Shown: positions 1 through 64,000 of the stretch, one piece after another
Layout of the letters: each line of letters opens with the position of its first letter
Numbering within the stretch: the first letter of the stretch is position 1
NCBI GenBank assembly: GCA_963718875.1
Contig: OY970378.1
Location: 477,373 to 541,372, forward strand
Source: Candidatus Parcubacteria bacterium
GTDB lineage: Bacteria > Patescibacteriota > Saccharimonadia > UBA4664 > JBIOIQ01
Direction of reading: 5' to 3'
Length of the DNA stretch: 64,000 bases
The notes under the pieces: model-generated
What the model saw: only the letters and a program-made list of their open reading frames with translations
Told to the model about the DNA's origin: nothing
The model's database searches: none
Made by a program: the position numbers and the translations under genes

Positions 1-810
1 GAATTAGGGCTTACTGGGTTATCGCTTCAGCTTAATAGTATTGGTGATGAAGCCTGTCGACCTCAGTATAAAAAAATCTTGGTGAGCTATTTGGAGGCGA
101 GTAAGTCGAAATTATGCGAAGTAGATCAAGCCCGGCTAAGTAAAAATCCCTTACGCGTGCTTGATTGTAAAGAACCTGGGTGCCAAGAAATTATTGCTCA
201 AGCCCCCCAAACGCTGAATCATCTATGCAAAGATTGCCAAGACCATTTTGCCAGCGTGCTGGAGTACCTTGATGCCCAAGAAGTTAGTTATGAGCTGAAT
301 CCCACTCTGGTAAGAGGTTTGGATTATTATACTCGAACGGTTTTCGAGTTTTTTGGTATGCGCGAAGGCGCGCAAAGCAGCGTTGGAGGTGGCGGCCGGT
401 ACGATGGGCTGGTTGAGTTGTTGGGAGGTCAGTCGACTCCGGCTGTTGGGTTTGGACTTGGAATTGAGCGGATTATGTTGGAGCTCAGCGCAGAGAATAG
501 CTTGTTGCCCGCTATCAATCCCGTACAGGTTTTTGTGGCTAGTCTGGGTGAACCGGCTCGTTTGGTAGCTTTTAAATTGGTAGAATCGTTGCTTGACTCT
601 GGGGTTGGAGCGGCGGGAGCGGTAGACAAAAATGGTATTGCTTCTCAGCTGGGCCGAGCGGATCGTTGGGGAGTGCCCTATGCTGTTATTATTGGACAAA
701 AAGAGGTACAGGACCGGGCAGTTATTTTGCGAGACATGGCTTCGGGAGCTCAAGAGATAGTTTTCTTAAATAAAATTGTGGGTGAGCTACAAAAACGCTT
801 TAAAACTTAA
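1..810 (+). CDS. hisS: histidyl-tRNA synthetase, C-terminal portion (5' end lies outside the window)
   Basis: Frame 1 is open from base 1. Class II motif [12 protein letters not shown] and motif 3 GGGRYDGL are present, followed by an anticodon-binding-like C-terminus. Confidence 0.85.
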
Positions 811-820
811 GGGAGATGAT

Positions 821-1579
821 ATGATTTGGTTTATTTTGACCATAGTATTTCTGGTAGTGGTTTTCGGTATTCGCATCGTTCAGCAGTACGAGCGGGGGGT
901 GGTGTTTAGGTTGGGTCGTGTGCAATCTGGAGTTAAAGGGCCAGGGCTAACAGTAATTATTCCTTTGATTGATGTCATGCGTAAGGTTAGCCTGCGGATT
1001 GTAACCTTGCCTATTCAGTCCCAAAAAATTATTACCAGAGATAGCGTATCGATAGACGTGGCGGCTGTGGCATACTACCAGATTAACGATCCAACTAAGT
1101 CGATTGTAGAGATTGAAAACGTGGTATCGGCTATTTATCAGGTAGCGCAAACCACCGTTCGTAATATTGTAGGACAGTCGACGCTTGATCACGTGTTGTC
1201 CAATACGGAGGACATAAACGAATCGATTAAAAAGATTCTAGATATAACTACCGAGCGGTGGGGAGCGGTTATTAATACCGTTGAACTTAAAGACATCCAG
1301 CTGCCAGATAGCATGCAGAGAGCAATGGCCAAAGAAGCAGAGGCTGAAAGGGAGAAGCGGGCCAAAATTATTGCAGCAGATGGTGAAAAACTTAGTGCCA
1401 AGGCTTTGGGAGAAGCAGCCGATATTATCTCGGCCCATCCGGTGGCAATGCAACTAAGAAACTTACAGGTCTTAAGCGAGATTGCAGTTGAGAAGAATTC
1501 AACAATCATCTTTCCTGCCCAGCTTATGGACTCGATTAACGATGTGCGGAACTTTGTTGCTGGCGAAAAGCCTAAATAG
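821..1579 (+). CDS. SPFH/band-7 (stomatin/HflC-like) membrane protein
   Basis: An N-terminal TM helix is followed by [14 protein letters not shown], typical of stomatin/QmcA-like proteins. A GGGAG Shine-Dalgarno precedes the ATG at 821. Confidence 0.75.
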
Positions 1580-1704
1580 GGAACAACAGATTTTGAAAGT
1601 TTTTTCGTGAATCCCTAAACCTCCAAGCATGTAAAACCTTCTTGTCATCTTCGATCGGAAGTTTTTGCCCTGGTGGGACGCTCCGGATCGGTCGATGTTT
1701 TGCT

Positions 1705-1731
1705 TTGACGCTAAGGTTCATTTAGCGTCAA
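1705..1731. promoter_or_regulatory. 10-bp perfect inverted repeat TTGACGCTAA-N7-TTAGCGTCAA (operator-like), upstream of a small membrane ORF
   Basis: Perfect palindrome seen directly in the sequence; TATGAT lies just downstream. Confidence 0.4.
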
Positions 1732-1790
1732 ATGATATGATTGTTTTGCTCATGCTTGCCTAGTTTTGGGGTGGTTGATACGATTGGTGC

Positions 1791-2048
1791 ATGAGTTTTT
1801 ATGACTTTTTTGTAAACTTATATAACCAGTTTTTGGCTTTGTTCCCGGAGCCATTGCAGTGGCTTATAACCTTGATTGTGGTGATAAGCCTGGTAATTGC
1901 ATTCATTAGCCTGATTCGTTCCAACTGGCTGTTTTTAATTGTTTTGATTTTGTTGCTGCCAGTGGTCTTTCCAGTGTTGCAGCGTTTCTTTGCTGATGTT
2001 TATAACTTTTTTCTGTATTTGCTCAGTTTGCTGCATTTTACGGGCTAG
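1791..2048 (+). CDS. hypothetical small integral membrane protein (85 aa)
   Basis: ORF encoding two hydrophobic helices; no recognisable motif. Confidence 0.45.
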   Translation: MSFYDFFVNLYNQFLALFPEPLQWLITLIVVISLVIAFISLIRSNWLFLIVLILLLPVVFPVLQRFFADVYNFFLYLLSLLHFTG

Positions 2049-2087
2049 CATGATTGGCGTATCTAACGAGTCTTACTCTAGGCTATC

Positions 2088-2130
2088 TTGATAATTACGA
2101 TTGACATAATTATCAAAATGCTCTTATAAT
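2088..2130 (+). promoter_or_regulatory. near-consensus sigma70 promoter (TTGACA-N18-TATAAT) overlapped by a perfect 10-bp palindrome TTGATAATTA-N9-TAATTATCAA
   Basis: TTGACA at 2101-2106 and TATAAT at 2125-2130. Palindrome arms at 2088-2097 and 2107-2116. Confidence 0.6.
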
Positions 2131-2136
2131 CAGCCT

Positions 2137-2842
2137 AACCAGGTGAGGTGATCTGGTAGTCCGCAACTCGGCGGATGATTTGACTGTGGGGGTAGCTACG
2201 TGCAGTGCAGATCCAGTAAGGCTGTGATTTTAAGGCGAGCGTCCGTCAGGATCATACGACTTAGAGAGGAGCTTGATGCTATCCGGCGTGCGATTCGGGA
2301 TGTTCACCCTGGTCTCAAGATGGAAGATCTGGAGGGAATGAGTGGCAGTGAGCTACTTGAGCTTTGCGCTCTGGGCTTGATGGGTGAGCCCAGTTCACTC
2401 CGAACGGTTTATCCGGGTTGCGACCAGGAGGACTTTTCGATCACAGCTACTCGGCTCGCATGACCGCTCGCAGGGGTGGCCTTGTGCTGGTGCGAGTTGA
2501 AGGAGCGAAGGGCATTGGTTTCACGTTCCGAACCCTTGTTCCTGGCATCTGCCCGACCGACCGCATCAAGCCGGTGAGTGCACCGAGCGGGAAGCAGAAG
2601 TGGCGGCCGTGAAAGGTCAAGTCACGCTCCAGCAGGTGCGAGATCTCAGGGAAGGGCTGGTGGCGGCACTTGAGGCTGCCTTTCCAGGTTCGATGTTCTG
2701 CCACCTTTCCCTCAAAGAGCTCGCTCTTCTGGAATACGGGGACATTGACTGGCATCAGTACGTTTCCAGTCCATAAAGCATCAACGGATGCAGTCCCGCC
2801 ACCCCTGGGCTACCAAGCTCGGGGGTGGCGGGTTTCGCTTTT
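2137..2842 (+). other. GC-rich (~60%) transcription unit with four serially overlapping small ORFs (21, 41, 50 and 55 aa); either a small-ORF operon or a frameshifted foreign pseudogene
   Basis: AGAGGAG precedes an ATG at 2276 (21 aa, frame 2). ATGA overlap at 2338 starts a 41-aa ORF (frame 1). ATGA overlap at 2460 starts a 50-aa ORF (frame 3). GTGA overlap at 2609 starts a 55-aa ORF (frame 2). An intrinsic terminator closes the unit at 2795-2842. Confidence 0.4.
2795..2842 (+). terminator. rho-independent terminator (11-bp GC stem cccgccacccc/ggggtggcggg followed by a T-run)
   Basis: Perfect inverted repeat followed by TTTCGCTTTT. Confidence 0.7.
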
Positions 2843-2861
2843 AATGAGTTATTATTGGGTT

Positions 2862-3212
2862 ATGAATGATTGTTTATTTTGTTCGATTGCCAATGGCGAT
2901 GTTGAAAAGTTGGTGTGGAGTAATGATGTGGCAGCGGCTTTTAATGATATTAACCCCAAGGCACCTGTACACATCCTGGTGGTGCCCAAGCAACATATTG
3001 AAAATCTCGATGAACTAGACGATCCGGGGCTCGCCGGTAAGCTTTTGATGGCAGTAAGGGAAGTGGCCGTGCAGGCGGGGGTAAAAGGGGCGTATCGCGT
3101 GCATTTGAATAACGGAGAAGCGGCTGGACAGGTTATTCCGCATCTGCATTGGCATATATTGGCGAGAAGTTCTGTAAATGAGTTGGATAAATTACGGGAT
3201 CAAGGGTTGTAA
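2862..3212 (+). CDS. HIT (histidine triad) family protein
   Basis: HLHWHIL histidine-triad motif. The N-terminus MNDCLFCSIANGD is typical of Hint proteins. Confidence 0.85.
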   Translation: MNDCLFCSIANGDVEKLVWSNDVAAAFNDINPKAPVHILVVPKQHIENLDELDDPGLAGKLLMAVREVAVQAGVKGAYRVHLNNGEAAGQVIPHLHWHILARSSVNELDKLRDQGL

Positions 3213-3232
3213 GCTCAAAACGATCGTTTTTA

Positions 3233-3261
3233 TTGACCTTATGTGGATTCTAGCTTAGTAT
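3233..3261 (+). promoter_or_regulatory. sigma70-like promoter TTGACC-N17-TAGTAT
   Basis: Hexamers with 17-nt spacing, immediately upstream of a GC-rich non-coding block. Confidence 0.5.
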
Positions 3262-3267
3262 ATTTCT

Positions 3268-3606
3268 TGCTTTACAACTCAACCGAACCAGGGGGTCTTC
3301 GCTGTGTCAGGCAGAATCGACCGGCCAAGAAGCGGCAAGCATGCGGCGCACGATTCTACGAGGCATTACCGCAACTGGAGAGCTCTTCCCGATCAGGGTT
3401 CGGAAGCATCGACAGCTTCTGAGCTACAGAGTGGAGGTTCTTCGTCAACACCGGCGGTCCGTATTGACCGGAGGCGGTCTCTGAGCGCACTTCTGTCACC
3501 GCAACAGCTTCGTCGGCTTTCGTCGTAACCAACAACAGCCTGGGTTCTCGAGCTTTTGCCACCTGGCCTGCACGAAGTTGTGTGGGTCAGGTGGCTGTTC
3601 TTTTTT
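3268..3606 (+). ncRNA. candidate structured ncRNA (~340 nt; class undetermined, RNase P RNA/tmRNA/SRP-like not confirmed)
   Basis: A promoter lies at 3233-3261. The block is ~57% GC in an AT-rich intergenic region. Its only ORF is a low-complexity R/S-rich 74-codon frame. The 3' end carries an 8-bp stem (gccacctg/caggtggc) plus TTCTTTTTT. Confidence 0.35.
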
Positions 3607-3723
3607 AGGTTGATTGAACGCATGTTTTGTTGTAAAATGCTTTAGTCGTAAGAGCATTGTCTCTTGGAAGCCATATAATAACTAATATGGCTTTATATCA
3701 CACTTTTGAAGGAGGTGATTGTA

Positions 3724-3936
3724 TTGTTGCAAGTAGTCCGCAAGGATGAAAAAGAGTCTCTAGAAAATCTAATTCGCCGCTTTAATAAAAAAGTTCAGCA
3801 ATCGGGAATTCTAGGTATAGCTCGTCGTAAAAAATATTTTGAGAAGCCTTTAAGTAAGCGTGAACAGCGCGAAATTGCCATTCGCAAATCTGCCCGTAAG
3901 GAGCTTAAAGCTAAACAATATTTGGGTGTAAAATAA
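3724..3936 (+). CDS. rpsU: 30S ribosomal protein S21
   Basis: IRRFNKK...YFEKP signature. GAAGGAGG Shine-Dalgarno at 3709-3715 with a TTG start (exact start codon uncertain). Confidence 0.85.
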   Translation: MLQVVRKDEKESLENLIRRFNKKVQQSGILGIARRKKYFEKPLSKREQREIAIRKSARKELKAKQYLGVK

Positions 3937-4379
3937 TGTCATTATTTTCGCAAATTGAATCCGATCTCGTAACGGCTATGAAGGAGCATAATGAAGCTCG
4001 CACGGCCGTTTTGCGCTTGCTAAAAAATGCGCTCAAGAACGAAGAAATTAAGTTGCGCCGTGAACTTACGCCCGAGGAGTCATTAAAAATACTCCAGCGC
4101 GAATCAAAGCAGCGCCGTGATTCAATTACGGCTTATGAACAAGGAGGTAGGGTGGATTTGGCTGATGAAGAAAAGGCCGAACTTGTAGTAATATCGTCGT
4201 ATTTGCCCACCCTAATGAGTGAAGAAGAATTGAATACAATTATTGCTCAAGTAGTAAACGAAACCGGTGCACAGAGCATGAATCAAATGGGTGAGGTGAT
4301 TGGTAAGGTTATGGCTATAACGGCCGGCAAAGCCGAGGGTGGAACTGTATCACGCCTGGTAAAGCAAAAACTTGGCTAG
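3936..4379 (+). CDS. GatB/YqeY domain protein
   Basis: YqeY-like sequence; the conserved position downstream of rpsU supports the call. Confidence 0.75.
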   Translation: MSLFSQIESDLVTAMKEHNEARTAVLRLLKNALKNEEIKLRRELTPEESLKILQRESKQRRDSITAYEQGGRVDLADEEKAELVVISSYLPTLMSEEELNTIIAQVVNETGAQSMNQMGEVIGKVMAITAGKAEGGTVSRLVKQKLG

Positions 4380-4857
4380 TTTAGAGCTTATTGTCGTGGG
4401 CGAAATTCCTGCTGCACTTGAATTAACGCCTACCTATGTAGTTATAAAACTGCTTAATGAAATAGCAGCCGAACGGCATCTAAGCGGGGTAATTAATCTC
4501 AAGCTAGTTGACGACAAGACTATACAAGCATTAAATGATACATATAGCGGTAATGATTACGCTACTGATGTATTAACTTTTAGCTATATTGAAAGTATGG
4601 AAAGTAAAAACCAAGTGCTAAATCATGAACCAGATGAACTGGGGGATATGCTAATAAGCATCGAGACGGCTCAGCGACAGGCGGATGTGGCCGGTACAAC
4701 TTTAGCCGATGAGCTGGCTACCCTGGTTTTACATGGAGTGTTGCATATATTTGGGTATGACCATGCTGAACCTAGAGATAGAGAGGCTATGGATTTACTC
4801 CAATCAGAGTTGCTCCAGCAAGCTAACGTAACTTATAGGAATTTTAATTGGGCCTAA
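4372..4857 (+). CDS. ybeY: endoribonuclease YbeY (rRNA maturation factor)
   Basis: HGVLHIFGYDH metal-binding motif. Confidence 0.85.
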   Translation: MASLELIVVGEIPAALELTPTYVVIKLLNEIAAERHLSGVINLKLVDDKTIQALNDTYSGNDYATDVLTFSYIESMESKNQVLNHEPDELGDMLISIETAQRQADVAGTTLADELATLVLHGVLHIFGYDHAEPRDREAMDLLQSELLQQANVTYRNFNWA

Positions 4858-5234
4858 GTCGTTTAGTTAAAGGCTTTAAGTATGCTTTTATAGGCTTGGG
4901 GAATATTTTGCGCACCGAGCAGAATGCTCGGGTTCATTTGGCGATTGCCGTAATTGTGCTGGCGTTAGGTTTTGCGTTTGGAATAAGTCCGGCCGAGCTA
5001 GCAGCTATATTCTTTGCTATTATTATTGTTTTTGTAGCGGAAGTTCTTAATACGGCCATTGAAAAAACACTTGATTTAATTGAGCCTGAGCACAACGGTA
5101 AGGTGGCAATTATCAAGGACATGGCAGCTGGTGCTGTTCTTGTGGCAGCTGGTGGAGCGATTATTATTGGTGCAGTTATCTTTTGGCCATATATACTGCC
5201 ATTTACGTTTGGAGCATCATGGCTGCCCCTGTAA
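4848..5234 (+). CDS. dgkA: diacylglycerol/undecaprenol kinase
   Basis: Three TM helices and a DgkA-like NTAIE motif. Confidence 0.75.
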   Translation: MGLSRLVKGFKYAFIGLGNILRTEQNARVHLAIAVIVLALGFAFGISPAELAAIFFAIIIVFVAEVLNTAIEKTLDLIEPEHNGKVAIIKDMAAGAVLVAAGGAIIIGAVIFWPYILPFTFGASWLPL

Positions 5235-5758
5235 TTATTGTTTTAGGTCCTCCTGGAGCTGGCAAGGGTACGCAATGTATACTTCTGGCTGATAGACTCG
5301 GTGCTGTGCATTTATCTAGCGGCGAAATACTACGCAAAAGTAAGGATCCATTGGTGCTGGACCGCCTTGCGTCAGGCAAGTTGATGCTTGTAAACCTATT
5401 TCGCCGAGCAGTTGAAGAAGCCTTGAATCAAATCCCTGATTCACAGCCAATCATATTGGATGGAGTTGGGCGTATGAGAAGTGAGGTTAAGTGGCTGTTG
5501 CGGCAATTACAACAACGAAAGCGGTCAATTAAAGCTGTAATAAACTTAGTCGTTGGGCAGAATGAGGCTTTGAAGCGTAATGCGGTACGGGGGCGTTTAG
5601 ATGACAATGCCGAGGTCCAAGGTGAGAGATGGAGAGAATATAATCGTCATATGCTGCAAACTATGGAGGTCTATCGACAACAAGGGTTATTGAGGGATGT
5701 GGACGGCATGGGTAGTGTCGAAGAGGTGGCCGAAAGAGTTCGGAGGGAGTTGGGTTGA
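5219..5758 (+). CDS. adk: adenylate kinase family protein (short, no obvious lid domain)
   Basis: P-loop GPPGAGKGTQ; start taken at the ATG preceding this motif. Confidence 0.7.
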   Translation: MAAPVIIVLGPPGAGKGTQCILLADRLGAVHLSSGEILRKSKDPLVLDRLASGKLMLVNLFRRAVEEALNQIPDSQPIILDGVGRMRSEVKWLLRQLQQRKRSIKAVINLVVGQNEALKRNAVRGRLDDNAEVQGERWREYNRHMLQTMEVYRQQGLLRDVDGMGSVEEVAERVRRELG

Positions 5759-6519
5759 AACCTAAAACGGCACAGGAAATCGTCAATATTCGTGAGAGCG
5801 GAAGCATATTAGCAACAATATTAAAGTTCCTAAAGAGTCAGGCTGTTGTGGGTATTACAACAGGTGAGCTGGCTGATATAGCATCAAGTGAACTTGAAAA
5901 GTACGGTGCGAGTTCGCCGTTTTTGCATTATGGCGCAGGTAGAGGTATACCACCATTTCCTAGTGTTATCTGCATATCTTTGAATGATGAAGTGGTTCAT
6001 GGCATACCTGGGGAACGGGAAATAAACTCAGGCGACATTGTCAGTTTAGATTTTGGCGTCAATTACAGCGGTATGATTACCGATAGCGCGGTTAGTTTTG
6101 GCGTGGGGAAGGTTCCGGCTGATGTGAAGCGCTTGTTGAGGGCTACATCTGACTCTTTGATGGAAGGGATTATGCAGGTTCGGGCTGGTGCAAGAGTTGG
6201 AGATATTTCGGCTGCGGTGGAAACTAGATTGCGTCAGGACAAGCTGGGTGTGGTAGAAGATTTGGCTGGTCATGGTGTGGGCCATTCATTACACGAGGAG
6301 CCTTGGATCCCCAATTTTGGGAAGGCTGGTAAAGGGATGAAGCTTAAAGCTGGCATGACCATTGCCATAGAGCCAATGGCTACTTTGGGTCGAAAGGATG
6401 TTTTGTGGGGGATGGATGGATGGACCATTACTACCTTGGATGGTTCGTTGGCGGCGCATTTTGAGCATTCAATTTTAGTAACGGACGAGGGTTATGAGGT
6501 CCTAACCGAGTGGAAGTAA
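5755..6519 (+). CDS. map: methionine aminopeptidase type I
   Basis: Metal-binding residues in D...D...HGxGH...E...E context (HGVGHSLHEEP, AIEPM). Confidence 0.9.
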   Translation: MKPKTAQEIVNIRESGSILATILKFLKSQAVVGITTGELADIASSELEKYGASSPFLHYGAGRGIPPFPSVICISLNDEVVHGIPGEREINSGDIVSLDFGVNYSGMITDSAVSFGVGKVPADVKRLLRATSDSLMEGIMQVRAGARVGDISAAVETRLRQDKLGVVEDLAGHGVGHSLHEEPWIPNFGKAGKGMKLKAGMTIAIEPMATLGRKDVLWGMDGWTITTLDGSLAAHFEHSILVTDEGYEVLTEWK

Positions 6520-6623
6520 GTCAAAAGGTTTGATTAAAAGAAGTGCTATACTAGAAAAGCTTTAAAGGCTGTGCTTTTAGGGCATAAGCGTTATGATATA
6601 ATAAACTTAAGAAAAAAATTATT

Positions 6624-7859
6624 ATGGCAGCTAAACCGCAGGAACAAACCTACATAGGCCTTGATATAGGCAGCACAAAAGTGTGTTGTATTGTTGGTTT
6701 ACACGAAGAAGGCTCACCAACGCCTAGTGTTATTGGTGTGGGTATTGCACCTACTAACGGTATGCGGCGTGGCGTGGTTGTAGATATTGAAGAAACGGTC
6801 AGCTCTATAACAGCGGCGGTTGATGAAGCCGAGCGTATTTCGGGTATTGCGATTGATCGGGCTACTATAAGTATTGATGGTGCAAATGTTACCAGTATGA
6901 ACTCCAAAGGAGTAATAGCTGTAGGGAGGGCTGATCAAGAGATTACAGTAGAGGATTTACACCGGGCCGAAGAAGCGGCTACGGCGGTGCATTTGCCTCC
7001 TAATCGAGAAATTTTACAAGTATTTCCGCGGAGTTATACCGTAGACGGCCAAGTAAACATTAAGGACCCAGTTGGTATGAATGGGGTGCGACTTGAGGTT
7101 GAAACTCATATTATTACTGGAGCTACACCGGCGATAAAAAATCTTAACAGAAGTATTTACCAAGCGGGGATAGACATTGAAGGTCAGGTGTTAGTGCCAC
7201 TCGCCGCTGCACGGGCCGTGTTATCGAAACGCCAAAAAGAGCTTGGCGTGGCTTTGGTTGACATTGGAGGCGGTACCACGGGAGTAGCGGTTTATGAAGA
7301 GGGCGACGTGCTGTACAGTAGTGTTTTGCCGGTTGGTTCGTCTCATATTACTAATGATTTGGCTATAGGGCTAAGGACAAACGTTGATATTGCGGAAAAA
7401 ATTAAGCTTCGATATGCCAAGGCTGATCATCACAAATCAGGTGGTACTGAAAAAATTAGGATCGAAGAGCTTGAAGGGGATGAAGTGTTAGTTAGTCGGA
7501 GGGAGCTTAATAAAATTGTTGGTGCCCGGCTTGACGAGATATTTCAAATGGTGAGGGCGGAATTGCGCCAGGCTTCAAAGGATGTAATGTTACCGGCCGG
7601 AATCGTGCTCACGGGTGGAGGGGCCAAGCTAGAGGGGATAGAGGAATACGCACGAGAATCGCTTAAGCTGCCTGTGATTATAGGCAAGCCTGAAGGGCTG
7701 TCTGGAATGATTGATAAGATTAGTGATCCGGCTTTTGCTGCGCCTGTAGGTTTAATGCTCGAGAATATTGGCTATACTGGGTCTACCGACCGGACTAATG
7801 CCAAACTTGGCGCAACGGTCGATAAGATTAAACAGACTTTGCGCAATCTACTGCCATAA
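6624..7859 (+). CDS. ftsA: cell division protein FtsA
   Basis: Actin-fold N-terminus YIGLDIGSTKV; adjacent to ftsZ. Confidence 0.9.
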   Translation: MAAKPQEQTYIGLDIGSTKVCCIVGLHEEGSPTPSVIGVGIAPTNGMRRGVVVDIEETVSSITAAVDEAERISGIAIDRATISIDGANVTSMNSKGVIAVGRADQEITVEDLHRAEEAATAVHLPPNREILQVFPRSYTVDGQVNIKDPVGMNGVRLEVETHIITGATPAIKNLNRSIYQAGIDIEGQVLVPLAAARAVLSKRQKELGVALVDIGGGTTGVAVYEEGDVLYSSVLPVGSSHITNDLAIGLRTNVDIAEKIKLRYAKADHHKSGGTEKIRIEELEGDEVLVSRRELNKIVGARLDEIFQMVRAELRQASKDVMLPAGIVLTGGGAKLEGIEEYARESLKLPVIIGKPEGLSGMIDKISDPAFAAPVGLMLENIGYTGSTDRTNAKLGATVDKIKQTLRNLLP

Positions 7860-7930
7860 TATTTTTACATCTGATAATAAAATTAGTTTCAAAAAACAAA
7901 CATTGGCTTTTTTCTTTTCCCAATGCTAAA

Positions 7931-7962
7931 AAACATATTTTTTGAATAAAAAATATGTTCAG
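7931..7962. promoter_or_regulatory. AT-rich 12-bp perfect inverted repeat (AACATATTTTTT-N4-AAAAAATATGTT) in the ftsA-ftsZ intergenic region
   Basis: Seen directly. A TTGCAT-N17-TATACT promoter follows at 7994-8022. Confidence 0.4.
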
Positions 7963-8099
7963 AAAATTTATAAAATAAAACTGAATAAACTATTTGCATT
8001 ATTGTAACGCTAGTCATATACTGGTGATTGTACTTTTGACGCTTGTATTAAGCGATGTCCAGTCAAACTAAGTACTTGTGGTAAGGAGCCCTCACGTTT

Positions 8100-9416
8100 A
8101 TGGCGGAAATACTTCCAGAAGTCGAGACTTTTGCTCGAATCAAGGTGATCGGTGTTGGTGGCGGTGGTGGAGCCGCTGTCGAACGAATGATAAAGAGCAA
8201 GGTACAAGGCATAGAGTTCGTGGCCGTGAATACAGACGCGCAAGCTTTGCATTATTCACACGCACAAAGAAAGCTTAATATTGGGAAGCAAACAACCCGC
8301 GGGTTGGGAGCCGGAGCAGATCCAGAAGTTGGTCGAAAAGCAGCCGAAGAGAGCGAGAATGAAATTGCCGAGCTGCTCAAAGGTGCCGATATGGTTTTTA
8401 TTACAATTGGTGCTGGCGGTGGTACCGGTACCGGGGCGGCTCCTATAATTGCAGCAACAGCTCGTGAAACTGGGGCTTTAGTTGTTGGTATAGCTACTAA
8501 GCCATTTACCTTTGAAGGTGAGCGTCGTAGGCGTATTGCAGATGCTGGTATTATTGAGCTTAAAGACAATGTTGATACGCTAATAACAATTCCTAATGAT
8601 CGATTGTTGCAGATGATTGACCGAAAAACGTCGCTTTTGGACGCATTTAGTGTGGTTGATGAAGTTTTGCAACAAGGTGTACAAGGTATATCAGATCTTA
8701 TAACCATTAATGGGTTAATAAACTTAGACTTTGCTGATGTCAAAGCTATTATGCATAATGCGGGTTCGGCATTAATGGGAATCGGCCGTGCCTCTGGAGA
8801 CAATCGAGCGATTGAGGCTGCTCGTCAAGCTATCGATTCTCCTTTACTAGAAGTATCTATTGATGGCGCCAAAGGTGTCTTACTTAATATTACGGGTGGT
8901 CGTAATATGACCATGCATGAGATTGATGAGGCAGCTAAAACAATTACTGGCGCCGTTGATCCTGATGCCAATATTATTTTTGGAGCTGTTCTTGACGAGT
9001 CGTTGGATGATGATATAAAAATTACGGTAGTGGCAACCGGTTTTGAAAATAAGCCCCGTGAAAGGCTTGATCACCATCGAGTTCCTGAGCAAGAACCCGA
9101 ACCCGAGGTCTACACGAGTCCCGTGCTGGCGGAAAACCGTAAGCCCTTTATTGACGAACGCCCCCGCTTTAGTGAGCCGGATGAGGTTGTGGACGAGCCA
9201 GTCATTAGCCCAAGAACAGTTAGCCCACTTGGTAGCATTGAACCAGAGCCCGAAAATTACGATGAGCCGGATAGCTTTTTAAATGATACTCCTCGTCGAA
9301 TGCTGGAAGGGCCTATGATTGAAAAGGCTGAAGAACCCGCTGCTACGGCTAACCGTGATATACCTAGTGATGATGATTTAGATATACCTGCCTTTATTCG
9401 CCGCAAGGTTGAGTGA
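8100..9416 (+). CDS. ftsZ: cell division GTPase FtsZ
   Basis: Tubulin signature [10 protein letters not shown] and an acidic C-terminal tail. Confidence 0.95.
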
Positions 9417-9420
9417 TAGA

Positions 9421-9540
9421 CGCTTTCTAAGTGCGCTCTACAGGATCACTCCTGCGGCTATGCACTCCGCGTACCTAGTGTACGTCTCGCTTGCGTTGCT
9501 CGTCGTTCTTTGCAGTGCATCACTTAGAAATCCTCTATGA
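9421..9540. repeat. palindromic repeat family, copy A
   Basis: Shares the core ...cactccgcgtacc...gtacgtctcgcttgcgttgctcgtcgttctttgcag... with the copies at 10196, 51181 and 55491. Confidence 0.55.
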
Positions 9541-9574
9541 AGATTGCTTGCTCTTTTGTTCGCCAAGGGTGTTC

Positions 9575-9850
9575 ATCTTTTTCCAATGTCGTCCCGACAC
9601 CTTGCCTTGATTAAGATAGGTACCACCAAACTGTCAGTACTTTTTATTTTTAGCTCTTTAGTCCAGCCTAAGACCGTTTGAGATGATTTATGTCTTTTTT
9701 GGTGTTATCTCAAGTTTATGGCATTCAAAGTCTAAGTTCTGTAGCGAGGGTAACTTATAATCCTTTTGGCTGCCTAAGGTAGTACTTTGACTACTGACAG
9801 TTTGGTGGTGCCTAGTTAAAACACCACCAGTGGATGTGTCTGGTTGATAC
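9575..9850. mobile_element. MITE-like element, copy 1 (internal 22-bp terminal inverted repeats GGTACCACCAAACTGTCAGTAC)
   Basis: Its reverse complement matches 26831-27085 almost base for base. It has internal TIRs and no ORF. Confidence 0.7.
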
Positions 9851-10002
9851 TTTTATAAATGGTATTCGTGATGAATCCCGGCGTTAATTTAAAGAGAGCT
9901 CAAGGCCATTAAAAAGCCACCGTGAGCTCTTTGAAGATCCATTTCGCTACTTAAAAGTATGGCCGTTTTTCGTTTAAGTGGACAGAACCGAAGCCTTTGT
10001 GC

Positions 10003-10031
10003 TTGACAGGCTTAATGGGTTTCGCTAATAT
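10003..10031 (+). promoter_or_regulatory. consensus sigma70 promoter TTGACA-N17-TAATAT
   Basis: TTGACA at 10003-10008 and TAATAT at 10026-10031. Confidence 0.6.
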
Positions 10032-10038
10032 AGCATTC

Positions 10039-10140
10039 ATGAAGTCTCAAAAAATGTGTGTACAACTAACCACGACTCGCCGACAAGCTTTGGCTCTTGG
10101 CGTTTTAATTGTGGCCGCACGCAGTGAGAGGCTTTTGTAA
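10039..10140 (+). CDS. putative leaderless 33-aa hydrophobic peptide (MKSQKMCVQLTTTRRQALALGVLIVAARSERLL); the unit could instead be an sRNA
   Basis: The ATG lies ~8 nt downstream of the -10 hexamer with no Shine-Dalgarno. A terminator hairpin follows at 10168-10195. Confidence 0.3.
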   Translation: MKSQKMCVQLTTTRRQALALGVLIVAARSERLL

Positions 10141-10167
10141 CTTTTCCTAAAGAGTAGAATTTTTGCA

Positions 10168-10195
10168 AGAGCCTCCAACCGGAGGCTCTTTTTAG
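10168..10195 (+). terminator. rho-independent terminator (agagcctcc-aacc-ggaggctct + TTTTT)
   Basis: Perfect 9-bp stem followed by a T-run. Confidence 0.7.
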
Positions 10196-10322
10196 TTTTA
10201 CAACTTACGTACTTGGCACATTTCTGCGGCAGCACTTGTGTTTCTCGCTCAACGTACTTTCGTGTACGTCTCGTTGCGATACTCGGTGCTTTCTTGAACT
10301 GTACTCAAGTGCATAAGTTGTA
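10196..10322. repeat. palindromic repeat family, copy B
   Basis: Its ends aacttacgtacttggcacatttc...actcaagtgcataagtt form an imperfect long palindrome, closely matching the copy at 55491-55628. Confidence 0.6.
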
Positions 10323-10335
10323 AGAATAGCGTTAT

Positions 10336-10411
10336 GGGGACTAGGTGTCTGGGCTATGACACGTCTTGCATTATCGGTGCAAGGAAGGAGGTTCAAATCC
10401 TCAAGTCTCCA
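10336..10411 (+). tRNA. tRNA-like element (non-canonical; possible pseudo-tRNA or integration-site remnant)
   Basis: 7-bp acceptor pairing (GGGGACU/AGUCUCC). T-arm GGAGG-TTCAAAT-CCTC. D-arm GUGU/ACAC. Anticodon arm with a 7-nt loop UUAUCGG. Three extra nucleotides between the D and anticodon arms, and no encoded CCA. Confidence 0.35.
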
Positions 10412-10419
10412 CTGCAGTA

Positions 10420-10890
10420 CCTACCAAAACCAAAAAAGGGGAAAGTAGTGAGAAATTCTGTTCGAAGCCTCCCTGGATGGACCACCTGTTCTCTTCACTT
10501 TGGGGCGAGTTCTATCGCAGAAGCTCGGGTGAAAGCTCTAGGGTTGGTGGGCATGGCCGATGACGCCTCAGTTAAGGCGGCATTAAGGGGCTGGACCATC
10601 AGGCAGGTGATAGTTCGGGATGAGCGTTTCATCGCTTTGGTCGCAGAGCTAGAAGTTCTTGGAGTACATCTCAAAGAAAAGGGCGTTCCGCGCTCGTGGA
10701 GGGTCTCGAAAGAAGAAGCTTCAACTCTCGCTGCTCAGTAGTACAGGGAGTCGTCCATCTGATGGGAGGAAGCCCAAACAGGGTGGACAAGGGTGCTGCA
10801 AAAAGTTTTAAAGTTGGCGATCCTAACTTTGAGACTTGGCCTCCGAAAGACGTGATAACAGCGTGTCTTTTGGGGGCCTTACCCATGTTA
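10420..10890 (+). other. GC-rich (~55-58%) foreign-looking segment with protein-like but fragmented frames (e.g. MADDASVKAALRGWTIRQVIVRDERFIALVAELEVLGVHLKEKGVPRSW)
   Basis: GC content is elevated. Overlapping ORFs on both strands with no clean gene; it sits beside the tRNA-like element. Confidence 0.35.
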
Positions 10891-10900
10891 TAATTTACGT

Positions 10901-11162
10901 CATGATAGCCTACATTTTGTACAATAAAGATACCCCAATGGAGCGCGATGTACGGTATTTTGCCAAGCGTCTCGAATCGTTACAGGTGCAAAGCAAACTA
11001 GTTGAAGCCGATTCAGTTGAAGGAATTAGTTTTACGGAAAATTATGACTTACTTGCTCGACCGTCGCTTGTTTTAGCTACAGACAATGGCGTACTTATTG
11101 AGCGTTGGCAGGGTGAGCTACCTTTGGTGGAAAATGTAAGTTATTTGGCTCACCAATCGTGA
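10901..11162 (+). CDS. hypothetical small protein (~87 aa)
   Basis: ORF with native AT-rich composition; no recognisable motif. Confidence 0.4.
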
Positions 11163-11227
11163 CGCAAAAATGCTCTTGTCGCTCAATGGGCTGTCCCGGC
11201 AAGTACTTTCAAGAAAGTTGGTCGTAG

Positions 11228-11500
11228 GTGAGCCAGTTTGTAAGCATTCTGTTAGTGTTTTTTAACTTATTTGTTATTGCCTTTAATGCTATTTTGATTA
11301 TACGGATTGTTGTAAGCTGGATTATGCCCGACATGCAGGCAAATTGGTTTGGTCGCTTATTGATTGATACAACTGAACCAATATTGGCACCGGTGAGGAA
11401 AATTTTACCGGGGGGTGGAATGATTGATTTGGCGCCGATGGTGACAATAATTGGTCTTTACGCCTTGCGAACATTGATATTTAGTTTGCTATTTCGCTAG
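11228..11500 (+). CDS. yggT: YggT family membrane protein
   Basis: SWIMP...TEPILAPVRKILP...IDLAPMV pattern typical of YggT. Confidence 0.75.
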   Translation: MSQFVSILLVFFNLFVIAFNAILIIRIVVSWIMPDMQANWFGRLLIDTTEPILAPVRKILPGGGMIDLAPMVTIIGLYALRTLIFSLLFR

Positions 11501-11534
11501 CAATGCGTCATTATGTGGGTACAAAGTAAAAGCG

Positions 11535-11715
11535 TGTCGACTAAATGACAAGTGGTTATCAGCCACTAGCTAGCGAGAAGAACAGCAAGCTAATTGCCTA
11601 CTAGACCTTGCCGGTGTGCCCCGTAAGAGCACAAATGAAGTGTCCATCTGGATAAGCAGGGTGGTACCTCCCGTTAGAAGTAATGGGACCCTGCAAACGG
11701 ATGGTTTTTTTATTG
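11535..11715 (+). promoter_or_regulatory. T-box leader upstream of ileS
   Basis: T-box-like AGGGTGGTACC. A terminator/antiterminator helix (ACCTCCCGTT...AACGGATGGT) plus a U7 run lies just before the ileS start. Confidence 0.55.
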
Positions 11716-11728
11716 TAGGAGATGAAGA

Positions 11729-14700
11729 ATGAAAAAAGTCGAACAAGCTAACTTTCCCGAATTTGAGCAAGAGATGCTTAAAATATGGGATAAGGAAAAG
11801 ACTTTTGAACAAAGCCTAGAGCTACGAAAAGGATCCAAGCGGTTTAGTTTTTACGATGGGCCTCCTTTTGCTAATGGCCTGCCACATTATGGACACGTTG
11901 TAGCAATCACCGAAAAGGATTCGATGACACGTTACAAAACTATGCGTGGGTATTTTGTGCCTCGCCGGAATGGTTGGGACACTCATGGGCTACCGGTAGA
12001 GTATGAAGTCGAAAAACAGTTAGGTATTTCAGGGAAAAAACAGATACAGGAAATGGGAGTAGATAAGTTTAATGAAGCCGCCAGGGCCAGTGTCTTTAAA
12101 TACAAAGAGCATTGGGAAGATTTTATGACTCGTATTGGCCGATGGGCCGATAAAAACTCGTATGCTACTTTGGACGATAGCTATATTGAAAGTGTTTGGT
12201 GGGTTTTAGGTCAGCTTCATGAAAAGGGTTTGATATATCGAGGATTCCGCTCTAACCCGTATTGCCCACGATGCGCCACTCCTCTTTCTAATTTTGAGGT
12301 GAACCAGAATTATAAGGACAATGTGTTGGACCCAAGCGTTTTTGTGAAGTTCGCTTTGGTTGAAGATCCGAACACAAGCCTGCTGGCTTGGACGACGACT
12401 CCATGGACGCTTCCGGCCAATGCGGCTTTGGCTGTTGATTCGGCGGCTGAATACGTGACGGTAGAATTGTTGGCGGATGGTGATGGTTGGGAAAAGGGGG
12501 AGAAGCTGATACTCGCGAAGAAGCGGATTGGTGAACTGGATCTGAGGAAGGCTGAGTATAAGGTAGTTAAAACACAGCAGGGCAAAGAGTTAGTCAATAA
12601 AATGTACTCTTCATTGTATGACTTGGCGATGAAAAGGCCTCCCGTTGAGTGGTCAGGTGCATCCGAAGGTCAACCTGGCCGCCCCAGAGCCAACCAAGTT
12701 TATGAGGATGACTCGGTTAGTCTTGAGGATGGGACCGGTATTTTACATATTGCTCCAAGATATGGAGAAGCCGATCTAGATTTGGGCATTAGGGAAGACT
12801 TGCCACTAATAGAAAGCGTTGATGGTAATGGACTTATGGCGGAGTCTTTTAAAGAAATTTCCGGGCTTGAAGACATTGTCGGGATGTTTTTTAAGAAGGC
12901 TGACCCGTTAATTATCGAGGATCTAGCTAAAAAAGGTCGCATCTTTGCCGCCGAATCTTTTGAGCATACTTACCCGTTTTGTTGGCGCTGCGAAACGCCG
13001 TTGATGTATTTTGCTATGCCGAGCTGGTTTGTAAAGGTAACAGAATTAAGAGACAAGCTGGTGGCTAACAACGAAAAAATCAATTGGGTGCCTAAGCATA
13101 TTAAGACTGGTCGTTTTGGTAATTGGCTGGCCGAGGCGCGCGACTGGAATTTTAGCCGCAATCGGTTTTGGGGTGCGCCTATCCCAATTTGGGTTAATGT
13201 GGACGACGAAACTGACTTGATCATAATCAAGTCAGTCCAAGAGCTGGAAGAGCTTTCTGGAGTTAAAGGAATTGATTTGCATCGTCCGAGTATAGATGTG
13301 GTTATACTCGAGCGCGACGGCAAAACATATAAACGAGTGGAAGAGGTGTTTGACTGCTGGTTTGAAAGCGGGTCAATGCCTTATGCCCAAGATCATTATC
13401 CGTTTGATGATAAAGAGAATTTTGATGATAAATTTCCGGCGGAGTTTATAGCCGAAGGCTTGGATCAGACGCGGGGCTGGTTTTACACCCTCCATGTTCT
13501 TGGCACGGCTTTGTTTGACAAGCCGGCGTTTAAGAATGTTATTGTTCACGGAATGGTTCTGGCGGCAGACGGGAAAAAGCTTAGTAAAAGATTAAGAAAT
13601 TACCCTGAACCATCAGAAATTTTTAATGGGACTGGAGCTGATAGTCTAAGGTTTTTCCTTATGAGTAGCCCAGTTGAAAATGGCGAAGATGTTCGTTTTA
13701 GCTACGATGCAGTCAATGAAGTTAAGCGCAACGTCTTTATGACGCTATGGAACGTCTTATCCTTCTTTACGACCTATGCCGAAATTGATAAATGGAAACC
13801 GAATACAAAAATTGTACAGCCTAAATCAAATAATGTCTTAGACGAATGGATGCTTGTAAGGCTAAACCAAACAACAGCCATCATGACGAAAGCGGCGGAT
13901 AGCTACCAGATTTCAAAAGCCGTAGAACCTTTAAAGGACTTGATTGACGATTTATCCAATTGGTACGTAAGACGTAGTAGGCGAAGGTTTGCCAAGAACG
14001 AAAGTAAGGCTGATAAGCTTCAAGCATTTGAAACGTTGCACTACGTATTGTTGCGAACTTCACAACTACTTGCACCTTGGTCGCCGTTTGTAAGCGATAA
14101 GGTGTGGCGAATTATTACCGAGGGAATGGATATTCCCCGCTCTGTGCATTTGAGTGACTGGCCGGAAGTTGGAGAAATTAGTAATGGAATATTACTCAAT
14201 GACATGAAAGAAATGCGTGATTTAGTTACCGAAGGTTTGGCTCAGAGGGCGGCAGCAGGAATTAAGGTGCGCCAGCCTTTAGCAGATGCACGATACGCAG
14301 GCAAAAAGCTGGATGATAGGTTAGTTGAAATTGCGGCCGAAGAGCTCAACGTCAAGCGACTTATAAATGACCCCACAGAAGAGGAAATTTCAAGTCGATT
14401 TGAAAAGATTGTTCCCGGTTCGACTGGTTTCAAACATGAGCCAGGGTTGCCGTCCAAACTGGTTTCCGTAAGTCGATTGGATAATCTTGTTGATCAAGAT
14501 TCTGGTGTCGAACAACTTGAAGAAAGTTTGAGTATAAAAAAAATAATATTGAATACTGAAATGACTCAAGAGTTAAAGCTGGAAGGCTTGGCGCGGGATC
14601 TTATACGCCAAGTGCAAGTTGCGCGCAAAGAGGCCGATCTTCAAGCCAATGACGTCATAAATCTGCTACTTGGAGTTGAAGGCGAGGCTGCAGAGGCGGC

Positions 14701-14830
14701 AAAGGCTTATGCTGAGATGATAGGCCGCGAGACTCTTGCCCAAGACTTTAAGGTCAGTAACATTGATCCGAGTGTTGTTCCGATACGGTTGGCGGGACAC
14801 GATATTACAATTGATTTAAGTAAGGCCTGA
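11729..14830 (+). CDS. ileS: isoleucyl-tRNA synthetase
   Basis: HIGH motif (PHYGHV), KMSKS-like KLSKRL, and CP1 editing-domain length. Confidence 0.95.
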   Translation: MKKVEQANFPEFEQEMLKIWDKEKTFEQSLELRKGSKRFSFYDGPPFANGLPHYGHVVAITEKDSMTRYKTMRGYFVPRRNGWDTHGLPVEYEVEKQLGISGKKQIQEMGVDKFNEAARASVFKYKEHWEDFMTRIGRWADKNSYATLDDSYIESVWWVLGQLHEKGLIYRGFRSNPYCPRCATPLSNFEVNQNYKDNVLDPSVFVKFALVEDPNTSLLAWTTTPWTLPANAALAVDSAAEYVTVELLADGDGWEKGEKLILAKKRIGELDLRKAEYKVVKTQQGKELVNKMYSSLYDLAMKRPPVEWSGASEGQPGRPRANQVYEDDSVSLEDGTGILHIAPRYGEADLDLGIREDLPLIESVDGNGLMAESFKEISGLEDIVGMFFKKADPLIIEDLAKKGRIFAAESFEHTYPFCWRCETPLMYFAMPSWFVKVTELRDKLVANNEKINWVPKHIKTGRFGNWLAEARDWNFSRNRFWGAPIPIWVNVDDETDLIIIKSVQELEELSGVKGIDLHRPSIDVVILERDGKTYKRVEEVFDCWFESGSMPYAQDHYPFDDKENFDDKFPAEFIAEGLDQTRGWFYTLHVLGTALFDKPAFKNVIVHGMVLAADGKKLSKRLRNYPEPSEIFNGTGADSLRFFLMSSPVENGEDVRFSYDAVNEVKRNVFMTLWNVLSFFTTYAEIDKWKPNTKIVQPKSNNVLDEWMLVRLNQTTAIMTKAADSYQISKAVEPLKDLIDDLSNWYVRRSRRRFAKNESKADKLQAFETLHYVLLRTSQLLAPWSPFVSDKVWRIITEGMDIPRSVHLSDWPEVGEISNGILLNDMKEMRDLVTEGLAQRAAAGIKVRQPLADARYAGKKLDDRLVEIAAEELNVKRLINDPTEEEISSRFEKIVPGSTGFKHEPGLPSKLVSVSRLDNLVDQDSGVEQLEESLSIKKIILNTEMTQELKLEGLARDLIRQVQVARKEADLQANDVINLLLGVEGEAAEAAKAYAEMIGRETLAQDFKVSNIDPSVVPIRLAGHDITIDLSKA

Positions 14831-14873
14831 TTCGGGTCGGCTTGATGCATAAAAAGCTGTACAATATACGGTA

Positions 14874-15983
14874 ATGCTTCGTAAACGGTTTTGGAAAAAC
14901 TTTGATTTTATTTTGCTAGTAGTAGCTTTGTTGCTGGCGCTTGTAGGCATATTGGTTTTGTACTCTATTGGTTTTAAGGTAGCGAACTTGGCTTCTCCTG
15001 TGGCTGTGCGTAACCAGATAGTTTTTGCCGTGATTGGTGTTGTGGGGCTGCTTGTTTTCGCGGTGGTTGATTATAGAAGTTGGACTAAGTTCACACCGTT
15101 CCTTTACGTTGCAATGGTAGTACTCCTAGGAGTTGTACTTATAGCAGGAAAGTCTGCACTGGGAGCAACCAGGTGGATCAACTTAGGGTTTTTCCAGTTT
15201 CAGCCTTCAGAATTAGCAAAATTGGTGTTGATTGTGATATTAGCGCGCTTTTTTGCAACACACTATGATCAAATGGACAAGCCTCGCTATATTATCCAAT
15301 CGGCTATTTATATGCTTATTCCAGCAGTCCTAGTTCTTACGCAACCCGATCTTGGTACAGCCATGGTTTTGGGCGTTATTTGGCTGGTAATGATTCTAAC
15401 CACAAAAGCGCCAAAAATGTTGTTTGTGGTGTTAGGAGTTGTGGGCTCAATGTTACTACCTACTGCATATCATTTTTTAGGCGACTATCAAAAAGCCCGC
15501 ATCGCGGTGTTTCTAAATCCTTCGGTTGATCCTCAAGGGCGTGGGTTCAATGTTATCCAATCGACTATTGCAGTAGGGAGTGGGCAGCTTTTTGGCCGGG
15601 GTCTAGCTGCTGGTAGCCAGAGCCAACTCAACTTTTTGCCCAGCCAGCATACTGACTTTATATTTGCGGTCTTGACCGAGAAGATGGGGTTTATCGGTGG
15701 TTCCTTGTTGCTGTTAATGTTTGGCTTGTTACTCGCCAGAGGACTATTAATAGCTTATCGTGCCCAAGATCGTTTTGGGCTATTTCTAGCGGTTGGTATA
15801 GTAACGATGTTTGCGTTTCATGTTTTTATTAATGTAGGGATGAACATGGGGATTATGCCGGTTACAGGGATACCATTGCCGTTTGTCAGCTACGGTGGCA
15901 CCAGCTTACTGATAGGAATGATTGGAGTGGGACTATTGGAGTCTGTTAATGTTCGGCGCAAAAAACTGGAGTTTGGAAACTAA
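14874..15983 (+). CDS. SEDS-family peptidoglycan glycosyltransferase (FtsW/RodA)
   Basis: Ten TM helices. FtsW/RodA signatures PSEL and GSGQL-like motifs. Confidence 0.85.
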   Translation: MLRKRFWKNFDFILLVVALLLALVGILVLYSIGFKVANLASPVAVRNQIVFAVIGVVGLLVFAVVDYRSWTKFTPFLYVAMVVLLGVVLIAGKSALGATRWINLGFFQFQPSELAKLVLIVILARFFATHYDQMDKPRYIIQSAIYMLIPAVLVLTQPDLGTAMVLGVIWLVMILTTKAPKMLFVVLGVVGSMLLPTAYHFLGDYQKARIAVFLNPSVDPQGRGFNVIQSTIAVGSGQLFGRGLAAGSQSQLNFLPSQHTDFIFAVLTEKMGFIGGSLLLLMFGLLLARGLLIAYRAQDRFGLFLAVGIVTMFAFHVFINVGMNMGIMPVTGIPLPFVSYGGTSLLIGMIGVGLLESVNVRRKKLEFGN

Positions 15984-16013
15984 AAATTTATAAAACACTG
16001 GCTTTGTTTTTTT

Positions 16014-16022
16014 TGATATAAT
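16014..16022 (+). promoter_or_regulatory. extended -10 promoter (TGaTATAAT)
   Basis: TGnTATAAT motif directly upstream of the GC-rich block. Confidence 0.4.
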
Positions 16023-16028
16023 CGAGGT

Positions 16029-16534
16029 GGCGAAGAGGAGGAAGGTGGATCTATGCAGACGAATGCTGTGCGTTTACGCCAGTTACGTCCGCGCAAGAAA
16101 GACTTGAATTTCTTCACGGTTGAGGACATGCAACGATGGGCTCGGAACCGCCGCAAACCTCCTTACATACCAGTGCAAACGGCAACAGCTGCTTTTGGCC
16201 TGATTTTGCAGCAGGCTAATATACTGGAAATTGAGGTGAGGTGTGCACTAGGCAGTAACTGTAGAATCAAGGTAGGGTGGACTCTAGGCAAGAAAAGATA
16301 TTGCACGGCGGTCCACTGGGTGAATCGTCGTGATTTTGTCCGCTGTCGGTTCGAAACGTTCCGCTCAGTTAAACGAGGTGGGCCTGTACTCGCCGGAACG
16401 CTTTGCCGCTACCAGGAGTACCTGAGGCATGGAGGGGGGAGGAAGGTCGCTTAAGGGCTACCTTCCTCCCATGGTCTTTACATACGAGGCCAAACCTGGT
16501 ATTATTCCAAGGTTATCAATTTAAGAAAAGTTAT
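16029..16534 (+). ncRNA. candidate structured RNA or long rplU leader (weak RNase P RNA-like resemblance); alternatively a 133-aa Arg-rich foreign ORF
   Basis: ~52-57% GC block between the promoter and rplU. The only ORF (16053..16454) is very basic and low complexity. A strong 11-bp hairpin lies at 16437-16470. GAGGAAGGUGGAUCUAUGCAG loosely resembles the P4 region of rnpB. Confidence 0.3.
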
Positions 16535-16834
16535 ATGCAAGCAATTATCACCACTGGTGGCAAACAATACATCGTAGCCAAGGACCAAACTCTAGAGGTA
16601 GAGTTATTGGGCGAAGTCAAAAAACTTGAATTTGACGTACTTATGACTATGGATGGGGATAAATTTCAAGTTGGCGCACCTTTTGTGGCTGGTGTTAAAG
16701 TAAAGGCCGAAGTGTTAGAGGAAACAAAGGGTGAAAAAATTAAAGTTTTAAAGTTTAAGGCGAAAAAGCGCGTCAAAAAGCTTACTGGCCACCGTCAGCA
16801 CTATTCCAAGATTAAAATCGTCTCCATCGGTTAA
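16535..16834 (+). CDS. rplU: 50S ribosomal protein L21
   Basis: MQAIITTGGKQY...; start taken at the ATG at 16535. Confidence 0.9.
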   Translation: MQAIITTGGKQYIVAKDQTLEVELLGEVKKLEFDVLMTMDGDKFQVGAPFVAGVKVKAEVLEETKGEKIKVLKFKAKKRVKKLTGHRQHYSKIKIVSIG

Positions 16835-16860
16835 AAAGCCGCCCAACCGGGCGGTTTTTT
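16835..16860 (+). terminator. rho-independent terminator (gccgcccaaccgggcgg + T6)
   Basis: GC stem followed by TTTTTT immediately after the rplU stop. Confidence 0.75.
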
Positions 16861-16888
16861 AGTTAAGGCTCAAATATTGGATTGCTAC

Positions 16889-16917
16889 TTGAAATATTTA
16901 TAATCAACACATATAAT
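16889..16917 (+). promoter_or_regulatory. sigma70 promoter TTGAAA-N17-TATAAT
   Basis: Hexamers at 16889-16894 and 16912-16917. Confidence 0.55.
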
Positions 16918-16953
16918 GGTGGTACCGTCAATCAAGCCTTAGGAGGCCGACGA

Positions 16954-17499
16954 ATGCTCAAGAGACCCCTTATCACGCGTCCGATTGAGGATGTTGTCGC
17001 GGACATCCTCGATCTCGATCTCGGACCGATCAGGTTCACGCTCGTTCGTCGAGGCTGGACCGGAGGTCTGGCTGACCGCTTCATCACGGAGTACCGCCGC
17101 CTTCTTGAGCTGATGGTGCGGTTTCCAGATGATGTCATCGTCCCTTCGGAGGACGTGGATACCGTCTGGCACACCCACATCCTCGACACGGCCAGGTACC
17201 GCGATGACTGCATGCGGATCTTCGGCTTCTTCCTCGACCATTTCCCGTATTTGGGCACGCGTGGATCTGACGACGAGGATGAACTTCGTCGGCTGTACAC
17301 CCGATCGCGGGAGCTGTATGAGCAGACGTTCGGCCATCGGACGGTGTCTACGGCATCGGCCTGCTCCGCGTTCGGAGCTGGGAATGGAGATGTACCCGTT
17401 CCAGCTCTGGTTGGAGCAGCCACAGTGGCGTATTGTGGCGGGGGTGGCGGAAAGCCGTCGTCTGCTCCTAGCTACCACCAAGGTGGTAGCTGTGGCTGA
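16954..17499 (+). CDS. GC-rich (~62%) foreign gene: glycine-rich-domain (GRDP/DUF1399-like) protein with a Gly/Cys-rich tail
   Basis: AGGAGG Shine-Dalgarno. Motif DTVWHTHILDTARYRDDCMRIFGFFLDHFPY. GC3-rich codon usage unlike neighbouring genes. A hairpin lies at 17515-17548. Confidence 0.6.
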   Translation: MLKRPLITRPIEDVVADILDLDLGPIRFTLVRRGWTGGLADRFITEYRRLLELMVRFPDDVIVPSEDVDTVWHTHILDTARYRDDCMRIFGFFLDHFPYLGTRGSDDEDELRRLYTRSRELYEQTFGHRTVSTASACSAFGAGNGDVPVPALVGAATVAYCGGGGGKPSSAPSYHQGGSCG

Positions 17500-17628
17500 G
17501 GGTCTTGAAGTAAGGTTGATGGTGGCGGTTACGGCCGCCACCATCAACTTGATACAAATGTTTATGAAGTTAGCTCGTTCGCACCATAACCGGTAATCTG
17601 GTACAATCTACTCTAGAAACGAGGGATT

Positions 17629-18387
17629 TTGAGTAAGATAATTGCCATCACAAATCAAAAAGGTGGAGTGGGTAAGACTACTACGACTATTAATTTGGGT
17701 ACGTATTTGGCTAAGGCCAAAAAGAAGGTCTTGATTGTTGATCTAGACCCACAAGGCAATACCTCTAGTGGATTAGGAATTGATAAACAAAGCTTGAAGC
17801 AAGATTTGTACAGCGTGATGGTTGATGGCTTGGACCCAGGCAAAGTGATTATCCGTACGCCTTTTCACGGTCTTGAGGTTTTGCCATCAGCACCGGTTCT
17901 CGCGGCAGCTGAGCTAGAGCTGGTGTCGGCTCCGGCAAGGGAGTTTCGTCTGAGTAAGGCTATTCGAGAGCTTCCATACGATTACGTTTTGATTGACTGT
18001 CCTCCGTCACTAGGGCTATTAACTATAAATGGTTTGGTTGCGGCACATTCCGTGATGATACCCGTGCAAGCTGAATTTTATGCGCTAGAGGGTTTAGGGC
18101 AGCTTATTACAACAGTCCAAAGGGTTAAGAAAGCCTTAAATCCTAATTTGGACCTTTTGGGTGTGCTTGTAACCATGCATAATGGACGTACTACTTTAAG
18201 CACTCAGGTGCATGATGAGGTGAAACGGCATTTTCCCGATAAGATTTTTTCAACAGTCATTCCACGAAATGTTCGCTTGGCTGAAGCGCCTAGCTACGGC
18301 AAGCCGATTAGCCACTACGATAAATGGAGCAAGGGTGCTAAAGGGTATAAGCAGCTAGCGACAGAAGTGATTAAGCGTACGAAATGA
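17629..18387 (+). CDS. parA: chromosome partitioning ATPase ParA/Soj
   Basis: Deviant Walker A motif KGGVGKTTT. Confidence 0.9.
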   Translation: MSKIIAITNQKGGVGKTTTTINLGTYLAKAKKKVLIVDLDPQGNTSSGLGIDKQSLKQDLYSVMVDGLDPGKVIIRTPFHGLEVLPSAPVLAAAELELVSAPAREFRLSKAIRELPYDYVLIDCPPSLGLLTINGLVAAHSVMIPVQAEFYALEGLGQLITTVQRVKKALNPNLDLLGVLVTMHNGRTTLSTQVHDEVKRHFPDKIFSTVIPRNVRLAEAPSYGKPISHYDKWSKGAKGYKQLATEVIKRTK

Positions 18388-18543
18388 CGAGCTTGCAAGG
18401 TAAGAGCATTAAGTCTTTATGTCCGCGTTCGACCACAGGGAATTTTATTAGTCATTCTCTCTGTAACAAACAAAACTTGCATAGGCTTAATGTTTTTAAC
18501 CGCATAGGTTATACTTGAAGCATGAGCAGTACAGAGGCACGAT

Positions 18544-19446
18544 ATGGGAGGTAATAAAGGTTTAGGACGAGGGTTTGATTCACTAATACCTACGCAGTTG
18601 GTGGAGGAAGAGTTTGACCCGACTGCTAGCACGAGTAATAGCGAAGGGTCTAGACCTTCGGCCGACTCTATTTATCAAATTGATTTAAAGTTGGTGGATC
18701 CAAACCCGCACCAGCCGCGGTTAGTGTTTGATGATGCGGCACTAGACGAACTTGCTGCATCGATAAGACAACACGGCATACTACAGCCAATTATTGTTAC
18801 CGAACAAGGCGAGGGACGTTATCAGTTGATTGCGGGCGAGCGGCGTCTGCGAGCAGCGAAATTAGCGAGCCTTAAAACAATCCCTGGCATAGTGCGTAGT
18901 TTTACCGATCAACAGAAGCTTGAGCTGGCTTTGATTGAAAATCTCCAACGCCAAGATCTTAACCCTATCGAAACAGCCACAGCTTACCGTAAACTGGTTG
19001 ATCAATTTAACCTTACGCTAGACACTATTGGAAAAAAAGTTGGGAAGGATACTTCAACTATCTCAAACAGTATGAGATTGCTTAATTTGCCGCTTGAAGC
19101 CAAGAGGGCGGTGGCTAGCGGCCAGATGACTGAGGGGCATGGGCGGACGATTCTAACAGTTCTTAATCCTGAAAAGCAGCTGGTGTTATGTAGGATGATT
19201 ATTGCTAATGATTGGTCTGTGCGTCAAGCTGAGGAGTTTGCTCGCGGATTTAAAGAGCCGAGTGCAACAAAAGACACGGCTTTGAAAAGGATTGCCGAGA
19301 CCAATGAAGTTACCCAGTCTCTGAGTAACTATTTGGGCGCAAAGGTAACCTTGCGTCATACTGCAAGAGGGGGGCGTTTAACAATTGAATACTACTCTGA
19401 AGAGGAATTAGATCGCATTTACCGGGCGATTAAATCGGATAGCTAA
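18544..19446 (+). CDS. parB: ParB/Spo0J partition protein
   Basis: ParB box GERRLRAA and an HTH region. Confidence 0.9.
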   Translation: MGGNKGLGRGFDSLIPTQLVEEEFDPTASTSNSEGSRPSADSIYQIDLKLVDPNPHQPRLVFDDAALDELAASIRQHGILQPIIVTEQGEGRYQLIAGERRLRAAKLASLKTIPGIVRSFTDQQKLELALIENLQRQDLNPIETATAYRKLVDQFNLTLDTIGKKVGKDTSTISNSMRLLNLPLEAKRAVASGQMTEGHGRTILTVLNPEKQLVLCRMIIANDWSVRQAEEFARGFKEPSATKDTALKRIAETNEVTQSLSNYLGAKVTLRHTARGGRLTIEYYSEEELDRIYRAIKSDS

Positions 19447-19452
19447 GATTTG

Positions 19453-20298
19453 CTACAGCAGGGATTGAACTAGCTTTGGTAGGTCTTGAGATACTAGAGA
19501 AAAGAGGCGGAACTTGTCGAGTGGCAGCAACCGAACAGCAGCAGTGCCAACAATTTGTTTTGAGGGTAAAAATCCCCATTCTCGAGAGTCAAAAGATCCA
19601 TTTGGACTGCGGTTATCTCCGAGGACAAAAATACTTCCTTCGGGAACGATGTCGTCAAAAGTGCCTTGAGTGGTCTCGGTTGCGCGTTGGTAAGTTGTAA
19701 GGTCCGGGTCGATACCCTGTGGGTTGAGTTTATTAAAAACTCTGACACGGCCATCTTTTATAACTACATGCTCACCCGGCAGACCAATAACTCGTTTTAC
19801 AAAAATTAGGTTAGGATCTCTAGGGTAGTGGAACACAACGACGTCATAGCGATTAGGTATATAGGCGGAGTTCTTAAATCCGCTAATAGATTTTCCAATT
19901 TTTGACACTATGAGGTAATCAGTGTCATGGAGCGTTGGGTCCATGCTTTGGCCTACAACGTGAAAGGCTTGAAAGACAAAATTGTGCAGAATAAATACTA
20001 TGATAATCGGTATAATAACCCAGTTTAAGATACCAAAGAATATTGACGATATGGCCGAGAAGGCAGTTGATCCCATGTGATTTGACTTGGCCTCGGGTTC
20101 GCTCGAAACACTTTCTGCTGCACCTACTGGGTTTGCCGGGCTGTTACTTTGTTCGTTGTCTGGTGGACTGGGCGGATTGGTTATAGGCTGAGGTGTGGAG
20201 GGTAAAGGCTCCACTTGGCTCGCGAGAGAATTGGTATTCACCGGCTGAGTTGGCGGTACTTGGTTTGGGTTCGGGTTGGTGGGAGTATCGTCATTCAT
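19453..20298 (-). CDS. lepB: signal peptidase I with a Pro-rich N-terminal extension
   Basis: GQSMDPTL (serine box), VKRVIGLPGE, GDNRSPNGSFDSREWGF. Confidence 0.9.
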   Translation of the reverse strand: MNDDTPTNPNPNQVPPTQPVNTNSLASQVEPLPSTPQPITNPPSPPDNEQSNSPANPVGAAESVSSEPEAKSNHMGSTAFSAISSIFFGILNWVIIPIIIVFILHNFVFQAFHVVGQSMDPTLHDTDYLIVSKIGKSISGFKNSAYIPNRYDVVVFHYPRDPNLIFVKRVIGLPGEHVVIKDGRVRVFNKLNPQGIDPDLTTYQRATETTQGTFDDIVPEGSIFVLGDNRSPNGSFDSREWGFLPSKQIVGTAAVRLLPLDKFRLFSLVSQDLPKLVQSLL

Positions 20299-20425
20299 AC
20301 TTAAACTACTATACGCGTTGCATAGATTTGCAGCAAGCTACGAGCTAAGGCTAGTTGTGCTTTTTGGTAAATTATAGCTGTTAATGGTTTACTCTTAACG
20401 GTTATGTCGTTTATACTTAAGCGTA

Positions 20426-21862
20426 ATGGATGAACTCAGCCGACAAAAAATGCGTCGCGCCAACGGCTTCGCAAGGACTACTTTTGGTGGATTTGAACAT
20501 ACTAGAGCAGCAGAAAGGATTGCGCCTGCGGTAGTAGCCTCGCCAAAGGAAGTCTTTGATTATAAAAAAACCAAAATGCCTAAAGTGCATCGATATCGTT
20601 CGACAAAAACGATTGCAGTTATGTCCGCTGCCGTACTAGGCATAACAGTGGTATTTTTTGGGGTAAAAATTGTTTTAGCGACTAATAAGGTTATAACTCG
20701 GAATAATACTGGTGGAGCGCCGGCGCTTTCTAGTGGTACCGTGGTACCAAGTAAACTAAAAGGGGAAGGTGACGGTCGGGTAAACATTTTGCTTATGGGT
20801 ATTGGTGGTGCTGGACATCCCGGAGGATTGCTTAGTGACACCATGATGGTTGTAAGTATTGACCCAAATACCAAAGACACAGCAATGTTAAGCATCCCGA
20901 GAGACTTATGGGTGCAAATTCCCGGTAAGGGAATGAGTAAAATTAATGCCGCGAACGCTTATGGAGGGCCTGAGGTGGCCAAGACGGTGGTCGCTAAAAC
21001 ACTAGATATACCAATACATTACTACGTTCAGCTTGATTTCCAGGGTTTCAAACTGGCAGTTGATCAAGTGGGGGGGATAAACGTTGTGAATGCGACGGCA
21101 TTAAATGATTCTGGGTATCCATGTGATGATGGCGGCGCCTGTCCTTATTATTTGGCCGCTGGAGAGCATTTGCTCAATGGTGCGCAAGCACTTAAGTTTG
21201 CGCGTTGTCGCGAAGGTACATGTGGTAGTAACTATGGTCGGGAAGATCGGCAGCGTCAAAGTTTGCTGGCTTTACGCCAAAAAGCTATGGCTATTTCAAC
21301 TCTCACAAATCCGGTAAAAATTGCCAGCTTAATTGACATTGTTGGCGGGCATCTAAAAACTGATTTACAAATAGCTGATATGGCTAAATTGGCAACTATT
21401 GCAAAATTAGTGGATCCGGATTCTGTTGTGATGAAGGGTCTTGATGATTATACCCTTAGTGGTATGGTGGCTGGTCAAAGTGTAGTGTTGCCAAAGACTG
21501 GAAACTTTGGCGAGATTCGTAATTTTGCTCATTCGATCTTTATCGACACTTATATAAAGCAAGAAAACGCTAGTATAGCGGTGCAAAACGGTACTTCAAG
21601 ATCAGGGTTAGCGGCTACGGTAGGGGCGTTATTAGAAGATACGTACAAATATAACGTAGTTTCAACTACGACTGCTGACAACCAAAACTACCCCACGACT
21701 ATAATTTTTGATTACAGTAATGGTAAAAAGCCCTACACGGTCAATTATTTGGCAACAAGGTTTGGTGTCAAGGTTCAGCGTGCTACGGCTCCGGCTGGAA
21801 ATGTTGCTGACATAAAAATTATTCTTGGAGCCGATTATCATCCTACCGTCATTTCTCGTTAA
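20426..21862 (+). CDS. LytR-CpsA-Psr (LCP) family protein
   Basis: LCP core LLMGIGGAG...SDTMMVVSIDP...MLSIPRDLWV; N-terminal TM helix. Confidence 0.85.
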   Translation: MDELSRQKMRRANGFARTTFGGFEHTRAAERIAPAVVASPKEVFDYKKTKMPKVHRYRSTKTIAVMSAAVLGITVVFFGVKIVLATNKVITRNNTGGAPALSSGTVVPSKLKGEGDGRVNILLMGIGGAGHPGGLLSDTMMVVSIDPNTKDTAMLSIPRDLWVQIPGKGMSKINAANAYGGPEVAKTVVAKTLDIPIHYYVQLDFQGFKLAVDQVGGINVVNATALNDSGYPCDDGGACPYYLAAGEHLLNGAQALKFARCREGTCGSNYGREDRQRQSLLALRQKAMAISTLTNPVKIASLIDIVGGHLKTDLQIADMAKLATIAKLVDPDSVVMKGLDDYTLSGMVAGQSVVLPKTGNFGEIRNFAHSIFIDTYIKQENASIAVQNGTSRSGLAATVGALLEDTYKYNVVSTTTADNQNYPTTIIFDYSNGKKPYTVNYLATRFGVKVQRATAPAGNVADIKIILGADYHPTVISR

Positions 21863-21909
21863 CGACTATAAAGCTACGGTAGGTAAATGTAGTATAATCG
21901 TAAAAACAG

Positions 21910-22662
21910 ATGAAATCGTGGAAGTTAAATTTCTCTTCGGCAACTATTTATAACAGCCTACTTACTTTTATAATAGTGCTACTAGCTATCGCCCATCAAC
22001 CGGCTTTAGCAGTCGGTGTGTTGCTTGCAGATGAGGCGTGGCGCTGGTGGCGACATGATGAGCGGAGCTTGGAATTTATACAAGCTGATAGCTGGTTATG
22101 GCTTAGCGGCATCGCTAGTATAATAATTATTAGCCTTAGCCCAAATTTTGCGATGCAGTTAATATTGTCTATTCTGTTTAGTACCTGGCGCTGGTGGCTC
22201 TTGGCTCGTTTTGAGGTTTCGGAAAATCCCCCTATGATCGTAGCCGCTATTACTCAATCACTAGTGTTGTGGGCGGTGTTTCTAGCTACCGCGGTTTGGC
22301 ATTGGCCAACTATTTTAGTATTAGTCATCATATGGGGGTGCAGCTGGACTATAGCTTGGCAGGTGTTTGCATCCGTAAAGGACAGGGCGGCTGGAGCCTT
22401 AGCTTTGACTTGGGCTTTGATTGTGGCAGAGAGCTCTTGGGTGTTCTCGCTTTGGCTGGTTAATTACGTGGTCTTTAATGGACTACTTATAATTCCTCAG
22501 CCGGCGCTTGTAATAAGTGCCTTGGGTTATTGCTTGGCGGGTATTTATACCTCGCATCGCCGAAGCCAGTTGACTCGCAAACGTTTAGTTGAGTATCTGA
22601 CCATCGGTTTGGTGATCTTGGTTATTGTCATAGCTGGGACTAAATGGAATGGGGTTATTTAG
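21910..22662 (+). CDS. hypothetical Trp-rich polytopic membrane protein
   Basis: Multiple hydrophobic helices; no recognisable motif. Confidence 0.45.
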   Translation: MKSWKLNFSSATIYNSLLTFIIVLLAIAHQPALAVGVLLADEAWRWWRHDERSLEFIQADSWLWLSGIASIIIISLSPNFAMQLILSILFSTWRWWLLARFEVSENPPMIVAAITQSLVLWAVFLATAVWHWPTILVLVIIWGCSWTIAWQVFASVKDRAAGALALTWALIVAESSWVFSLWLVNYVVFNGLLIIPQPALVISALGYCLAGIYTSHRRSQLTRKRLVEYLTIGLVILVIVIAGTKWNGVI

Positions 22663-22798
22663 AATTTTTAACTTAAATAGTTTTTATTTGTGAAAGCTTA
22701 AGTTCAAAAACTGGAATGTAGGTGGGTTAAAGTAAGGTCTTTCTCAGCTCATTGTTGGTATAATAAGTTTGTAATCATTTTGTAAACGAAGGACTCTC

Positions 22799-23998
22799 AT
22801 GGAAGTACATCAGGACGACGGATCCGAGCATAAATTAGATGAAAAACCAAGGTTATCTTCCAATGATAATGTTTTGCCTAGAAACGTTTCTAGCCCTGCC
22901 GGACAACTGGTCTTACTAAGCCTAATTTTTGGTCTTTTGGGTGGGCTTGGAGGAGGGTTTTTAATAGCAAAGTATGGCTCAAGCATCTCTAAGGCAGACC
23001 AAAAAAAGGTGGTCTTGCAAGATAGTTCCGCCATTATTGATGTAGTAAAATCGACTTCTCCAAGTGTCGTTAGTATAAGTTCGCAAACAACCGGGATAGG
23101 CTTATTTGGGCTGCAAACTAGTCAAACAGGGGCAGGAACGGGAATCATTGTCAGCTCGGATGGCTTAATATTAACCAACAATCATGTCGTGAGTGATCAG
23201 GGGGCTACTTTTAGTGTCTTTACGTCGAATGGCCAGGAATATAAGGATGCAACGGTTGTTGCGACTGACCCAACCAGAGATATAGCTTTCATCAGAATTA
23301 AAGCTAAAGGGCTAAAGGCTGCTACATTGGGAGACTCTAGTAATTTAGTAGTAGGGGCTAGGGTTATTGCTATTGGAAACGCCCTGGGCCAGTTTCAGAA
23401 TAGTGCTACTGAAGGGATTATTTCTGGCTTAGGCAGACCGATTGAAGCAGCGAGTGGCAGTAGTGACGGGAGCGGTGTAGAGTCTCTGGATAACCTTATC
23501 CAAACAGATGCTGCCATTAACCCTGGTAACTCTGGTGGTCCACTTGTAAATATTAGTGGGCAGGTGATTGGCATGAATACAGCCATTGCCGGACAAGCTC
23601 AAAATATCGGTTTTGCTATACCAATTAATCTTGCTAAAACGGCCCTCGAAAGTGTCAAGAGTAAAGGCAGGATCACGCGACCTTACTTAGGGGTGCGATA
23701 TCTCGATATTACACCAAGCTTTGCTGCCAGGAATAATATTAAGCAGACTGCTGGTGCTTATGTTTCAGGAGACCGAAACAACTTGGCGGTTTTGCCGGAT
23801 AGTCCTGCTGCTAAAGCTGGCCTCAGAGAAGGAGATATTATTATCAAAATCAATAAGGATACTATTGATGCCAATCACCCCTTGTCTGGCCTGGTGTCGA
23901 AATATGGTATCGGCGACAAGCTAACTATTACCTATATCAGGGACGGTAAGACTCAAACTGTCACCGCCACTCTTGCTGAAGCACCAAGTAATGGCTAA
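22799..23998 (+). CDS. htrA: HtrA/DegP-family serine protease with PDZ domain
   Basis: Catalytic GNSGGPLVN; PDZ-like C-terminus. Confidence 0.9.
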   Translation: MEVHQDDGSEHKLDEKPRLSSNDNVLPRNVSSPAGQLVLLSLIFGLLGGLGGGFLIAKYGSSISKADQKKVVLQDSSAIIDVVKSTSPSVVSISSQTTGIGLFGLQTSQTGAGTGIIVSSDGLILTNNHVVSDQGATFSVFTSNGQEYKDATVVATDPTRDIAFIRIKAKGLKAATLGDSSNLVVGARVIAIGNALGQFQNSATEGIISGLGRPIEAASGSSDGSGVESLDNLIQTDAAINPGNSGGPLVNISGQVIGMNTAIAGQAQNIGFAIPINLAKTALESVKSKGRITRPYLGVRYLDITPSFAARNNIKQTAGAYVSGDRNNLAVLPDSPAAKAGLREGDIIIKINKDTIDANHPLSGLVSKYGIGDKLTITYIRDGKTQTVTATLAEAPSNG

Positions 23999-24360
23999 AC
24001 TTGTTTAAGTTGAGCAATTTCCGCTTGAAGTTTAGTGGCTTTTTCTAAGCTAACATCGTAAATGTTCTTGCCATAGGCCTCGACAATGACATGGTCATGT
24101 CTGAGTAAGTAGTGCTCCACCTTTGAACTTACCTTGATGGTTATTTCGGCTTTCCATTCAAATCTAGGATTTGCATAAGGGGTAGTCAGGGTTAATTCAA
24201 TGGTGCCGTCAAGGTAGTCGAGCTTAGTCCCATATAAAATAAGCTTGTCATCTGGCAAGTCAATTAAGTCCCGTCCATAAACCTTGTTTGCTTTACCACT
24301 ATTGGGACTTTTTAAAATCTCAACAATATCGGCATAAATAATGTTCCAAATCTGCTCCAT
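23995..24360 (-). CDS. hypothetical protein (121 aa)
   Basis: ORF of native composition immediately preceding prmC on the minus strand; no recognisable motif. Confidence 0.4.
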   Translation of the reverse strand: MEQIWNIIYADIVEILKSPNSGKANKVYGRDLIDLPDDKLILYGTKLDYLDGTIELTLTTPYANPRFEWKAEITIKVSSKVEHYLLRHDHVIVEAYGKNIYDVSLEKATKLQAEIAQLKQV

Positions 24361-24364
24361 TAGG

Positions 24365-25168
24365 TTATTTTAGTTGGAATCCCAAAATAAAGTAACCTTG
24401 TTCTGTTAAGGCTAGGCCTGCCTGTGCGGCTTCGTGTATAAGTTCTGGCTGTTGCCAAGGGTCGGATTCGATAAAAACGTATCCGTTGGGGGCTAAGTGG
24501 TTGCCAAGTTGATGAAAAAAACGGCGGTATAGTTCCAAGCCATCGTTTCCGCCAAATAAAGCTACGGCAGGCTCACGCCGTACTTCTGGCATAAGTTCGG
24601 CATCGTTTTTAAGGTAGGGGAGGTTGGTTACGATGGTGGAGAACTTCCCTGAAATATCATCAAATAAGTCTGATTGAATAAACTTAGTATTCAATTTAAG
24701 CTGAGCTGCATTTTTCTTTGCAAGTGTCATTGCTGTGGGTGAAATTTCGGTGGCTGTAATACTTAGATCAGGACGGTGGTGGGCTATGCTCAAAGCTATG
24801 GCGCCTGATCCGGTTCCAATATCAATAAGATCTGAATTTTTAAATGCATATTGAATGGCCCATTCAACCATTTGTTCAGTTTCAACCCTGGGGGTTAAAA
24901 CATCGGGAGTAATCATAAACATTAAACCATAAAACTCTCGCTGATTTATAAGGTGGACGAGAGGGACGCGCTGCGCACGTTGGGCGATAAAAAAATTGAA
25001 CTCTGTTACGATCTTTTTGTCTAAATCGCTATTTGGGTTGGCTAGCAGATGCTCTCTAGACCGGTTGGAAGCATATTCTAATAATACGAGCGTATCAAGG
25101 CGGTGACTAGATATCCCGGCTTTTTCAAGAGTCTGTGATGAATTTTTTAATACATGTCCAATTGTCAT
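24365..25168 (-). CDS. prmC: release-factor glutamine methyltransferase PrmC/HemK
   Basis: SAM motif [11 protein letters not shown] and an NLPY (NPPY-like) motif; downstream of prfA. Confidence 0.85.
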
Positions 25169-26241
25169 AGAGCGGCTGCGTTTAAAGCTGATTCAAGTTC
25201 GGTTTTTCGCAAAGCTTCAATCATTTCGCCAATGTTGCCATCCATATAGCCGGGTAAATTGTGTCGGCTTATACCAATGCGATGGTCCGTTACTCTATCC
25301 TGAGGAAAATTGTAAGTCCGAATTTTTTCGCTGCGATCGCCTGAGCCAATTTGGCTACGACGTGCTGAATCAGTTTCGCTACGTTCTTGTTCAAGTTTCA
25401 TTGCTAGCAGACGCGAGCGTAGTACCCCCATGGCCTTGGTCTTGTTTTTTAGTTGGCTTTTTTCGTCTTGGCAGGTAACTACTAGTCCTGTGGGAAGATG
25501 GGTTATTCGAACTGCAGAATCGGTGGTATTTACAGATTGTCCTCCGTTGCCGCCTGATCGATATACATCAATTCGCAAGTCATTAGGATTTATTTCAAGC
25601 TCAGTTTCTTCGGCTTCGGGAAGAACTGCTACTGTAACGGTAGATGTGTGTATTCGGCCTCCAGATTCTGTGACGGGTATACGCTGAACCCTATGAACTC
25701 CTGATTCAAATTTAAGCTCTCCATAGGCGTTTGAGCCGTGGATACCAAAGATTATTTCTTTAAAACCACCGACATCACTAGGGCTTTCTGAGATAAGCTC
25801 TAAGCGCCAGCCTTTGCTTTCCGAATAGTGGCTATACATGCGAAAAAGTTCTCCAGAAAATAATGATGCCTCGTCTCCACCAGCGCCTGCGCGAATTTCG
25901 ACAATGGCATTCTTGGCATCATGAGGGTCAGTCGGTACTAGAGCAAGCTTAAGCGCCTCTTGAGTTTGATTAAGCTGATGCTCAAGCTCGGGGATTTCTG
26001 CTTCGGCTAGATCGTGCAATTCTGGATCGGATAGTGCTTGCCGGTTTTCTTCTAGGTCTGAGCTTAACTTAGCCCTTCGGTCGTACAGCTCAATCGTAGA
26101 GGCTAGTTCAACCTGCCTCTTGCCGAGGTTGGCCGCTTCAGGTGTACCATAAACTGTGGGATCTTGCATCCGCTCGTTTAACTGGGTGTATTCGTCTCGT
26201 AGTTTACGTTCTGTTTCGTCCATGGTTTTTACTCTAATCAA
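25165..26241 (-). CDS. prfA: peptide chain release factor 1
   Basis: GGQ motif [24 protein letters not shown]. Confidence 0.95.
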
Positions 26242-26289
26242 AATGCGCTGCTTCTATTGTAGCAGCGCATTTTGATTAATTTCTGTTAA

Positions 26290-26631
26290 TTACTTATTGT
26301 TTTCGAGCTGCTTTATATCCACAGTTTCTGTGGCCAGCTCCGCTTCTATTTTTTCAATTGAATCTTCGACTAAAGCCTCGGAATTGCCCTTTCTTGGAGC
26401 TTTTGGCTTTGACTTAGATTTTAACTTTTCAGCTTGACTGCGGCGGGCGTTAAATTTATCGACTCGGCCAGCAGTGTCGATTAGTTTTTGCTTACCGGTA
26501 TAGAAAGGATGACAATTTGAGCAAATTTCAACAGTAATTTCTGGAACCGTTGAATGGGTTTGGAATGTCGTGTTACAGCCGTTGCAATGTACCTTGGTGT
26601 CGATGTAATTTGGATGGATTCCGGTTTTCAT
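26290..26631 (-). CDS. rpmE: 50S ribosomal protein L31 with a Lys-rich C-terminal extension
   Basis: MKTGIHPNY...[12 protein letters not shown] signature; start taken at the internal Met of the listed ORF. Confidence 0.8.
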
Positions 26632-26830
26632 GGATAGGAGTATATCAGGAAATCGCTCGGCAGGCAACATTAGTGGGTCTGGGTGCTGTCCACTTAAATG
26701 GAACGACCAAGCTTTTAAGTGGCGTAAATGGATCTTCAAAGCGCTCTCGGCGGCTTCTTCTTGGCCCTAAGCTCTCTTATAATTCCGGGAATCATCACTA
26801 ATGTCATCTCTAAAAGTATCAACCAGACAC

Positions 26831-27085
26831 ATCCACTGGTGGTGTTTTAACTAGGTACCACCAAACTGTCAGTAGTCAAAGTACTGCCTTAGGCAGCCAA
26901 AAGGATTATAAGTTACTCTCGCTTTAAAGCTTAGACTTTAAATGCCATAAACTTGAGATAACACCAAAAAAGACATAAATCATCTCAAGCGGTCTTAGGC
27001 TGGCCTAAAGAGCTAAAAATAAAAAGTACTGACAGTTTGGTGGTACCTGCCTTAATCAAGGTAAGATGGCAGGGCGACATAGGAA
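26831..27085. mobile_element. MITE-like element, copy 2 (inverted relative to copy 1)
   Basis: Reverse-complement match to 9575-9850, including the GTACTGACAGTTTGGTGGTACC ends. Confidence 0.7.
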
Positions 27086-27246
27086 CTTAAAAGGATGCCG
27101 CCAACCAACTGTTGGTATTGTTTGAGTAGTAAAAACCTGGTATAGTGGTTTGACATTACAAACTAACCATCAACTTTGGGTTATTAATTCCTCCGCGGCC
27201 TTAAACGAAAGGTGCGGCTGCCTGAAGTGAAGATAAGGAAAAAATT

Positions 27247-28062
27247 ATGACAGAAGTAAGCCTTAAAGAGCTACTCGAGGCTGGTGCGCACTTTGGCCAT
27301 CAGACAAGGCGTTGGAACCCCAAGATGAAACAATATATTTATGGGGAGCGTGGTGGGGTTCATATCATTGATTTAACTCAAACGGCAACCGGTTTAACTG
27401 AGGCTGCTAAATTTGCCCAAGATGTAACTGCTAGTGGGGGTTTAATTCTATTTGTTGGTACTAAGCAACAAGTTCGAACGATTGTTAGGCAAGCAGCAGT
27501 GGATGCTAATATGCCGTTTGTGACGGAGCGTTGGTTGGGTGGAATGTTAACCAATTACCGCACTATCAAAGCACGTATTAATCGTTTAGTTAAACTTGGA
27601 GCTCAGGCTGATTCGGGTGAGTTAGCGGCAAATTATAATAAAAAAGAACAAAGTGTATTAAACGAAGAAATGAGTAAGCTAGAAAATATTTTTGGTGGTA
27701 TCAAGGCTATGGAAGGCTTACCCAAGGCATTATATGTGATTGATGCGCCGCGAGAGCACATTGCCATAGCTGAGGCAAAAAAATTGGGGATAAAAGTTAT
27801 TGCAATTGCCGATTCGAATGCCAACCCTGACCTAATTGACTATTTAATACCTGCAAATGATGACGCGCTTCGTTCCGTAGCCGTTATAACAGGGGTTATT
27901 TCGGAAGCCGCAAAGTCGGGGCGGTCTAGCTATAAGGCCAAGTCGGCTGAGCCAGATCAAGAAAAACCTGATAAATTAATTGCGGCTAATTCGACCGCAA
28001 AAGCGACGGAGCCAAAAAAAGTTAGCGAGAAAGAATCAGTCGCATCTGGGGAAAAAAAATAG
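27247..28062 (+). CDS. rpsB: 30S ribosomal protein S2
   Basis: LLEAGAHFGHQTRRWNPKM. Confidence 0.95.
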   Translation: MTEVSLKELLEAGAHFGHQTRRWNPKMKQYIYGERGGVHIIDLTQTATGLTEAAKFAQDVTASGGLILFVGTKQQVRTIVRQAAVDANMPFVTERWLGGMLTNYRTIKARINRLVKLGAQADSGELAANYNKKEQSVLNEEMSKLENIFGGIKAMEGLPKALYVIDAPREHIAIAEAKKLGIKVIAIADSNANPDLIDYLIPANDDALRSVAVITGVISEAAKSGRSSYKAKSAEPDQEKPDKLIAANSTAKATEPKKVSEKESVASGEKK

Positions 28063-28064
28063 CT

Positions 28065-28649
28065 ATGGTAGACATTCAAGATATAAAAAAATTACGTGAC
28101 CAAACCGGAGCTGGCATGATGAGCGCAAAAAAGGCTTTGGAAGAAGCGGGTGGAGATTTTGAGCAAGCTGTAACGCTATTGCGAAAAGCTGGAGAGGCTA
28201 GTGCTGCCAAAAAAGCTGACCGCGAGGCTAGCCAAGGGGCTATTGAAGCTTACGTGCACTCCAGTCGTATTGGCGTGTTAGTCGAAATTAACTGTGAAAC
28301 GGATTTTGTTGCTCGAACAGAAGATTTTAAGCAGTTTGTTCATGACATTGCTATGCATATAGCTGCAGCTGATCCTAAATACGTTTTACCATCGGAGGTG
28401 CCGGAGCCGGTGATTGAAAAAGAAAAAGAGATTTACTTATCAGAAGTGGCAGACAAGCCTGCCGAAGTCGTAGAAAAAATCGTAATGGGTAAACTGGATA
28501 AATTTTATTCAAGTATTTGTTTGGTGCGCCAACCGTTTGTAAAAGATCCAGAGAAGACTATTGAAGCCCTCACTACCGAACTAATTGCAAAATTGGGTGA
28601 AAATATTGTTATTCGTCGGTTCGAACGTCTTGAACTAGGGGTCTTGTAA
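28065..28649 (+). CDS. tsf: elongation factor Ts (short form)
   Basis: LRDQTGAGMMSAKKAL signature. Confidence 0.9.
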   Translation: MVDIQDIKKLRDQTGAGMMSAKKALEEAGGDFEQAVTLLRKAGEASAAKKADREASQGAIEAYVHSSRIGVLVEINCETDFVARTEDFKQFVHDIAMHIAAADPKYVLPSEVPEPVIEKEKEIYLSEVADKPAEVVEKIVMGKLDKFYSSICLVRQPFVKDPEKTIEALTTELIAKLGENIVIRRFERLELGVL

Positions 28650-28693
28650 TAGTAAGTTTGGTTTTTTGAGCTTCCCGGGCTAGAATTAATATT

Positions 28694-29257
28694 ATGGACG
28701 TAAGAACGCTTATAAATTCTGCTGATGCTAAAATGTTAAAAGCCATTGGTCACTTGCGTGAGGAGCTGAATGGTTTAAGGACTGGAAGAGCGAGTGTTGT
28801 AATGGTTGATGGAGTAATCGTGGACTATTATGGGCAGTCGATGCAACTCAAAACCCTAGCTACTATCGGAACGCCAGATGCAAAAACGATTTCGATTACC
28901 CCATGGGATAGGAATGCACTGGAGCCGATCGAAAAAGCTATTCGGGAAACGCAGTCCCTTGGTCTTGTACCAAACAGCGATGGACACACTATTAGGCTTA
29001 ATATACCGCCTATGACAGAGGAAAGGCGACGTGATGTTGTAAAACAATTGGGTGAAAAGGTAGAGGCTTGTCACATTAGTTTACGAAATGTGCGCCATGA
29101 AATCCTTAATGACGTCAAAAAAATGGAGAAGAATAAGCAGGCTACGCAAGATGATGTAAAATTCGCGGAAGGTGAGCTAAATAAAAAAATTGACGGTCAT
29201 AGGTTGGTTATCAATGAAATTGAAGCTATAAAAACTACTGAAATAATGCAGGTATAG
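28694..29257 (+). CDS. frr: ribosome recycling factor
   Basis: RTGRASVVMVDGV...IRLNIPPMTEERRRD. Confidence 0.9.
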   Translation: MDVRTLINSADAKMLKAIGHLREELNGLRTGRASVVMVDGVIVDYYGQSMQLKTLATIGTPDAKTISITPWDRNALEPIEKAIRETQSLGLVPNSDGHTIRLNIPPMTEERRRDVVKQLGEKVEACHISLRNVRHEILNDVKKMEKNKQATQDDVKFAEGELNKKIDGHRLVINEIEAIKTTEIMQV

Positions 29258-29262
29258 CAAGC

Positions 29263-30366
29263 ATGATAATTACTACTCTCTTGGTAGTTGCGATTTTTTC
29301 GCTGTTGGTCTTTGTACACGAGTTGGGGCATTTTTTGGTTGCTAGACGCAATGGCGTTGAAGTTGACGAATTTGGTTTTGGGTTTCCACCCCGTGTAGTG
29401 GGGAAAAAGGTAGGAAAGACCCTTTATAGCATTAACGCTATACCACTGGGTGGGTTTGTACGCTTAAGAGGCGAAGATATGCGTGATACTTCGCCCGGTA
29501 GTTTTGGAAGTGCGAGTATGTGGGTAAAAACCAAAATAATGTTGGCTGGGGTAGTTATGAATACCCTCCTTGCTTATTTATTATTGCTCGTGCTGTGCCT
29601 AACGGGGTTGCCGTCGGCTTTTACAGCTGGTTTTAAGTTACCTGCTCCGATAACTTCGACAGCTAAGCAGGTTATGGTTTTAAATGTTAGCGAGGACACA
29701 CCGGCAGGGAAGGCAGGACTATCGAAGGGGGATATAATTGTGGCGGTTAATGGTAAGAGCTTAAGTAGTGAGTCGGATTTAACCAGTTTCACGAAAGCTC
29801 ATGCCGGCGAAACGGTTAAGTTTAGTCTTGAACAAGACGGAAAGAGTCGAGTAATTGACATTAAGCTAAATGATAAGGAAGTGGGTAAAAAAGCCGGCTA
29901 TTTAGGAGTGCTGCCACTTCAAGTACACAACCAGCGTTATGGACTCAACTCTATTTGGGTAGCAGCATCATTGACTGTTCAAATGTTGGGGTTGACAGCT
30001 TTAGGAGTATTACAAATGTTTGCCAATTTGCCAGGGCTCATGGCTGGGGTTTTTCAAGCTGGGGTGCCGCAAGCAGCAGAGACAGTTGCTGGTCCGATTG
30101 GTATTTTTACGGCTCTGCAAAATATCAAGCTTTTAGGCTTCAATTATTTAGTGTTCTTTATAACCACTATATCTATAGCCTTGGCCGTTTTTAATGTTTT
30201 ACCAATTCCTGTTTTAGACGGGGGAAAACTGGCTTTGATTTGGTTACAGCGCTTGTTAAAGCGGACATTTTCGCCAGAAACGGAAGGAAAAATTTATGCT
30301 ATTAGCTTTGCTTTGTTGGGTGTATTGGTCCTGGTTGTCAGCGTTTTTGACATTCGGAGATTGTAA
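29263..30366 (+). CDS. rseP: RseP-type site-2 zinc metalloprotease with PDZ domain
   Basis: HELGH motif in TM1; PDZ region; C-terminal LDGG. Confidence 0.85.
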   Translation: MIITTLLVVAIFSLLVFVHELGHFLVARRNGVEVDEFGFGFPPRVVGKKVGKTLYSINAIPLGGFVRLRGEDMRDTSPGSFGSASMWVKTKIMLAGVVMNTLLAYLLLLVLCLTGLPSAFTAGFKLPAPITSTAKQVMVLNVSEDTPAGKAGLSKGDIIVAVNGKSLSSESDLTSFTKAHAGETVKFSLEQDGKSRVIDIKLNDKEVGKKAGYLGVLPLQVHNQRYGLNSIWVAASLTVQMLGLTALGVLQMFANLPGLMAGVFQAGVPQAAETVAGPIGIFTALQNIKLLGFNYLVFFITTISIALAVFNVLPIPVLDGGKLALIWLQRLLKRTFSPETEGKIYAISFALLGVLVLVVSVFDIRRL

Positions 30367-30371
30367 AACCG

Positions 30372-31097
30372 ATGAAAAAACTGGCTGCGCTTGAAGTTCC
30401 TTGGCGCCCAATCGACGCCATCGTGGCGTTTTTACTTGCTTGGATAGGCGCTCCTATTGCTATTGTGTATGGGTTAAAGCTAACCTCACCCTATGTTCCA
30501 GTTTTCAATGCTTTTTTGGTGGGTTTGCGCGGTGGGGGCATTGAGGTAAGCTTTATTTTTGCTGTCATTAACGGCCTAGTAACCTTATCTATATTGGCAC
30601 TATATTTGAGGAAATATACTGCTCGGTGGCGGGATTTGGGCTGGAAAAAATTTAACGTTTTTAAAGCGGCACTATATATTGTTCTGGCGTTTGTATTGTT
30701 TATAGCATCAGTTGAAGCTGCATTTTGGCTTGTAACGTACGTTTTTCCCCAGTTCAACGCCAACCAGGCCCAGACCAATGAGTTTACCAGCCCTACTTCG
30801 TCCACCGCTCGTACGCTAAGCTTGATTGCCTTGGTGGCATTGCCACCGGTTATCGAAGAAACTTTGTTTAGAGGTTTTATTTTTCCGGCTCTTTCCAAAT
30901 GGGGGGGTGTAGTGGTTGGGGCGGTACTTACTAGCTTAATGTTTGGTTTTGCGCATCTTCAGTACAACGTGGGGCTTTATACCATAATTTTGAGTTTAAT
31001 TTTGTGTGCCATGTACTATCGTTTACGCAGTATATGGCCGGGTGTATTACTACATATGATAAACAACTACATTGCTTTCATGGCTAACATCAAGTAA
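30372..31097 (+). CDS. CPBP (CAAX) family intramembrane metalloprotease
   Basis: EETLFRG, FGFAH and HMINN motifs. Confidence 0.8.
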   Translation: MKKLAALEVPWRPIDAIVAFLLAWIGAPIAIVYGLKLTSPYVPVFNAFLVGLRGGGIEVSFIFAVINGLVTLSILALYLRKYTARWRDLGWKKFNVFKAALYIVLAFVLFIASVEAAFWLVTYVFPQFNANQAQTNEFTSPTSSTARTLSLIALVALPPVIEETLFRGFIFPALSKWGGVVVGAVLTSLMFGFAHLQYNVGLYTIILSLILCAMYYRLRSIWPGVLLHMINNYIAFMANIK

Positions 31098-31384
31098 GAG
31101 CGAGCTTGATATTTAGAGTCTAACTCGCTTACTGTAAGAGGGCGAGCTATTTCACTTGAAGGTACTTAGCTTTCTATAGGTCTAAAGCACACACGTTTAA
31201 AGTGCTTAAAAACCAGTCTACATTAGACTTATAGTTTAAATGATAACAACCACACTTCCTTGAATTTAGAGCCTAGCCTGTCAGTTGGCGGTTTAGGACG
31301 GCAGCGGCGGAGGGGTTTTGAGTTTAGGGATTATGATAAATATATTTAGATGTCCTTAATTAACCTCATCGTTTAGATCGATGT

Positions 31385-31545
31385 AGCTTAGATTTGACGG
31401 GGTGACGGGGGTTTGATAGGCTAGAGTCAAAGCTGTGAAGGGGTATCCCGCCCTGGAGCCGTCGCCGATGGCGAGGCGAGCTGCCGGTGATGAGCCGAGC
31501 CGGACCCCAACCGTTATAGTGGGGCTGAAAGTATGTTTCAGCATT
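31385..31545. other. GC-rich non-coding patch within a 560-bp intergenic region (possible small structured RNA)
   Basis: Local GC is elevated. A gctgaaa...tttcagc hairpin is present. Only a 62-codon minus-strand ORF. Confidence 0.2.
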
Positions 31546-31661
31546 AAGGCTGTATTAGTAATAATGCAGTGAAGGCAAGATGGTACCGCGACTCTTTAAT
31601 CGCTCTTGCTAAACACTTTTTGTGTTTAGAGAAGAGTGGTTTTTTAATTGGGAGAGGTTTT

Positions 31662-31997
31662 ATGACTATAAGTTACGCAGACTTTGAAAAGGTGGATATC
31701 AGGAGTGGAAAAATTATTGGAGTTGAGGACTTTCCGGAAGCCCGCAAGCCTGCCTTCAAATTAACGATTGATTTTGGCCCTGAGATTGGAGTAAAACGAT
31801 CATCGGCGCAGATAACCGAGTACTATAGTAAAGCTGATCTTGAAGGAAAAATGGTTTTGGGCGTGGTTAATTTTGCTCCAAAACAAATAGGGCCATTTAT
31901 TTCTGAGTGTTTAACTTTAGGACTACCTGATGATAATAATAATGTAATTTTGGTTACTCCTGAGAGGGATGTAGCCGTAGGAAGGAAACTGTTTTAA
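31662..31997 (+). CDS. csaA: tRNA-binding protein CsaA/Trbp111-like (EMAP fold)
   Basis: DFEKVDIRSGKI...ARKPAFKLTIDFG...NFAPKQIGPF. Confidence 0.8.
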   Translation: MTISYADFEKVDIRSGKIIGVEDFPEARKPAFKLTIDFGPEIGVKRSSAQITEYYSKADLEGKMVLGVVNFAPKQIGPFISECLTLGLPDDNNNVILVTPERDVAVGRKLF

Positions 31998-33244
31998 TGA
32001 GATTATCGCAAACGTTTGGTTCGACAATCAAAAATGTATCTAAAGAAGGTGGAGATAGCTTAAATTACCAGTTTTTGACTCGAGGTGGCTTTGTAAATCA
32101 GCTAATGGCTGGGGTTTACTCATATCTACCTTTAGGGTTAATGGTTCTAAGAAACATTGAGCAGGTCGTGCGCGAAGAGATGGATGCTTTGGGCTCCAGC
32201 GAGATTCTCATGCCAACGCTTCATCCAAAAGTTAACTGGGCCACTACTGGTGGCTGGGACAATATCGATGTCTTATTTAAAATTAAAAGTCGCACTGGCC
32301 ATGAATACGCATTAGGGCAAAGCGAAGAAGAAGTTGTGACGCCTCTCGTAATGAGCAGAGCTGTTTCTTATAAGGATTTTCCAATAAGTGTTTATCAAAT
32401 TCATTGGAAATACCGCGACGAGTTGAGGGCGAAATCTGGCATCATGCGAGGTCGTGAATTCTTGATGAAGGATATGTATAGTTTTCATGCAACTCAAGAG
32501 GATTTTTTAGCATACTATGAGCGAGCAAAAAAGGCTTATTTACGTATTTACGATCGTTTGGGGTTGGTGGCGAAAGTAACAGAGGCTTCGGGGGGCAATT
32601 TTTCGGAAAAAATTTCCTATGAGTTCGAGGTTCTTACTGAGGCCGGGGAAGATGTTATCTACTATTGCGATGAGTGTGATTTTTGCGTGGAAGATGAGAT
32701 TGCCAAGGTAAAGCCGGGTGATAAATGCCCATCGTGTGGCAAAAGTGAGCTTAAGGAGGCTAAAGCTAGTGAAGTAGGCAACGTTTTTGATCTCGGACAA
32801 AAATATGGTAAAGACTTTGATTTAGGGTTTGTTGACGAGCATGACCAAAAACAATATCCAGTCATGGGCTGCTACGGTATTGGCGTTTCGCGAATTATGG
32901 GGGTAATTGTTGAAAAATACAATGATGAACGCGGAATTATATGGCCAGAAAGCGTGGCCCCAGCGAAGGTACACCTCGTATCTCTGGGAGAAGATAAGAC
33001 AATCAACGATGAGGCGGAAAGGTTGTACGAAAAATTAATAGCTTCCGGAGTAGCGGTAGTCTACGATGATCGCTCTGGCGTTGGAGCAGGAACTAAATTT
33101 GCAGACGCTGATCTGATTGGCTGCCCAATTCGTGTTGCAGTGAGCGCAAAAACTTTGAATCAAAATTCGGTTGAGCTCAAAAAGCGCAATAGCGTTGATA
33201 GTGAGCTAATAAAGATTTCTGACGCTGTAAAGTTTTTGTCATAG
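31997..33244 (+). CDS. proS: prolyl-tRNA synthetase (no INS editing domain; contains a CxxC...CxxC knuckle)
   Basis: Class II core. RLSQ...KNVSKEGGDSLNYQFLTRGGFV N-terminus. MKDMYSFH motif 2 region. Confidence 0.85.
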   Translation: MRLSQTFGSTIKNVSKEGGDSLNYQFLTRGGFVNQLMAGVYSYLPLGLMVLRNIEQVVREEMDALGSSEILMPTLHPKVNWATTGGWDNIDVLFKIKSRTGHEYALGQSEEEVVTPLVMSRAVSYKDFPISVYQIHWKYRDELRAKSGIMRGREFLMKDMYSFHATQEDFLAYYERAKKAYLRIYDRLGLVAKVTEASGGNFSEKISYEFEVLTEAGEDVIYYCDECDFCVEDEIAKVKPGDKCPSCGKSELKEAKASEVGNVFDLGQKYGKDFDLGFVDEHDQKQYPVMGCYGIGVSRIMGVIVEKYNDERGIIWPESVAPAKVHLVSLGEDKTINDEAERLYEKLIASGVAVVYDDRSGVGAGTKFADADLIGCPIRVAVSAKTLNQNSVELKKRNSVDSELIKISDAVKFLS

Positions 33245-33394
33245 TGCTCATGCAACCATGATCTGGCAAGCAGCATGGATTTTTGAATAAAATAGTTGTG
33301 CTTATTTAGGTCAAAACAAAGCATAATCATATTGAACACTTTATTTAACCTTGTTATGCTCTAAGCCCCACGGTAAACTACAGATATGCTCTGG

Positions 33395-33422
33395 CAAGAT
33401 ACAAGATACAAGATACAAGATA
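33395..33422. repeat. (CAAGATA)4 perfect tandem heptamer array immediately upstream of the mreB start codon
   Basis: Seen directly; it occupies the region where the ribosome-binding site would normally sit. Confidence 0.8.
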
Positions 33423-33429
33423 CAAAGTC

Positions 33430-34482
33430 ATGATTAATCGTTTTCTAGGACTGTTTTCGCACGACATTGGTATTGACTTAGGTACAGCTAATACGCTGGT
33501 CTATGTCCGTGGTAAAGGCATAGTCATCAACGAGCCGAGCGTGGTGGCGATCAATTCCAAAACTAACCAAGTTTTGGCTATTGGTGACGAAGCAAAGAAA
33601 ATGGTGGGACGCACACCGGCTAATATTGTAGCGACCCGACCGCTGGTAGATGGAGTTGTGAGCGATTTTGAAGTGACCGAACAAATGTTGAAATACTTCA
33701 TTGATAAGGTACATAAAGAGACGTTTAGCATTTTGCCTCGTCCCAGAGTGGTAATTGGTATACCTAGCGGTGTTACTGAGGTAGAAAAACGGGCCGTGGA
33801 AGACGCTGCTACTAATGCTGGTGCGCGTCAAACTTTTTTAATTGAGGAACCAATGGCAGCAGCGATTGGCAGTCGGTTGCCAATTCAAGATGCCGCCGGG
33901 AGTTTGATTGTTGATATTGGAGGAGGCACCACTGAAGTAGCAGTAATATCATTGGGTGGCATTGTGTCGTCGCGCAGCTTGAGAATTGCTGGAGACGAGC
34001 TGTCTGAGGATATAATCCAATATGCTCGTGATGAGTTTAGCCTGCAGATAGGCGAGAGAACGGCTGAAAATATTAAGATTGCCATAGGGTCGGCTTATCC
34101 ACTCCAAACAACGATGGAGGCTCCTATGCGGGGACGGGATCTAGTAACTGGTTTGCCAAAGGAAATTATCGTTAATTCGGATCAAATTCGGTCAGCCTTA
34201 GCTAAGAGCGTGCGGACAATTGTAGAAGCGATTAAAATTACGGTTGAAGAAACACCGCCAGAGCTAGTGGCCGACATTATGGATCGGGGGATTATTTTGG
34301 CTGGTGGAGGTGCGTTATTGAAAGGTCTAGACCTTTTGATTCATCGCGAGACTAAAATGCCAGTATACATAACTGACGATCCGTTGACGGCGGTGGCGCG
34401 CGGGACGGGGTTGGTTTTAGAGGACATTGATAGCTTGAAAGATGTGCTGGTATCAACGCAATTTGGAAAAGTTCCGCGATGA
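33430..34482 (+). CDS. mreB: rod shape-determining protein MreB
   Basis: DIGIDLGTANTLVYV actin-fold signature. Confidence 0.95.
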   Translation: MINRFLGLFSHDIGIDLGTANTLVYVRGKGIVINEPSVVAINSKTNQVLAIGDEAKKMVGRTPANIVATRPLVDGVVSDFEVTEQMLKYFIDKVHKETFSILPRPRVVIGIPSGVTEVEKRAVEDAATNAGARQTFLIEEPMAAAIGSRLPIQDAAGSLIVDIGGGTTEVAVISLGGIVSSRSLRIAGDELSEDIIQYARDEFSLQIGERTAENIKIAIGSAYPLQTTMEAPMRGRDLVTGLPKEIIVNSDQIRSALAKSVRTIVEAIKITVEETPPELVADIMDRGIILAGGGALLKGLDLLIHRETKMPVYITDDPLTAVARGTGLVLEDIDSLKDVLVSTQFGKVPR

Positions 34483-34524
34483 AATTGCTTGGGCTAGCGA
34501 GATTGGTCGGGTTTCGGAGGGTAG

Positions 34525-35319
34525 ATGAAAAAACGTCCGGCTAATCGCATAATCATTATTGTAGCTATTGGAGTTGCCTTGGTTGGGCTAGGCAGATTGG
34601 GCGCATTACGGCCAATAACACAGACGTTGGGAGTCGTTACATCTCCGGTGATGAAGCTCATGGCTGGTAGTGGGAGTAGTGTAAGTAATTTTTTTGATTT
34701 TATGGGGAAAATAAAAGATCTAAACCGACGCAATATTGAGCTTACAAGTGAAGTGCGGGATTTAAAACAACAGCTGGCGGCTGATGTTGAAATGAGGGTT
34801 CAAAATACTGCCTTAAGAAAGCAGCTTGGGTTCTCAAATCCAAGTAATCAAGCCGTTGTGCCGGCTGAAATCGTGGCCTATCAGCCTGATAACTTTCGGG
34901 CATTTGTTACCATCAACCGTGGTAGGCGTGACGGTTTGCGCAATGGTATGGCTGTAACAAGCCAAGGATCGTTGTTGGGTAAACTTGTAAATACCCAAGA
35001 AAACACTTCCCAAGTTTTTTTACTTAATGATCCGGATTTTAAAGTAGCTGCTATTGACCAGAATACGCGCACTACAGGTATTGTACACGGACAGATAGGT
35101 AAAGGATTGGTCTTAACAAATGTGCCTCAAGATCAAATAGTTAAGACTGGTGACATGCTGGTCACAAGCGGATTGGGTGGGGACTTTCCTAAGGGACTTA
35201 TTATTGGGAAAATCGAGACAATTAGCCGTCAAGACAACGCCATCTTTCAGAGTGCCGCGGTAGTACCAAGCGTTAAGATAAACCAGCTTGAGTTAGTGTT
35301 TATTATGATTTCGCCATGA
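34525..35319 (+). CDS. mreC: rod shape-determining protein MreC
   Basis: N-terminal TM helix, coiled coil and beta-rich C-terminus; positioned after mreB. Confidence 0.8.
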   Translation: MKKRPANRIIIIVAIGVALVGLGRLGALRPITQTLGVVTSPVMKLMAGSGSSVSNFFDFMGKIKDLNRRNIELTSEVRDLKQQLAADVEMRVQNTALRKQLGFSNPSNQAVVPAEIVAYQPDNFRAFVTINRGRRDGLRNGMAVTSQGSLLGKLVNTQENTSQVFLLNDPDFKVAAIDQNTRTTGIVHGQIGKGLVLTNVPQDQIVKTGDMLVTSGLGGDFPKGLIIGKIETISRQDNAIFQSAAVVPSVKINQLELVFIMISP

Positions 35320-35834
35320 GGTATTTAAGGCTACTAGGCTTAACTGTTTTAACGGTATGGTTGGGTGTAAGTTTTTTGGGAGCCTGGCGTCCATTAGGGG
35401 TTGTTCCGGACTTATTTTTAGTGGTTTTAGTAGTAGCAGCAAGCTCAAAGATTCATGCGAGTGAGCTTATGTCCATGGCAATAGGCGGCGGGTTTTTGCT
35501 CGATTATGTGAGCGGGATAGATTTTGGTTTAAGAATAGCTTTTTTTTGCTTCATTGCGCTTCTAATGGTAATTATAAGGCGTACGGGTGCCGATTTTGAA
35601 CGGTTGAGCACGAAGCTTGTGGCTGTGTTGGGGTTTACCGTGCTTTATGACGCAGTTATTTTGGTGCCTTTGCTTTGGCTAAAAAATTCAATTAGTTTGA
35701 GCACTGTTTTAAATAGAGTCGGTATGCAGCTTGTCCTTAATGCAGTGCTGTTAGGTTTGCTTTATTGGCCGTTACGCCGACTATTTGACATTGGAGCCGG
35801 GACTGCGCCGGTTATTAATCAAAGACATCCATAA
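35316..35834 (+). CDS. mreD: rod shape-determining protein MreD
   Basis: Small polytopic membrane protein following mreC with overlapping stop/start. Confidence 0.7.
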   Translation: MRYLRLLGLTVLTVWLGVSFLGAWRPLGVVPDLFLVVLVVAASSKIHASELMSMAIGGGFLLDYVSGIDFGLRIAFFCFIALLMVIIRRTGADFERLSTKLVAVLGFTVLYDAVILVPLLWLKNSISLSTVLNRVGMQLVLNAVLLGLLYWPLRRLFDIGAGTAPVINQRHP

Positions 35835-37906
35835 TGGCAAAACAGCGCTTCAGTTATGGCAACGAAAGCCTCTCCCATAAGCGGTGGCGGATAAAACATA
35901 AGTTGGCTGGGACGGAACAGTGGGCAGATGCTATTATGCCGTCAGAGAGAGGGGTTGGATCGGTAGAAGAGGAGACCAATCGTCGGCCATTACTCATGAT
36001 TGGGGTTGTGTCCGTGTTGGCTTTTTCCATTTTGGCCGCAAGGCTAGCCATGTTGCAGCTGCTAGACGGAGGTCGCAACCTTAGCTTGGCTGACTCGCAG
36101 CGAATCCGCCAAAAAGTCATCAGGGCTCCTCGCGGGGTGGTGTATGATCGCAACCGATCTATTTTGATCCAAAATGAGTCCAACTATGATATTACGGTAG
36201 TCCCTCAAGTGCTTCCAAAGTCTGAATCAAGCCGTCTGAATTTGTATCAGAAAGTCAGCGCTGCGGCTGGTGTGTCGGTAACAGATATAGCCAATGCTGC
36301 AGAAATTACTTGTATTGAAACTAGTAAAAAAAACGGCATAAAGCCCGATGAGGCCAAGCTGGATTGCCTTAGCCGTACTCAGCCTCAGTTAGTGGCGAGT
36401 AATATTAAACGAGATCAGGCGTTATTATTTGACCAAAGGTCCTTGGATTTTCCGGCTTTTGCACTTGACGTTAACCCGATTAGGCGCTATCTCGATAATG
36501 GAGCGCTTGCTCAGACATTGGGCTATGCTGGGCGTATTTCGCCGGACGAATTAAAACATAATCTGACCTATTTACCAACCGACTATATTGGCAAGCTTGG
36601 CATTGAAAAACAGTATGAATCGATATTACGAGGCCTTGATGGAAGCCAGCAAACTGAAGTTGACGTGACGGGGAGGCCGGTTAAGGTGCTGGCAAATCGA
36701 CCGGCTGTGGCAGGAAAAAACTTAGTCCTATCAATTGATATGGGGTTAGAGCAGCATATGACCGAAGCCATAAACCAGCAGCTGGCTGCTGCCCAGGCAA
36801 AGGGCGTGGCCGCCAAACAAGCATCAGGTGTGGCTTTGGATCCTACAACTGGAGAAATATTGGCTTTGGTTAGTTTACCGACTTACGACAATAATTTATT
36901 TGCTCGGGGCATCTCCCAAACCGACTTTTCTAAACTTGTTGAAGATTCGGCGCAACCTTTGTTTAATAAGCCAGTAGATGGAGCTTATCCGACGGGATCA
37001 ATCATTAAGCCCTTAATTGCTTCTGCTGCACTCCAAGAACGCGTTATTTCGACGTCGACTACCGTTAATGATACGGGGTCGTTACAATTGCCCAACCCGT
37101 ATGATCCGGCCAATCCTTATATATTTCGAAGCTATGAACAGGGTGGTTTTGGGGCCATAAATATTACAAATGCGATTCGTCTCAGCTCTAATGTGTTTTT
37201 TTTCACCATGGGCGGTGGGTTTGGTAATTTGGCTGGACTGGGTGTGGATAGGCTGACAAAGTATTATCGCAGCTATGGGCTGGGGAGTAGGCCCGGAATT
37301 GATTTACCGAGCAAAACGTCCGGACTTGTGCCAACTCCTGACTGGAAGAAAAAGAGCCTGGATCAAGATTGGTATGTCGGTGACACTTACAATATTTCGG
37401 TTGGGCAGGGCGATCTCAAGGCCTCGCCATTGCAAATGGCTAATGCAATTGCGGCCGTAGCTAATGGCGGGTTGGTTTATAAACCGCATCTTGTAACCCA
37501 AGTTTTAGACGACCAAAACCGCGTAATAAAGACTATTAAGCCCGAAATAGAACATAAGGTTCCGGTTTCAAATGATGTTTATAAGGTTATTCAAAACGCA
37601 ATGCGATTAGTTATATCTAGCCCTGATGGCACAGGGTGTTGTTTAATGGAAAAAACTTTACCAGGTCTCGTGGCTGGCAAGACCGGAACGGCGGAAACTG
37701 GTGGTTACACTGGTACGGCCTTGCCGCATTCCTGGTTTGAGGCGTATGCGCCGTATAGTAACCCCCGTATTGTGGTGGTTGTCTTGATTCAGAATGCCGG
37801 AGAGGGAGCTCAGTTTGCACTTCCGGCAGTACGTCAAACCTTACAGTATTATTTTACCCGAGGAGCGGGCAAGCAGTATCTGACGGAACCCTTGCCAGCA
37901 TCCTAA
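35834..37906 (+). CDS. mrdA: penicillin-binding protein 2 (class B transpeptidase)
   Basis: STIKP (SxxK), SSN and KTGTAE motifs. Confidence 0.9.
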   Translation: MAKQRFSYGNESLSHKRWRIKHKLAGTEQWADAIMPSERGVGSVEEETNRRPLLMIGVVSVLAFSILAARLAMLQLLDGGRNLSLADSQRIRQKVIRAPRGVVYDRNRSILIQNESNYDITVVPQVLPKSESSRLNLYQKVSAAAGVSVTDIANAAEITCIETSKKNGIKPDEAKLDCLSRTQPQLVASNIKRDQALLFDQRSLDFPAFALDVNPIRRYLDNGALAQTLGYAGRISPDELKHNLTYLPTDYIGKLGIEKQYESILRGLDGSQQTEVDVTGRPVKVLANRPAVAGKNLVLSIDMGLEQHMTEAINQQLAAAQAKGVAAKQASGVALDPTTGEILALVSLPTYDNNLFARGISQTDFSKLVEDSAQPLFNKPVDGAYPTGSIIKPLIASAALQERVISTSTTVNDTGSLQLPNPYDPANPYIFRSYEQGGFGAINITNAIRLSSNVFFFTMGGGFGNLAGLGVDRLTKYYRSYGLGSRPGIDLPSKTSGLVPTPDWKKKSLDQDWYVGDTYNISVGQGDLKASPLQMANAIAAVANGGLVYKPHLVTQVLDDQNRVIKTIKPEIEHKVPVSNDVYKVIQNAMRLVISSPDGTGCCLMEKTLPGLVAGKTGTAETGGYTGTALPHSWFEAYAPYSNPRIVVVVLIQNAGEGAQFALPAVRQTLQYYFTRGAGKQYLTEPLPAS

Positions 37907-38197
37907 TTACACATTTTATTTCGAAGCATAGAAATTAAAAATATAACCTAATAATGAGACTAGAAAGCCACTTAAACATAAGTTAATTTATTTTGACAAT
38001 AGTAACTATTGACACCTTTTTAAGACAGAGTGAAAATGGATGAGCGCTGGGAGATTATCCCAGGTATTTTTTTTCAATCCGCTCATTACCAGCACCGTCA
38101 CGAGGGCATATTGCCGGGAGGGTGAAGCGCTTTGTCGTGGTTTTAAGGGTTGAGATAGTAAGTCTTAAACATTTCAGGAAGGATGGTAATAGCCATG

Positions 38198-38665
38198 CAA
38201 GCCATGAAAAAAGAATTTTATTTAACCGACGAAGGAGTTGTAAGACTCCGAGAAGAGTTGGCTGATTTAGTGCATAACAAGCGGGTAGAAATTGCAGCCC
38301 GTCTCAAAGAAGCAAAAGAATATGGGGATTTGAGTGAAAACATCCAGTGGGACGACGCCAAAGATCAACAGGCTTTTATAGAGGGTCGTATTGCTGAAAT
38401 TGAAAATATTCTTAAGCACTCTAGTAGAATTGAACATCCCAAAGGTTCTAGTGTGGTGGCTCTAGGGTCAACAGTGCACCTTGAGCTAGAAGATGGTGTT
38501 CAACGTTACGTTATTGTAGGCTCGACTGAAGCCAATCCGGAACAGGGAAGAATTTCAAATGAGTCTCCTATAGGCCAAGCGCTATTGGGTAAGAAACCTG
38601 GTGAAGAAGTTGAAGTCGAAGTGCCTTCTGGAACTCTTAAATACAAAATCACCAAAATCGAATAA
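38198..38665 (+). CDS. greA: transcription elongation factor GreA
   Basis: Coiled-coil N-terminus and FKBP-like C-terminus typical of GreA; start taken at the ATG at 38198. Confidence 0.85.
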   Translation, partial: QAMKKEFYLTDEGVVRLREELADLVHNKRVEIAARLKEAKEYGDLSENIQWDDAKDQQAFIEGRIAEIENILKHSSRIEHPKGSSVVALGSTVHLELEDGVQRYVIVGSTEANPEQGRISNESPIGQALLGKKPGEEVEVEVPSGTLKYKITKIE

Positions 38666-38891
38666 AACTTAATCTTTTGCGCACTTCGGCGTCGTAGCCT
38701 CTAGTTCGCATTCGGCGTATGTCTAATACGCCTCTTTCGTCAGCTGACGGATACGATCTTCGGTTCCTCCTTGAATTGCATCAAAACCTTAAGTTTCAAT
38801 AACAATGAATAAATAAAGTATTCAAGCATAAGCGTAATGAAAGGACCCCTACGAGGGTCCTTTCTCGTTATAGGGAGAATGGTTTGCTACA

Positions 38892-41237
38892 ATGGCTAGT
38901 ATGAATTTAGAAAGTAATTATTGGCTCAATTTGGCAGTTCGCCAAATTGTACAAAAATACCCGGAAGGTGATTTGGTAGTTTCAAGTGGGATTTCCCCTT
39001 CGGCGTCCTATCATATAGGCCATTTCCGCGAAACACTAACTGCTGATGCTTTAGCTTGGGGTTTGAGGCAGGCTGGGCGCAAAGTTATCCATAAGCACGT
39101 GGTAGATAATTTTGATCCATTGCGTCGCCGCTATGACTTCCTGCCGGAAGAGTATGAGCAGTATGTGGGTTGGCCAATCTGTCTATTGCCCGACCCGTTC
39201 GAGAAATGTATTGATGAGCACAAAACCTACGCCGAGCATTTTTACCGCGAATTTGAGAAGTATGCAGTCGCTATGGGAGTTGGTGGGGAGAAAGAGGAAA
39301 AAGCCGGAAATTTTGTAGCCATCCGCAGTTATGAGCAACTTTACGCCAGTGGCAAGATGGCTCCTCAGATAGAAAAGGTTGTAGATAAAAGTGATCTTAT
39401 TCGTCAAATTTTCAAAGAAGTCTCGAATCGCGATTTGCGTGAGGGGTGGTTGCCGTTACAGCTACTGGGACCAAATAAAAGCTTTAATGAGCTCAAGTTT
39501 AAATCTATCGATGTAGCTGCAAAGATAATAGTTGGAGTTGACGAAAGTGAACACGAGCATAGCCTAGATTACACACGAGGCGAAGTTAAGTTAAACTGGC
39601 GACTAGATTGGCCTGCTCGGTGGCAGATACTTGGTGTCCAAGTGGAGCCATTTGGGGTTCAGGAGCATGGTGCTGCCGGAAGCTCGTATGATACGGGAGT
39701 GGCTTTTAGCGAAAAAGTTTTTGGCTATCCTGCTCCAATGCCAGCCGCGCCTTACGGCAATATTCACCTGCTGGGTGATAATACTAAGATGAGCTCGTCT
39801 AAAGGTAATTTAATCACTCCAGAGCAGGCACTTCAAATAATGCCGGCCGAAATACTCCGATATTTCATTGTCCGAAGCAAGCCTGAGCGGACACTCTATT
39901 TTGATTCCGGGGTTGGACTATTCAACTTAATCGATGAGTTTTCGCAGATTCAAGAGGCCTTATCGAAAGACTTGACACATGAATTTGCTGATGCTTATTA
40001 CTTTGCTACCGCCAATACTACAGCAGAAAAGGTGATCTCAAGTGTGCCGTTTAACCACTTGGTAACGGCATATCAGACCGCTAGAGGTGATTTGAGTCAG
40101 GTCGTGGATATCCTGGCTAGAACAGGCTGGAAGCCGGCTGATAAGGCCGAGGAAGAGGTCTTGGGACGAGAAATCGTCTTTGTCAGTTCCTGGCTGGAGC
40201 GATATGCTCCGGACAGTATAAAGTTTCAAATCCAGCCAAGTTTGCCCAAGGTGCAGTTATCTGATACTCAGAGAGCTTTTTTAGGCCTGTTAGCGGCAGC
40301 GCTAGATAAAGAGGTAATAGCGGATGGTCAAAAAATGCACAATGAAATTTATACGGCTTCTGAAGGGGCTAAAATCAAACCGGCAGAGGCTTTTGAGGCA
40401 CTATATTTGGTGATTCTGAATAAAAAAGCCGGCCCTAAAGCGGGGTGGTTTTTAGCAAGTCTTGAGCACGAGTGGCTGGTGAAGCGATTACGGGAGGCTA
40501 CAGAACAGACTTCGGTGCAATCCGAGGCGGAACCGGTGCAAGATTTGGTGGCTCAGCTTGATCAAGGTAGGCAATTTAAGGTTGAGAGTGATTTGTTGAA
40601 GGCTTTTCCAAATACAGCCATTGGTTATTGCGTGGCGGATATTGAGGTAGAGGGTCGCTCTGATTATGATTTCGAAGGATTAAAATTGGCGCTGGAAATG
40701 GCGGGAGTGACGCTGGATAATATAGCTAATCAACCAGAAATAAAAGCTTGGCGTGAGGCTTACAAGATTTTTGGCGTAAAACCAAGTGATTATCGCAGCT
40801 CGGTCGAGGCATTAGTGAGGCGGGTGTTGGCTGATAAACCTTGGCATGTAAACAGTATTGTAGATACGTATAACGCTGTCTCGGTTAAGTATGTGGTGGC
40901 TATGGGTGCTATGGATTTGGATGAGGCTCATGGGGATATTAATCTTAGATTTGGCAAAGATGGTGAACTGGCTAATTTGATGGGGGTGGAGGAGCCTGTT
41001 GTTGTGAGCTCAAGACAGCCGGTCTATGCTGATGATGAGCAGATTATTACATGGTTGTGGAATTACCGTGACGCGGCAGCTACAGCTGTTACAGCTAAGA
41101 CTAAAAAGGCGGTTTTCTTTATCGATTCGGTGCGAGGGCGAGAGGCTGTTGAGACGGCTTTGAAAGAGCTAGTCAGAGAGCTGGAGCAGAAGCATAGAGC
41201 AAATGTGTTGACTCAAGGGATTCTATCGGCTAGTTAA
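38892..41237 (+). CDS. lysS: class I lysyl-tRNA synthetase fused to a C-terminal B3/4-type tRNA-binding/editing-like domain (~250 aa)
   Basis: HIGH motif (ASYHIGHFRE). KMSKS-like KMSSSKG. The C-terminal segment carries IKAWREAYKIFGVKPSDYRSSVEALVRRVL, characteristic of B3/4 domains. Confidence 0.8.
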   Translation: MASMNLESNYWLNLAVRQIVQKYPEGDLVVSSGISPSASYHIGHFRETLTADALAWGLRQAGRKVIHKHVVDNFDPLRRRYDFLPEEYEQYVGWPICLLPDPFEKCIDEHKTYAEHFYREFEKYAVAMGVGGEKEEKAGNFVAIRSYEQLYASGKMAPQIEKVVDKSDLIRQIFKEVSNRDLREGWLPLQLLGPNKSFNELKFKSIDVAAKIIVGVDESEHEHSLDYTRGEVKLNWRLDWPARWQILGVQVEPFGVQEHGAAGSSYDTGVAFSEKVFGYPAPMPAAPYGNIHLLGDNTKMSSSKGNLITPEQALQIMPAEILRYFIVRSKPERTLYFDSGVGLFNLIDEFSQIQEALSKDLTHEFADAYYFATANTTAEKVISSVPFNHLVTAYQTARGDLSQVVDILARTGWKPADKAEEEVLGREIVFVSSWLERYAPDSIKFQIQPSLPKVQLSDTQRAFLGLLAAALDKEVIADGQKMHNEIYTASEGAKIKPAEAFEALYLVILNKKAGPKAGWFLASLEHEWLVKRLREATEQTSVQSEAEPVQDLVAQLDQGRQFKVESDLLKAFPNTAIGYCVADIEVEGRSDYDFEGLKLALEMAGVTLDNIANQPEIKAWREAYKIFGVKPSDYRSSVEALVRRVLADKPWHVNSIVDTYNAVSVKYVVAMGAMDLDEAHGDINLRFGKDGELANLMGVEEPVVVSSRQPVYADDEQIITWLWNYRDAAATAVTAKTKKAVFFIDSVRGREAVETALKELVRELEQKHRANVLTQGILSAS

Positions 41238-41315
41238 ACTTGTGAAGACACTTTTTTTGCGCTAAATTAAAGCCAGCGCCGGACCAGCCGTCGCCTGTTT
41301 CGTGGAGGATGAATC

Positions 41316-41723
41316 TTGAGCCCACTTGAGGTTGCCGCTCTGAAGAGCCTGAATAAGGCTCGCAGAGCATGGGGATTGCCTTCGTGGCCGGCGCTGGTTC
41401 CGGCTACACCGTCCGACCCCTGTGGATGCGAGTTCTGGAAGGGGCTGGTCGACGGAGACCCATTGGTCTCGGTCGGAGCAGATCACATCATTGCTGGCCG
41501 AGATGCTGCTCGAGTCATCTATGCCGCCTTTGGCAGACTTGATGACGAGGGGAGAAGATGGGAGGTTCTGAGGGGAGATCTGGTCAAGATCAGGATGAGA
41601 GATACTCTCGCGAGCTTCGTGGAGGCCTTCGACGAGCGCCGTTTTCCTCATCTCATCGACGACGAGGCGGACGAGGCGTACCGGGTTAAGAGGGCGGCCG
41701 AGCAGACATTGGTTTCTGCCTAA
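41316..41723 (+). CDS. GC-rich (~62%) orphan hypothetical protein (135 aa), foreign-looking
   Basis: GGAGG Shine-Dalgarno with a TTG start. GC3-rich, protein-like frame. Followed by a 15-bp perfect hairpin at 41737-41778. Confidence 0.5.
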   Translation: MSPLEVAALKSLNKARRAWGLPSWPALVPATPSDPCGCEFWKGLVDGDPLVSVGADHIIAGRDAARVIYAAFGRLDDEGRRWEVLRGDLVKIRMRDTLASFVEAFDERRFPHLIDDEADEAYRVKRAAEQTLVSA

Positions 41724-41736
41724 TTGCTGCGCAACA

Positions 41737-41778
41737 TGATCCACCGTCGGTGGGGGGTTATCCCTCCACCGACGGTGG
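41737..41778 (+). terminator. 15-bp perfect inverted repeat hairpin (ATCCACCGTCGGTGG...CCACCGACGGTGGAT)
   Basis: Seen directly; GC-rich stem without a strong T-run. Confidence 0.5.
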
Positions 41779-41830
41779 ATTTAAGGTCACGGATTTATTA
41801 TTTAGCTACAAAGACGTATAATAGTAGTCA

Positions 41831-43141
41831 ATGATTGACATTAAACATCTACGAGATCAGCCGAAACTTTATAAAGACTCCGCGCACAGTCGCGGAGTAG
41901 TTGTTGATATCGATAAACTGCTTGAGCTCGATAAGCGACGAACTGAGCTTATTGGCCAGATTGAGGCTTTGCGGGCTAAGCTGAACGTCAAAGGTAAGCC
42001 GAGCGAGGAAGAGCTCAAAGAGCTGCAAGAATTCAAAGCTGAGCTAGGCTCACTCGATAAAGAGTTCAGTAAAATTGACTCTCAGTTCCAGAAGTTGCTT
42101 TATTCAGTGCCAAACCTCCATTCGTCCGATACTCCGATAGGGAAAGATGAGTCAGAAAATGTCGTAGTAAGGCAAGTGGGAGAAATTCCTGTTTTTGATT
42201 TTAGCCCAAAAGAGCATTGGGAGCTTGGTGCTGATTTGGACGTTATAGATAACGAACGTGCTGCCGAAGTTGCAGGCGGCCGGTTTACCTACCTTAAAGG
42301 TGGGTTGGTTAAACTACAGTTTGCACTAATCAGCTTTATTACTCAAAATCTGACCGATCAGGCTACCATTGCGGAGATTATTTCGGATGCGGGTATACCA
42401 GTTGATCCAACGCCCTTTGTGCCGGTCGTACCACCTGTAATGATCCGCAGAAGTATACTGGAGCGTATGGCACGGCTTGACCCCATTGAGGATCGGTATA
42501 GGGTAATTCCTGGAGATGCCAAAACTTTGCCAGATGAATTCGACAACGACCTTTTTTTGGTTGGAAGTGCCGAACATACGTTAGGGCCACTTCATATGGA
42601 TGAAGCCATCTCAGAGTCAAGGCTGCCGCTTCGATATTTAGGCTACTCAACGGCTTTTAGGGGTGAGGCTGGAAGCTATGGAAAAGATGTAAGAGGGATC
42701 TTGCGCGTCCATCAGTTTGATAAACTGGAGATGGAATCGTTTAGCACTCCTGATACATCAATTGCTGAGCAAGACTTTTTTGTAGCCGTCCAAGAGTTTA
42801 TTCTTCAGTCTTTAGAGTTACCTTATCAGGTTGTGGCCATTTCTACTGGCGACATGGGTGATCCCGATTATCGCCAAGTCGATATCGAGACCTGGATGCC
42901 TGGTCAAAATAAGTATCGCGAAACGCATACGGCCGATTTAATGACGGATTATCAATCGAGACGATTGAGAATAAAACTTAAGCGAGAAGATGGTCAAACT
43001 GAATTTGTCCACATGAATGACGCTACAGCATGTGCTGTTGGGCGTCTACTCATAGCTATAATGGAAAACTATCAAACAGCTGAGGGGAAAATTAAGGTCC
43101 CCAAAGTTTTGCAACCATACTATGGAGGTGAGTTTTTATAA
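41831..43141 (+). CDS. serS: seryl-tRNA synthetase
   Basis: N-terminal coiled-coil arm; class II core; C-terminal ...GGEF. Confidence 0.85.
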   Translation: MIDIKHLRDQPKLYKDSAHSRGVVVDIDKLLELDKRRTELIGQIEALRAKLNVKGKPSEEELKELQEFKAELGSLDKEFSKIDSQFQKLLYSVPNLHSSDTPIGKDESENVVVRQVGEIPVFDFSPKEHWELGADLDVIDNERAAEVAGGRFTYLKGGLVKLQFALISFITQNLTDQATIAEIISDAGIPVDPTPFVPVVPPVMIRRSILERMARLDPIEDRYRVIPGDAKTLPDEFDNDLFLVGSAEHTLGPLHMDEAISESRLPLRYLGYSTAFRGEAGSYGKDVRGILRVHQFDKLEMESFSTPDTSIAEQDFFVAVQEFILQSLELPYQVVAISTGDMGDPDYRQVDIETWMPGQNKYRETHTADLMTDYQSRRLRIKLKREDGQTEFVHMNDATACAVGRLLIAIMENYQTAEGKIKVPKVLQPYYGGEFL

Positions 43142-43185
43142 TAAACCAGCACGTAGCTAATAGTAATTAAATCAGGAGGTATGCA

Positions 43186-43557
43186 ATGATTGAGGTACAG
43201 GTTAGTGGTAATAATTACGAGTTGAACGATAAAATTACCGATTACGTGCAGGAAAAAATTGGCAACCTAGAAAAATACTTACCTAAACAAGTTCGAAATG
43301 GCATTAAAGGTAGTGTAACCTTAACCACTGACGTTTCAGGAAAAGAAGGTAATCAATGCGTTTGTGAAGCTATTATTCCGGTAAAAGGAGCGGTGATTGA
43401 GGCTAAGGAAGCCACAATGAATATGTTTGCGGCCGTTGATATTTGCGCTGCTAAGTTAAAAGCTCAAATGGTTAAGTACAAAGACAAAAACAGTCCGCGT
43501 CAAAACCGAGCTAAGGTTTTTGTGGCTAAATTGACCAGGCGTTATGTCGAGGAATAA
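43186..43557 (+). CDS. hpf: ribosome hibernation promoting factor (RaiA/HPF)
   Basis: MIEVQVSGNNYELNDKITDYVQEKIGNLEKY signature. Confidence 0.85.
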   Translation: MIEVQVSGNNYELNDKITDYVQEKIGNLEKYLPKQVRNGIKGSVTLTTDVSGKEGNQCVCEAIIPVKGAVIEAKEATMNMFAAVDICAAKLKAQMVKYKDKNSPRQNRAKVFVAKLTRRYVEE

Positions 43558-43673
43558 CGTGATCTTGAAGTAGAAGTCAGACTTCTAATCTAGAGGTCAT
43601 CTAACTGGATTTATAAGTCTGACTTTCGAAGGATCGCCTGCGTGACCTTGCTTGCCAAAAGCTGTATAATTAC

Positions 43674-46319
43674 TTGAACATGAGTATTTTTACTAAAATA
43701 TTAGGTGATCCCAACGCGCGGGAAGTTAAAAAGGCCCAGCCCCTGGTAACCAAGACTAATGAGCTGGAAGACCAGATAAAAAAGCTATCCGATGCAAAAC
43801 TACGTGATCAAACTAGTTCTTTGCGAGATAGGGTCAAAAAAGGCGAATCGCTTGATAAACTTCTGCCGGAGGCGTTTGCTACTGTACGTGAAGCAGCGCG
43901 AAGGGCTATTGGCCAGCGCCACTTTGATGTGCAGCTGATTGGTGGAATTGTGCTTCATGAAGGTAAAATAGCTGAGATGCGGACTGGTGAAGGTAAGACC
44001 TTGGTTGCAACAGGGCCGGTATATCTTAACGCCTTGGAGGAAAAGGGCGTACATGTTGTAACCGTCAACGATTACCTAGCGAGTTTGCATGGGGCCTGGA
44101 TGGGTCAGGTCTATCATGCTTTAGGGCTAACTACCGGGGTAATTATCCACGACCAAGCTTTTTTGTATGATCCCGAATTTAGCAATGACGACCATTCAGA
44201 TGAGCGCATGAAGCCCTTGCGTCCGGTAAGTCGCCAGGAAGCGTATAAGGCAGATATTACTTATGGTACCAATAATGAGTTTGGGTTTGATTATTTGCGC
44301 GACAACATGGTAGATGACGTCAGCCGGATGGTGCAACGTGACTTACATTACGCCATTGTTGATGAGGTGGACTCAATCTTGATTGATGAGGCGCGTACTC
44401 CTTTGATAATTTCGGCTCCAGCCGAGGAAAGTACCGATAAGTATTTGCGTTTTGCTCAGATTGCTCGACGCTTAATTCCAGACAAGCATTATAGCGTCGA
44501 CGAGAAGCTCAAAGCTGTTAGCCTGACAGATGAAGGTATCATGGAGATCGAGAAAATACTGGGAGTAGAAAACATCTATGAAGCTGGTCGAATAGATGAT
44601 GTCCACCACATAGAGCAGTCACTGAAGGCGGAGGCATTATTTAAAATTGATCGAGATTACGTTGCTCGTGAAGGTGAAATTATTATTGTGGATGAGTTTA
44701 CGGGTAGGTTGATGCCTGGTAGACGGTACAGCGAGGGGCTACATCAGGCAATTGAAGCCAAGGAGAACGTCCAGATTCGTAATGAATCCTTGACGCTAGC
44801 GACAATTACATTTCAAAATTATTTTCGACTGTATAGCAAGCTAGCCGGTATGACAGGTACGGCGGCTACGGAAGCAGAAGAATTTGGAAAAATATACGAA
44901 CTGGACGTAACCAATATTCCCACTCATCGACCAATGGTGCGTCAAGATCTGCCGGATCGAATTTACAAGTCTGAGCTGGGCAAGTTTAAGGCTGTGGCTA
45001 AAGAAGTCGCCGAGCGTCATACTAAGGGACAGCCGGTACTTCTAGGTACGGTCTCGATTGAAAAAAACGAGCTTTTGTCGGAAGTTTTGAGCCAGCTCAA
45101 AGTGCCACATCAGGTATTGAACGCCAAGAATAATGAGGCCGAAGCAGGTATTATTGCCTCGGCTGGGCAAAAAGGTCAAGTAACTCTTGCGACCAACATT
45201 GCCGGGCGAGGTACCGATATTATGCTGGGGGAGGGCGTGTCAGAGCTAGGGGGATTGCATGTCATAGGGACTGAGCGGCACGAATCGCGCCGGATTGACA
45301 ATCAACTTCGAGGAAGAAGTGGCCGGCAAGGGGATCCAGGTTCCAGCCAATTCTATGTATCCCTAGAAGACGATCTGATGCGTATATTTGGTGGCGAGCG
45401 TATAGGTAGCCTTATGAACACTCTGGGCCTTGACGAAGAGACGCCAATCGAGAATGGCATAATCACACGCTCGATCGAAAGTGCCCAAAAGAAGGTGGAA
45501 GGGCATAATTTTGATATTCGTAAGTCCCTAGTGGAATATGATGACGTTATGAATAAGCACCGGACGGCGATATATGTGCGTCGCCGCAAAGCTTTGGAAA
45601 ATGCTGATCTGAGGCCCGAGATTCAGGGGTTTGTGGAGCACGAAGTCGAATTAGCCGTAAATGCACATACCGATAGCCGTACAAGAGTTACTGATATTGC
45701 GGCTGTAGTGGAGGCAGTAGCTGGGATTATGCCTTTGGATCATGATTTGATCAAAAAACTTGAAGCGGCTCATCCCAACGAAGTTATCGATATATTAAAG
45801 AAAACTACTCATGATCTGTATCAGCAACGGATTGTCCAGTTTGGCGAAGAGCACATGCATATACTGGAGAAACTGATCTACCTGCGTATTCTTGATAACC
45901 TTTGGATAGAGCACTTGGAGGCTATGGATAGCCTGCGTAGCGGCATTGGCCTGAGGGCAATTGGGCAGCGGGATCCGTTGGTGGAGTATAAAAGTGAGGG
46001 ATACAAGATGTATCGCAATTTAATTGCCATTATGGAGGCTGAAGTAGCTTCTTCAATCTTTAAAGCTTCAATTGGACCGGCAGAAGGGGCGGAGGTTCCC
46101 TTCGACTCCGCTCAGGGTTTGCAGCCTGTAGAAACGGCTTTAACTAAAGCAGCTCAGGCAGCTGCTACTAACGCTCCTGACGAGCAGGTTAAAAAACCTC
46201 AAAGGTCAAAAGTCAAAAGCGAAGGCAAAAAAGTGGGTAGAAACGATATGTGTCCTTGCGGATCCGGCCTTAAGTACAAGAAATGCGGCATGATAAACTC
46301 GCCGTCGCATAAGGGTTAA
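43674..46319 (+). CDS. secA: preprotein translocase ATPase SecA
   Basis: DEAD-like motor motifs and a C-terminal zinc finger CPCGSGLKYKKC. Confidence 0.95.
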   Translation: MNMSIFTKILGDPNAREVKKAQPLVTKTNELEDQIKKLSDAKLRDQTSSLRDRVKKGESLDKLLPEAFATVREAARRAIGQRHFDVQLIGGIVLHEGKIAEMRTGEGKTLVATGPVYLNALEEKGVHVVTVNDYLASLHGAWMGQVYHALGLTTGVIIHDQAFLYDPEFSNDDHSDERMKPLRPVSRQEAYKADITYGTNNEFGFDYLRDNMVDDVSRMVQRDLHYAIVDEVDSILIDEARTPLIISAPAEESTDKYLRFAQIARRLIPDKHYSVDEKLKAVSLTDEGIMEIEKILGVENIYEAGRIDDVHHIEQSLKAEALFKIDRDYVAREGEIIIVDEFTGRLMPGRRYSEGLHQAIEAKENVQIRNESLTLATITFQNYFRLYSKLAGMTGTAATEAEEFGKIYELDVTNIPTHRPMVRQDLPDRIYKSELGKFKAVAKEVAERHTKGQPVLLGTVSIEKNELLSEVLSQLKVPHQVLNAKNNEAEAGIIASAGQKGQVTLATNIAGRGTDIMLGEGVSELGGLHVIGTERHESRRIDNQLRGRSGRQGDPGSSQFYVSLEDDLMRIFGGERIGSLMNTLGLDEETPIENGIITRSIESAQKKVEGHNFDIRKSLVEYDDVMNKHRTAIYVRRRKALENADLRPEIQGFVEHEVELAVNAHTDSRTRVTDIAAVVEAVAGIMPLDHDLIKKLEAAHPNEVIDILKKTTHDLYQQRIVQFGEEHMHILEKLIYLRILDNLWIEHLEAMDSLRSGIGLRAIGQRDPLVEYKSEGYKMYRNLIAIMEAEVASSIFKASIGPAEGAEVPFDSAQGLQPVETALTKAAQAAATNAPDEQVKKPQRSKVKSEGKKVGRNDMCPCGSGLKYKKCGMINSPSHKG

Positions 46320-46423
46320 AAACAATTTAGCTTTCTTAATCTAGCCGCTGTCAAAAGTCAGTGGGTACATGTCAATTGTTACTTGAGTGCTATAATTAAA
46401 GCATAACTAGGATTTTTACAGAT

Positions 46424-46690
46424 ATGCGTCAGATTGACGCCAAAACTCAAACTACAGGAGAGTTGCAAAAGATTGACGGGACCCCAATCCCGGAAGATGA
46501 GCCGTTAATATTGTTTAGGGGTAAGGACAAGCTATTACCTGATATGTTGCGTAGCTATAATGAGCTCTGTCGAGCTGCTGGGGCTGATGAGGCTCAGCTA
46601 TCGGTGGTCGAGGCTAAGATTAAGTCGATTGAGGCGTGGCAAAGGGCTAACCAAGATAAGGTTAAGGTTCCAGATTATGTCGCGAAGTGA
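46424..46690 (+). CDS. hypothetical protein (88 aa)
   Basis: ORF of native composition overlapping the start of the VanZ-like gene; no recognisable motif. Confidence 0.4.
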   Translation: MRQIDAKTQTTGELQKIDGTPIPEDEPLILFRGKDKLLPDMLRSYNELCRAAGADEAQLSVVEAKIKSIEAWQRANQDKVKVPDYVAK

Positions 46691-47069
46691 TTCTAGCTCT
46701 ACGCTCGGATATCAGATTAGGCACTTTTTTATTTACTTTGCCATTATGGTGAGCGTGATAGTGCTTTTTAAACCTGGTGGCGACGGACCGCTTCCGTTCC
46801 CTCAGGCCGATAAGGTAATTCACGCTTTGACGTTTGCTTTGCTGGCGCTGGGGATGAGGTGGCGAATTCTAAGCTGGAAAGTAATCTTTGTGAGCCTAGC
46901 ATCATATGCCGCATTAAGTGAACTTATTCAGCGTTACTTTGTTCCAGGAAGAGAGTTTGATTTGGTAGATATTACAGCTGATTTGTCGGGCGTGATTTTT
47001 ATCCTGATTTGGGTGATGCTGTCTAAATTGTCATCCCGAGCCGTCGGTCGAAGGACGAGGGAACTATGA
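46679..47069 (+). CDS. VanZ-like family membrane protein
   Basis: DKVIHALTFALLAL...GREFDLVDITADLSG. Confidence 0.7.
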
Positions 47070-47362
47070 AGGAATATAGCGTCTATATCACAACTAATAA
47101 CACAGGCACACTTTATGTGGGTATGACTGGTGACCTGCCACATCGCATGGACCAACATAAGGCGAAAACATTTCCGGGGTTTACCAACAAGTACTGGGTG
47201 GATAAATTGGTATACTTCGAGATGACTTCTGATCCGATCGCTGCAATCTCACGAGAGAAACAACTCAAAGGCTGGCGACGATCGAAAAAGATTAGCTTAA
47301 TAGAATCGATGAATCCTGGCTGGCTAGATCTGTCCATAGATACTTCGGCAGGCTCAGCATGA
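47066..47362 (+). CDS. GIY-YIG nuclease family protein
   Basis: YSVYITTNNTGTLYVGMTGDLPHRMDQHK (GIY-YIG core). Confidence 0.8.
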   Translation: MKEYSVYITTNNTGTLYVGMTGDLPHRMDQHKAKTFPGFTNKYWVDKLVYFEMTSDPIAAISREKQLKGWRRSKKISLIESMNPGWLDLSIDTSAGSA

Positions 47363-49995
47363 CAGGTAAAAAATCTGATATCAAAGAAGGCGTCGTTGGA
47401 GTAAGGGCCGGAGGTATCATGACAGGTCAAAAAGTGGCTATTTTGGGTTTTGGCGTTGAAGGAAAGGCGGCGTATGAATATTGGAATGGCCAAGGGGCTG
47501 AAATTACAATTTGTGATGCCAAAACCGATTTGAAGCTTCCTGGTGGTGTCAAAAGCAATCTTGGGCCAGATTATCTACAAGACCTTGGTTCGTATGACCT
47601 AGTGGTACGCTCCCCAGGAGTGCCATTTTACCAGGTAAAAACGAGTGTGCCTATTACCAGTGTTACCAGGGAGTTCATGGCCAAATGCCCGGCACAGATT
47701 ATCGGGGTTACAGGAACTAAGGGAAAGGGCACAACCGCTACGCTGATTGCAAAGATATTGGAAGCTGATGGGCATAAAGTGTGGTTGGGGGGTAATATTG
47801 GTACGCCAGCTCTTGATTTCCTGGCTTCCGTACAGCCAACAGATTACGTGGTACTAGAGTTATCAAGCTTCCAGCTCGAAGATGTTACACAAAGCCCTCG
47901 GGTAGGAGTTTGCCTGATGATTGCTCCAGATCATCTGGACCACCATCGCCATATGGAGGAGTATATTCAGGCCAAGGGCAACATTTTTCGCTATCAAACC
48001 AAACAAGATGTGGCGGTCTATCATGGTGGCCAGCCTGAAACCGTCAGGTTGGGGCAGCTTTCTGTGGGGAATCACATTCCATACTGTACCCCCGGAGGGG
48101 CTTATATCCGGGACGAGCAGGTGTGGTTTCGCGACCAATCAATTTGCCCTGTGGCGTCGGTTGGATTGTTGGGGAGGCATAATCTGGAAAATGTCTGTGC
48201 GGCGGTGTCGGTTACTTATGGCCTTGTGCGCTCAAAAGAGAGCGTTGCTAGGATGGTCGCTGAGTTCAAAGGCCTGCCGCACCGGCTAGAGGAAGTCGGT
48301 GAGATAAATGGGGTGCGGTTTATCAACGACTCGTTTGCTGCCAATCCGGTTTCGGCAGTGGCGGCATTAAAGGCCTTGTCTGGGCCAAAGGTGGTGATAT
48401 TAGGTGGGTTTGACCGCCATATAGATCAATCTGAGCTTATCCAAACGGTTAAGCATGAGAACGTTCGTCAGGTGGTTTTGGTGGGGCAAACTGCTAAGAA
48501 CCTAGCGGCTTTACTTAAAAGCGAAAACTTTAGCAATTATGAGATGGGCGGGAAAACCATGGCCGAGATTGTTGAGGCTGCCAGTAACCAGGCTAAGCCC
48601 GGTGATACGGTGCTACTTTCTCCCGGAAGCCCAAGTTTTGATATGTTTCAAAATTTTAGTGATAGGGGGAACAAATTTCGGGACGCGGTTAAGCTCCTTG
48701 AGCGACAGCCTGGGGAGTACAATACGTTTATTTTTGAAGGTTACGGCTTTGACCCTGACATAAAGCAACTTGAGCTCAAGTACAGTTTTGATGGTTTGGT
48801 GCAATTTGTCGAGACTTTTAGCTTTGATTTTGAGTTTGCGCCAGACTATGACCAAGCTGCTTTAGAGCGAGCTTGTTTTGGCTTATTTATGATGGCGGGA
48901 GTGTCTTACTATAAGGCGGGTTTACCATCTGAAATTAAGATTCGTCAAGGCAGGCTGTCTCAATCTCAAGCTGATTTTTTTCAAAAGACCTACAGGTTGG
49001 GTTTAGGTGAGTTTTGTTATCGTAACAACTTACCCCTGGTAAAGCTCATGCTCCCAGTTAGCTTAGAAGTGGAGGAAGTAAGTGATATTAATGGTCTTTA
49101 TGGCAGTTTGGTGCCGGTTGGTGGCGGTAAGGACTCGCTAGTAACGATTGAGCTGCTCAGGGAAGCGGGTGAGGATATGGTTACCTGGATGGTCAATCAT
49201 AACGACCAGGTCGAGCCCCTAATAGCTAAAACCGCCCTGCCTCATATGTCGGTAACTAGACAGGTTGCCCCTGAACTGATTAGGCTGAATCAACAAGGGG
49301 CTTTAAACGGTCATGTGCCAATTTCGGCCATTCTTAACTTTGCGGGGGTAATTTCGGCCATCTTATCGGGTAGAGCAAGCCTGGTGTTGTCCAATGAGTG
49401 GTCGGCCGGAGAAGGTAATACCGAATACGAGGGAGTAATGGTCAATCATCAGTATTCAAAAAGCTTTGAGTTTGAGCAGGATTTTCAAGAATATGTAAAA
49501 TCATCGATTTCACCTTCAATTGACGTGTTTTCACTGCTGCGACCGTTGAGTGAGCTCAAAATTGCTGAAACGTTTTGTACTAAACACTTTGATAAATACG
49601 CGGAGGTGTTTTCCTCGTGTAATCGAAATTTTCACCTGGAGGATCATGCTGCTCTGTATTGGTGTGGAGAGTGTCCAAAATGCGCCTTTGTTTTTTTAAT
49701 ATTTTCGCCGTTTTTATCAAAACAAGCCTTAGTCGGCTTGTTTGAGGGTAAAAACTTGTTTGCTTCTGAAGAGCTTGAGCCTACATTTGACGAACTGCTG
49801 GGGCTCTCAGGCCACAAACCCTTTGAGTGTGTAGGTGAAATAAAGGAATGCCGGCAGGCGTTATTAATGGCTAAGGCCAAGGGAGAATACCCTGAACTTG
49901 CTCGCTACAGCTTTCCCGACCCTGAATTTGATTATAAAGAGAAACACTCAAACAATATTCCAGATCAGTTTAAGTCCTTGATTGATAAATTATGA
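47359..49995 (+). CDS. murD: UDP-MurNAc-L-Ala:glutamate ligase (MurD-like) fused to a ~430-aa C-terminal PP-loop-like domain (possible MurD2-MurL-type fusion)
   Basis: N-terminal half: Rossmann GFGVEGKAA, ligase P-loop GVTGTKGKGTT, and a C-terminal ligase domain. C-terminal half: VGGGKDS PP-loop-like motif and WCGECPKC. Confidence 0.75.
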   Translation: MTGKKSDIKEGVVGVRAGGIMTGQKVAILGFGVEGKAAYEYWNGQGAEITICDAKTDLKLPGGVKSNLGPDYLQDLGSYDLVVRSPGVPFYQVKTSVPITSVTREFMAKCPAQIIGVTGTKGKGTTATLIAKILEADGHKVWLGGNIGTPALDFLASVQPTDYVVLELSSFQLEDVTQSPRVGVCLMIAPDHLDHHRHMEEYIQAKGNIFRYQTKQDVAVYHGGQPETVRLGQLSVGNHIPYCTPGGAYIRDEQVWFRDQSICPVASVGLLGRHNLENVCAAVSVTYGLVRSKESVARMVAEFKGLPHRLEEVGEINGVRFINDSFAANPVSAVAALKALSGPKVVILGGFDRHIDQSELIQTVKHENVRQVVLVGQTAKNLAALLKSENFSNYEMGGKTMAEIVEAASNQAKPGDTVLLSPGSPSFDMFQNFSDRGNKFRDAVKLLERQPGEYNTFIFEGYGFDPDIKQLELKYSFDGLVQFVETFSFDFEFAPDYDQAALERACFGLFMMAGVSYYKAGLPSEIKIRQGRLSQSQADFFQKTYRLGLGEFCYRNNLPLVKLMLPVSLEVEEVSDINGLYGSLVPVGGGKDSLVTIELLREAGEDMVTWMVNHNDQVEPLIAKTALPHMSVTRQVAPELIRLNQQGALNGHVPISAILNFAGVISAILSGRASLVLSNEWSAGEGNTEYEGVMVNHQYSKSFEFEQDFQEYVKSSISPSIDVFSLLRPLSELKIAETFCTKHFDKYAEVFSSCNRNFHLEDHAALYWCGECPKCAFVFLIFSPFLSKQALVGLFEGKNLFASEELEPTFDELLGLSGHKPFECVGEIKECRQALLMAKAKGEYPELARYSFPDPEFDYKEKHSNNIPDQFKSLIDKL

Positions 49996-50813
49996 CTTCG
50001 AAACGAGTTGTTATTATAACAGGTGTGTCCCGGGGGATAGGCTTGGCTACGGCTAGGTTGTTTAGCGAGCAGGGCTGGGTAGTGGTGGGAACAGTGCGTA
50101 GCCATCCGTCCAAAGGTGATAATAAAGGCAAAAAATATCCACCTGAGCTGGCGGCTACGGCCATTGATGTGCAGATAGCGGAAATGACTAGTTTGACAGA
50201 TATAGAACGGGTGACAAAAAAAACCTTTACGACCTATGGTCGTATTGACGCTGTAGTGGCAAATGCTGGCTACGGTTTACTGGGGGCCTTGGATACCCTG
50301 GATCATGATCAGATTGTTGATCAAATTGCGGTTAATACTGTGGCTGTAGCTGATCTCGCTCGTGTCGTTTTACCAATTATGCGCAAACAAAAAAATGGTG
50401 TGGTTGTGGCCGTATCGAGCGTGGCGGGTCGTATAGGGTTCCCCGGATATAGCATATACAATGCCAGTAAATTTGCGATTGAGGGCATGTTTGAGGCGCT
50501 CAGCTACGAGGTGGAGGGCAGCGGTATTAGGGTCAAGTTGATAGAGCCGAGTACGGTTAAAACTGATTTTTGGGGTCCGAGCGCTCATTTTAGTAAAATT
50601 GTTAAAAATTACTGGACGCAGCGGACCATGAGACACGCACAGGGAGTTACCCGGGGGCTTTCGAGTGATGGGGTCGCTAAGGTGGTGTATAAAGCCGCAA
50701 CGGATAAAAAAGCTAAATTACACTACCCAGTTGGCTTGACCCGGTGGGGAGTACTGGTAAAGCGTTTTTTACCCGACCGTTGGTTTAGAGGCATTGTTAA
50801 GCGCTTTTTATAA
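49992..50813 (+). CDS. short-chain dehydrogenase/reductase (SDR)
   Basis: TGVSRGIG cofactor motif, NAG, YNASK catalytic motif. Confidence 0.85.
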   Translation: MTSKRVVIITGVSRGIGLATARLFSEQGWVVVGTVRSHPSKGDNKGKKYPPELAATAIDVQIAEMTSLTDIERVTKKTFTTYGRIDAVVANAGYGLLGALDTLDHDQIVDQIAVNTVAVADLARVVLPIMRKQKNGVVVAVSSVAGRIGFPGYSIYNASKFAIEGMFEALSYEVEGSGIRVKLIEPSTVKTDFWGPSAHFSKIVKNYWTQRTMRHAQGVTRGLSSDGVAKVVYKAATDKKAKLHYPVGLTRWGVLVKRFLPDRWFRGIVKRFL

Positions 50814-50963
50814 AGTTTAAATCTGTTGGCACATCCTCCTAAATTAGTTGGCATAGTGCTAGTAAAATTCGCTATAAAAGGTATAAAGTTTGTAATTGTA
50901 ACCAATTATACTTACCGTGTCATTGAATTTTAAAGCTTATGTTTAGCACAAGTACTAAAAGTA

Positions 50964-50992
50964 TTGACTTTAATTACTCAATGTGGTATATT
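50964..50992 (+). promoter_or_regulatory. sigma70 promoter TTGACT-N17-TATATT followed by a ~110-nt structured leader (15-bp enclosing stem GCGGGGATTTGTGAG/CTCACAAACCCCCGC, 51003-51110)
   Basis: Hexamers and the long-range stem were seen directly. Confidence 0.45.
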
Positions 50993-51180
50993 GAATTATC
51001 TTCGTTTTTTGCGGGGATTTGTGAGAGTGGCCAATGCCATATGGCCTTGATGCGAGAGTATCAAATAACTATTTTTCCGAACCGCTAAGATCGTTCGGCT
51101 CACAAACCCCCGCATTAAAGACGGCGACCTTTGACAGTCGAATAATCTAAGATCATTAGAGAAACGGCTTGCAACTTTGG

Positions 51181-51300
51181 CTTATTTCGTCGTTGCAGCT
51201 TGCGCTCCGCACTCACCGTACCATTAAGTACGGTTCGCTTGCGGTGCTCGCTGCGCCTAGAACTAAGTCCAGATTTGCAAGCCTTGCAAGAAGTACAAAT
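51181..51300. repeat. palindromic repeat family, copy C (upstream border of the GC-rich island)
   Basis: Shares gcgctccgcactc...ttcgcttgcggtgctcg with the copies at 9421, 10196 and 55491. Confidence 0.55.
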
Positions 51301-51512
51301 ACAAATCTAATACAAAATACTTGCTTCGCATTAACCTGCAAGCAGTTATTGTTTCGTTAACTAGGGGAGACCTATGATGTTAGCGAAACGTTATCTGCTT
51401 GCATGAAACTGTGCAAGCGAGGATTCGACACTTAGTCGAATTCAGTTGCTCTACCGAACATACAGAAACCACAGACCAGGGTGAGAACTCTGGCAGAGCA
51501 AAGGAAAAGACC

Positions 51513-52448
51513 ATGTCCGACCAGACCGGAGGACCCGGTACCACCGCCCCACCCCGCCGACCCACGCTCCAGGAGCTCGCCGACCAGGCGAGAGCCACGA
51601 TCGAGGAGCAGGCTCGACAGGCGAATGACCTCCAGGGTCAGCGCTCCGCCATCAACGCGATCAGCGGTCGAGTGGCGCAGCACGACGACGCCATCGCTGA
51701 CCTCCGGGACGCTTCGGCCCAGCAGGCCGACGCCGTGGACCGCCTCGGCCAGCGCACGCTGGTGGTCGAGGGACGCACGGACTCGTTGGAGGACTTGGCT
51801 CGCGCCAACGCCGCCGGCGTGGCCGGGCTGACCGCCAACATGGCTGACCTGACCACCAACGTCAACACGCTGGCCACCACGGTGGGCCAGCACGACACCC
51901 GTCTCGACGCCGTCGAGGACGCCGTGACGCCGGCCGCTATGCGGACGGTCGTCACCGAGGTGGTCGAGGAGCGCATGCGCGCTGTTCGGTTCAACTGGGT
52001 GGCCTTCGCCGTGGTGGCGATCGTGGGCTTCATCATCGACCTGTTGGTGTTCTCCGAGATGGGGAGCTTCAACAGCGCCGAGGCGCCGAAGCTCTCCAAG
52101 CACCTCACGGACGTCATGCACACGCAGAACTTCCTGGCCGTCATGCTCGTTGTCCTGGCCCTCGCCATACTCATCGCCCTCATCGTTCCGGTGGTCGGGC
52201 AGGACGAGCGTCCCAGGCAGGACCGCCAGCCCAGGCCGCCTCGGCAGCCCGGATCCGGCGGTGGTTTCATGGCCGGTCTTCGCAACGTTTGGAGGAGGGG
52301 TCGCGGTACGCCCGCTGCCACTGCGCCCATCCCGGCCAACTCCACGCCGGTGGCGACGACGAACCCGTCGGCCTCGTCCAACGCGCCCACTCAGGTGCTG
52401 CCGGCGGTGCCGACGTCCGGTCCGACGCCCTCATCGGGCAACCCGTAG
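51513..52448 (+). CDS. GC-rich (~68%) foreign gene: coiled-coil membrane protein with two TM helices and a Pro/Ser/Thr-rich tail
   Basis: AGGAAAAG precedes the ATG. GC3 ~90%. Ala/Asp-rich heptad-like N-terminal region, then two hydrophobic helices. The overlapping antisense ORFs are GC-shadow ORFs. Confidence 0.6.
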   Translation: MSDQTGGPGTTAPPRRPTLQELADQARATIEEQARQANDLQGQRSAINAISGRVAQHDDAIADLRDASAQQADAVDRLGQRTLVVEGRTDSLEDLARANAAGVAGLTANMADLTTNVNTLATTVGQHDTRLDAVEDAVTPAAMRTVVTEVVEERMRAVRFNWVAFAVVAIVGFIIDLLVFSEMGSFNSAEAPKLSKHLTDVMHTQNFLAVMLVVLALAILIALIVPVVGQDERPRQDRQPRPPRQPGSGGGFMAGLRNVWRRGRGTPAATAPIPANSTPVATTNPSASSNAPTQVLPAVPTSGPTPSSGNP

Positions 52449-52518
52449 TCCACGCGGTTCTTCAAGTGGATTGTCCCAATTCAAATACCTCCTAGCGTCA
52501 AGCAAAGAGGGAACAACC

Positions 52519-52549
52519 CTCTGTCCGCCCTTCGGGGCGGACAGAGGAG
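52519..52549 (+). terminator. 13-bp perfect hairpin (cctctgtccgccc-ttcg-gggcggacagagg)
   Basis: Seen directly, between the two island genes. Confidence 0.55.
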
Positions 52550-52647
52550 CAACTTTTACTTCCATGGATAGTAGTCCGCGTGAGAAGCAATTCTTACTCG
52601 GTTTCTGTTCATGGTGCAATCGGCACCCAAACGATAAGGAGGGTGCC

Positions 52648-53826
52648 ATGAGCACCAGAAGAGGTCCTGTTCTGATCATCGTGTGTCTGCTGATGGCAGC
52701 GGGGGCTTTGCTGTTCAAGTACGGCAACGGCCCAACGCCGGCAGTGGCACAGACGCCGCCCACGGTGCCCGTTTCGGACGTCTGCAAGGACGTCCCGGGC
52801 AACGTGCCGAGGTGGTTTGCCAAGGAGACCGACGGCAACAAGTTCGGTCCGGCGGCTCCGTTTGACCTTGGTCCCGCCAGGAAGGCTCAGCACGAGGTCC
52901 TGTGCCTCGACCCGGCCAACCTGGTGATCACCCAGGAGACCATCGACGGGAAGTTCAGCAGTCCGGCAAACCGGGCTGCCCGGACTCGCGTTCTCGTTGC
53001 CAACCCCACTGCGCGGTTGGCAGCGGTGGCCTATGTGCAGGCAGAGTTGGCCAAGGCCAAGGAGGTTCGGCTGGAGGTCCACACGGGACCCTACCAGACC
53101 TTCTACATGACCACCGACGGCGACGTGCCGGAGGTGTTCCAGTCTGCAGGGAGCTTCACCGAGGCACGGCACGTTCTCGTGTACGACTTCGGTAACGGTC
53201 GCACGGTCAACTTCGTACTGGAGTGCAACTTCCAGGGGGAGTTCCCCGGGCCGGTCAAGAACGTGCCGGTGGCAACGCCGGGCACTGTGCCGGCGCTGGT
53301 TCAGCCGGGGCCCACCAGCCCGCCGCCGACGACGTGCCAGTCGACCAACACCTGTTCGACCGTGACCAGCCCACCGCCCGTGTGCTGCGGACCGCCCCCG
53401 ACGACGTGTCAGGTCAACTGCGGTCCGCCCCCGACGACGTGTCAGGTCAACTGCGGTCCGCCGCCGACGACGTGTCAGGTCAACTGCGGTCCGCCGCCGA
53501 CGACGTGTCAGGTCAACTGCGGTCCGCCGCCGACCGTTTGCACACACAAGTGCGCGGGAGAGGACGTTGCGGTCAGTCCGAGTCTGGATCCTGTCGTTTC
53601 GGGACTGGCTGCGGGCAATGCCGCACCCACTGCGGTGGCAACACCGGTCGTGACGGCGCCTCCGGCGCCGCCTCCGCCCGTGACCACAGCCACGCCACCC
53701 GTGACGGCTCTGCCGTCCTCCGATGGCGTGGCAGCTCCACCGCCTGTAGTGGCTCCACCGTACGTGGCGCCCGATGCGGGCACTCCGTCCAACCCGACGA
53801 CGGGAACCATTCCGCCGCCGCCGTAG
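52648..53826 (+). CDS. GC-rich foreign gene: secreted/membrane-anchored protein with five CGPPPTTCQVN Cys-containing tandem repeats and a Pro-rich tail
   Basis: AAGGAGGG Shine-Dalgarno precedes the ATG at 52648. N-terminal hydrophobic signal/anchor. Repeats of 33 bp at 53386-53553. Confidence 0.6.
   Translation: MSTRRGPVLIIVCLLMAAGALLFKYGNGPTPAVAQTPPTVPVSDVCKDVPGNVPRWFAKETDGNKFGPAAPFDLGPARKAQHEVLCLDPANLVITQETIDGKFSSPANRAARTRVLVANPTARLAAVAYVQAELAKAKEVRLEVHTGPYQTFYMTTDGDVPEVFQSAGSFTEARHVLVYDFGNGRTVNFVLECNFQGEFPGPVKNVPVATPGTVPALVQPGPTSPPPTTCQSTNTCSTVTSPPPVCCGPPPTTCQVNCGPPPTTCQVNCGPPPTTCQVNCGPPPTTCQVNCGPPPTVCTHKCAGEDVAVSPSLDPVVSGLAAGNAAPTAVATPVVTAPPAPPPPVTTATPPVTALPSSDGVAAPPPVVAPPYVAPDAGTPSNPTTGTIPPPP
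53386..53553 (+). repeat. 33-bp tandem repeat x5 (ggtccgcc[c/g]ccgacgacgtgtcaggtcaactgc) encoding GPPPTTCQVNC
   Basis: Four near-identical copies plus one degenerate copy, seen directly. Confidence 0.85.
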
Positions 53827-54037
53827 GACACCACTTCTGCCCATTCGGGCAGGGGTCTACCCCAGGGTCTGGGGTGGTGCGCAAGCGCCACCCCGCCCTG
53901 TGGGTATACATATTCTTAATGATTTTGGATTATTCGATTGCTCCAAGGGTTAGTGCCCTTTAACATTTAGCGTCCAACTTAACTTGTAGATCATATTAAA
54001 TTCATTTTAACGTTCATTATTTAAAAGGAGAGCACAT

Positions 54038-55318
54038 ATGAAAGCTCAAATTCTCAAGCGAATTGCTGCTAGTGTTGCAGTGCTCGCTATCGGCCTGGTT
54101 CCTTTTGTTGCTGGCGCTGCTAGCAACTGGGGTCCTGCCCGTCCTGCTCTAACCTACAATGGCAACAACACTCCAGGTGCTGACCATGTAGTGTTTAACT
54201 CATTTACCAATAACCCTAACTATGGTGATGAGCGTGCGTTTTTTGATGGTAAGTCTGCCACTAACACCACAACTGGTGGTTACCAAGACACCATTAACGT
54301 AGATACTAATGGCGAATATCTGTTACGCATTTACGTTCACAACAATGCCGATCCTACGCTTAACGCTGGTGGTACCGGTATTGCTCGTAACACTAAAGTT
54401 CGGGTAGCTTTGCCGACCAATACAGATCGTAGCCTACGGGCCAACGCCTTTATTTCGGCTGACAATGCTAATCCAGGTACGGTGTTTGACTCAGTCGATT
54501 TCCAGACTACTGGAGCTTCAAACTTTGGTTTAAGCTATGTGCCTGGCTCGGCTAAAATCTACACTAATGTTACCCCCGCTGGCCGGGCTGTTAACGATAG
54601 TATCGTTGGCGCCGGTGCCCCTATTGGTTACGAAACCAACGATGGCAATATGCCTGGATGTTTCCAGTTTACTGCCTTCGTGACCTTGAAAGTTAGGGTT
54701 AACGCCCCTTTGTTAACGCTCAAAAAACAAGTTAAGTTAAACGACAGTGACGCTTGGACCTCAAGCGTTAACGCTAAACCCGGTGATTCAGTTTCATGGT
54801 TGATAACATTTAACAACACTGGAACTGCTCAAGTTGACAACATGATTGTCCGTGACCAATTACCTCCTCATGTAACGGTGGTCCCTGGATCAGTTATGTG
54901 GTTCGACACCCGCCGCCCTAATGGTCAACAGATGCCAGATGGTGCGCTGTTTACCACGGGAGGTATAAATGTCGGTAGCTACGCTGCTGGTGGTGGCGGT
55001 TACATCCGTTTCCGTACCACGTTGAACAATGACTTTACTGCTTGCAGTACAACCATTAACAACAACAGCTTTGTAAAAGCTACTAACATGCCTGAGATTT
55101 CAGCTTCAGCTGGAGTGGTAGTAACAAAGGTTTGTACAACTACAACTACTGTTACTCCTCCTCCTGTAGTGACCCCTCCTCCGGTAACCCCTCCCGCTCT
55201 TCCTGCTACTGGTGCCGAAGGTGCCTTAGCTGGAATATTCGGTACAGCCGGTATCGGTTACAGTCTGCGCTCATACTTGCGCAGCAAACGTGGCCTTATC
55301 GATTCTTTGAAACGATAA
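54038..55318 (+). CDS. LPXTG-anchored cell-surface protein (sortase substrate)
   Basis: Signal peptide. C-terminal LPATG followed by a hydrophobic stretch and a basic tail, after a TTTTVTPPPVVTPPPVTPP linker. Terminator hairpin at 55441-55475. Confidence 0.8.
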   Translation: MKAQILKRIAASVAVLAIGLVPFVAGAASNWGPARPALTYNGNNTPGADHVVFNSFTNNPNYGDERAFFDGKSATNTTTGGYQDTINVDTNGEYLLRIYVHNNADPTLNAGGTGIARNTKVRVALPTNTDRSLRANAFISADNANPGTVFDSVDFQTTGASNFGLSYVPGSAKIYTNVTPAGRAVNDSIVGAGAPIGYETNDGNMPGCFQFTAFVTLKVRVNAPLLTLKKQVKLNDSDAWTSSVNAKPGDSVSWLITFNNTGTAQVDNMIVRDQLPPHVTVVPGSVMWFDTRRPNGQQMPDGALFTTGGINVGSYAAGGGGYIRFRTTLNNDFTACSTTINNNSFVKATNMPEISASAGVVVTKVCTTTTTVTPPPVVTPPPVTPPALPATGAEGALAGIFGTAGIGYSLRSYLRSKRGLIDSLKR

Positions 55319-55490
55319 GCATCAAAGTCGAGAGTCGAAAGTTGTGAGCTGGGGTTTGTCCCTCACTCATGACTCAACACTCAAAACTCATGACGTTTAG
55401 GATCGGGGCTTGCCCCGTAACAGGCGCTTGCCGCAAAGCAAGTAATCAAAAAGACTCCCCATTGAACGGGAGTCTTTTTGTGTCTGAGGC

Positions 55491-55628
55491 AGAACTTACG
55501 CACGTGGCACATTTCGGCGCAAAGACTGCGCTCCGCACTCGTCCCCGGATCAAGTCCGGGGCAGGCTAGCGCTTGTTGCGGTGCTCGTCTTTGCATCCGA
55601 ACTGCACTCACGTGCGTAAGTTCTGGGG
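55491..55628. repeat. palindromic repeat family, copy D (ends aacttacgcacgtg / cacgtgcgtaagtt form a perfect 14-bp inverted repeat)
   Basis: Matches copy B end to end and shares the core with copies A and C. Confidence 0.6.
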
Positions 55629-55773
55629 CAGGATCTGGACGCTCATCCGGCTAAGAGTTACTGAAACGGAGCATCCTCACCAGGGCGGGGACTTCCTGTT
55701 TAGCATGACAATTGGAGGTTAGATGCTCTTAAAACGAAGGTGATTTAGTCGTTGCTAGGGTATAATTAGGCTT

Positions 55774-56895
55774 ATGGCAGATTTAACCGAAATTAGTTCT
55801 CAGCTCAAAAGCTTACTCGCTCGCGTGCAGCAGGCTATTTTGCAACTCGATGTTACAAGCGACGAAGTTAAAATTGCGGAGCTGACAAAGATTACACTCG
55901 AACCCACATTTTGGAACGACCAAGCTAAAGCTACCGAAATTTCTCAGGAACTAGCCCAGCTTACAAAACATGTAGGCGGTTGGCGAGATTTGGAAAAGAC
56001 GGTGGCTGAAGCGCTAGAACTAGTGACTTTAAGCCGAGAAGAAGAGAATCTGGACGAGTCTCTGGTGGCCGAAATAGCCTCGCAGCTTGAATGGGCGGAG
56101 GGCGAATTTCGTGAACGGGAATTTGAATTAAAACTATCGGGACCGTACGACAAAAACTCAAGTATCGTATCTATTTATGCAGGTACTGGCGGTACTGATG
56201 CTCAAGATTGGGCTGAGATGCTGTTGCGTATGTATTTGCGCTATGGCGAAAAAGCTGGTTTCAAAACTGCCATATTGGATCAATCGCCGGGCGAAGAAGC
56301 CGGCATAAAGAGCGTTACTTTTGAGGTAAATGGCTCCTTTGCTTACGGAAAACTCAAAAGCGAGAAGGGTGTACATAGGCTGGTACGATTAAGTCCTTAT
56401 AATGCCGATAATTTACGTCAGACGTCATTTGCGCTAGTGGATGTTTTGCCGCAGCTAGACGCACAGCATGAATTTGAAATTGACCCCAAAGAGTTAAGGA
56501 TAGATGTCTATCGTTCTGGAGGACATGGCGGACAGTCAGTTAATACCACCGATTCAGCTGTGCGAATTACTCATATTCCTACAGGAGTGGTGGTGGCAAT
56601 TCAAAACGAACGCTCCCAGCTGCAAAATAAAGAAAAAGCCATGGCGATTCTGAAAGCTCGTTTGACCGTTTTGATGATAGAGCAGCAAAAGGCGGCCGTG
56701 TCGGAGATTCGCGGCGAAACGCAATCGGCGGCTTGGGGCAATCAAATCCGTTCTTATGTTTTGCATCCGTATACCAAGGTGAAGGATCACCGGACTGGGG
56801 CGGAGACGTCCCAAGCACACGAAGTGCTAGAAGGCGATATAGATATGTTTATAGAGGCTTATTTGCAGAGTCAAATTGGGCAAAGAGACATTTAA
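55774..56895 (+). CDS. prfB: peptide chain release factor 2 (single ORF, no +1 frameshift site)
   Basis: [24 protein letters not shown] and an SPF-like region. Confidence 0.9.
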   Translation: MADLTEISSQLKSLLARVQQAILQLDVTSDEVKIAELTKITLEPTFWNDQAKATEISQELAQLTKHVGGWRDLEKTVAEALELVTLSREEENLDESLVAEIASQLEWAEGEFREREFELKLSGPYDKNSSIVSIYAGTGGTDAQDWAEMLLRMYLRYGEKAGFKTAILDQSPGEEAGIKSVTFEVNGSFAYGKLKSEKGVHRLVRLSPYNADNLRQTSFALVDVLPQLDAQHEFEIDPKELRIDVYRSGGHGGQSVNTTDSAVRITHIPTGVVVAIQNERSQLQNKEKAMAILKARLTVLMIEQQKAAVSEIRGETQSAAWGNQIRSYVLHPYTKVKDHRTGAETSQAHEVLEGDIDMFIEAYLQSQIGQRDI

Positions 56896-57018
56896 CTTTT
56901 AACATCTGGCCCTTCGACTTCGCTCAGGGCAGGTATTTGACACTTCAGTTCCTAAAAAATCAAAAGGTCAAATATAACTGTTACGCTTCATATCTTAAAT
57001 TTGTGGTAGAATAGCAGC

Positions 57019-57699
57019 GTGATTTTGTTTGATCGTGTGACAAAAATGTATGCCAATAAAAGTGTTGCCTTAAGTGGTGTGAATTTGCACATTCAGCCCA
57101 AGGAGTTTGTAACCATTGTGGGATCAAGTGGGGCGGGTAAATCCACGCTTATAAAGCTGTTGACGAGGGAAGAAACCCAGACTTCTGGAAAAATAATTGT
57201 TGGGGGGATTGATTACGACACTATTGATAAAGCTCATGTGCCGCAGCTAAGACGCAAAATCGGGGTAGTGTTTCAAGATTTTAAATTACTACCTAATCGC
57301 AGTGTATTTGAGAACGTTTCATTTGCATTGGAGGTCTCTGGAACGCGCAGTCGTGAAATTAAGCGGAGTGTGCCAAAAGTGCTCCAGCTGGTGGGCTTGC
57401 GCGGTAAGGATAAAAATTTCCCCGAAGAACTTTCAGGGGGGGAGCGACAAAGGGTAGCAATCGCCAGAGCGTTGATTCGCCAGCCCAAGATCTTGATCGC
57501 TGACGAGCCAACCGGGAACTTGGATCCTAAAAATGCTTGGGAAATTATCGAGTTATTGCTTAAAATTAATCGTTTTGGAACAACGGTATTGCTGACAACT
57601 CATAATAAAGAGATAGTTAATGCCTTGAAAAGGCGCGTCATAACGATTAATCGAGGTAGGATTGTGAAGGACGAAGAACAGGGTCGCTATGCTATTTAG
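57019..57699 (+). CDS. ftsE: cell division ABC ATPase FtsE
   Basis: Walker A GSSGAGKST, ABC signature LSGGERQR, Walker B ILIADEPT. Confidence 0.9.
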   Translation: MILFDRVTKMYANKSVALSGVNLHIQPKEFVTIVGSSGAGKSTLIKLLTREETQTSGKIIVGGIDYDTIDKAHVPQLRRKIGVVFQDFKLLPNRSVFENVSFALEVSGTRSREIKRSVPKVLQLVGLRGKDKNFPEELSGGERQRVAIARALIRQPKILIADEPTGNLDPKNAWEIIELLLKINRFGTTVLLTTHNKEIVNALKRRVITINRGRIVKDEEQGRYAI

Positions 57700-57708
57700 G
57701 ATTGTGAA

Positions 57709-57842
57709 TCAAGATACAAGATACAAGATGCAAGATGCAAGCAAACCACAAGTAGCAAGTCTCAAACTGCAATTGTTTGGATCTTGGGGATTTGAAGCCA
57801 GGGCGTTGTTTGTGTCTTGTGTTTTGTTTCTTGTTTCTTGCA
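57709..57842. repeat. (CAAGATR)4-5 heptamer array (57709-57743) and a downstream inverted-complement (YYTCTTG)4 array (57808-57842) in the ftsE-ftsX spacer
   Basis: Seen directly; the two arrays can base-pair into a long hairpin. Confidence 0.7.
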
Positions 57843-57852
57843 GGAGGGCTGC

Positions 57853-58755
57853 ATGATTACTTTTTGGCGGATTTTGCAAGCGGGTGGACATAATTTCTTG
57901 CGTAATGCTTGGTTGTCAACCGCAGCTACAGCGGTAATGACCATTACGCTGATTTTGATGACGTTTTCTTTTATTTCTAGTTCAACATTAACGGCGACTA
58001 TTAAAAACGAGACCGATAAGATAGATATATCGGTGTATTTAAAAGATGATGTAACGTCGGAACAAGTTAAGGCGTTACAGGCAAAGCTGCGCGCAAATGC
58101 CAATGTCGGAAGAGTTCAATATTTAACTAAGGCTGAAGTTAATGCAAATTTTAAGGCTACGGCCGACAAAGGTACTCAACAAGCCATAACAGTTACCGGT
58201 AACCCGCTTCCTGCCACTATGAAGATTAAAGTTAAGGATCCAAATAATTTAAATGCCGTAGCAGCAGTTATTAATGAACCAAGTATTAAAGAGATCCAAA
58301 GCGACGCCCCCAGCTATAGTGGCACGCAAAAAACGACGGTTGATCGAATAGTGCATGTCAGTAATTTCTTTAAGAGCACCAGCTTAATTGCCAGTATTAT
58401 TTTTGTGGTAGTGTCGGTTTTGATAATTTTTAACACTATTCGGATGGCAATCTTTACTAGACGAAGCGAGATTGAAATTATGCAGTTGGTGGGTGCGACA
58501 AACTGGTTTATTCGCGGACCTTTTATTATCGAGGCGGCCTTATACGGGATTATAGCCGCCATATTGGCGTTGTTCTTTTGTTATAGCTTGCTTTTAGTTG
58601 GCGCTTCAAAATTGAGTAGCTTTATTGATATTCAGTCTACTGTGTCTTTATTTCAAACCCACTCCTTGTTAGTAATACTAGCGGAGGTTGGGGCGGGAGT
58701 TTTGATTGGAATTGGCGCTAGCTTATTCGCAATGAGTCGGCATTTGAAGCTGTAG
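57853..58755 (+). CDS. ftsX: cell division permease FtsX
   Basis: N-terminal TM helix, large extracellular domain, three C-terminal TM helices; follows ftsE. GGAGGG Shine-Dalgarno. Confidence 0.85.
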   Translation: MITFWRILQAGGHNFLRNAWLSTAATAVMTITLILMTFSFISSSTLTATIKNETDKIDISVYLKDDVTSEQVKALQAKLRANANVGRVQYLTKAEVNANFKATADKGTQQAITVTGNPLPATMKIKVKDPNNLNAVAAVINEPSIKEIQSDAPSYSGTQKTTVDRIVHVSNFFKSTSLIASIIFVVVSVLIIFNTIRMAIFTRRSEIEIMQLVGATNWFIRGPFIIEAALYGIIAAILALFFCYSLLLVGASKLSSFIDIQSTVSLFQTHSLLVILAEVGAGVLIGIGASLFAMSRHLKL

Positions 58756-58904
58756 GAGTTAGGGACTAGTAGATCGTAGAGTAGATAGGTAAATTTCTCA
58801 ACACTAGCTACACAATCTCTGGATCAAATAAAGCAATAGCGGTTTGACAGCGTAACTGTTATGGATATAATGTAAAGCGTGTGATGAACCTGGGGGAGGA
58901 ATAG

Positions 58905-60017
58905 TTGAACGCAATGTCGAAGAATATTAGATTAAAAAAATTATTTACAACACTGATGGCAGCATCGGTGTTATTGTCTTTGGGTTTCCCGGTACACGCC
59001 GATGATTTTGATACCCAAATTAATAATTTACAGGCTAAAATTAGTGAGCAAAAGGCTGCTTTGGGTGCGTTGCAAACCCAAGCTGATACACTGGAAAACA
59101 AGTTAGCTGGAATAAATGCCCAGGTAACAGCTATTACTAACCAACTGGAACTAACATCGGCTCAGCTACGGCAAGTCAATATTCGCATAGAACAGCTGAA
59201 TCAACAGATGGCCAAACAAAAAGCTTTCTTAGCCAATAATATTAAAACTATGTATTTGCAAAGTTCAACTTCGCCACTAGAGGTTTTGCTATCCAGTGAG
59301 AGCCTGAGTGACTATTATAATAAGCAAGAATATCTAGAAAAGATCAAGGAAAAGATTCAGGAGACTTTAGAAAGTTTACTGGCTACCAAGAAAGACCTGG
59401 ACGGGCAGCAGAAACAGCTGGCTGATTTAACTGATCAACAAAAAACCCAGCAACAAGCGTTAGTAGCCCAACAGCAAGAGGCTAGCAATCTCCTAGCCCA
59501 GACGCAAGGGCAAGAAGCGGCTTATCAATCGATGGTGGTGGAAACCAATAAACAGCTGCAAGGAATTGTGGCTGCTCGTGCCGAAGCTATCCGTAGGGCT
59601 GGTATTAAGTTTTCATCGTCGGGCTGTGGAGGGTACCCGGCCGTTTGGTGTAATGCCGTTCAAGATTCAATGGTAGACGACTGGGCTTTTTATAATCGAG
59701 AGTGCGTTAGTTATGTAGCCTGGAAGCGTTGGGCGTTAGGTATGAAGCCTCAGCCAAACTACTGGGGTAATGCGGCTGACTGGTATCGATATGTAAACTC
59801 CAGCACACCTCACAGCGGCGATATAATTGTTTGGCGGGCCTATGCCAACCCATACGTAGGGTGGGCTGGTCACGTAGCGTTTGTAGAATCGGTAAATGGG
59901 TCAACTGTCACAATGAGCCAATTCAATTTTGATGTCGGGACTGGCCCAGGTAGGTTCAGTATTCTAACATTGAATATTGGCGATCCAATCCTTCAGGGCG
60001 CTGGATACATCCGTTAA
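58905..60017 (+). CDS. PcsB-like peptidoglycan hydrolase (coiled-coil domain + C-terminal CHAP domain)
   Basis: Signal peptide. Long Q-rich coiled coil. CHAP motifs CGGYPAVWCNAV...GHVAFVESV. Confidence 0.8.
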   Translation: MNAMSKNIRLKKLFTTLMAASVLLSLGFPVHADDFDTQINNLQAKISEQKAALGALQTQADTLENKLAGINAQVTAITNQLELTSAQLRQVNIRIEQLNQQMAKQKAFLANNIKTMYLQSSTSPLEVLLSSESLSDYYNKQEYLEKIKEKIQETLESLLATKKDLDGQQKQLADLTDQQKTQQQALVAQQQEASNLLAQTQGQEAAYQSMVVETNKQLQGIVAARAEAIRRAGIKFSSSGCGGYPAVWCNAVQDSMVDDWAFYNRECVSYVAWKRWALGMKPQPNYWGNAADWYRYVNSSTPHSGDIIVWRAYANPYVGWAGHVAFVESVNGSTVTMSQFNFDVGTGPGRFSILTLNIGDPILQGAGYIR

Positions 60018-60039
60018 GAAAGAAGGAAACCCAAAAGAA

Positions 60040-61197
60040 ATGCCCAAAACGATTCAGATAAAAGCTGAAACGCTGGTAATTATTGTCCTGGCAGGCTTAG
60101 CCCTCTTTACTGGTGGGTACTATACTAGGGGCTATTTGGCTACATATGGCGCCAAGGCCAATCTAACCGGTTTACAAGAGCTCGAGTCAGTTTTACGGAG
60201 CAAGTTTGATGGAAATATTGACACCAATAAATTAGTTGATGGCGCTAAAAGTGGATTAGTTGGAGCCGCCGGGGATCCTTACACGGCTTATTTGAATGCC
60301 AAAGCCGCTAAAACACTTAAAGATGACCTGGAGGGTACGTTGTCAGGCATAGGTGCTGAGGTGGGAATCCGAAAAAACCAGTTGACGGTGATTTCACCAG
60401 TACCTGGTGCTCCGGCTGCTAAAGCCGGTTTACGCAGCGGTGACGTGATATTAAAAATTAATGGGACGGATCCGTCGAACTTAAGTTTAGATGAGGCAGT
60501 TTCCAAGATTCGTGGTCCGCAAGGCTCCAAAGTAACTTTAAATATAAGTCGCGGCAAAGGTGCTCCTTACGATCTTGTTATAACCCGTGAAAACATTAAT
60601 GTACCAAGCGTAAATTACAGTCTCAAAAATGATTCGGTTGGTTATATCCAGTTAGTGCGGTTTGGGCCTGACACTGGCACTAAAGTTGAACAGGCGGCGG
60701 TTGACTTGTTGGCTCAAGGAGCGAAAAAAATTATTTTGGATGTACGTGACAATCCGGGTGGATATTTAGACGAAGCCACTAAGGTAGCTAGTCAATTCAT
60801 GGCCAGCGATAAAATGGTAGTAGAGGTGCGTCGTGGGGGTAAAACAACCGAACGTGAATACTCAACTGGTGGAGGTAAGCTTGTAGGTGTTACTACCGTG
60901 GTTTTAATAAATGGCGGAAGTGCCTCTGCCAGCGAAATATTAGCCGGGGCCTTGCATGATAACGTAGGGGCAAAACTGGTGGGGGTAAAAAGTTTTGGTA
61001 AAGGGAGTGTGCAGGAAATCGTTAATTTGGCCGGCGGCGCAGAACTAAAGGTTACAATAGCTCATTGGTATACGCCAAACGGCATAAACATAAACAAAGA
61101 AGGTATTAAGCCTAACATCTCGGTAGAGCTAACCGAGGATGATTTCAGCGCCGGGCGAGATCCGCAGCTCGACAAGGCCTTGGAGCTGCTTAAGTAA
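60040..61197 (+). CDS. ctpA: C-terminal processing (S41) peptidase with PDZ domain
   Basis: PDZ domain; catalytic region GGSASASEILAGAL. Confidence 0.85.
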   Translation: MPKTIQIKAETLVIIVLAGLALFTGGYYTRGYLATYGAKANLTGLQELESVLRSKFDGNIDTNKLVDGAKSGLVGAAGDPYTAYLNAKAAKTLKDDLEGTLSGIGAEVGIRKNQLTVISPVPGAPAAKAGLRSGDVILKINGTDPSNLSLDEAVSKIRGPQGSKVTLNISRGKGAPYDLVITRENINVPSVNYSLKNDSVGYIQLVRFGPDTGTKVEQAAVDLLAQGAKKIILDVRDNPGGYLDEATKVASQFMASDKMVVEVRRGGKTTEREYSTGGGKLVGVTTVVLINGGSASASEILAGALHDNVGAKLVGVKSFGKGSVQEIVNLAGGAELKVTIAHWYTPNGININKEGIKPNISVELTEDDFSAGRDPQLDKALELLK

Positions 61198-61288
61198 GGC
61201 GTTGTGCTAAAAAAGAAAAGGTGGTTGGTCTCTGCTTGCGCCTGGGTTAGCGACTGGGGTATAGTGTATACAATTGTTTTAAACGGTA

Positions 61289-62962
61289 ATGTTTGGAGGA
61301 GGGCTATTGGCCAGTCGTAAGCAAACAAAATACGTGTTTGTTACAGGGGGTGTTATATCGGGCTTGGGCAAAGGGATTACAGCGGCTTCAATTGGCAACC
61401 TCTTAAAATCACGCGGTTTGTCCGTAAACATTCAAAAATGCGACCCTTATTTAAATGTTGATGCTGGGACATTAAATCCTAGAGAACATGGTGAGTGTTT
61501 TGTGACTAAGGACGGAGCTGAAACAGACCTGGACCTTGGTCATTATGAGCGTTTTTTGGATGTTGAGTTAAGCAACACTAGCTCACTTATGGCAGGGAGG
61601 GTGCTTCAGAAAGTTATTCAAGACGAGCGAGCAGGCAAGTATGAGGGCGAAGATGTGCAAATCATCCCTCATCTGACAGCGGCAATCCAAGATTATTTTT
61701 TGGCTGCTGGCAGTGGTTTCGATATTCATATCGTGGAGATTGGCGGTACAGTGGGTGATTATGAGTCGTTGAGCTTTTTGGAAGCAATTAGAGAATTTGG
61801 GCTCAAGGTGGGGCAAAAGAATTGTTTGTATGTACATCTTGTATATTTGCCGTTTTTGGGTGCCAGTCAAGAAATTAAAACTAAACCAGCTCAAAACTCG
61901 GTGCGAGATTTACGGGGCTTGGGTATTACCCCTGATATTCTGGTGGCCCGAAGCGAGCAGGCGGCCAATCCAAGCGTAAAGCGAAAGCTTAGTCAGTTTT
62001 GTGGGGTTGATGAAGCGGCCATTGCGTTATTGCCGAATGCACAAAGTATTTATCAGGTGCCACTAACTTTGGAAGATACCGAGATTGCGGATGTGATGTG
62101 TCGTAAGTTGGGTATAAAAGTTTTACGTCCAAATCACCGGGTGTGGCGAGAAATGGTTACCAGATCAATGCAGCCGTACGAACACAGAGTAAAAATTGGG
62201 GTTGTAGCTAAGTACATGGATAACCAAGACACCTATTTGTGTGTGTTTGAGGCTTTAAAAGCCGCTGGGTGGTGGAACGAGGTTATTGTTGACATTGAGT
62301 GGATTGATTCCGAAGTATTGGAACGCAAAGGCAATTTTAAGGAACTTGTCGGGTCAATGGATGGGATTGTGGTGCCTGGAGGGTTTGGAGTGAGAGGGCT
62401 TGAAGGAAAGATTCAAGCGGCTGGTTATGCATTAGAACATAAGATCCCGTATTTAGGGCTGTGCCTTGGGCTGCAAATGGCGGTAATTGCAGCAGCTCGT
62501 CGGGCTGGTTTTAAAAGTGCAACCACGTTTGAGCTTGATCGTAATAGCACCGATCAAGTTATTACTACTATGTCGGATCAATTAGGCAAAGAAAATACCG
62601 GTGGTACTATGAGACTTGGTGATTATCCTTGCGTCATTGCAAAAGGCAGCGTAGCGGCCAAAGCATACGGAAAAATGGACGCAGTTGAGCGTCATCGCCA
62701 TCGAGGTGAGTGTAATAATGATTATCGGTCACTATATGAACAATGGGGGATAAGAGTCGTTGGCACTAGTCCTGATGGAAATTTGGTTGAAATAATTGAA
62801 GGTATCAACCATCCGTTTTTCTTAGCAAGCCAGTTTCACCCTGAATTTAAATCGCGTCCAAATCGTCCACACCCTATGTTTGACGGTTTTATAAAAGCCT
62901 CTGCAGCCGGTAACGGCAACAAAAAACCTAAGAAAGTTCCCTCTGTAGCAAAAATCGCCTAA
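61289..62962 (+). CDS. pyrG: CTP synthase
   Basis: KYVFVTGGVISGLGKG N-terminus; glutamine amidotransferase GLCLGLQ. Start could be the TTG at 61307. Confidence 0.95.
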   Translation: MFGGGLLASRKQTKYVFVTGGVISGLGKGITAASIGNLLKSRGLSVNIQKCDPYLNVDAGTLNPREHGECFVTKDGAETDLDLGHYERFLDVELSNTSSLMAGRVLQKVIQDERAGKYEGEDVQIIPHLTAAIQDYFLAAGSGFDIHIVEIGGTVGDYESLSFLEAIREFGLKVGQKNCLYVHLVYLPFLGASQEIKTKPAQNSVRDLRGLGITPDILVARSEQAANPSVKRKLSQFCGVDEAAIALLPNAQSIYQVPLTLEDTEIADVMCRKLGIKVLRPNHRVWREMVTRSMQPYEHRVKIGVVAKYMDNQDTYLCVFEALKAAGWWNEVIVDIEWIDSEVLERKGNFKELVGSMDGIVVPGGFGVRGLEGKIQAAGYALEHKIPYLGLCLGLQMAVIAAARRAGFKSATTFELDRNSTDQVITTMSDQLGKENTGGTMRLGDYPCVIAKGSVAAKAYGKMDAVERHRHRGECNNDYRSLYEQWGIRVVGTSPDGNLVEIIEGINHPFFLASQFHPEFKSRPNRPHPMFDGFIKASAAGNGNKKPKKVPSVAKIA

Positions 62963-63006
62963 GCCAAATAGGGATGTGTAATTTTAATAATTTTACAGTA
63001 GTGTTA

Positions 63007-63291
63007 TTAGGTGCTGATAGGTTTAATTGTGACGATGGTGTGTCGGACTGGCTTGCCAGTAAAATTTTTGATTTTGGATGTTTTGAAATCGACTGTACCT
63101 GCATTTTGGGCGTAGATAGTATGATCTTTCCCTATACCGGTGCCGTTGCCGGCAATCATACGGGTGCCGCGCTGGCGGACAATTATATTTCCACTTTTAA
63201 CTACCTGACCACCAAAAAGCTTAACCCCTAAACGTTGGGATTGGCTATCTCGGCCAAGTTTTGTTGATCCGCCGGCTTTTGTATGGGCCAT
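63007..63291 (-). CDS. rpmA: 50S ribosomal protein L27
   Basis: [31 protein letters not shown]...IVRQRGT. Confidence 0.9.
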
Positions 63292-63295
63292 GGCT

Positions 63296-64000
63296 CTATG
63301 CGCTCCTTAATGCAATTAACTCTCGGCCAACTAGTTGATCTTCTCTCGAGTAGAGAAGATCGGTTTGTTTGACCGGTAAAAACTGTTTTAAAGTATAACC
63401 TAAAGCCTCAATCCGGTCAATGATATTAAGTCGCTCAAAGCTTTTTCCGCTACGCCAAGCAGGCAAGGATAAGCAGACTGGAGTATTTATATCAATTTGC
63501 TTGCGTAAGTTACTTAAAAAATTTAGCGTGAGGCTCTTGGCTTCGTTTGAGAGGTTGGTTAGCTCAGAGGCAGAGGGCTGAGAGGAAAGGGCTGGCCCTA
63601 AATAACCCTCGGTTACGACTGCCTGAAAGGGCTGGCGCCAAGACATTGAGGTAGCGTCACCGGTATCAAGTTGATAGGTGTCAGTAAAGTTAAAGTTTGT
63701 AGCTAGCCATTCTAGATTACGTTTAGTCATATCCATGAGATCGCTACTTATATCACTACCTAGTACCGGATGACCAATCAAAAGCGCCTCTTGGAGTATG
63801 ACACCAGTACCGCAAAAAGGGTCTAAGATAGTGCTCCCAGCATCAGGGTTGGCTAAGTTTATCATTATCTGAGCTAATTTGGGTGGTAACATGCCAACTT
63901 TGGAGCTTCTAGCGGGGCGGCCGTAGTCGCGTAGACCGTAGTTGGCAATGTCTTGGACGGCAATGGTTTGGCCGATATAAATATCAGAGCTAGAAGCTAC
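63296..64000 (-). CDS. THUMP-associated RNA methyltransferase (UPF0020/RlmL-like), 5' end outside the window
   Basis: SAM motif [10 protein letters not shown]. The frame stays open upstream of the first Met to the window edge. Confidence 0.7.

Follow-up and report, generated by a model that had tools for sequence, protein, structure and literature searches.

Overlapping small genes in a GC-rich unit upstream of a HIT-family gene: a probable translationally coupled small-protein operon of a Saccharimonadia clade

Introduction

Translationally coupled operons with ATGA or TGATG junctions include the trp operon and the ribosomal-protein operons. NTGA overlaps, together with downstream genes that lack a Shine-Dalgarno (SD) sequence, are the classical arrangement for coupling by termination-reinitiation. 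Anti-CRISPR/Aca-type operons, which are carried by mobile elements, combine a very strong promoter and an inverted-repeat operator with tiny, hypervariable orphan proteins.

Here, we analyze a GC-rich unit of overlapping small genes in Candidatus Saccharimonadia (TM7, CPR), whose genome has a GC content of ~46%. The unit lies in a 64-kb stretch of DNA, referred to below as the window, in which the housekeeping genes are nearly all on the + strand; all features of the unit are on the + strand as well. A first-pass annotation, made from the sequence of the window, had described four serially overlapping mini-ORFs under operator control, and had proposed either a small-protein operon, a recoding cassette, or a foreign gene broken by two frameshifts. 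The best explanation of our results, and in our judgment a likely one, is a lineage-specific, fast-evolving, translationally coupled small-protein operon that belongs to one Saccharimonadia clade.

The unit resembles the known coupled operons in that its downstream genes lack an SD sequence and start on the upstream stop codon. It differs from them in that its products are orphan proteins of 50–87 aa, and its coupling is predicted from sequence alone. Like anti-CRISPR/Aca-type operons, its promoter is perfect and has a dyad at the –35 element, and it encodes small, fast-diverging proteins without homologs. However, it contains no recognizable helix-turn-helix (HTH) repressor gene, is chromosomal and vertically inherited, and lies in housekeeping synteny rather than in a phage or plasmid context; neither 50,697 phage records nor 2.9 million viral contigs contain a relative. 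The likeness to type II or tripartite toxin-antitoxin modules consists of two to three small genes with 4-nt overlaps, a strong promoter overlapping a dyad, small products of which one is basic and another acidic, fast evolution, and a patchy presence in a conserved neighborhood. Overlapping small genes behind a promoter with a palindromic operator are, however, not specific to toxin-antitoxin modules. Moreover, no toxin or antitoxin domain was found in the unit (Pfam, NCBIfam, PADLOC; Foldseek against the PDB), its candidate 'toxin' is merely 50 aa long, and it occupies one fixed, inherited position instead of being scattered. Since the defining domains are absent, we do not class the unit as a toxin-antitoxin module.

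Results

GC-rich units lie directly upstream of HIT at eight loci

In the window, the unit is flanked on its 5' side by mem85 (1791–2048), which encodes an 85-aa membrane protein, and on its 3' side by a HIT-family gene (2862–3212). The order of genes is HisRS, Band_7, mem85, the unit, HIT, a second GC-rich unit, rpsU, yqeY, ybeY, dgkA, adk, and map. We found no internal repeats in the unit and no kinship between it and the second GC-rich unit. Syntenic loci in other genomes were located via the anchors Band_7, rpsU and, above all, mem85 (35 homologs). The slot between mem85/Band_7 and HIT proved to be variable: distant relatives carry a transglycosylase or a MarR-type gene at this position, or have no HIT gene. 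A GC-rich unit directly upstream of HIT is present at eight Saccharimonadia loci, the window counted.

The number of small genes per unit ranges from one to four, and in units with several genes these overlap by 4 nt. Five units are of a type that we call W-type: the window (87, 50, and 55 aa), L173/L174 (95, 51, and 56 aa; ATGA at both junctions), L001 (97 and 51 aa; ATGA), L183 (74 and 124 aa; GTGA), and L167, which has a single gene of 96 aa. The other three are of the gB-type. Two of them have four genes, gA to gD, joined by three 4-nt overlaps, namely L162 (94/98/87/90 aa; L161 and L163 are identical to it) and L165 (~80/98/83/90 aa), and the third, L179, has one gene of 93 aa. The first-pass annotation had suggested looking for the unit in related genomes, and a homologous promoter, a 5' hairpin, a terminator, and one or more small genes between them were indeed found at the same place.

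The unit genes exceed the flanking housekeeping genes by 10–16 points in GC and by 11–23 points in GC3 in 8/8 genomes. In the window, the GC content of the unit is 57.4% (2137–2842) compared with 45.9% for the 64 kb as a whole; the value of ~60% previously given for the entire transcript is reached only at the peaks (60–61% at 2400–2750). Arginine replaces lysine in the unit proteins (R 12.3% vs 5.8% in the host; K 3.8% vs 7.1%). The GC offset follows each genome's own GC content, which argues for a long residence with a persistent bias, and against a recent import. Selection on mRNA structure is one possible cause of this persistent excess. A literature search on GC-rich small-gene islands in Saccharibacteria found nothing pertinent.

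We also considered and rejected a mobile or phage origin. A tblastn search of 50,697 phage records gave no match, the exact promoter-plus-leader motif of the window was found in L001 and L173/L174 only and is absent from 2.9 million viral contigs, and neither PHROGs nor PADLOC returned a match. More generally, searches of Pfam, NCBIfam, PADLOC, PHROGs, and PDB sequence profiles, and Foldseek against the PDB, gave no match for the proteins of the window's unit or those of its relatives. An HTH suspected in the first protein of L183 was not backed by Pfam.

The units share a promoter, a 5' hairpin, and a terminator

The window unit begins with a sigma-70-type promoter, in which a –35 element TTGACA (2101–2106) and a –10 element TATAAT (2125–2130) are separated by an 18-nt spacer. 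This promoter, earlier described as near-consensus, matches the consensus at 12/12 positions, as does just one other promoter in the window. The same hexamers with the same spacing are found in L001, L173/L174, and L167, and the looser pattern TTGACA-N4-T[GA]NCA[ACG]...TAnnAT is common to 8/8 units.

Two perfect inverted arms of 10 bp, TTGATAATTA (2088–2097) and TAATTATCAA (2107–2116), bracket the –35 element and form a candidate operator (2088–2116) that a protein may bind. The first-pass annotation described a perfect 10-bp palindrome overlapping the promoter; the arms are perfect but not contiguous, with the –35 element contained in the 9 bp between them. Perfect inverted repeats of at least 10 bp occur at ~14 places in the window, this one among them, and are mostly terminators. 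An inner dyad, TTGACA-TAAT-TATCAA, spans 2101–2116. A dyad of the form TTGACA-N4-TRKCAN, with the –35 element as its left half, is present in 5/5 W-type units with 4–6 of 6 matches, compared with a background in which 4 of 6 matches at that offset occur at just 7% of the 717 TTGACA sites in the sequence set. In L183, the dyad is a perfect 16-bp palindrome. W-type promoters share descent, hence the five dyads are not independent. From this arrangement, a repressor site at the –35 dyad is plausible.

A hairpin that begins a few nt past the –10 element is likewise common to 8/8 units. In the window, folding places it at 2138–2157, where the transcript is predicted to begin (stem ACCAGGU/AUCUGGU, loop GAGGUG), and places a second hairpin at 2159–2176. 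L173 and L001 retain the first hairpin, in which a single A-U pair has changed to G-U, and the remaining five units have a hairpin at a similar position. Its loop and 3' arm make up an SD-like sequence, GAGGUGAUC, that no start codon follows. Among the known mRNA stabilizers are 5'-terminal hairpins and STAB-SD elements (Agaisse and Lereclus, 1996, as listed in PMC7509114), and a ribosome block of RNase J1 is also described in connection with 5' stabilizers (PMC5737220). The window hairpin, which carries GAGGUGAUC without a start codon at the 5' end of the transcript as predicted, resembles STAB-SD elements, and may act as an mRNA stabilizer.

At the other end of the unit lies an intrinsic terminator (2795–2842), which was claimed to be strong, and rightly so: a 17-bp stem with 13 G-C pairs and a 4-nt loop (2795–2832) is followed by the U-run UUUCGCUUUU. 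Its flanks, GTCCCGCC...GGTTTCGCTTTT, are common to the window and L173, and a strong terminator stands directly before HIT in 8/8 units. The distance from the stop codon of the last gene to the terminator is 19 nt in the window, ~25 nt in L173, and ~45 nt in L001. Were the unit an attenuator of HIT, its 'leader' would comprise three genes of 50–87 codons; a TATAAT-like box is found 6–8 nt before the HIT ATG in every relative.

The units of the window and L173 can be aligned from end to end. The promoter and leader are 63–83% identical, and the surroundings of the first gene junction 67%, with the sequence CGGCTCGCATGACC being the same in both; identity is ~60% at the terminator and falls to the baseline of ~30–40% in the interior. 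A conserved expression scaffold carries protein sequences that have diverged beyond recognition between genera.

The ORF chain is best read as three coding genes

The four mini-ORFs of the first-pass annotation are all present (2276–2341, 2338–2463, 2460–2612, and 2609–2776; 21, 41, 50, and 55 codons; frames 2, 1, 3, and 2), and each of the last three does start on the preceding stop codon, the junctions being ATGA, ATGA, and GTGA in this order. However, the 41-codon ORF forms the C-terminal portion of a longer ORF of 87 codons in frame 1 that starts with GTG at 2200, and the 21-codon ORF lies off-frame inside it. The best reading of the window unit, judged from codon usage, is one of three genes: g1 (2200–2463; GTG start, frame 1, 87 aa), g2 (2460–2612; frame 3, 50 aa), whose ATG lies on the g1 stop codon (ATGA), and g3 (2609–2776; frame 2, 55 aa), whose GTG lies on the g2 stop codon (GTGA).

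A G-rich, SD-like run, GGGGG (2188–2192), ends 7 nt before the GTG of g1, and its predicted duplex with the anti-SD has an energy of –9.8 kcal/mol. The pattern GGGGG-N4-7-GTG recurs in L173 and L001, and in 6/8 units the anti-SD duplex predicted for the first gene lies between –7 and –13 kcal/mol. Among the W-type units, the corresponding values for the genes that start on an upstream stop codon are –1.7 to –2.2 kcal/mol for g2 and –4.4 to –4.9 kcal/mol for g3; in the window, g2 has no SD (–1.7) and g3 has a weak one (–4.4). The coupling arrangement recognized in the first-pass annotation is borne out by its recurrence at an unchanged genomic position in relatives that are otherwise diverged.

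Long ORFs arise easily in GC-rich DNA. We compared the chain with shuffled sequence: among 2000 dinucleotide shuffles of the window unit, 0.7% contained a chain in which three or more ORFs, each of 40 codons or more, were joined by start/stop overlaps (p=0.007), and chains in L173, L162, and L165 gave p=0.0045, 0.0125, and 0.008, respectively. The two-gene chain of L001 gave p=0.117. Next, we scored codon usage with a model that was trained on the genes of the relatives alone, excluded stop codons throughout, and used chance ORFs in shuffled sequence as its calibration. The annotated frames of g1, g2, and g3 scored above chance ORFs (p=0.025, 0.043, and 0.023), modestly when taken singly and with a Fisher combination of ~0.002. 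Both halves of g1 contributed (N-terminal p=0.016; C-terminal p=0.041).

Comparisons between relatives also bear the mark of coding sequence. L162 and L165, the closest informative pair, differ mostly at third codon positions, with many synonymous changes (differences at positions 1/2/3: gB 24/16/45, gC 33/24/46, gD 23/21/34). Between L173 and L001, protein similarity is significant for g1 (z=4.8) and g2 (z=3.4), with 0/500 shuffles reaching these scores.

The products of the window unit have distinct properties. The N-terminal half of g1 is basic and its C-terminal half acidic; AlphaFold, run on the single sequence, gave a mean pLDDT of 74, and a long helix at residues 6–35 scored above 90. 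The g2 protein is very basic (net charge +8, pI 11.7). The g3 protein is acidic (net –3, pI 5.0), and its single-sequence AlphaFold prediction had a mean pLDDT of 84.5, with all five models at 79–84. Size and charge are kept where the sequences are not: g2 has 50–51 aa, a net charge of +7 to +8, and a pI of 11.4–11.7 in the window, L173, and L001 (51 aa, +7, and 11.4–11.5 in the latter two), and g3 has 55–56 aa, a net charge of –3 to –5, and a pI of 4.6–5.0 in the window and L173 (56 aa, –5, and 4.6 in L173). The g2 and g3 of the window have no significant similarity to their positional counterparts in L173 and L001 (z=–0.6 to 1.7; tblastx in any frame).

g1 is a divergent relative of the gB proteins

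We defined a small-protein family, gB, from the gB proteins of L162 and L165 and the 93-aa protein of L179, and compared g1 to its three members in a single pre-specified test. The summed local score was well above expectation (z=5.8, empirical p=0.0002), with p=0.001, 0.0025, and 0.024 for the individual members. The alignments are collinear and nearly full-length, covering g1 residues 3–68. Controls, namely off-frame translations, g2, and g3, gave z scores of –1.2 to 1.0 against gB. A comparison of g1 with the gB profile by hhalign was marginal (p=0.0067, probability 6%). The proteins also agree in length (87–98 aa) and in charge distribution, the N-terminal half being positive (+3 to +9) and the C-terminal half negative (–4 to –6) in 4/4, and their genes are all found in units directly upstream of HIT. 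By these sequence comparisons, g1 classifies as a divergent member of the gB family. gB is a small helical family, and forms a core common to half of the related units.

The g1 protein did not match a profile built from the first genes of L173, L001, and L167. An 'SxxELLxL' motif common to these proteins and to the window g1 was seen by eye but failed statistics. Two further candidate relationships were dropped, namely a paralogy of g1 and g3 within the window (z=0.5), and a kinship of the gB profile with the L173-type g1 profile, which did not match each other.

Alternative readings of the window unit

The main rival to a functional operon is that the window copy is a decaying relic: it would descend from a real operon such as that of L173 or L162, its proteins would no longer be selected, and its ORFs would still be open. 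GC-rich sequence has few stop codons, hence recent decay would leave ORFs open, and the failure of g2 and g3 to resemble their positional counterparts is as expected from this reading. Moreover, the flanks of the window and L173 (HIT 70%, mem85 64% identity) are as close as those of L173 and L001, which have retained protein similarity, and a shared sequence near the first junction, TTCGAYCAC, is read in one frame in the window and in another in L173. Against decay stand the intact three-gene chain, rare in shuffled sequence, and the family-like codon usage in all three frames. A relic would also not be expected to keep the sizes and charges of g2 and g3, an almost full-length alignment of g1 to the gB family, and an intact promoter, SD, and terminator. 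We consider a recent relic unlikely, and take the window copy to be probably a functional, translated small-protein operon.

A four-ORF version of this operon is less likely still. In this version, the 21-codon ORF (2276–2341) would be a leader with its own SD that passes ribosomes to the 41-codon ORF, and from there to g2 and g3. The first-pass annotation noted an SD before the 21-codon ORF, and its ATG at 2276 does have a fair one (GAGGAG, duplex –8.3 kcal/mol); the ATG at 2338 follows a GGAGG (–8.7) and overlaps the stop codon as ATGA. However, the 21-codon ORF has a codon margin of –0.24 and scores like an off-frame read (p=0.92), whereas the part of frame 1 that precedes 2338 has the score of coding sequence. 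Codon usage thus rejects the 21-codon ORF and favors the 87-codon reading, and hence three genes rather than four. The alignment to gB and the confidently predicted helix of g1 both include residues encoded upstream of 2338, and no relative has a counterpart of the leader ORF. We judge the 21-codon ORF not to be a gene. The small-protein operon of the first-pass annotation, a stand-alone transcription unit with overlapping small genes that recur in relatives, therefore stands with one fewer gene.

We give about as little credence, or slightly less, to a structured non-coding RNA of ~0.7 kb whose ORFs are incidental to its GC-rich sequence. Such an RNA would fit an island that has a promoter and a terminator of its own and is richer in GC than the genome around it, and the unit does fold better than its shuffles (z=–5.4 with and –2.9 without the terminator), as do the units of L173 (–6.0) and L001 (–4.3), both without their terminators. 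Stable folding by itself would also suit an RNA function. Nevertheless, a recognized GC-rich protein gene elsewhere in the window is just as stably folded (z=–4.9; ordinary genes, –0.2 to –2.0). Stable folding therefore accompanies GC-rich islands as a whole, and is no pointer to a non-coding RNA. Rfam had no match in the 64 kb at the gathering score, and a permissive search of the unit (E up to 10) found at best the terminator hairpin against a miRNA model (E=0.11). In addition, the unit's interior has only baseline identity to L173, yet the layout, lengths, and charges of its ORFs are kept, and the substitutions between L162 and L165 are biased by codon position.

The proposal of a single foreign gene of ~190 aa with two frameshifts, or of an assembly error that produced them, is barely credible: although three frame segments tile the unit without gaps, the three-frame conceptual protein had no homolog among 5.8 billion proteins, HMMER against 1.84 billion cluster representatives yielded, apart from the 87-aa ORF of the window itself, a single marginal, repetitive match across an artificial junction, no homolog of any segment was seen in either set, tblastx against the relatives' units revealed no cross-frame homology, and independent assemblies of the relatives hold separate genes with the same overlaps. 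The first-pass annotation had held that a database protein aligning continuously across the frame segments would mark a pseudogene, and no such protein was found with the joined frames. Nor is its recoding cassette supported, given that 2137–2794 contains no slippery heptamer and all three frame changes are start/stop overlaps of the NTGA type.

Discussion

Conserved signals, a non-random and conserved gene chain, coding signatures, and the membership of g1 in a family together argue for a small-protein operon, and suggest the following model for its expression. A very strong sigma-70 promoter, with its –35 element inside a dyad able to bind a repressor, would produce a transcript of ~700 nt that is GC-rich and stably folded, with a hairpin at its start, which may stabilize it, and an intrinsic terminator at its end. 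Ribosomes would load at the G-rich SD before g1, while g2 and g3, which have essentially no SD of their own, would depend on termination-reinitiation by ribosomes that restart at the ATGA and GTGA overlaps. Coupling of this kind would hold the three products at similar amounts, and the charge-complementary pair of g2 and g3 probably forms a complex.

As to what the products do, the organization of the unit suggests, as a best guess, a module that regulates itself and is of the toxin-antitoxin or regulator type. A more far-reaching reading, to which we assign only a slim chance, is that the dyad promoter, the 5' stabilizer hairpin, and the terminator turn the slot upstream of HIT into a conserved platform for high expression, whose cargo of tiny GC-rich proteins is under diversifying selection or is repeatedly replaced. 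If this were true, the cargo would represent a class of factors, not described before, with which these obligate episymbionts engage in conflict or interact with their hosts; a new toxin/neutralizer module would be one example, and effectors aimed at high-GC actinobacterial hosts another. The 10–16-point GC excess would then be functional.

With the small-protein operon as the preferred reading, the frame-hopping mini-ORFs appear to be a real, lineage-conserved operon, neither a broken gene nor an assembly artefact. Its expression mechanics (promoter, coupling, and terminator) would be those of the textbook. Specialist interest may lie in the constant scaffold with its diverging proteins, and in the persistent GC excess. 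The analysis adds three unannotated small proteins, one of them from a new family, for a group of poorly understood, ultra-small symbiotic bacteria. If these products were a toxin/neutralizer pair or host-directed factors, they would offer a handle on the interaction of Saccharibacteria with their hosts or their phages.

GC-rich islands and a probable tRNA-like element elsewhere in the window

Several further GC-rich islands were noted in the window. The largest, a 2.6-kb island (51350-54000), has a GC content of 65-72%, compared with 46% for the genome. It contains a strongly coding-like ORF of 349 aa (51399-52448, GC3 0.83), together with further long ORFs that overlap and lie on both strands, and a 33-nt tandem repeat (53385-53534) of 4.5 copies that are 98% identical. 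A Pfam search of this island returned no significant matches. Two more islands (16882-17600 and 41260-41750) are 58-60% GC. The former has a promoter-like TTGAAA-N17-TATAAT (16889-16917), its mRNA has a folding z of -4.9, and its product carries a GRDP-like domain (Pfam PF07173, E 2.6e-5). The latter contains a coding-like ORF of 135 aa (41316-41723), which had no match in Pfam.

At 10336-10411, overlapping a 135-aa ORF, ARAGORN called a tRNA-Asp whose anticodon, ATC, is unusual. Its acceptor stem is 7 bp long and its T-loop is good, but its score against the Rfam tRNA model (22.9 bits) is below the gathering score of 29, and the relatives' syntenic loci contained no tRNA. This stretch is probably a degenerate tRNA-like element.

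Inverted repeats and operator-like dyads

Upstream of mem85 (85-aa membrane protein), the Band_7-mem85 intergenic region carries a perfect 11-bp inverted repeat, TTTGACGCTAA / TTAGCGTCAAA, with a 7-nt spacer (1704-1733); no T-run follows it. At L183, one of the syntenic loci from relatives, a perfect 16-bp palindrome, TTGACAATATTGTCAA (L183:950-965), has the -35 element of the unit promoter as its left half. This palindrome is the clearest operator-like form of the dyad common to all W-type units (the group that includes unit 1 of the window). The cargo genes of the L183 unit encode proteins of 74 and 124 aa and bear no relation to those of unit 1.

Start of the HIT gene

Only ~20 nt (2843-2864) separate the unit 1 terminator from the start of HIT, which has no SD. 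The corresponding terminator-HIT intervals in relatives are L173:6262-6281, L162:7985-8004, L165:3142-3161, and L179:1902-1921. Furthermore, a TATAAT-like box lies 6-8 nt 5' of the HIT ATG in every relative, its version in the window being TATTAT. Collectively, the short gap, the lack of an SD, and the position of this box suggest that the HIT mRNA is leaderless, with its putative promoter packed against the unit 1 terminator.

A second GC-rich unit and gene turnover upstream of rpsU

A second stand-alone unit (3233-3605, ~57% GC) lies between HIT and rpsU, with a promoter-like TTGACC-N17-TAGTAT at 3233-3261 and, at 3558-3595, a 17-bp terminator. Under the codon model, its 47-aa ORF (3341-3484) is family-like in codon usage (+0.13); the longer 74-aa ORF (3304-3528) is not (-0.27). 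The second unit does not resemble unit 1 in sequence, and Pfam gives no match for it. At the equivalent position, L165 has a coding-like 96-aa gene (L165:3572-3862), and L001 lacks one.

In many relatives, a minus-strand lytic-transglycosylase (SLT) gene lies in the slot of unit 1. This SLT gene is present at L083, L086, L089, L095, L096, L104, L161-L165, and L179; at L095 and L096 the slot holds the SLT gene and a MarR-like gene. At L081 and L169-L172, rpsU directly follows mem85, without HIT. The mem85/Band_7-to-rpsU region forms a gene-turnover hotspot in this Saccharimonadia clade.

Follow-up and report, generated by a model that had tools for sequence, protein, structure and literature searches.

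Most transfers into Patescibacteria are reported to originate in other Patescibacteria (PMC12455944). The window analysed here, the whole stretch of 64,000 nucleotides, belongs to a Saccharimonadia (TM7/CPR) chromosome, and the preliminary description had read the organism correctly: its closest IleRS matches are Saccharimonadia. More than 15 relatives keep the gene order over ~25 kb. The same description had proposed that genes were acquired repeatedly from an actinobacterial host, with promoter capture as a second step, an interpretation that is partly supported. The segments concerned each form a discrete transcription unit with an AT-rich, sigma70-like promoter ahead of it, and one of them, i3, is best read as a gain, but import from the host is not supported as a general claim. 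At a probability of roughly 60%, we consider most of the GC-rich segments to be resident parts of the Saccharimonadia chromosome and not recent inserts.

Composition of the GC-rich segments

Background GC outside the claimed intervals is 44.5%. The last of the six segments below is absent from the preliminary description.

2137-2842, segment i1: 57.4% GC, z 5.4
10420-10890, segment i2: 51.6% GC, z 2.4
16954-17548, segment i3: 59.7% GC, z 5.9
41260-41790, segment i4: 58.8% GC, z 5.3
51360-53900, segment i5: 65.7% GC, z 14.9
3264-3603, sixth segment: 56.8% GC, z 3.6

Four of the five segments described earlier are strong outliers (57-66% GC, z 5.3-14.9), with no background window of equal length as high; i2 is marginal, its value being reached by 27 of 2224 background windows. 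The range of 58-68% GC given before fits three segments, is nearly reached by i1 and fails for i2. Likewise, "GC3-saturated" describes only the genes at 51.5-53.8 kb (0.88 and 0.78), and not those at 16954 (0.65) and 41316 (0.64) or the ORFs of 2137-2842 and 10448-10741 (0.51-0.61); native ORFs have a GC3 of 0.418 (sd 0.033, n = 34). C3 and G3 are both elevated in the GC-rich genes, a shift of the whole gene, and the G+A+R+P fraction is 0.30-0.39 in outlier genes vs 0.23-0.26 in native housekeeping genes. None of the segments is accounted for by an rRNA, a tRNA or another Rfam family. The GC-rich hairpins reported at segment ends are confirmed, with examples at i1, i3, i4 and both i5 genes, as are the AT-rich sigma70 promoters at 2101 and 16889, which are the top two consensus matches within the first 20 kb.

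The weakly GC-elevated i2 holds a marginal candidate gene.

10336..10411, + strand: degenerate tRNA-like element immediately 5' of i2, called 'tRNA-Asp (atc)' by ARAGORN
10448..10741, + strand: i2 ORF, 97 aa, GTG start, 54% GC, GC3 0.51

The tRNA-like element scores 22.9 bits against the Rfam tRNA model, under the gathering score of 29 bits. A tRNA is absent at its position in 11 of 13 relatives, and in one genome (L021) the corresponding stretch carries a tRNA-Pro. The ORF has no family match, and tblastn gave no hit in any of the loci compared.

Composition alone would also fit an assembly chimera, in which a low-GC contig took in high-GC fragments of another organism during assembly. Native sequence, however, bounds every segment on both sides, in intergenic spacers of a 1.19 Mb contig. 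Independent assemblies of other samples (L002, L081, L083, L172 and L173) moreover show this arrangement again, which excludes a chimera for three segments and leaves it a negligible prospect overall.

Counterparts in other Saccharimonadia

Positional counterparts of i1, i4 and the i5a/i5b pair were found in other Saccharimonadia, and those with readable DNA exceed the GC of their own genomes by ~8 to 21 points. Each of these resident cases comprises only two or three orthologous loci, and L081, L172 and L173 were placed taxonomically by synteny and identity instead of taxon labels. The i4 unit occupies the slot between LysRS and SerRS.

41240..41283, + strand: i4 promoter and transcript start (TTGTGA, 17 nt spacer, TAAATT, then the conserved AGCGCCGGA)
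41316..41723, + strand: i4 gene, 135 aa, TTG start with GGAGGA ribosome-binding site, GC 59%, GC3 0.64
41739..41780, + strand: 3' hairpin with 19 nt arms, 95% complementary

This small protein family carries a TPxDPCGC motif, and five homologues turned up when 1.84 billion proteins were searched exhaustively. Two of them (P0057 and P0056, in L172 and L173) have readable DNA, and both lie in the LysRS-SerRS slot in the gene order of the window, with MreB-MreC-MreD-PBP2-GreA upstream and S30AE-SecA downstream. Their genes have 61% and 60% GC and GC3 of 0.68 and 0.70, in genomes of 47-50% GC and beside flanking genes with GC3 of 0.40-0.55. The i4 promoter, with 8 of 12 consensus positions, was missed by the consensus scanner and read from the sequence by inspection. 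Its layout recurs in L172 (TTGTGA, 17 nt, TATATT) and L173 (TTGTTA, 17 nt, TAGATT), each followed by AGCGCCGGA, and GC-rich hairpins of similar kind lie 3' of both orthologues. The i4 proteins share 33-37% identity; the figures are 95% for MreB (L172 only), 77-79% for SecA and 70-74% for PBP2. The AlphaFold model has a pLDDT of 94.3, and a fold search with it gave no match.

The i5 segment holds two genes upstream of a surface-protein gene of native composition.

50964-50992, + strand: promoter-like site of i5a, with a long leader to 51512
51513..52448, + strand: i5a, 311 aa, with coiled-coil N-terminal part, hydrophobic membrane segment and Pro-rich tail, GC 69%, GC3 0.88
52518-52547: perfect 13 bp hairpin 3' of i5a
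52648..53826, + strand: i5b, 392 aa, predicted to be secreted or anchored, GC 67%, GC3 0.78
53871-53894: hairpin 3' of i5b, 10 nt arms, 90% complementary
54038..55318, + strand: surface protein with signal peptide and C-terminal LPATG sorting signal, 48% GC (native)

i5b has a hydrophobic segment at its N-terminus, then a globular domain, GPPPTTCQVNC repeats at 53385-53534 and a tail rich in Pro; its structure model is of low confidence. Among 5.8 billion proteins it has just two homologues, in L081 and L083, and both genomes carry i5a-like, i5b-like and surface-protein genes in the order seen in the window. The surface protein, 45-48% identical to its counterparts there, is the conserved downstream partner of i5a/i5b. 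Synteny of L083 with the window takes in SerRS and SecA to RF2, FtsE, FtsX, PcsB, CtpA and PyrG, and a gene of i5a-like architecture stands at the i5a position. Over its membrane segment i5a shares 45% identity with the L081 gene that precedes the i5b homologue, and the leader at 51121-51172 is 81% identical to L081 positions 355-406. The cassette has 57-69% GC in these two genomes, the rest of the L083 locus has ~47%, and the L081 surface-protein gene, at 51%, is again native. Ranked by identity, i5b (48, 35 and 33%) tracks the adjoining surface protein (48, 45 and 39%).

At the left end of the window, i1 is followed by the sixth unit.

2101..2130, + strand: i1 promoter, sigma70-type (TTGACA, 18 nt spacer, TATAAT), 12/12 match, best in 1-20000
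2137..2842, + strand: i1, a GC-rich transcription unit of ~700 nt
2795-2832: i1 hairpin, 17 pairs
3233-3261, + strand: promoter-like site of the sixth unit
3233..3605, + strand: sixth GC-rich unit, its GC-rich part at 3264-3603
3558-3595: hairpin of the sixth unit, 17 pairs

The i1 unit lies between a small membrane-protein gene (1791-2048) and a HIT gene (2862-3212). The closest reference genome conserves its promoter and leader hairpin in that slot (L002, 1249-1305), and the L002 unit has 53% GC within a locus of 45.5%; the alignment covers the first ~130 nt, and the body of i1 is not alignable. Protein-coding capacity is uncertain: three overlapping ORFs occupy three frames (2200-2463, 2418-2612 and 2600-2776), BLASTP with the first i1 ORFs found no match, and there is no Pfam, PHROG or PADLOC match. 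At the position of the sixth unit L002 has merely a 239 nt gap.

It is improbable that these two segments in particular, or others, are structured non-coding RNAs whose GC reflects folding. Both have a promoter and terminator and no convincing ORF. The conserved part of i1 is a hairpin leader, relative to whose conserved bases the two candidate start codons fall in different frames, and the i1 transcript taken whole folds with a z of -5.3. Against this, fold z is only -2.0 once the terminator and leader hairpins of i1 are removed and +0.3 for the sixth unit, neither has an Rfam match even at E=1, the body of i1 fails to align with L002, and i3, i4 and i5 are clearly protein-coding.

Third bases were compared at four-fold sites of conserved residues. 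Their identity is 0.25-0.41 in outlier genes (0.25-0.32 expected) and 0.19-0.42 in flanking genes (0.24-0.34 expected). Since synonymous sites are saturated and the counterparts are GC-elevated, the present composition of i1, i4 and i5 is excluded as a residue of import, though an ancient foreign origin is conceivable. These comparisons show the GC excess to be a present-day equilibrium, upheld in each lineage at these loci. A single transfer long ago, received by the ancestor of this Saccharimonadia family and still incompletely ameliorated, would account for positions conserved in several descendants and for a GC excess that differs among lineages. It is nevertheless very improbable: with four-fold sites at or near random identity in flanking and outlier genes alike, an inherited GC3 signal should have decayed to the genomic value, and GC3 still stands 0.15-0.45 above the flanks in every lineage.

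The GRDP-like gene and the proposed import from a host

16889..16917, + strand: i3 promoter, sigma70-type (TTGAAA, 17 nt spacer, TATAAT), 11/12 match
16954..17499, + strand: i3, 181 aa GRDP-like / UCP032817-like protein with Gly/Cys-rich tail, GC 60%, GC3 0.65
17515..17548, + strand: perfect 3' hairpin with 14 bp stem

The i3 promoter lies directly 3' of the rplU terminator (16839-16854), and an AGGAGG ribosome-binding site precedes the ATG. The protein matches Pfam PF07173 at 25.4 bits (cut-off 22.7), PF27765 is annotated on an identical database protein, and the fold z of the mRNA is -5.3 to -6.4. Its 50 homologues are 33-54% identical. The rplU-parA slot lacks i3 in the syntenic relatives examined. 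In contigs of 65-69% GC the composition of the family is native; in genomes of 45-50% GC the family stands out in GC at three other positions, and copies from low-GC contexts are scattered in the family tree. Members also occur on 38 plasmids of Proteobacteria and Streptomyces. We read i3 as best explained by a lineage-specific horizontal gain from a high-GC pool where the family is plasmid-borne, and it is for i3 alone that the earlier proposal of gain from such a pool stands.

Recent, independent acquisition of every segment from an actinobacterial host, with later control by native promoters, is improbable, even though several observations suit it. The i5 composition (67-69% GC, GC3 0.78-0.88) is that of a 65-70% GC donor, GC skew, positive elsewhere in the window, is near zero or negative in i5 and where i3 begins, strong native-type promoters precede i1 and i3, the i3 family occurs in Streptomyces and high-GC contigs, and i3 is missing from its slot in syntenic relatives. 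On the other hand, no protein searched has a close actinobacterial homologue. The best such match, for i3, is Streptomyces-labelled, 53% identical over 59% of the protein and no closer than others, and the plasmid matches of this family are mostly from Proteobacteria. The segments share no common ends, and mobility genes are absent. The preliminary description had set best hits within the same low-GC lineage against its own reading, and that is where they fall. The searches for i4 and i5 found homologues only in related low-GC Saccharimonadia, in matching slots with matching promoter layout: for 41316-41723 between LysRS and SerRS, and for 51513-53826 upstream of the corresponding surface-protein gene in two genomes, one fully syntenic. 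We count 2137-2842 here as well, on the promoter and leader common with L002; saturated synonymous sites likewise speak against recent import.

The GRDP-like genes of two further loci (L084 and L086) are both GC-rich and have a common neighbour, an S9 peptidase (49% identical), so that the boundary between "gain" and "resident" is blurred.

Maintenance of the GC excess

GC-biased gene conversion has reported effects in bacteria much below a GC3 excess of 0.25-0.45. It is still the maintaining process that we favour, hypothetically, for resident units. Each segment is a stand-alone unit, in which a GC-rich transcribed region is preceded by an AT-rich sigma70-type promoter and closed by a long GC-rich hairpin. 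Such units would encode small, lineage-restricted and very fast-evolving proteins between the housekeeping genes of a rigidly syntenic backbone, and their GC may be maintained by GC-biased gene conversion that is linked to recombination and acts on loci under diversifying selection. Such a process would have three joint effects: higher GC at every codon position, a shifted amino-acid composition and faster protein change.

Allele replacement, by recombination with higher-GC Saccharimonadia of the same gene order, would instead renew the sequence from a pool of 58-59% GC. Relatives of that GC exist (IleRS 63-67% identical), and their GC3 (median 0.70-0.75, up to 0.83) brackets i1, i3 and i4 and almost reaches i5; the syntenic backbone supplies homologous flanks, and the predominance of transfer from one Patescibacteria lineage to another (PMC12455944) agrees with it. 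We think it unlikely all the same. Flanking proteins are only 40-79% identical between sampled genomes, far too diverged for homologous recombination over such distances, and each unit's promoter and terminator mark the GC boundaries, which do not lie within flanking genes. The GC3 of i5a (0.88) is above all values in the high-GC relatives, none of which was found to carry i4 or i5.

Similar behaviour was seen in nrdJ of relatives, whose GC3 is 0.73-0.89 vs 0.44-0.62 in five of six genomes. The L012 copy has native GC, yet is 61% identical to the L013 copy with a GC3 of 0.89, a contrast indicating that a GC excess can be lost, or gained, quickly.

Composition of the GC-rich segments

The window is 45.9% GC overall and 44.5% without the flagged intervals, and five stretches within it had been described as 58-68% GC inserts with GC3-saturated codon usage. 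Four of these are strong outliers (z 5.3-14.9), with values attained by none of the equal-length background windows, while 10420-10890 is marginal (z 2.4). Saturation at third codon positions holds for the gene pair at 51.5-53.8 kb, the other segments lying at 0.51-0.65; for native ORFs (200 aa or longer) GC3 is 0.418 (sd 0.033).

Base composition of the five segments and of the genes within them (segment; GC; z; gene or ORFs; GC3)
2137-2842; 57.4%; 5.4; i1, ORFs inside the segment; 0.53-0.61
10420-10890; 51.6%; 2.4, equalled in 27 of 2224 background windows; i2, 10448-10741; 0.51
16954-17548; 59.7%; 5.9; i3, 16954-17499; 0.65
41260-41790; 58.8%; 5.3; i4, 41316-41723; 0.64
51360-53900; 65.7%; 14.9; i5a, 51513-52448; 0.88
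51360-53900, second gene of the pair; i5b, 52648-53826; 0.78

In the GC-rich genes C3 and G3 are both raised, and Gly, Ala, Arg and Pro together make up a fraction of 0.30-0.39, compared with 0.23-0.26 in housekeeping genes of native composition. The compositional observation in the preliminary description was largely right, and so were two of its structural observations: within the first 20 kb no promoter-like site scores better than those at 2101 (12/12) and 16889 (11/12), and the GC-rich terminal hairpins were found again. A sixth GC-rich unit, absent from that description, lies at 3264-3603 (56.8% GC, z 3.6).

Compared with each other, the segments revealed no common sequence, ends, repeats or cassette signature, and no DGR-like repeat pairs. 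PHROG and PADLOC searches of the segments assigned no family, yielding just weak coiled-coil-type matches (E >0.002) and no match to a mobility gene; as to other mobility features, only i2 adjoins a degenerate tRNA-like element. Viral contigs searched for i5b held no relative of it, and on these grounds prophage and defence island were rejected as identities for the segments. Rfam searches of the whole window at gathering scores, and of the segments, gave no match, with chance-level matches alone at E <=1, which rules out rRNA, tRNA or a known RNA family.

Conserved slots and their occupants

Among 185,579 species genomes, the best matches of the window's IleRS are Saccharimonadia or Saccharibacteria MAGs, none of them above 70% identity, and the class I LysRS, the LPATG surface protein and the PcsB-like CHAP protein agree with assignment to Saccharimonadia. 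Gene order near IleRS is kept in more than 15 relatives, and the GC-rich segments occupy short variable slots between conserved genes. Occupants of the same slot were found for i4 in two loci from other genomes (L172 and L173), for i5 in two more (L081 and L083) and for i1 in L002, the closest reference genome around that segment. Position is conserved in these cases, as are the promoters of i1 and i4; the proteins diverge fast and the GC excess is maintained.

A word-indexed search of 5.8 billion proteins returned the i4 protein itself as the sole match; five relatives, 31-44% identical, emerged when 1.84 billion representatives were searched exhaustively with HMMER. The two with readable DNA, in L172 and L173, sit between LysRS and SerRS as in the window, with MreB-MreC-MreD-PBP2-GreA upstream and S30AE-SecA downstream in all three. 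Both are themselves GC outliers (GC 61% and 60%, GC3 0.68 and 0.70; flanking genes GC3 0.40-0.55). All three units have a common promoter layout, TTGTKA, a 17 nt spacer and TAnATT followed by AGCGCCGGA, and each is ended by a long GC-rich hairpin. Identity among the three i4 proteins is 33-37%, compared with 70-74% for PBP2 and 77-79% for S30AE. The i4 structure, predicted from six sequences, has a pLDDT of 94.3, and the model found no fold match among solved structures. Thus i4 is a real protein, conserved and fast-evolving, with no assigned function. A metagenome scan with SecA, aimed at close relatives spanning the i4 and i5 slots but too conserved a query, gave matches of 46-62% identity only, none accompanied by an i4 or i5 homologue.

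The window (38892-41237) and L172 both have a class I LysRS, and L173 has at the same position (5865-7823) a class II enzyme with a DUF2000 domain, a displacement between aminoacyl-tRNA synthetase classes inside one syntenic block. The adjoining SerRS is unusually diverged (40-49% identical, versus 77-79% for SecA). The heptamer CAAGATA occurs in 4.4-4.6 tandem copies at 33395-33425, directly upstream of mreB (33430), and at 57710-57741, upstream of ftsX (57817); the two arrays may be a common regulatory or slippage-prone element.

For i5b, a search of 5.8 billion proteins found two homologues, in L081 and L083. In each locus the gene before it encodes a membrane protein like i5a, with a coiled-coil part, and the gene after it a homologue of the LPATG surface protein of the window; L083 shares the window's gene order from SerRS and SecA through RF2, FtsE, FtsX, PcsB, CtpA and PyrG. 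The cassette has 67-69% GC in the window, 64-69% in L081 and 57-61% in L083, against 44-52% in the surrounding genes. Pairwise identities are 48, 35 and 33% for i5b and 48, 45 and 39% for the adjoining surface protein of native GC, the same rank order, as co-inheritance would predict. The structure model of i5b is of low confidence (pLDDT 42.5). The surface-protein gene (54038-55318) encodes a signal peptide, MKAQILKRIAASVAVLAIGLVPFVAGAAS, at the N-terminus and an LPXTG motif, hydrophobic stretch and basic tail, LPATGAEGALAGIFGTAGIGYSLRSYLRSKR, at the C-terminus; judged by its translation, the product fits a sortase-anchored (LPXTG) surface protein.

Within i5b, a 33 nt repeat is present in 4.5 copies (53385-53534, 98% identical) that code for GPPPTTCQVNC units; copies so nearly identical suggest that the repeat expanded or was homogenised recently. 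The homologues in L081 and L083 have Cys/Pro-rich repeats, related to yet different from those of the window. Upstream of i5a lies a non-coding leader of 700 nt (50814-51512) with a promoter-like site at 50964. Its stretch 51121-51172 is 81% identical to L081 355-406, upstream of the cassette there, and that stretch is followed in L081 by an extra gene of 227 aa without a counterpart in the window.

Around i1, L002 is close to the window (HflK-like protein 86% identical, S21 92%), and its corresponding slot is occupied by a unit of 53% GC that has an identical perfect promoter, a leader hairpin resembling that of i1 and a hairpin at its end. The first ~130 nt of the two units can be aligned and the remainder cannot; in the L002 unit and the other comparisons available, the i1 ORFs found no protein similarity and no detectable homologue. 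The sixth unit, at 3233-3605 (+) between the HIT gene and rpsU, has a 17-pair terminator hairpin as well as a promoter-like site. It shows no convincing ORF, no Rfam match, an RNA fold z of +0.3 and no counterpart in L002.

The GRDP-like gene and the FtsZ-IleRS slot

The protein of i3 matches the Pfam family PF07173 (GRDP-like) at 25.4 bits (cut-off 22.7), and PF27765 (UCP032817-like) is precomputed for the identical database protein P0004 and for all 50 homologues. It has in common with its homologues a conserved VWHTHILDT...FPYLG core and a Gly/Cys-rich tail. Absence from the locus in relatives was seen for i3 only: in the syntenic genomes the rplU-parA slot holds nothing, or unrelated genes of native GC. 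The family is found at native GC in contigs of 65-69% GC and on 38 plasmids, mostly of Proteobacteria and four of Streptomyces. In three contigs of 45-50% GC (L084, L086 and L171, the contexts of L084 and L171 being CPR-like), a GRDP-like gene of 63-66% GC and GC3 0.79-0.84 lies at positions other than that of i3. The gene, whose family has no assigned function, is a strong GC outlier in the window as well as in these three low-GC genomes, and a neighbour-joining tree scatters the copies from low-GC contexts among the others. One Streptomyces-labelled match has 53% identity across 59% of the protein, within mixed matches of 33-54%. The one segment whose behaviour fits transfer from a high-GC pool is i3; its donor cannot be named because the top match is only 54% identical.

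The behaviour of the GC-rich genes recurs in relatives at the FtsZ-IleRS slot, where nrdJ, encoding a class II ribonucleotide reductase, lies next to nrdR. In five of six genomes (L007, L011, L013, L019 and L021) it is a 2.8 kb GC outlier, with GC3 of 0.73-0.89 against 0.44-0.62. The exception, L012, has an nrdJ of native GC whose protein is 61% identical to the L013 copy (GC3 0.89). Two unrelated NrdJ types occur at the one position in relatives.

In the window, the stretch equivalent to the one that nrdR-nrdJ fills in several relatives is 9417-10330, ~900 nt with no ORF above 62 aa in an otherwise compact genome; no similarity to these genes is left there. Within it lie a promoter-like site (10/12) at 10003 and, further along, a clean terminator (10167-10190). 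The weakly GC-elevated i2, of which no relatives were detected in the fetched loci, follows directly after a sub-threshold tRNA-like element. As i2 has no similarity to nrdR-nrdJ, it was rejected as their remnant. The element itself, 10336-10411 (+), is called tRNA-Asp with anticodon 'atc' by ARAGORN, scores 22.9 bits against the Rfam tRNA model (threshold 29) and has an over-long anticodon loop. There is no tRNA at this position in 11 of 13 relatives and a tRNA-Pro in the equivalent stretch of L021; the element may have arisen through decay of a tRNA or as the scar of an old integration.

Import, residence and the maintenance of GC

Anomalies of GC and codon usage are routinely taken as evidence of horizontal transfer and, in CPR episymbionts, also as hints to the host. 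For most of the segments here this shortcut is wrong, as the outliers are conserved in position, lineage-restricted and maintained. A composition unlike that of the rest of the genome is present (GC3 0.64-0.88 in the i3-i5 genes, native 0.418). Searches of large databases with i3, i4 and i5b did not place their closest homologues in Actinobacteria, and the homologues of i4 and i5b are confined to related Saccharimonadia loci. Four-fold sites also proved to be saturated among the genomes with orthologues. We measured third-base identity at the four-fold boxes of conserved residues among the window, L172, L173, L081 and L083, and obtained 0.29-0.38 for PBP2, MreC and SecA (0.25-0.26 expected from composition), 0.25-0.41 for i4 (expected 0.25-0.28) and 0.30-0.37 for i5b (expected 0.29-0.32). 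Identity is at or near the compositional expectation: synonymous turnover has been complete since the genomes parted, yet the GC3 excess exists in each lineage. The composition is therefore no leftover of import. What marks most of these islands is conserved synteny, restriction to the lineage and a lasting GC excess, as opposed to a recent foreign origin. Of the repeated acquisition from an actinobacterial host that had been proposed, at most one of five segments (i3) is left, and even there the evidence does not point to an actinobacterial donor.

Lawrence and Ochman reportedly set out the model of compositionally atypical, horizontally acquired islands and their amelioration. The window resembles it in having discrete segments that deviate in GC, GC3 and GC skew and carry accessory genes, mostly without assigned function, and i3 fits that picture. 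Unlike such islands, i1, i4 and i5 keep their position in distant relatives, are GC-rich despite saturated synonymous sites, matched no mobility gene in the PHROG and PADLOC searches and have homologues within their own lineage only. Bacterial islands are mostly AT-richer than the core; the segments here are GC-richer. Compositional islands as a class, and horizontal transfer into Patescibacteria, are already known: genomic islands and single transferred genes were detected in ultra-small bacteria through donor-recipient similarity, with exchange mostly among Patescibacteria (PMC12455944, mSystems 2025). The loci described here differ from those transfers in having no detectable donor and in being syntenically conserved. 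A limited literature search found no account of conserved, persistently GC-rich islands in Saccharibacteria.

Tentatively, with a probability of about one in three, small and rapidly evolving Saccharimonadia genes, including a cell-surface module and probably taking part in host interaction, are held 8-21 GC points above their genome, and this excess has lasted across divergences that fully randomise synonymous sites. If this is true, a locus-specific GC-driving process would act in ultra-small, naturally competent episymbionts, candidates being selection that favours a host-like (actinobacterial) composition in particular genes, or strong GC-biased gene conversion at hot spots of recombination, and compositional outliers in Saccharimonadia would mark fast-evolving resident genes, not foreign DNA. 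Should the pattern hold across Saccharimonadia, composition-based counts of transferred genes would be inflated, and GC-rich single-gene units would offer a cheap marker of the fastest-evolving, probably host-facing genes in organisms that are hard to culture. These loci would also be unusually clean material in which to study, in bacteria, what holds neighbouring genes at different base compositions, a question directly addressable with population metagenomic data.

GC-biased gene conversion in bacteria was reportedly described by Lassalle and colleagues in 2015. It predicts a local rise in GC at often-recombining loci, strongest at third codon positions, with a knock-on shift in amino acids and an offset from each genome's own baseline. 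Associated with recombination at loci under diversifying selection, it would maintain the GC excess and jointly explain raised GC at all codon positions, altered amino acids and accelerated protein change. With modest confidence we favour it as the force that may lie behind the excess, for which the effect size would be unusually large: GC3 is raised by 0.2 to 0.45 in single genes, far larger and sharper than the reported genome-wide trends. The main alternative is that alleles were replaced, time and again, by those of higher-GC Saccharimonadia. The GC content of relatives spans 45% to 59%, and the genomes at 58-59% have a median GC3 of 0.70-0.75, so a high-GC donor need not be an actinobacterium.

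Three other causes were considered and rejected. GC-biased mutation on weakly constrained DNA fails because the native non-coding stretches 9417-10330 and 50814-51100 are AT-rich, and expression-linked codon bias because GC3 is only 0.32-0.42 in rpsU, rplU and ftsZ. Selection on mRNA structure is rejected as a general cause because fold z is inconsistent across genes: -6.4 and -4.6 in two GRDP-like genes, +0.3 to -2.0 in the other GC-rich genes tested and +0.28 to -1.85 in native controls. The two low values, measured against dinucleotide shuffles, belong to the window's GRDP-like mRNA (z -6.4) and to that of L084 6001-6555 (z -4.6), and other family members do not behave so; both mRNAs have several perfect hairpins where the Gly/Cys-rich tail is encoded.

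Follow-up and report, generated by a model that had tools for sequence, protein, structure and literature searches.

The window analysed here is a 64-kb stretch of a 1.19-Mb genome (Saccharimonadia, TM7), and five copies of a hairpin-forming repeat lie between or behind its genes, all on the + strand. Copy A (9416–9538, +) is an imperfect palindrome of 123 bp, ATAGACGC...CCTCTAT, with a partly decayed core, and it begins with the final A of the ftsZ stop codon (TGA, 9414–9416). Copy B (10198–10323, +) is a 126-bp palindrome, TTACAACTTACG...CATAAGTTGTAA, flanked by an intrinsic terminator (10167–10190) and a tRNA-like gene (10336–10412). The diverged copy E (38665–38796, +; 132 bp), whose core carries an insertion, follows the ORF encoding GreA, with the final A of the greA stop codon (TAA, 38663–38665) as its first base. 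Copy C (51166–51283, +) is a 118-bp palindrome with the consensus core, GGCTTGCAAC...TTGCAAGCC, located 350 nt 3' of a short-chain dehydrogenase gene and, according to the GC profile, immediately ahead of a GC-rich block. Copy D (55490–55625, +), a near-perfect palindrome of 136 bp, CAGAACTTACGC...GCGTAAGTTCTG, contains a 12-nt insertion beside the central hairpin; a terminator-like hairpin (55449–55483) precedes it and prfB begins 148 nt after it. The family occupies about 1% of the window sequence.

A covariance model (R1) was constructed with copies A to D as the seed. It matched copy A at 9419–9538 (+, 102.3 bits), copy B at 10199–10325 (+, 123.4 bits), copy C at 51163–51289 (+, 127 bits) and copy D at 55490–55628 (+, 98 bits). 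Copy E, which was outside the seed, was recovered at 38663–38801 (+, 53.4 bits, E = 1.1e-12), while the best unrelated match in the 64 kb reached 19.7 bits. These results confirmed the four clear copies and the diverged fifth that an earlier note had described, and also its claim of a single orientation, which holds for copy E as well. The common core that it reported (TGCGCTCCGCACTC ... TTGCGGTGCTCG) and the inverted termini common to copies B and D (AACTTACGYACKTGGCACATTTC ... AAGTT) were both found as described. The opposite strand of the same five loci scored 21–30 bits with R1, and therefore the element has polarity. Pairwise identity among the five window copies was 39–56%.

Each copy forms one long imperfect hairpin, whose two halves align as diverged inverted copies. 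Consistent with the folding that had been predicted, every window copy is an imperfect palindrome of 118–136 bp. The fold z-scores of the five window copies were -1.5, -5.0 (copy B), -4.9 (copy C), -8.6 (copy D) and -3.1 on the + strand, and ranged from -2.7 to -10.8 (copy D) on the - strand. The conserved inner core consists of CTGCGCTCCGCACTCA, a CGTAC hairpin and CTCGCTTGCGGTGCTCG, and includes fixed mismatches and an asymmetric internal loop. A second conserved box is GCACATTTY ... AACTGCAC. The outer stem is variable in sequence and is paired up to its ends, which are often TAG...CTA. Covariation across copies, one of the checks proposed in the earlier note, was quantified on 93 distinct copies: 92.1% of the cells were paired, compared with 65.3% in shuffles, and changes on both sides were observed in 31 of 32 pairs. 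The covariation score was 0.657, compared with 0.177 in shuffles and at most 0.139 in slid controls. Some members are decayed (A, E, L033:4630 and L065:1787). No coding capacity was found in the element.

The window repeats are thus copies of a previously uncatalogued, hairpin-forming interspersed element of about 125 bp. R1 gave 5 matches in the window, 48 in genome contigs and 64 in metagenome contigs, so the profile search that had been suggested from the four clear copies yielded the fifth window copy and about 110 more. The hosts include many Saccharibacteria, Uhrbacteria, Peribacteria, high-GC Chloroflexota, one Dormiibacterota MAG and one Eisenbacteria MAG, and the core is conserved in several phyla across genomes of 40% to 77% GC. 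Its near-identity between phyla is unusual for MITE-like elements and is partly a matter of ascertainment, because the collection scans demanded a 26-nt core pattern. In Rfam 15 no family reached the gathering threshold over the window copies or 18 other loci, and nothing was found around copies A and B even at E≤1. The phage, plasmid and E. coli collections contained no match to the element, and blastn of copy C against 5,426 complete E. coli genomes returned none at E≤0.01. Full-text searching of a literature library found no account of interspersed repeats in candidate-phyla bacteria.

The element is placed very regularly with respect to genes. The upstream ORF was co-oriented in 56 of the 71 low-GC copies for which one was called, and in 39 of these 56 the copy started within 6 nt of the upstream stop codon; the downstream gene lay 10–200 nt from the copy. 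The adjoining stop codon was TAG in 22/35 cases (63%), compared with 122/369 (33%) in the background (p = 7e-4), and the terminal TAG of the element often serves as the stop codon of the upstream gene. Outside the window, most copies are sited between housekeeping genes: after ftsA, after ftsZ, between secY and rpsM, and, in five genomes of five species, between the ATP-synthase a- and b-subunit genes. The whole stretch from a stop codon to the following ribosome-binding site is taken up by the copy, so a promoter would not fit on either strand. This does not support the suggestion that they are independent small-RNA genes giving discrete transcripts of about 120 nt, which we consider very unlikely even though the structure is stable and covarying and some copies adjoin tRNA genes. 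No sigma-70-like promoter was detected beside the window copies except an unrelated one at 10003–10031, coding sequence flanks the copies on both sides, Rfam gave no match, and the core sequence varies among copies that include decayed members.

Comparison of related genomes showed that the element is polymorphic in presence. Copies A and B are missing from the closest relative, L173 (FtsZ 88% identical), and the site of copy A after ftsZ is also empty in L174 and L072. In L071 and L032 ftsZ is followed by a copy whose outer stems differ. At the site of copy B, L173 has just a 21-nt spacer, and the empty site (ttcTAag) is compatible with a TA duplication; copy D has no counterpart before prfB in two close relatives. 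In the Chloroflexia MAG CAWJUA01 the copies are mutually 77–93% identical, and in most pairs the similarity is confined to the 94–164-bp element. Tandem copies occur in L090, L033 and L068. Taken together, the non-coding, intergenic and hairpin-forming nature of the repeat, its variable presence among related genomes and the CAWJUA01 copies support the earlier proposal of REP-like elements.

The earlier note had also placed the copies beside compositional discontinuities, and among its readings were sites of attachment or recombination through which foreign DNA is recruited. The siting held for copy C, which adjoins a jump to 58–65% GC at about 51.3 kb. It did not hold as located for copy D, which lies 1.5 kb past the GC-rich block and downstream of a gene of 47% GC, or for copy E after greA, where the compositional break is absent and no island adjoins; copy A comes straight after the ftsZ stop codon. 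Copies C and D are direct repeats bracketing a block with 2.7 kb of 58–65% GC DNA, an unrelated MITE-like repeat lies between copies A and B, and imperfect palindromes of about 120 bp with stop-codon overlap, one orientation and a better bottom-strand fold resemble attC sites. However, copies C and D are only 50% identical and have no crossover sequence in common, and hence they are not duplicates of the attL/attR type. The conserved R''/R' boxes (RYYYAAC...GTTRRRY) are absent, the termini vary with AAC...GTT in only a subset, no integrase was present among the window ORFs scanned, and most copies lie between core housekeeping genes. GC-rich blocks without any copy were found in two other Saccharimonadales contigs, one of which carries a homologue of the island gene while the other has GC-rich DNA upstream of the same prfB gene. 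An association of the element with foreign DNA is therefore not general, and the docking of foreign DNA at att or attC-like sites is already contradicted and retains a minimal probability.

The orientation of the element follows the strand composition of the genome. Among loci of at least 4 kb, GC skew was positive in the element orientation at 51/55 (93%), and among rows with |skew| > 0.08 it was positive in 21/22. The agreement includes loci with opposed neighbouring genes (L025, L061, L124 and L130). The direction of the neighbouring gene agreed with the element in 79%, and few loci (about 6 versus 1) allow the direction of replication to be told apart from that of transcription. Because the element keeps one orientation with respect to both the G-rich (leading) strand and the genes, it is carried in 3' UTRs and intercistronic RNA. 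The gene-antisense, C-rich strand gave the stabler fold in 88/94 copies, with RNA and DNA energy parameters alike. In an alignment of 43 copies in antisense orientation, wobble pairs were common and A.C pairs were nearly absent, and the antisense-strand core had loops rich in purines, perhaps a tandem G.A pair, and an R-Y pair that covaries with G.U but not A.C among its variants. On the 32 modelled pairs G.T (116) and A.C (103) were about equal, which indicates that the strand asymmetry arises from the middle stem and the loops.

These data bear on whether the hairpin works for its host as RNA. A cis-acting hairpin in 3' UTRs and intercistronic regions, each copy kept by selection and not by mobility, could stabilise mRNA 3' ends, be a site of processing or, as an attenuator, set differential expression within operons, as the REP of E. 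coli malE-malF does in its operon. Copies run from the stop codons of co-oriented genes to 10–50 nt before the next start codon, A and E lie within the 3' UTRs of ftsZ and greA, and the element recurs where unequal expression is expected, as at ATP-synthase a/b in five species, ftsA, ftsZ and secY-rpsM. Compensatory change is also pervasive in spite of copies being about 50% identical. Against this role, the mRNA carries the less stably folding strand in those 88 of 94 copies, the pairing preferences of the antisense alignment point to the other strand, and GC skew predicts orientation better than gene direction does. In addition, the copies are dispensable, as A, B and D are absent at matching sites in close relatives; B and D lie 3' of separate canonical terminators, and a terminator scan found no site at the 3' foot of any window copy and no T-run after the hairpin. 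We regard a host-serving RNA hairpin as possible but rather doubtful.

The structure might instead act strand-specifically, as single-stranded DNA or antisense RNA inherited vertically in a Patescibacteria-Chloroflexota-Dormiibacterota group, for example as a hairpin of one template strand that is linked to replication, or by blocking antisense transcription. The skew agreement at opposed-gene loci, the better fold of the C-rich strand, the features of the antisense core and the conservation of that core from 40% to 77% GC in several phyla all favour it, and a tRNA gene pointing the same way has its 5' end directly against the antisense form at two loci in Uhrbacteria. On the other side, a promoter would not fit on the antisense strand, the modelled pairs include G.T and A.C in similar numbers, discordant loci are few, and an essential role is hard to square with the presence/absence polymorphism and with copies that have decayed. 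This makes such a function quite unlikely. Some rooted bacterial phylogenies group Patescibacteria, Chloroflexota and Dormiibacterota. An ancient, functionally constrained strand-specific hairpin (ssDNA at the replication fork, or RNA) more than selfish DNA, with the near-invariant asymmetric core as the putative binding site of a conserved protein, would span Patescibacteria (Saccharibacteria, Uhrbacteria, Peribacteria), Chloroflexota and Dormiibacterota, and it too appears unlikely.

With the family, its structure, distribution, placement, polarity and presence/absence polymorphism directly observed, the best explanation in our judgement, at a probability of about 55%, is a non-autonomous hairpin repeat of the REPIN/MITE/ERIC-like (also Correia-type) kind that behaves as a small mobile element. 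Its copies come and go in the time over which related species diverge, and they land in the few nucleotides 3' of a stop codon. It may move as a folded single strand, aided by an enzyme encoded elsewhere in the genome, for which the conserved asymmetric core would be the putative recognition site. Pairing could be kept because only hairpin-competent copies propagate, or through template switching, in which one arm is corrected from the other. Effects on mRNA 3' ends, if any, would probably be secondary. Several species keep copies at the same operon position, which counts against a mobile repeat. The divergent window copies give no hint that the element multiplied recently in this genome, and the intactness of their hairpins despite this divergence could equally mean host selection for structure. 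No clear target-site duplication was found; exact TA...TA ends occur in only 13/74 copies, and many copies show no duplication. No integrase or transposase was present among the window ORFs of at least 90 aa, nearly all of which were scanned; no recurrent transposase or RAYT-like ORF occurred within 2.5 kb of about 95 copies, and no ORF flanked by left and right half-elements in about 1 Mb of loci.

Candidate-phyla bacteria have tiny, streamlined genomes. Three traits of this family are unusual for such repeats: the multi-phylum core, the stop-codon abutment that often supplies the TAG, and the orientation along the G-rich strand. If the mobilising enzyme is found, the family would be a new model of strand-specific hairpin-DNA movement and could mark gene flow between epibionts and their neighbours. 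The covariance model can be used to mask or label the repeats in annotation, and the labelling prevents copies from being misread as island borders or small-RNA genes.

In Pseudomonas and Enterobacteria, RAYT transposases mobilise the REP doublets known as REPINs (PMC3116915, PMC3337134). The present element is similar in being a non-coding, extragenic hairpin of about 100 nt made from two imperfectly symmetrical inverted halves, in lacking a clear target duplication, in its possible long inheritance at fixed sites, and in forming a near-identical population in some genomes, here the Chloroflexia MAG. RAYT is a Y1 HUH transposase whose gene is usually flanked by REPs, whereas no RAYT gene was found here among the ORFs scanned in the window (64 kb of the 1.19-Mb genome) and in short loci. 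The element also differs in having no GTAG-type foot motif, with ends that are often TAG...CTA, in the low identity of the window copies, and in a core common to several phyla, REPIN families being lineage-specific. ERIC (or IRU) sequences of Enterobacteriaceae and Vibrio are imperfect palindromes of about 127 bp in transcribed intergenic regions, and no transposase is known for them, as for the present element. Size, imperfect palindromy, location in transcribed intergenic regions and operon 3' UTRs, and conservation across genera are alike. The present element has no sequence similarity to ERIC (5,426 E. coli genomes), and it differs in its start at the stop codon, its fixed orientation and its variable outer arms.

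Correia elements (NEMIS/CREE, Neisseria) and other TA-targeting MITEs are hairpin repeats of 100–155 bp beside genes and co-transcribed with them, and conservation in Correia elements lies in the terminal repeats. The present element is likewise a hairpin repeat beside genes, with paired terminal inverted repeats, some copies ending in TA...TA and an empty copy B site in L173 that fits a TA duplication. In contrast, the duplication is not general here, the inner core and not the ends is conserved, and there is a replication-strand polarity, which is not known for those elements. Integron attC sites, such as the Vibrio cholerae repeats of about 123 bp, are imperfect palindromes defined by structure over sequence. 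The size of about 120 bp, the position at the 3' end of ORFs with frequent stop-codon overlap, the single orientation and the better-folding bottom strand are shared, whereas the R''/R' boxes, integrase and cassette arrays are not, and the flanks here are core housekeeping genes. In palindrome-associated elements derived from IS200/IS605 (PATEs), which use HUH single-strand transposition, orientation is tied to the lagging-strand template; IS200/IS605-type elements have two separate subterminal hairpins and a fixed 4–5-nt target on the left flank. The present family resembles PATEs in an orientation tied to replication direction, in strand-specific hairpins with fixed mismatches and in the lack of target duplication. 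It differs from them in that a single hairpin spans its whole length and that the C-rich strand, which is not the lagging-strand template, folds better.

The covariance model R1, whose seed held copies A-D of the ~125-bp repeat and left out the fifth copy E, was searched against the entire window with its filters disabled. All four copies named in the earlier note were real, and so was the fifth, 'diverged' one. Copy A (palindrome 9416-9538) was matched at 9419-9538 with 102 bits, copy B (10198-10323) at 10199-10325 with 123 bits, copy C (51166-51283) at 51163-51289 with 127 bits, copy D (55490-55625) at 55490-55628 with 98 bits, and copy E (38665-38796) at 38663-38801 with 53.4 bits (E=1.1e-12); the palindrome limits were read from the sequence. 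All five lie on the + strand, in line with the direct orientation proposed before, and the termini reported as common to B and D are indeed so (AACTTACGYACKTGGCACATTTC...AAGTT). On the opposite strand the five loci gave only 21-30 bits, and the top unrelated site in the window gave 19.7 bits. Each copy folded into a single long imperfect hairpin. Pairwise identity was 39-56% among the five copies, which counts against a recent burst in this genome, and at most 69% to any other copy.

The conserved parts of the element were read from an alignment of 95 copies. The inner core consists of CTGCGCTCCGCACTCA, a short CGTAC/GTACG hairpin with a variable loop, and CTCGCTTGCGGTGCTCG; as read from the alignments, it holds fixed mismatches and an asymmetric internal loop. 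A second conserved box is GCACATTTY ... AACTGCAC. The middle stem occurs in two forms, one with a conserved GGCGTC / TCCTT internal loop and one continuous. The outer ~18 bp differ in sequence from copy to copy with pairing kept, and frequently end in TAG...CTA. Subfamilies have a common outer-stem consensus, for example TAGGTTTTACG... and ACGTACTTGG, which makes it less likely that an inserting element takes its outer stem from the target sequence. Among 93 distinct copies, standard pairs filled 92.1% of cells versus 65.3% in shuffles, both-side changes were found in 31 of 32 pairs, and the covariation score was 0.657 versus 0.177 in shuffles and at most 0.139 in slid controls. The alignment had been fitted to the model, and the result would be the same for either strand or molecule of a palindrome; these data thus indicate that the hairpin is maintained, not by what. 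Two known motifs were considered and rejected. The likeness of the central hairpin (CCGUAC...GUACGGUUC) to group II intron domain V is superficial and has no Rfam match, and the antisense core, by inspection, has two pairs between a 2-nt AA bulge and tandem G.A, which is not a canonical K-turn.

The distribution of the family was determined with a 26-nt degenerate core pattern followed by R1 confirmation. The GTDB species-representative genomes, which do not include the window's own genome, gave 70 pattern loci and 48 R1-confirmed matches, almost all full length. The metagenomes gave 64 more confirmed copies (80 of 100 pattern loci were searched with R1). By record title, the carriers are many Saccharibacteria/Saccharimonadia, Uhrbacteria, Peribacteria and one 'Patescibacteria group' MAG, together with Chloroflexia, Limnocylindrales, Anaerolinea and other Chloroflexota; one Dormiibacterota MAG and one Eisenbacteria MAG also carry the element. 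One copy (L015) is on CP025011.1, a Saccharibacteria chromosome sequenced to completion. Host GC ranges from ~40% to 77%. R1 did not support the pattern matches from Burkholderiales, Verrucomicrobiota, Halobacteriales and similar groups, which were regarded as chance. The core pattern matched nothing in 2.9 million viral contigs, and copy C as query matched nothing in plasmid, phage or E. coli collections. No Rfam 15 family matched the window copies or the copies in 18 other loci, and literature searches found no description of the family. By sequence, the element is outside every named family; by kind, it is distinguished by a conserved inner core with variable ends, cross-phylum spread, stop-codon abutment and strand polarity.

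Placement beside genes was counted only for hosts under 63% GC, a range in which simple ORF calling works; of the 74 copies in this set, 71 had a called upstream ORF. This ORF was co-oriented with the element in 56 of the 71 cases, and in 39 of these 56 the R1 match started within 6 nt of the stop codon. Pairing usually begins 0-7 nt after the stop or with the stop itself, and a co-oriented downstream gene is mostly 10-200 nt away. The adjoining stop was TAG in 22 of 35 adjacent ORFs versus 122 of 369 other ORFs at the same loci (Fisher p=7e-4), so the terminal TAG appears to be part of the element or of its target. Copy A begins on the final base of the ftsZ stop and copy E on that of the greA stop. 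B and D each come after a canonical terminator hairpin, and C lies 350 nt downstream of an SDR gene. Some sites recur among loci from other genomes and metagenomes (L-numbers): after ftsA (L014, L145), after ftsZ (the window, L071, L032) and in the secY-rpsM gap (L019, L053). In five genomes a copy separates the ATP-synthase genes for subunits a and b, at 240-300 nt from the end of the a-subunit ORF; the small c-subunit gene would fall below the ORF length cut-off used, and these copies are probably located just after it. Retention at this site in five genomes speaks for the main rival explanation, in which the hairpins are retained because they serve the host in mRNA 3'-end or intercistronic control. 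As primary cause we consider such control doubtful, since some copies are placed after terminators.

Some copies adjoin tRNA genes. In the Uhrbacteria MAG JAPLZK01, the antisense form of the element lies 0-2 nt from the 5' end of a co-oriented tRNA gene at L048:336-535 (Rfam), and at L054:2861-3030 it adjoins a tRNA-like sequence identified by eye. The antisense form would be part of the pre-tRNA leader at these two loci.

Comparison with relatives showed that copies come and go. The named relatives of the window FtsZ (8100-9416) are Candidatus Saccharimonadales/Saccharimonadia (TM7, candidate phyla radiation). In L173, the closest relative with data (FtsZ 88% identical), the ftsZ stop runs directly into the promoter of a small conserved ORF, and the site of copy B is only a 21-nt spacer; L173 therefore has neither A, B nor the unrelated MITE-like repeat of this region. 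Copy A is also missing in L174 (FtsZ 83%) and L072 (81%), and two relatives have no copy before prfB. This dispensability is a further point against mRNA control as the primary cause. L071 (FtsZ 80%) and L032 each have a copy directly after ftsZ, and its outer stems are unrelated; the left arm in L071 spans the final two ftsZ codons, to which its right arm is complementary. Within the Chloroflexia MAG CAWJUA01, copies share 77-93% identity over 94-164 bp, and in most pairs the similarity stops at the element limits. Decayed copies were also found (A, E, L033:4630, L065:1787). Comparison of copy B with the empty site is compatible with a TA duplication, which is not general across copies.

We favour, with a probability of about 55%, an interspersed repeat that forms hairpins, is non-autonomous and resembles REPIN, ERIC and MITE elements in kind. 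It would be served by a putative mobilising enzyme, and it inserts at or just after stop codons in an orientation fixed relative to replication and transcription. Such an element might move as a folded single strand, and its conserved asymmetric core could be the recognition site. Clustering of the ORFs within 2.5 kb of about 95 copies revealed no recurrent transposase-like ORF, and in about 1 Mb of locus sequence no ORF was flanked by half-elements. Tandem arrays of two or three copies, ~120-175 nt from start to start, occur at L090:13409-13862, L033:4630-4875 and L068:2790-3060 and are reminiscent of BIME clusters.

GC skew in the orientation of the element was positive at 51 of the 55 loci that span 4 kb or more; where |skew| exceeded 0.08 it was positive in 21 of 22 rows. 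These include loci whose neighbouring genes are opposed (L025, L061, L097, L124, L130/L102); one locus, L029, goes with its genes and against the skew. Orientation agreed with skew in 93-95% of cases versus 79% for the upstream gene. This is the pattern expected with replication strand as the primary correlate of element orientation; it is suggestive, since few loci separate the two. That + is the leading strand in the window follows from the cumulative GC skew, which climbs across almost the whole length, and from the genes, most of which are on +. A parA-parB pair is located at 17629-19446; together with the rising skew it suggests that the window lies on one replichore, probably near the origin. 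Six low-GC metagenome contigs with the element (Ga0123353/Ga0123354; L093, L074, L139, L108, L141, L125) have an extreme skew of 0.37-0.49 over 2-4 kb, far exceeding the ~0.2 of the window.

The two strands of the element also fold differently. The reverse complement, which is C-rich in its context and antisense to the neighbouring genes, was the better fold in 88 of 94 distinct copies, with mean energies of -61.4 versus -53.1 kcal/mol for the gene-sense form as RNA and -33.8 versus -29.2 as DNA. The weaker sense-strand fold again counts against mRNA control as the primary cause. When 43 copies were aligned in antisense orientation, wobble pairs were common and A.C almost absent, and one core pair covaried as A-U 15, G-C 13 and G.U 10. 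G.T and A.C were about equal on the 32 pairs of the + strand model (116 versus 103), which places the source of the asymmetry in the middle stem, the GCACA/UGCAC box and the loops. Base counts show that pyrimidines prevail in the gene-sense form (C 3643, T 3155, G 2879, A 2178). Mutation bias was rejected as the source of the asymmetry: deamination of an exposed G-rich strand would be expected to give G.T there, the opposite of what was observed. A strand-specific function of the element, as DNA or as antisense RNA, seems rather improbable to us. No promoter was found on the antisense strand, nor space for one, and an own antisense promoter was rejected as the flanks are coding. The proposal that the copies are small RNA genes is likewise unlikely.

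The earlier note also placed the copies at borders of foreign-looking DNA and gave attachment sites as one possibility. A Pfam scan covered nearly all of the 60 window ORFs of at least 90 aa and revealed no integrase or transposase. The ORFs identified are core genes: hisS, ftsA/Z, ileS, ftsW, parAB, prfA/B, rpsB, tsf, frr, mreBC, PBP, greA, lysS, serS, secA, murein ligases, ftsEX and pyrG. The block at 51.3-54.0 kb is 58-65% GC in a 45% GC genome and contains two ORFs (GC3 0.73-0.83), one for a coiled-coil membrane protein and the other for a secreted protein rich in Pro and Cys, in which an 11-aa unit (33 bp) is repeated five times in tandem (53352-53549). The block may be a module of distinct composition, possibly mobile or derived from a host. 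The only clear homologue of a block gene (41% identity) is in the Saccharimonadales MAG L175, in an equally GC-rich ~3-kb block where R1 found no copy. In the relative L177, whose RF2 is 75% identical, GC-rich blocks lie upstream of prfB at the same spot as in the window, and there is no copy in 11 kb. Copies C and D have no common crossover sequence. Thus the copies are ordinary intergenic residents, and their nearness to a variable spot is by chance. The attachment-site reading is unlikely. Integron attC sites were considered for their size, stop-codon overlap, single orientation and better bottom-strand fold, and were rejected: R boxes, an integrase and arrays are lacking, and the neighbours are housekeeping genes.

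Other features were observed near copies A and B. The MITE-like repeat is present at 9581-9886 and, inverted, at 26780-27085, with 92% complementarity over 306 nt; each copy has its own 22-32-bp terminal inverted repeats (GGTACCACCAAACTGTCAGTA...) ~150 nt apart, and the repeat is missing after ftsZ in L173. A compact unit 3' of ftsZ (10003-10190) contains a near-consensus sigma-70 promoter (10003-10031; TTGACA, 17 nt, TAATAT), a 33-codon ORF (10039-10140; MKSQKMCVQLTTTRRQALALGVLIVAARSERLL) and, at 10167-10190, a strong terminator. Inspection by eye showed the same promoter, MKSQ... peptide and terminator in L173, and in L072 a terminator with a similar MKYD... peptide. This unit may encode a small hydrophobic peptide or an sRNA. 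A tRNA-like gene starts at 10336; ARAGORN called it tRNA-Asp with an odd anticodon, ATC, and the Rfam tRNA model gave 22.9 bits (threshold 29). It is followed by ~0.5 kb of GC-richer DNA (to 10900) with no convincing ORF and no RNA-family match. At the equivalent site, L072 has, by eye, an apparent tRNA gene with a long insert.

Follow-up and report, generated by a model that had tools for sequence, protein, structure and literature searches.

Two inverted copies of a ~415-nt non-coding hairpin repeat, possibly a MITE-like insertion, in a Saccharibacteria genome

In this study, we describe a non-coding repeat of ~415 nt that is present in two copies, in opposite orientations and with 17 kb between them, in a 64-kb stretch of DNA (the window) from the 1.19-Mb genome of a member of the Saccharibacteria (TM7). 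Both of the sites occupied by the repeat are empty in sister genomes, and the repeat is a new sequence family of a kind that is already known. We consider the chances to be about even that the pair represents an orphan, non-autonomous (MITE-like) insertion repeat that is specific to this lineage of the Saccharimonadia.

Copy 1 lies on the forward strand at positions 9577-9993, as defined by repeat search, MAFFT and blastn, with a fuzzy left boundary (9566-9581), and copy 2 lies on the reverse strand at 26675-27090, between the divergent promoters of rpsB and rpmE. The right boundary of copy 1 was set by the empty site of a related genome, L084, in which homology restarts at TT(C/G)TGCTTGACA (window 9994-10008). 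An inverted-repeat search recovered arms at 9581-9886 and 26780-27085 (306 nt, 92% complementary) and, past a 4-nt indel, a second pair of arms at 9886-9944 and 26726-26784 (59 nt, 83%). By blastn, the copies align over 410 nt at 88.3% identity (9581-9989 vs 27085-26682), and the MAFFT alignment extends their similarity out to ~9993/26675. An earlier, sequence-only reading of the window had described two near-identical, reverse-complementary copies, the first just after ftsZ and the second between rpmE and rpsB; these three methods find the same pair, and the gene positions given by Pfam agree, but the common unit measures ~415 nt and not the ~260 bp that had been proposed. There are more than 40 differences between the copies, and their longest runs of identity are 44-48 bp. 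Furthermore, an independent short-read assembly (k-mer based, from a public run) yielded a 17,015-bp contig, equivalent to window 9826-26840, that ends exactly at the last 31-mers differing between the copies (SNP 9856/26810). Thus, the repeat is not an artefact of one assembly.

Each copy contains a perfect inverted repeat of 22 bp. There are four matches to the 22-mer AGGTACCACCAAACTGTCAGTA in the window (9618-9639, 9792-9813, 26853-26874 and 27027-27048), where none was expected from 100 shuffles. In copy 1, the left arm (9618-9639) and the right arm (9792-9813), both on the forward strand, have imperfect extensions that start at 9608 and end at 9823, respectively, giving extended arms of 32 nt (9608-9639/9792-9823, 84%); the single change in the right arm, G at 9810, gives a U-G pair on the forward strand. 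In copy 2, on the reverse strand, the equivalent of the right arm (26853-26874) is 100% complementary to the equivalent of the left arm (27027-27048). The arms had been taken for terminal inverted repeats around a ~215-bp core. However, they are 152 nt apart (196 nt inclusive) and form an internal hairpin, as the similarity between the copies continues for ~40 nt to the left of them and ~180 nt to the right, and the 415-nt unit has no inverted repeats at its ends. Folded as single-stranded DNA, the inner unit reaches -31 kcal/mol (z = -5.3). A smaller hairpin inside it (9724-9743, forward strand) holds five of the 10 differences found in 9618-9813; the 152-nt interior has nine in all, including these five. 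This hairpin is a perfect 8 bp in copy 2 and is paired at six of eight positions in copy 1, with one compensatory pair between the copies (C-G to U-A at 9726/9741), and its differences may be the product of one template-switch event.

Identity between the copies is mosaic. The centre (9605-9860, forward strand) is ~95% identical, with 12 differences in 256 nt, whereas the outer flanks are only ~77% identical (Fisher p = 2e-5 for 9618-9813 against the flanks). The diverged right flank of the unit (9861-9993, forward strand) has two indels and two hairpins, the last of which (9947-9987 region) keeps its pairing through a C-G/U-G exchange. The region of high identity reaches 42-47 nt past the right arm, with zero differences in 9814-9855, so the centre is not delimited by the arms. 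Its GC content is 0.37-0.38, compared with ~0.45 for the whole window. This mosaic suggests either gene conversion or constraint on the centre, and it is compatible with, but no proof of, recombination (gene conversion) between the copies.

Both insertion sites are empty in the sister Saccharimonadia L084, L085/L002, L005, L009 and L019 and in a JGI contig, which identifies both copies as insertions. In L084 (FtsZ 88% identical), 13 nt separate the ftsZ stop codon from the TTGACA promoter and small ORF that are also seen in the window, which has 583 nt more at this site. L085 and L002 belong to one contig, with both sites empty and an rpsB-rpmE gap of 189 nt, compared with 615 nt in the window; the gap is 184-233 nt in the JGI contig, L005, L009 and L019. 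In L089 the gap (880 nt) holds a different insertion with two high-GC ORFs, and in L006, L007, L008, L010 and L018 (550-1289 nt) there are yet other insertions. The gap is a hot spot for insertion. The gene order ftsZ…ileS…parAB…prfA-rpmE/rpsB is common to the sister Saccharimonadia, with short intergenic sites, and a search of the relatives' loci for long inverted repeats of an analogous kind found none.

An ancestral promoter follows each copy, with its -35 box ~8 nt away, and both copies are in the same orientation relative to that promoter. Past copy 1 is TTGACA-17-TAATAT (10003-10031, forward strand), which is also present in the element-free L084 and L085 and precedes a small ORF after ftsZ (10039-10140), apparently a leaderless gene for a small membrane peptide. 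Past copy 2 is the rpmE promoter, TTGCCT-17-TATACT (26639-26667, reverse strand), which is kept in the element-free L002, L088 and L089 and has the rpmE ATG 7 nt downstream, and is also apparently leaderless. A shared orientation has a 50% probability by chance, and a functional module would show the same. The possibility that the repeat is an rpmE leader or riboswitch was rejected because the element precedes the rpmE promoter and is absent from relatives. The segment between the copies (9994-26674, 16.7 kb, from the small ORF to rpmE) has the orientation seen in all relatives examined. Among the ORFs of the window, Pfam recognized ftsZ, YggT, IleS, FtsW/RodA, L21, a GRDP-like (DUF1399) protein, ParA, ParB, signal peptidase S26, LytR, HtrA, PrmC, RF-1, L31 and S2, in agreement with the gene content given for the segment before (IleS, FtsW/RodA, L21, DUF1399, ParA, ParB, S26 and RF-1).

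The core of the element had also been said to lack ORFs, and indeed both copies have stops in all six frames and share no ORF that is conserved across the 4-nt indel. A 40-aa hydrophobic ORF on the reverse strand of copy 2 was considered as a type I toxin and rejected, since it is cut to 17 aa in copy 1. Similarly, a template/variable repeat pair of a diversity-generating retroelement (DGR) was rejected because the copies do not differ specifically at adenines and both are non-coding, and the inverted arrangement of the copies, around a segment with housekeeping genes only, led us to discard att sites of an integrated element. In exact protein look-ups, the sole match was a 149-aa reading of rpmE that extends into copy 2; eight element-derived ORFs and the small ORF after ftsZ gave none, and a six-frame pseudo-protein query for spurious ORFs called on other copies found nothing. 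There was no match to Rfam covariance models in the window at gathering thresholds, and nothing relevant at E<=10 over 9400-10500. No third copy bearing the inverted repeat is present in the 64-kb window, and no transposase or recombinase domain was found among the window ORFs scanned.

The search for relatives elsewhere gave a similar picture. Blastn, nhmmer and covariance-model searches with the centre revealed no relative in 89 loci from related and unrelated genomes. A 20-mer of the inverted repeat had no exact match in 185,579 species-representative genomes, and the inverted repeat had none in viral contigs, phages or plasmids. In metagenomes, the 20-mer matched once, as a single arm with no partner arm, in a contig that resembles eukaryotic DNA (L001); the match grows to 26-29 nt, slightly above chance expectation, and it is probably fortuitous or uninformative and yields no element. 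For the detection of further copies, GGTACCACCAAACTGTCAGTAC can be used as a probe.

How well, then, does the pair fit the description of a MITE? The sequence-only reading had called it MITE-like, and its small size (415 nt; 196 for the inner unit), its non-coding nature, the perfect 22-bp inverted repeat and the empty sites in related genomes all speak for that name. However, the inverted repeats are terminal only if the inner 192-196 bp is taken as the unit and not for the 415 nt that were copied, and neither the window nor the genome, viral, phage, plasmid and metagenome collections yielded a transposase-bearing partner or a homologue. The arms of copy 1 (GGTACC...GGTGCC) are bordered by TA on both sides, and those of copy 2 by CA on one side and TA on the other, TA being self-complementary; neither copy has a demonstrable target-site duplication. 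Both flanks of the 415-nt unit have only vague similarity to the L084 spacer AAGGGTTCTGC. As the known copies number two and share their flanks, the mobile unit cannot be delimited.

If the repeat is an insertion element of this kind, the ~415-nt unit would have been inserted twice after the split from the closest sampled relatives, once in the gap that separates the ftsZ stop codon from the small-ORF promoter, and once where the rpsB and rpmE promoters diverge. The genome is compact and these gaps are only ~13-30 nt wide, so that any tolerated insertion lands a few bases upstream of a -35 box, and the position of the element is therefore explained without invoking a function. The flanks would then have drifted to ~77% identity, while the central 250 nt may have been held at ~95% most simply by intrachromosomal gene conversion; alternatively, the centre could be conserved because purifying selection maintains a function. 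We infer from these sequences that the unit moved by transposition, that conversion took place between its copies and that the insertions are neutral.

Inversion of the 17-kb segment between the copies had also been proposed. This is mechanistically possible, as the copies could serve RecA-mediated inversion of the 16.7-kb segment, but it lacks support: gene order and orientation are those of the element-free relatives, and GC skew is positive throughout the segment. Judging from this comparison, the assembled orientation is the ancestral one. An inversion would put most genes of the segment head-on to replication.

An alternative, which we regard as unlikely, is that the host uses the repeat as a structured RNA or as a DNA hairpin that binds protein, and that this module was duplicated upstream of two leaderless promoters, its centre (9605-9860) being under purifying selection. 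The contrast between centre and flanks, the stretch of 42 nt without changes on the right side of the hairpin, and the common orientation and distance to the -35 box would all fit such a module, as would the changes in stems that keep the forward strand paired (U-G/U-A at 9810, C-G/U-A at 9726/9741, G-U/G-C at 9730/9737 and U-G/C-G in the 3' hairpin) and the better folding of the forward strand (-122 vs -104 kcal/mol for the reverse). However, the module is missing from every relative, where the same promoters work without it; it has no recognizable promoter of its own, and copy 2 has no upstream gene from which it could be transcribed. Rfam gives no match even at E<=10, two sequences provide no statistical covariation, and RNAalifold counts equally many 'compensatory' pairs on the reverse strand.

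It is likewise improbable that the pair is a non-mobile segmental duplication. In this reading, ectopic recombination or a template switch during replication placed a single copy of an intergenic sequence at the second site, perhaps as a side effect of an earlier inversion or re-inversion, and the hairpin is incidental. There are two known copies only, the unit has neither terminal repeats nor a demonstrable target-site duplication, and the sampled sisters share the arrangement without the insertions, which the sequence-only reading had named beforehand as counting against mobility. Against this, both sites are empty in relatives, so neither is the source and the sequence came from elsewhere; furthermore, gene order holds no trace of an inversion, and clean entry into two very narrow, promoter-proximal gaps suits insertion better than recombination scars.

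There is also a slim chance that the 250-nt centre has a role that is particular to this lineage, either as a functional hairpin module (RNA or DNA, acting as insulator or regulator) or as a substrate for reversible recombination that flips the core or the entire 16.7-kb segment of division and translation genes. If so, this minimal CPR genome would possess an unusual means of regulation, a hairpin module upstream of two leaderless promoters, one for a small membrane-peptide gene and one for rpmE-prfA-prmC. It is very doubtful that the 152-bp core is an inverton, a phase-variable switch which a site-specific recombinase would flip within its 22-bp inverted repeats to modulate the downstream gene: inverted repeats of 22-32 bp do surround ~150 bp directly upstream of genes, and the core has a perfect TATAAT (9756-9761) facing the downstream gene, but this has no usable -35 box and was not called by a promoter scan, the window ORFs tested include no recombinase gene, the core has the same orientation in both copies, and the downstream genes retain their own ancestral promoters. 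Finally, although chimeric long reads can create inverted repeats, a mis-joined or duplicated repeat is effectively refuted by the extent of divergence between the copies, by a gene order that matches that of relatives, and by the independent contig, which includes both diverged right flanks and stops at the first 31-mers common to the copies.

The window also contains an unrelated family of rod-like hairpins (~135 nt, five copies, strong covariation), which is intergenic and differs in presence and absence from L084. In CPR bacteria, Saccharibacteria included, genomes are small and streamlined, and a full-text literature search found no description of MITE-like repeats in these organisms. Here, a streamlined genome tolerates non-coding hairpin repeats, of at least two families in the window, only in the gaps of a few bases between terminator and promoter. 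In practical terms, a 415-bp inverted repeat breaks short-read assemblies, and the orientation of 17 kb of essential genes needs long reads. If recombination between the copies does occur, the pair would be a simple natural model for gene conversion and inversion in a bacterium whose repair capacity is reduced. A specialist in mobile elements will find nothing here surprising.

Several known systems invite comparison with this repeat. In the IS200/IS605-derived palindrome-associated elements (PATEs), there are subterminal hairpins at both ends, no terminal inverted repeats or target-site duplications, and, 5' to the left end, a short target that is conserved. In the repeat described here, the left-end hairpin of copy 1 (TGTCG-TCC-CGACA) is not intact in copy 2; CATC(C)TTTT stands at the left flank of each copy but may be no more than a part of the element itself, and the copies are oppositely oriented on one replichore. 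Invertons, such as fimS-like switches and the promoter switches of Bacteroides, similarly have inverted repeats of ~20-30 bp around 150 bp upstream of a gene, but no recombinase was found among the window ORFs tested, no convincing promoter lies inside the repeat, and a second orientation has not been seen. The ERIC/IRU, RUP and BOX repeats of enterobacteria and streptococci, which usually lie within transcribed regions, are also imperfectly palindromic, non-coding, intergenic, 100-400 nt long and patchy among relatives; however, these families are multi-copy and share no sequence similarity with ours. The tufA/tufB genes of Salmonella and the rrn operons are inverted duplicates that undergo gene conversion and mediate inversions. 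As in those systems, our two copies are inverted, share a replichore and have a mosaic identity that suggests conversion, and a crossover between them would invert the intervening segment, but our repeats are only ~415 bp and 88-95% identical, no inversion was observed, and conversion is deduced from two sequences only. Bacterial MITEs of the IS630/Tc1-mariner type, for example the Correia elements (CREE/NEMIS) of Neisseria, duplicate a TA target. Those elements occur in tens to hundreds of copies rather than the two known here, where the unit extends beyond the inverted repeats, a TA duplication is not demonstrable, and neither a cognate transposase nor a sequence relative is known. Nevertheless, like the Correia elements, our repeat is small, non-coding and more AT-rich than its host, has a perfect inverted repeat (~22-26 bp) forming a long hairpin with TA adjoining both arms (here in copy 1), and is found in intergenic positions beside promoters that are occupied in one genome and empty in its relatives.

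The two copies lie in opposite orientation, copy 1 after ftsZ (9577-9993, +) and copy 2 between rpmE and rpsB (26675-27090, -). A repeat search of the window returned an inverted repeat of 306 nt (9581-9886/26780-27085, 92% complementary) that resumes past a 4-nt indel for a further 59 nt at 83% (9886-9944/26726-26784), and MAFFT alignment and blastn carried the similarity to ~9993/26675 (410 nt at 88.3%). Thus, the inverted pair described in the sequence-only reading stood, but its unit of ~260 bp gave way to a common unit of ~415 nt. The 22-mer AGGTACCACCAAACTGTCAGTA and its reverse complement form two arms, at 9618-9639 and 9792-9813 in copy 1 and at 27027-27048 and 26853-26874 in copy 2; it has four matches in the window versus none in shuffles. 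These arms enclose 152 nt, lengthen imperfectly to 32 nt in copy 1, and are internal to the common unit, not the terminal inverted repeats that had been proposed. The claim that the element lacks ORFs was borne out, with stops filling all six frames in both copies, and Pfam matched the gene content described for the 17-kb segment between them.

PrfA and FtsZ searches placed the window in Saccharimonadia (TM7, Patescibacteria); the contig bearing it is 1,189,924 bp long, and the nearest sampled relatives are 81-88% identical in FtsZ and 81-84% in PrfA. We compared the loci of these relatives and a further 80 loci around ParB homologues, in which genes were mapped by tblastn. The order that relatives share with the window is ftsA-ftsZ-(small ORF)-yggT-ileS-ftsW-rplU-parA-parB-lepB(-)-lytR-x-htrA-prmC(-)-prfA(-)-rpmE(-), then rpsB(+)-tsf, and one 80.7-kb contig (L085 with L002) holds it unbroken from ftsZ to rpsB. 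Hence, the window orientation of the 17-kb segment is the ancestral one. By the same comparison with relatives' loci, both copies are insertions.

At the ftsZ site of L084, a relative's locus (FtsZ 88%), TTGACA-N17-TAGCAT comes 13 nt past the ftsZ stop, and the small ORF (ATGAAGTCCCAA...) is next; L085 shares this layout with a 40-nt spacer. Compared with L084, the window has 583 extra nt before the promoter (10003-10031) and small ORF, consisting of an unrelated 125-nt hairpin (~9415-9539), a short spacer and copy 1, and homology picks up again at 9994. The small transcription unit (window 10003-10190; L084 ~4007-4165; L085 ~11391-11565) is kept in relatives. In the window it has a strong promoter, TTGACA-17-TAATAT, and is apparently leaderless because the start codon lies 7 nt past the -10 box; its 33-aa product (MKSQKMCVQLTTTRRQALALGVLIVAARSERLL) has a hydrophobic tail and no Pfam annotation, and a strong intrinsic terminator closes it at 10167-10190. 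A further variable intergenic site of the division cluster is the ftsA-ftsZ spacer, 838 nt in L084, the closest relative (1835-2673, with a 23-bp palindromic hairpin at 1921-1967) versus 241 nt in the window.

At the other site, the rpmE-rpsB gap measures 615 nt in the window versus 184-233 nt in five relatives' contigs (L002, a JGI contig, L005, L009 and L019). The two divergent promoters, TTGTTT-17-TATAGT with TG for rpsB and TTGCCT-17-TATACT with an ATG 7 nt downstream for rpmE, are conserved and lie outside the element. Elsewhere among relatives, different insertions occupy this gap: it measures 550-1289 nt in L006, L007, L008, L010 and L018, and in L089 (3625-4506, 880 nt) the rpsB strand carries two small ORFs of 75 and 97 aa, both high in GC. 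Across Saccharimonadia, the gap is a hot spot for insertions.

The two copies have a mosaic pattern of identity. In copy 1 coordinates, identity is 78% in the left flank (9581-9617), 100% in the left arm, 94% in the 152-nt interior, 95% in the right arm, 96% in the zone beyond (9814-9860, with no change in 9814-9855) and 77%, with indels, in the right flank (9861-9995); the arm-bounded part differs significantly from the flanks (Fisher p = 2e-5). Because the conserved zone (9605-9860) runs more than 40 nt past the right arm, the inverted repeats do not mark its limits, and this overshoot speaks against a scenario in which a young MITE entered two old repeats independently. The most economical account of the mosaic is that two old copies have undergone gene conversion in their central 250 nt. 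Their flanks have diverged by ~23%, on a par with the 26% by which the window and L084 differ in ftsZ nucleotide sequence, so the duplication is not recent. The chief alternative, a functional centre kept by purifying selection, we consider unlikely. The element folds as RNA at -122 kcal/mol on the forward strand (z = -4.0) and -104 kcal/mol on the reverse (z = -3.4), and the inner unit as ssDNA at -31 kcal/mol (z = -5.3). RNAalifold on the two copies satisfied both strands equally, two sequences being too few for covariation, and Rfam gave no match for the window at gathering thresholds or around copy 1 at E<=10. Of the ten differences within 9618-9813, five (5/9 in the 152-nt interior) fall in a 20-nt hairpin (9724-9743) that is perfect in copy 2, includes one compensatory C-G/U-A pair and may have arisen in a single template-switch event.

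A one-off, non-mobile duplication seems slightly less likely than such selection. Quite improbable, too, is a role for the repeat at leaderless promoters of this minimal genome, whether as a functional hairpin module or as a recombination switch. Both copies stop ~8 nt short of a -35 box and point towards it; this nearness was forced, because the ancestral gaps were only ~13 and ~27 nt wide, and the common orientation relative to the promoter had a prior of one half. That the inner unit alone is an inverton is very improbable, and no transposase or recombinase was found among the window ORFs scanned. An assembly artefact is scarcely credible: the repeat is real, since in an independent k-mer assembly of a public run a 17,015-bp contig (window 9826-26840) breaks as expected at a two-copy repeat, its ends being the last 31-mers that still contain an inter-copy difference (9856/26810; k = 31 assumed).

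The longest identical runs between the copies are 44, 48 and 45 bp, and RecA recombination needs minimal processing segments of roughly 25-30 bp; in principle, the copies are adequate recombination substrates. If conversion is the cause of the mosaic, then they do interact. A crossover would spare every gene and both promoters, because the promoter-proximal ends of both copies face the inside of the 17-kb segment. However, ~14 of ~19 genes, ileS, ftsW, rplU and parAB among them, would then run counter to the direction that GC skew implies. The skew is positive on both sides of each segment boundary, and neither it nor the relatives' gene order gives any sign of a past inversion.

The hairpin that abuts the ftsZ stop codon (9415-9539) belongs to a second family, unrelated to the repeat pair. 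This rod-like hairpin of ~126-140 nt has five copies in the window, all on the + strand and placed after gene ends; the others lie at 10198-10323 (after the small ORF), 38661-38800 (just after greA), 51162-51287 and 55489-55626, and one follows rpsU in a relative (L087, 2535-2660). Two copies are missing at the homologous L084 sites. The inner sequence is kept, yet the outer stems are wholly different among copies while remaining complementary: across the six sequences, 22/38 pairs have both partners changed, and pairing is kept in 88% of cells versus 26-43% with partners slid. The family has no Rfam match, and is either a structured RNA, perhaps a 3' element, or an unclassified hairpin repeat.

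Several other features of the window were recorded. ARAGORN calls a tRNA-like sequence at 10336-10412 (+) a tRNA-Asp with the odd anticodon ATC, and calls no tRNA in L084, L085 or L087; this sequence scores only 22.9 bits with the Rfam tRNA model (threshold 29), its start (GGGGACTAGGT) has been kept in L084, and a 135-aa ORF lacking Pfam matches overlaps it. A GRDP-like (DUF1399) gene (16882-17499, +; local GC 0.53) between rplU and parA is another lineage-specific insertion, as the corresponding gap in L085 measures only 150 nt. An island at ~51000-54000 (GC 0.58-0.65 versus ~0.45), with long ORFs overlapping on both strands, no Pfam matches and a 33-nt tandem repeat of 5+ units (53352-53549), looks foreign or is a repetitive surface-protein gene. 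Tandem CAAGATA heptamers (x4-6) occur at 33395-33425, just upstream of an mreB-like ORF (33430), and at 57696-57740, between ftsE-like and ftsX genes; beside prfA in the relative L007 (10016-10114), a similar heptamer, GTATCAA, forms arrays in inverted orientation. These may be protein-binding arrays.

The arm had no match in species-representative genomes or in viral contigs, phages and plasmids. Its one metagenomic match, of a single arm, is regarded as uninformative: a 1.5-kb, eukaryotic-looking contig (L001, 284-311) has 26-29 nt in common with one arm and the copy 2 flank, slightly longer than chance predicts, with no second arm or other similarity. Neither blastn, nhmmer and a covariance model in the fetched loci nor protein-level searches with element-derived frames found a homologue of the element, and a full-text literature search found no paper on MITEs in the Saccharibacteria/CPR group. 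The best reading of the repeat pair would be an orphan, non-autonomous, MITE-like insertion repeat, to which we give an even chance of being right. The MITE likeness claimed from sequence holds for its small size, lack of coding capacity, hairpin and presence/absence pattern. However, it departs from a strict MITE in three respects: the copied unit does not end in its inverted repeats, a target duplication could not be demonstrated and no partner was found. The TA...TA flanking the copy 1 arms would fit an IS630-type MITE, but TA is a self-complementary dinucleotide, and in copy 2 one side reads CA. The repeat represents a new sequence family, and the collections searched contain no relative; its kind is familiar, that of small palindromic repeats in intergenic DNA whose inverted copies could recombine.
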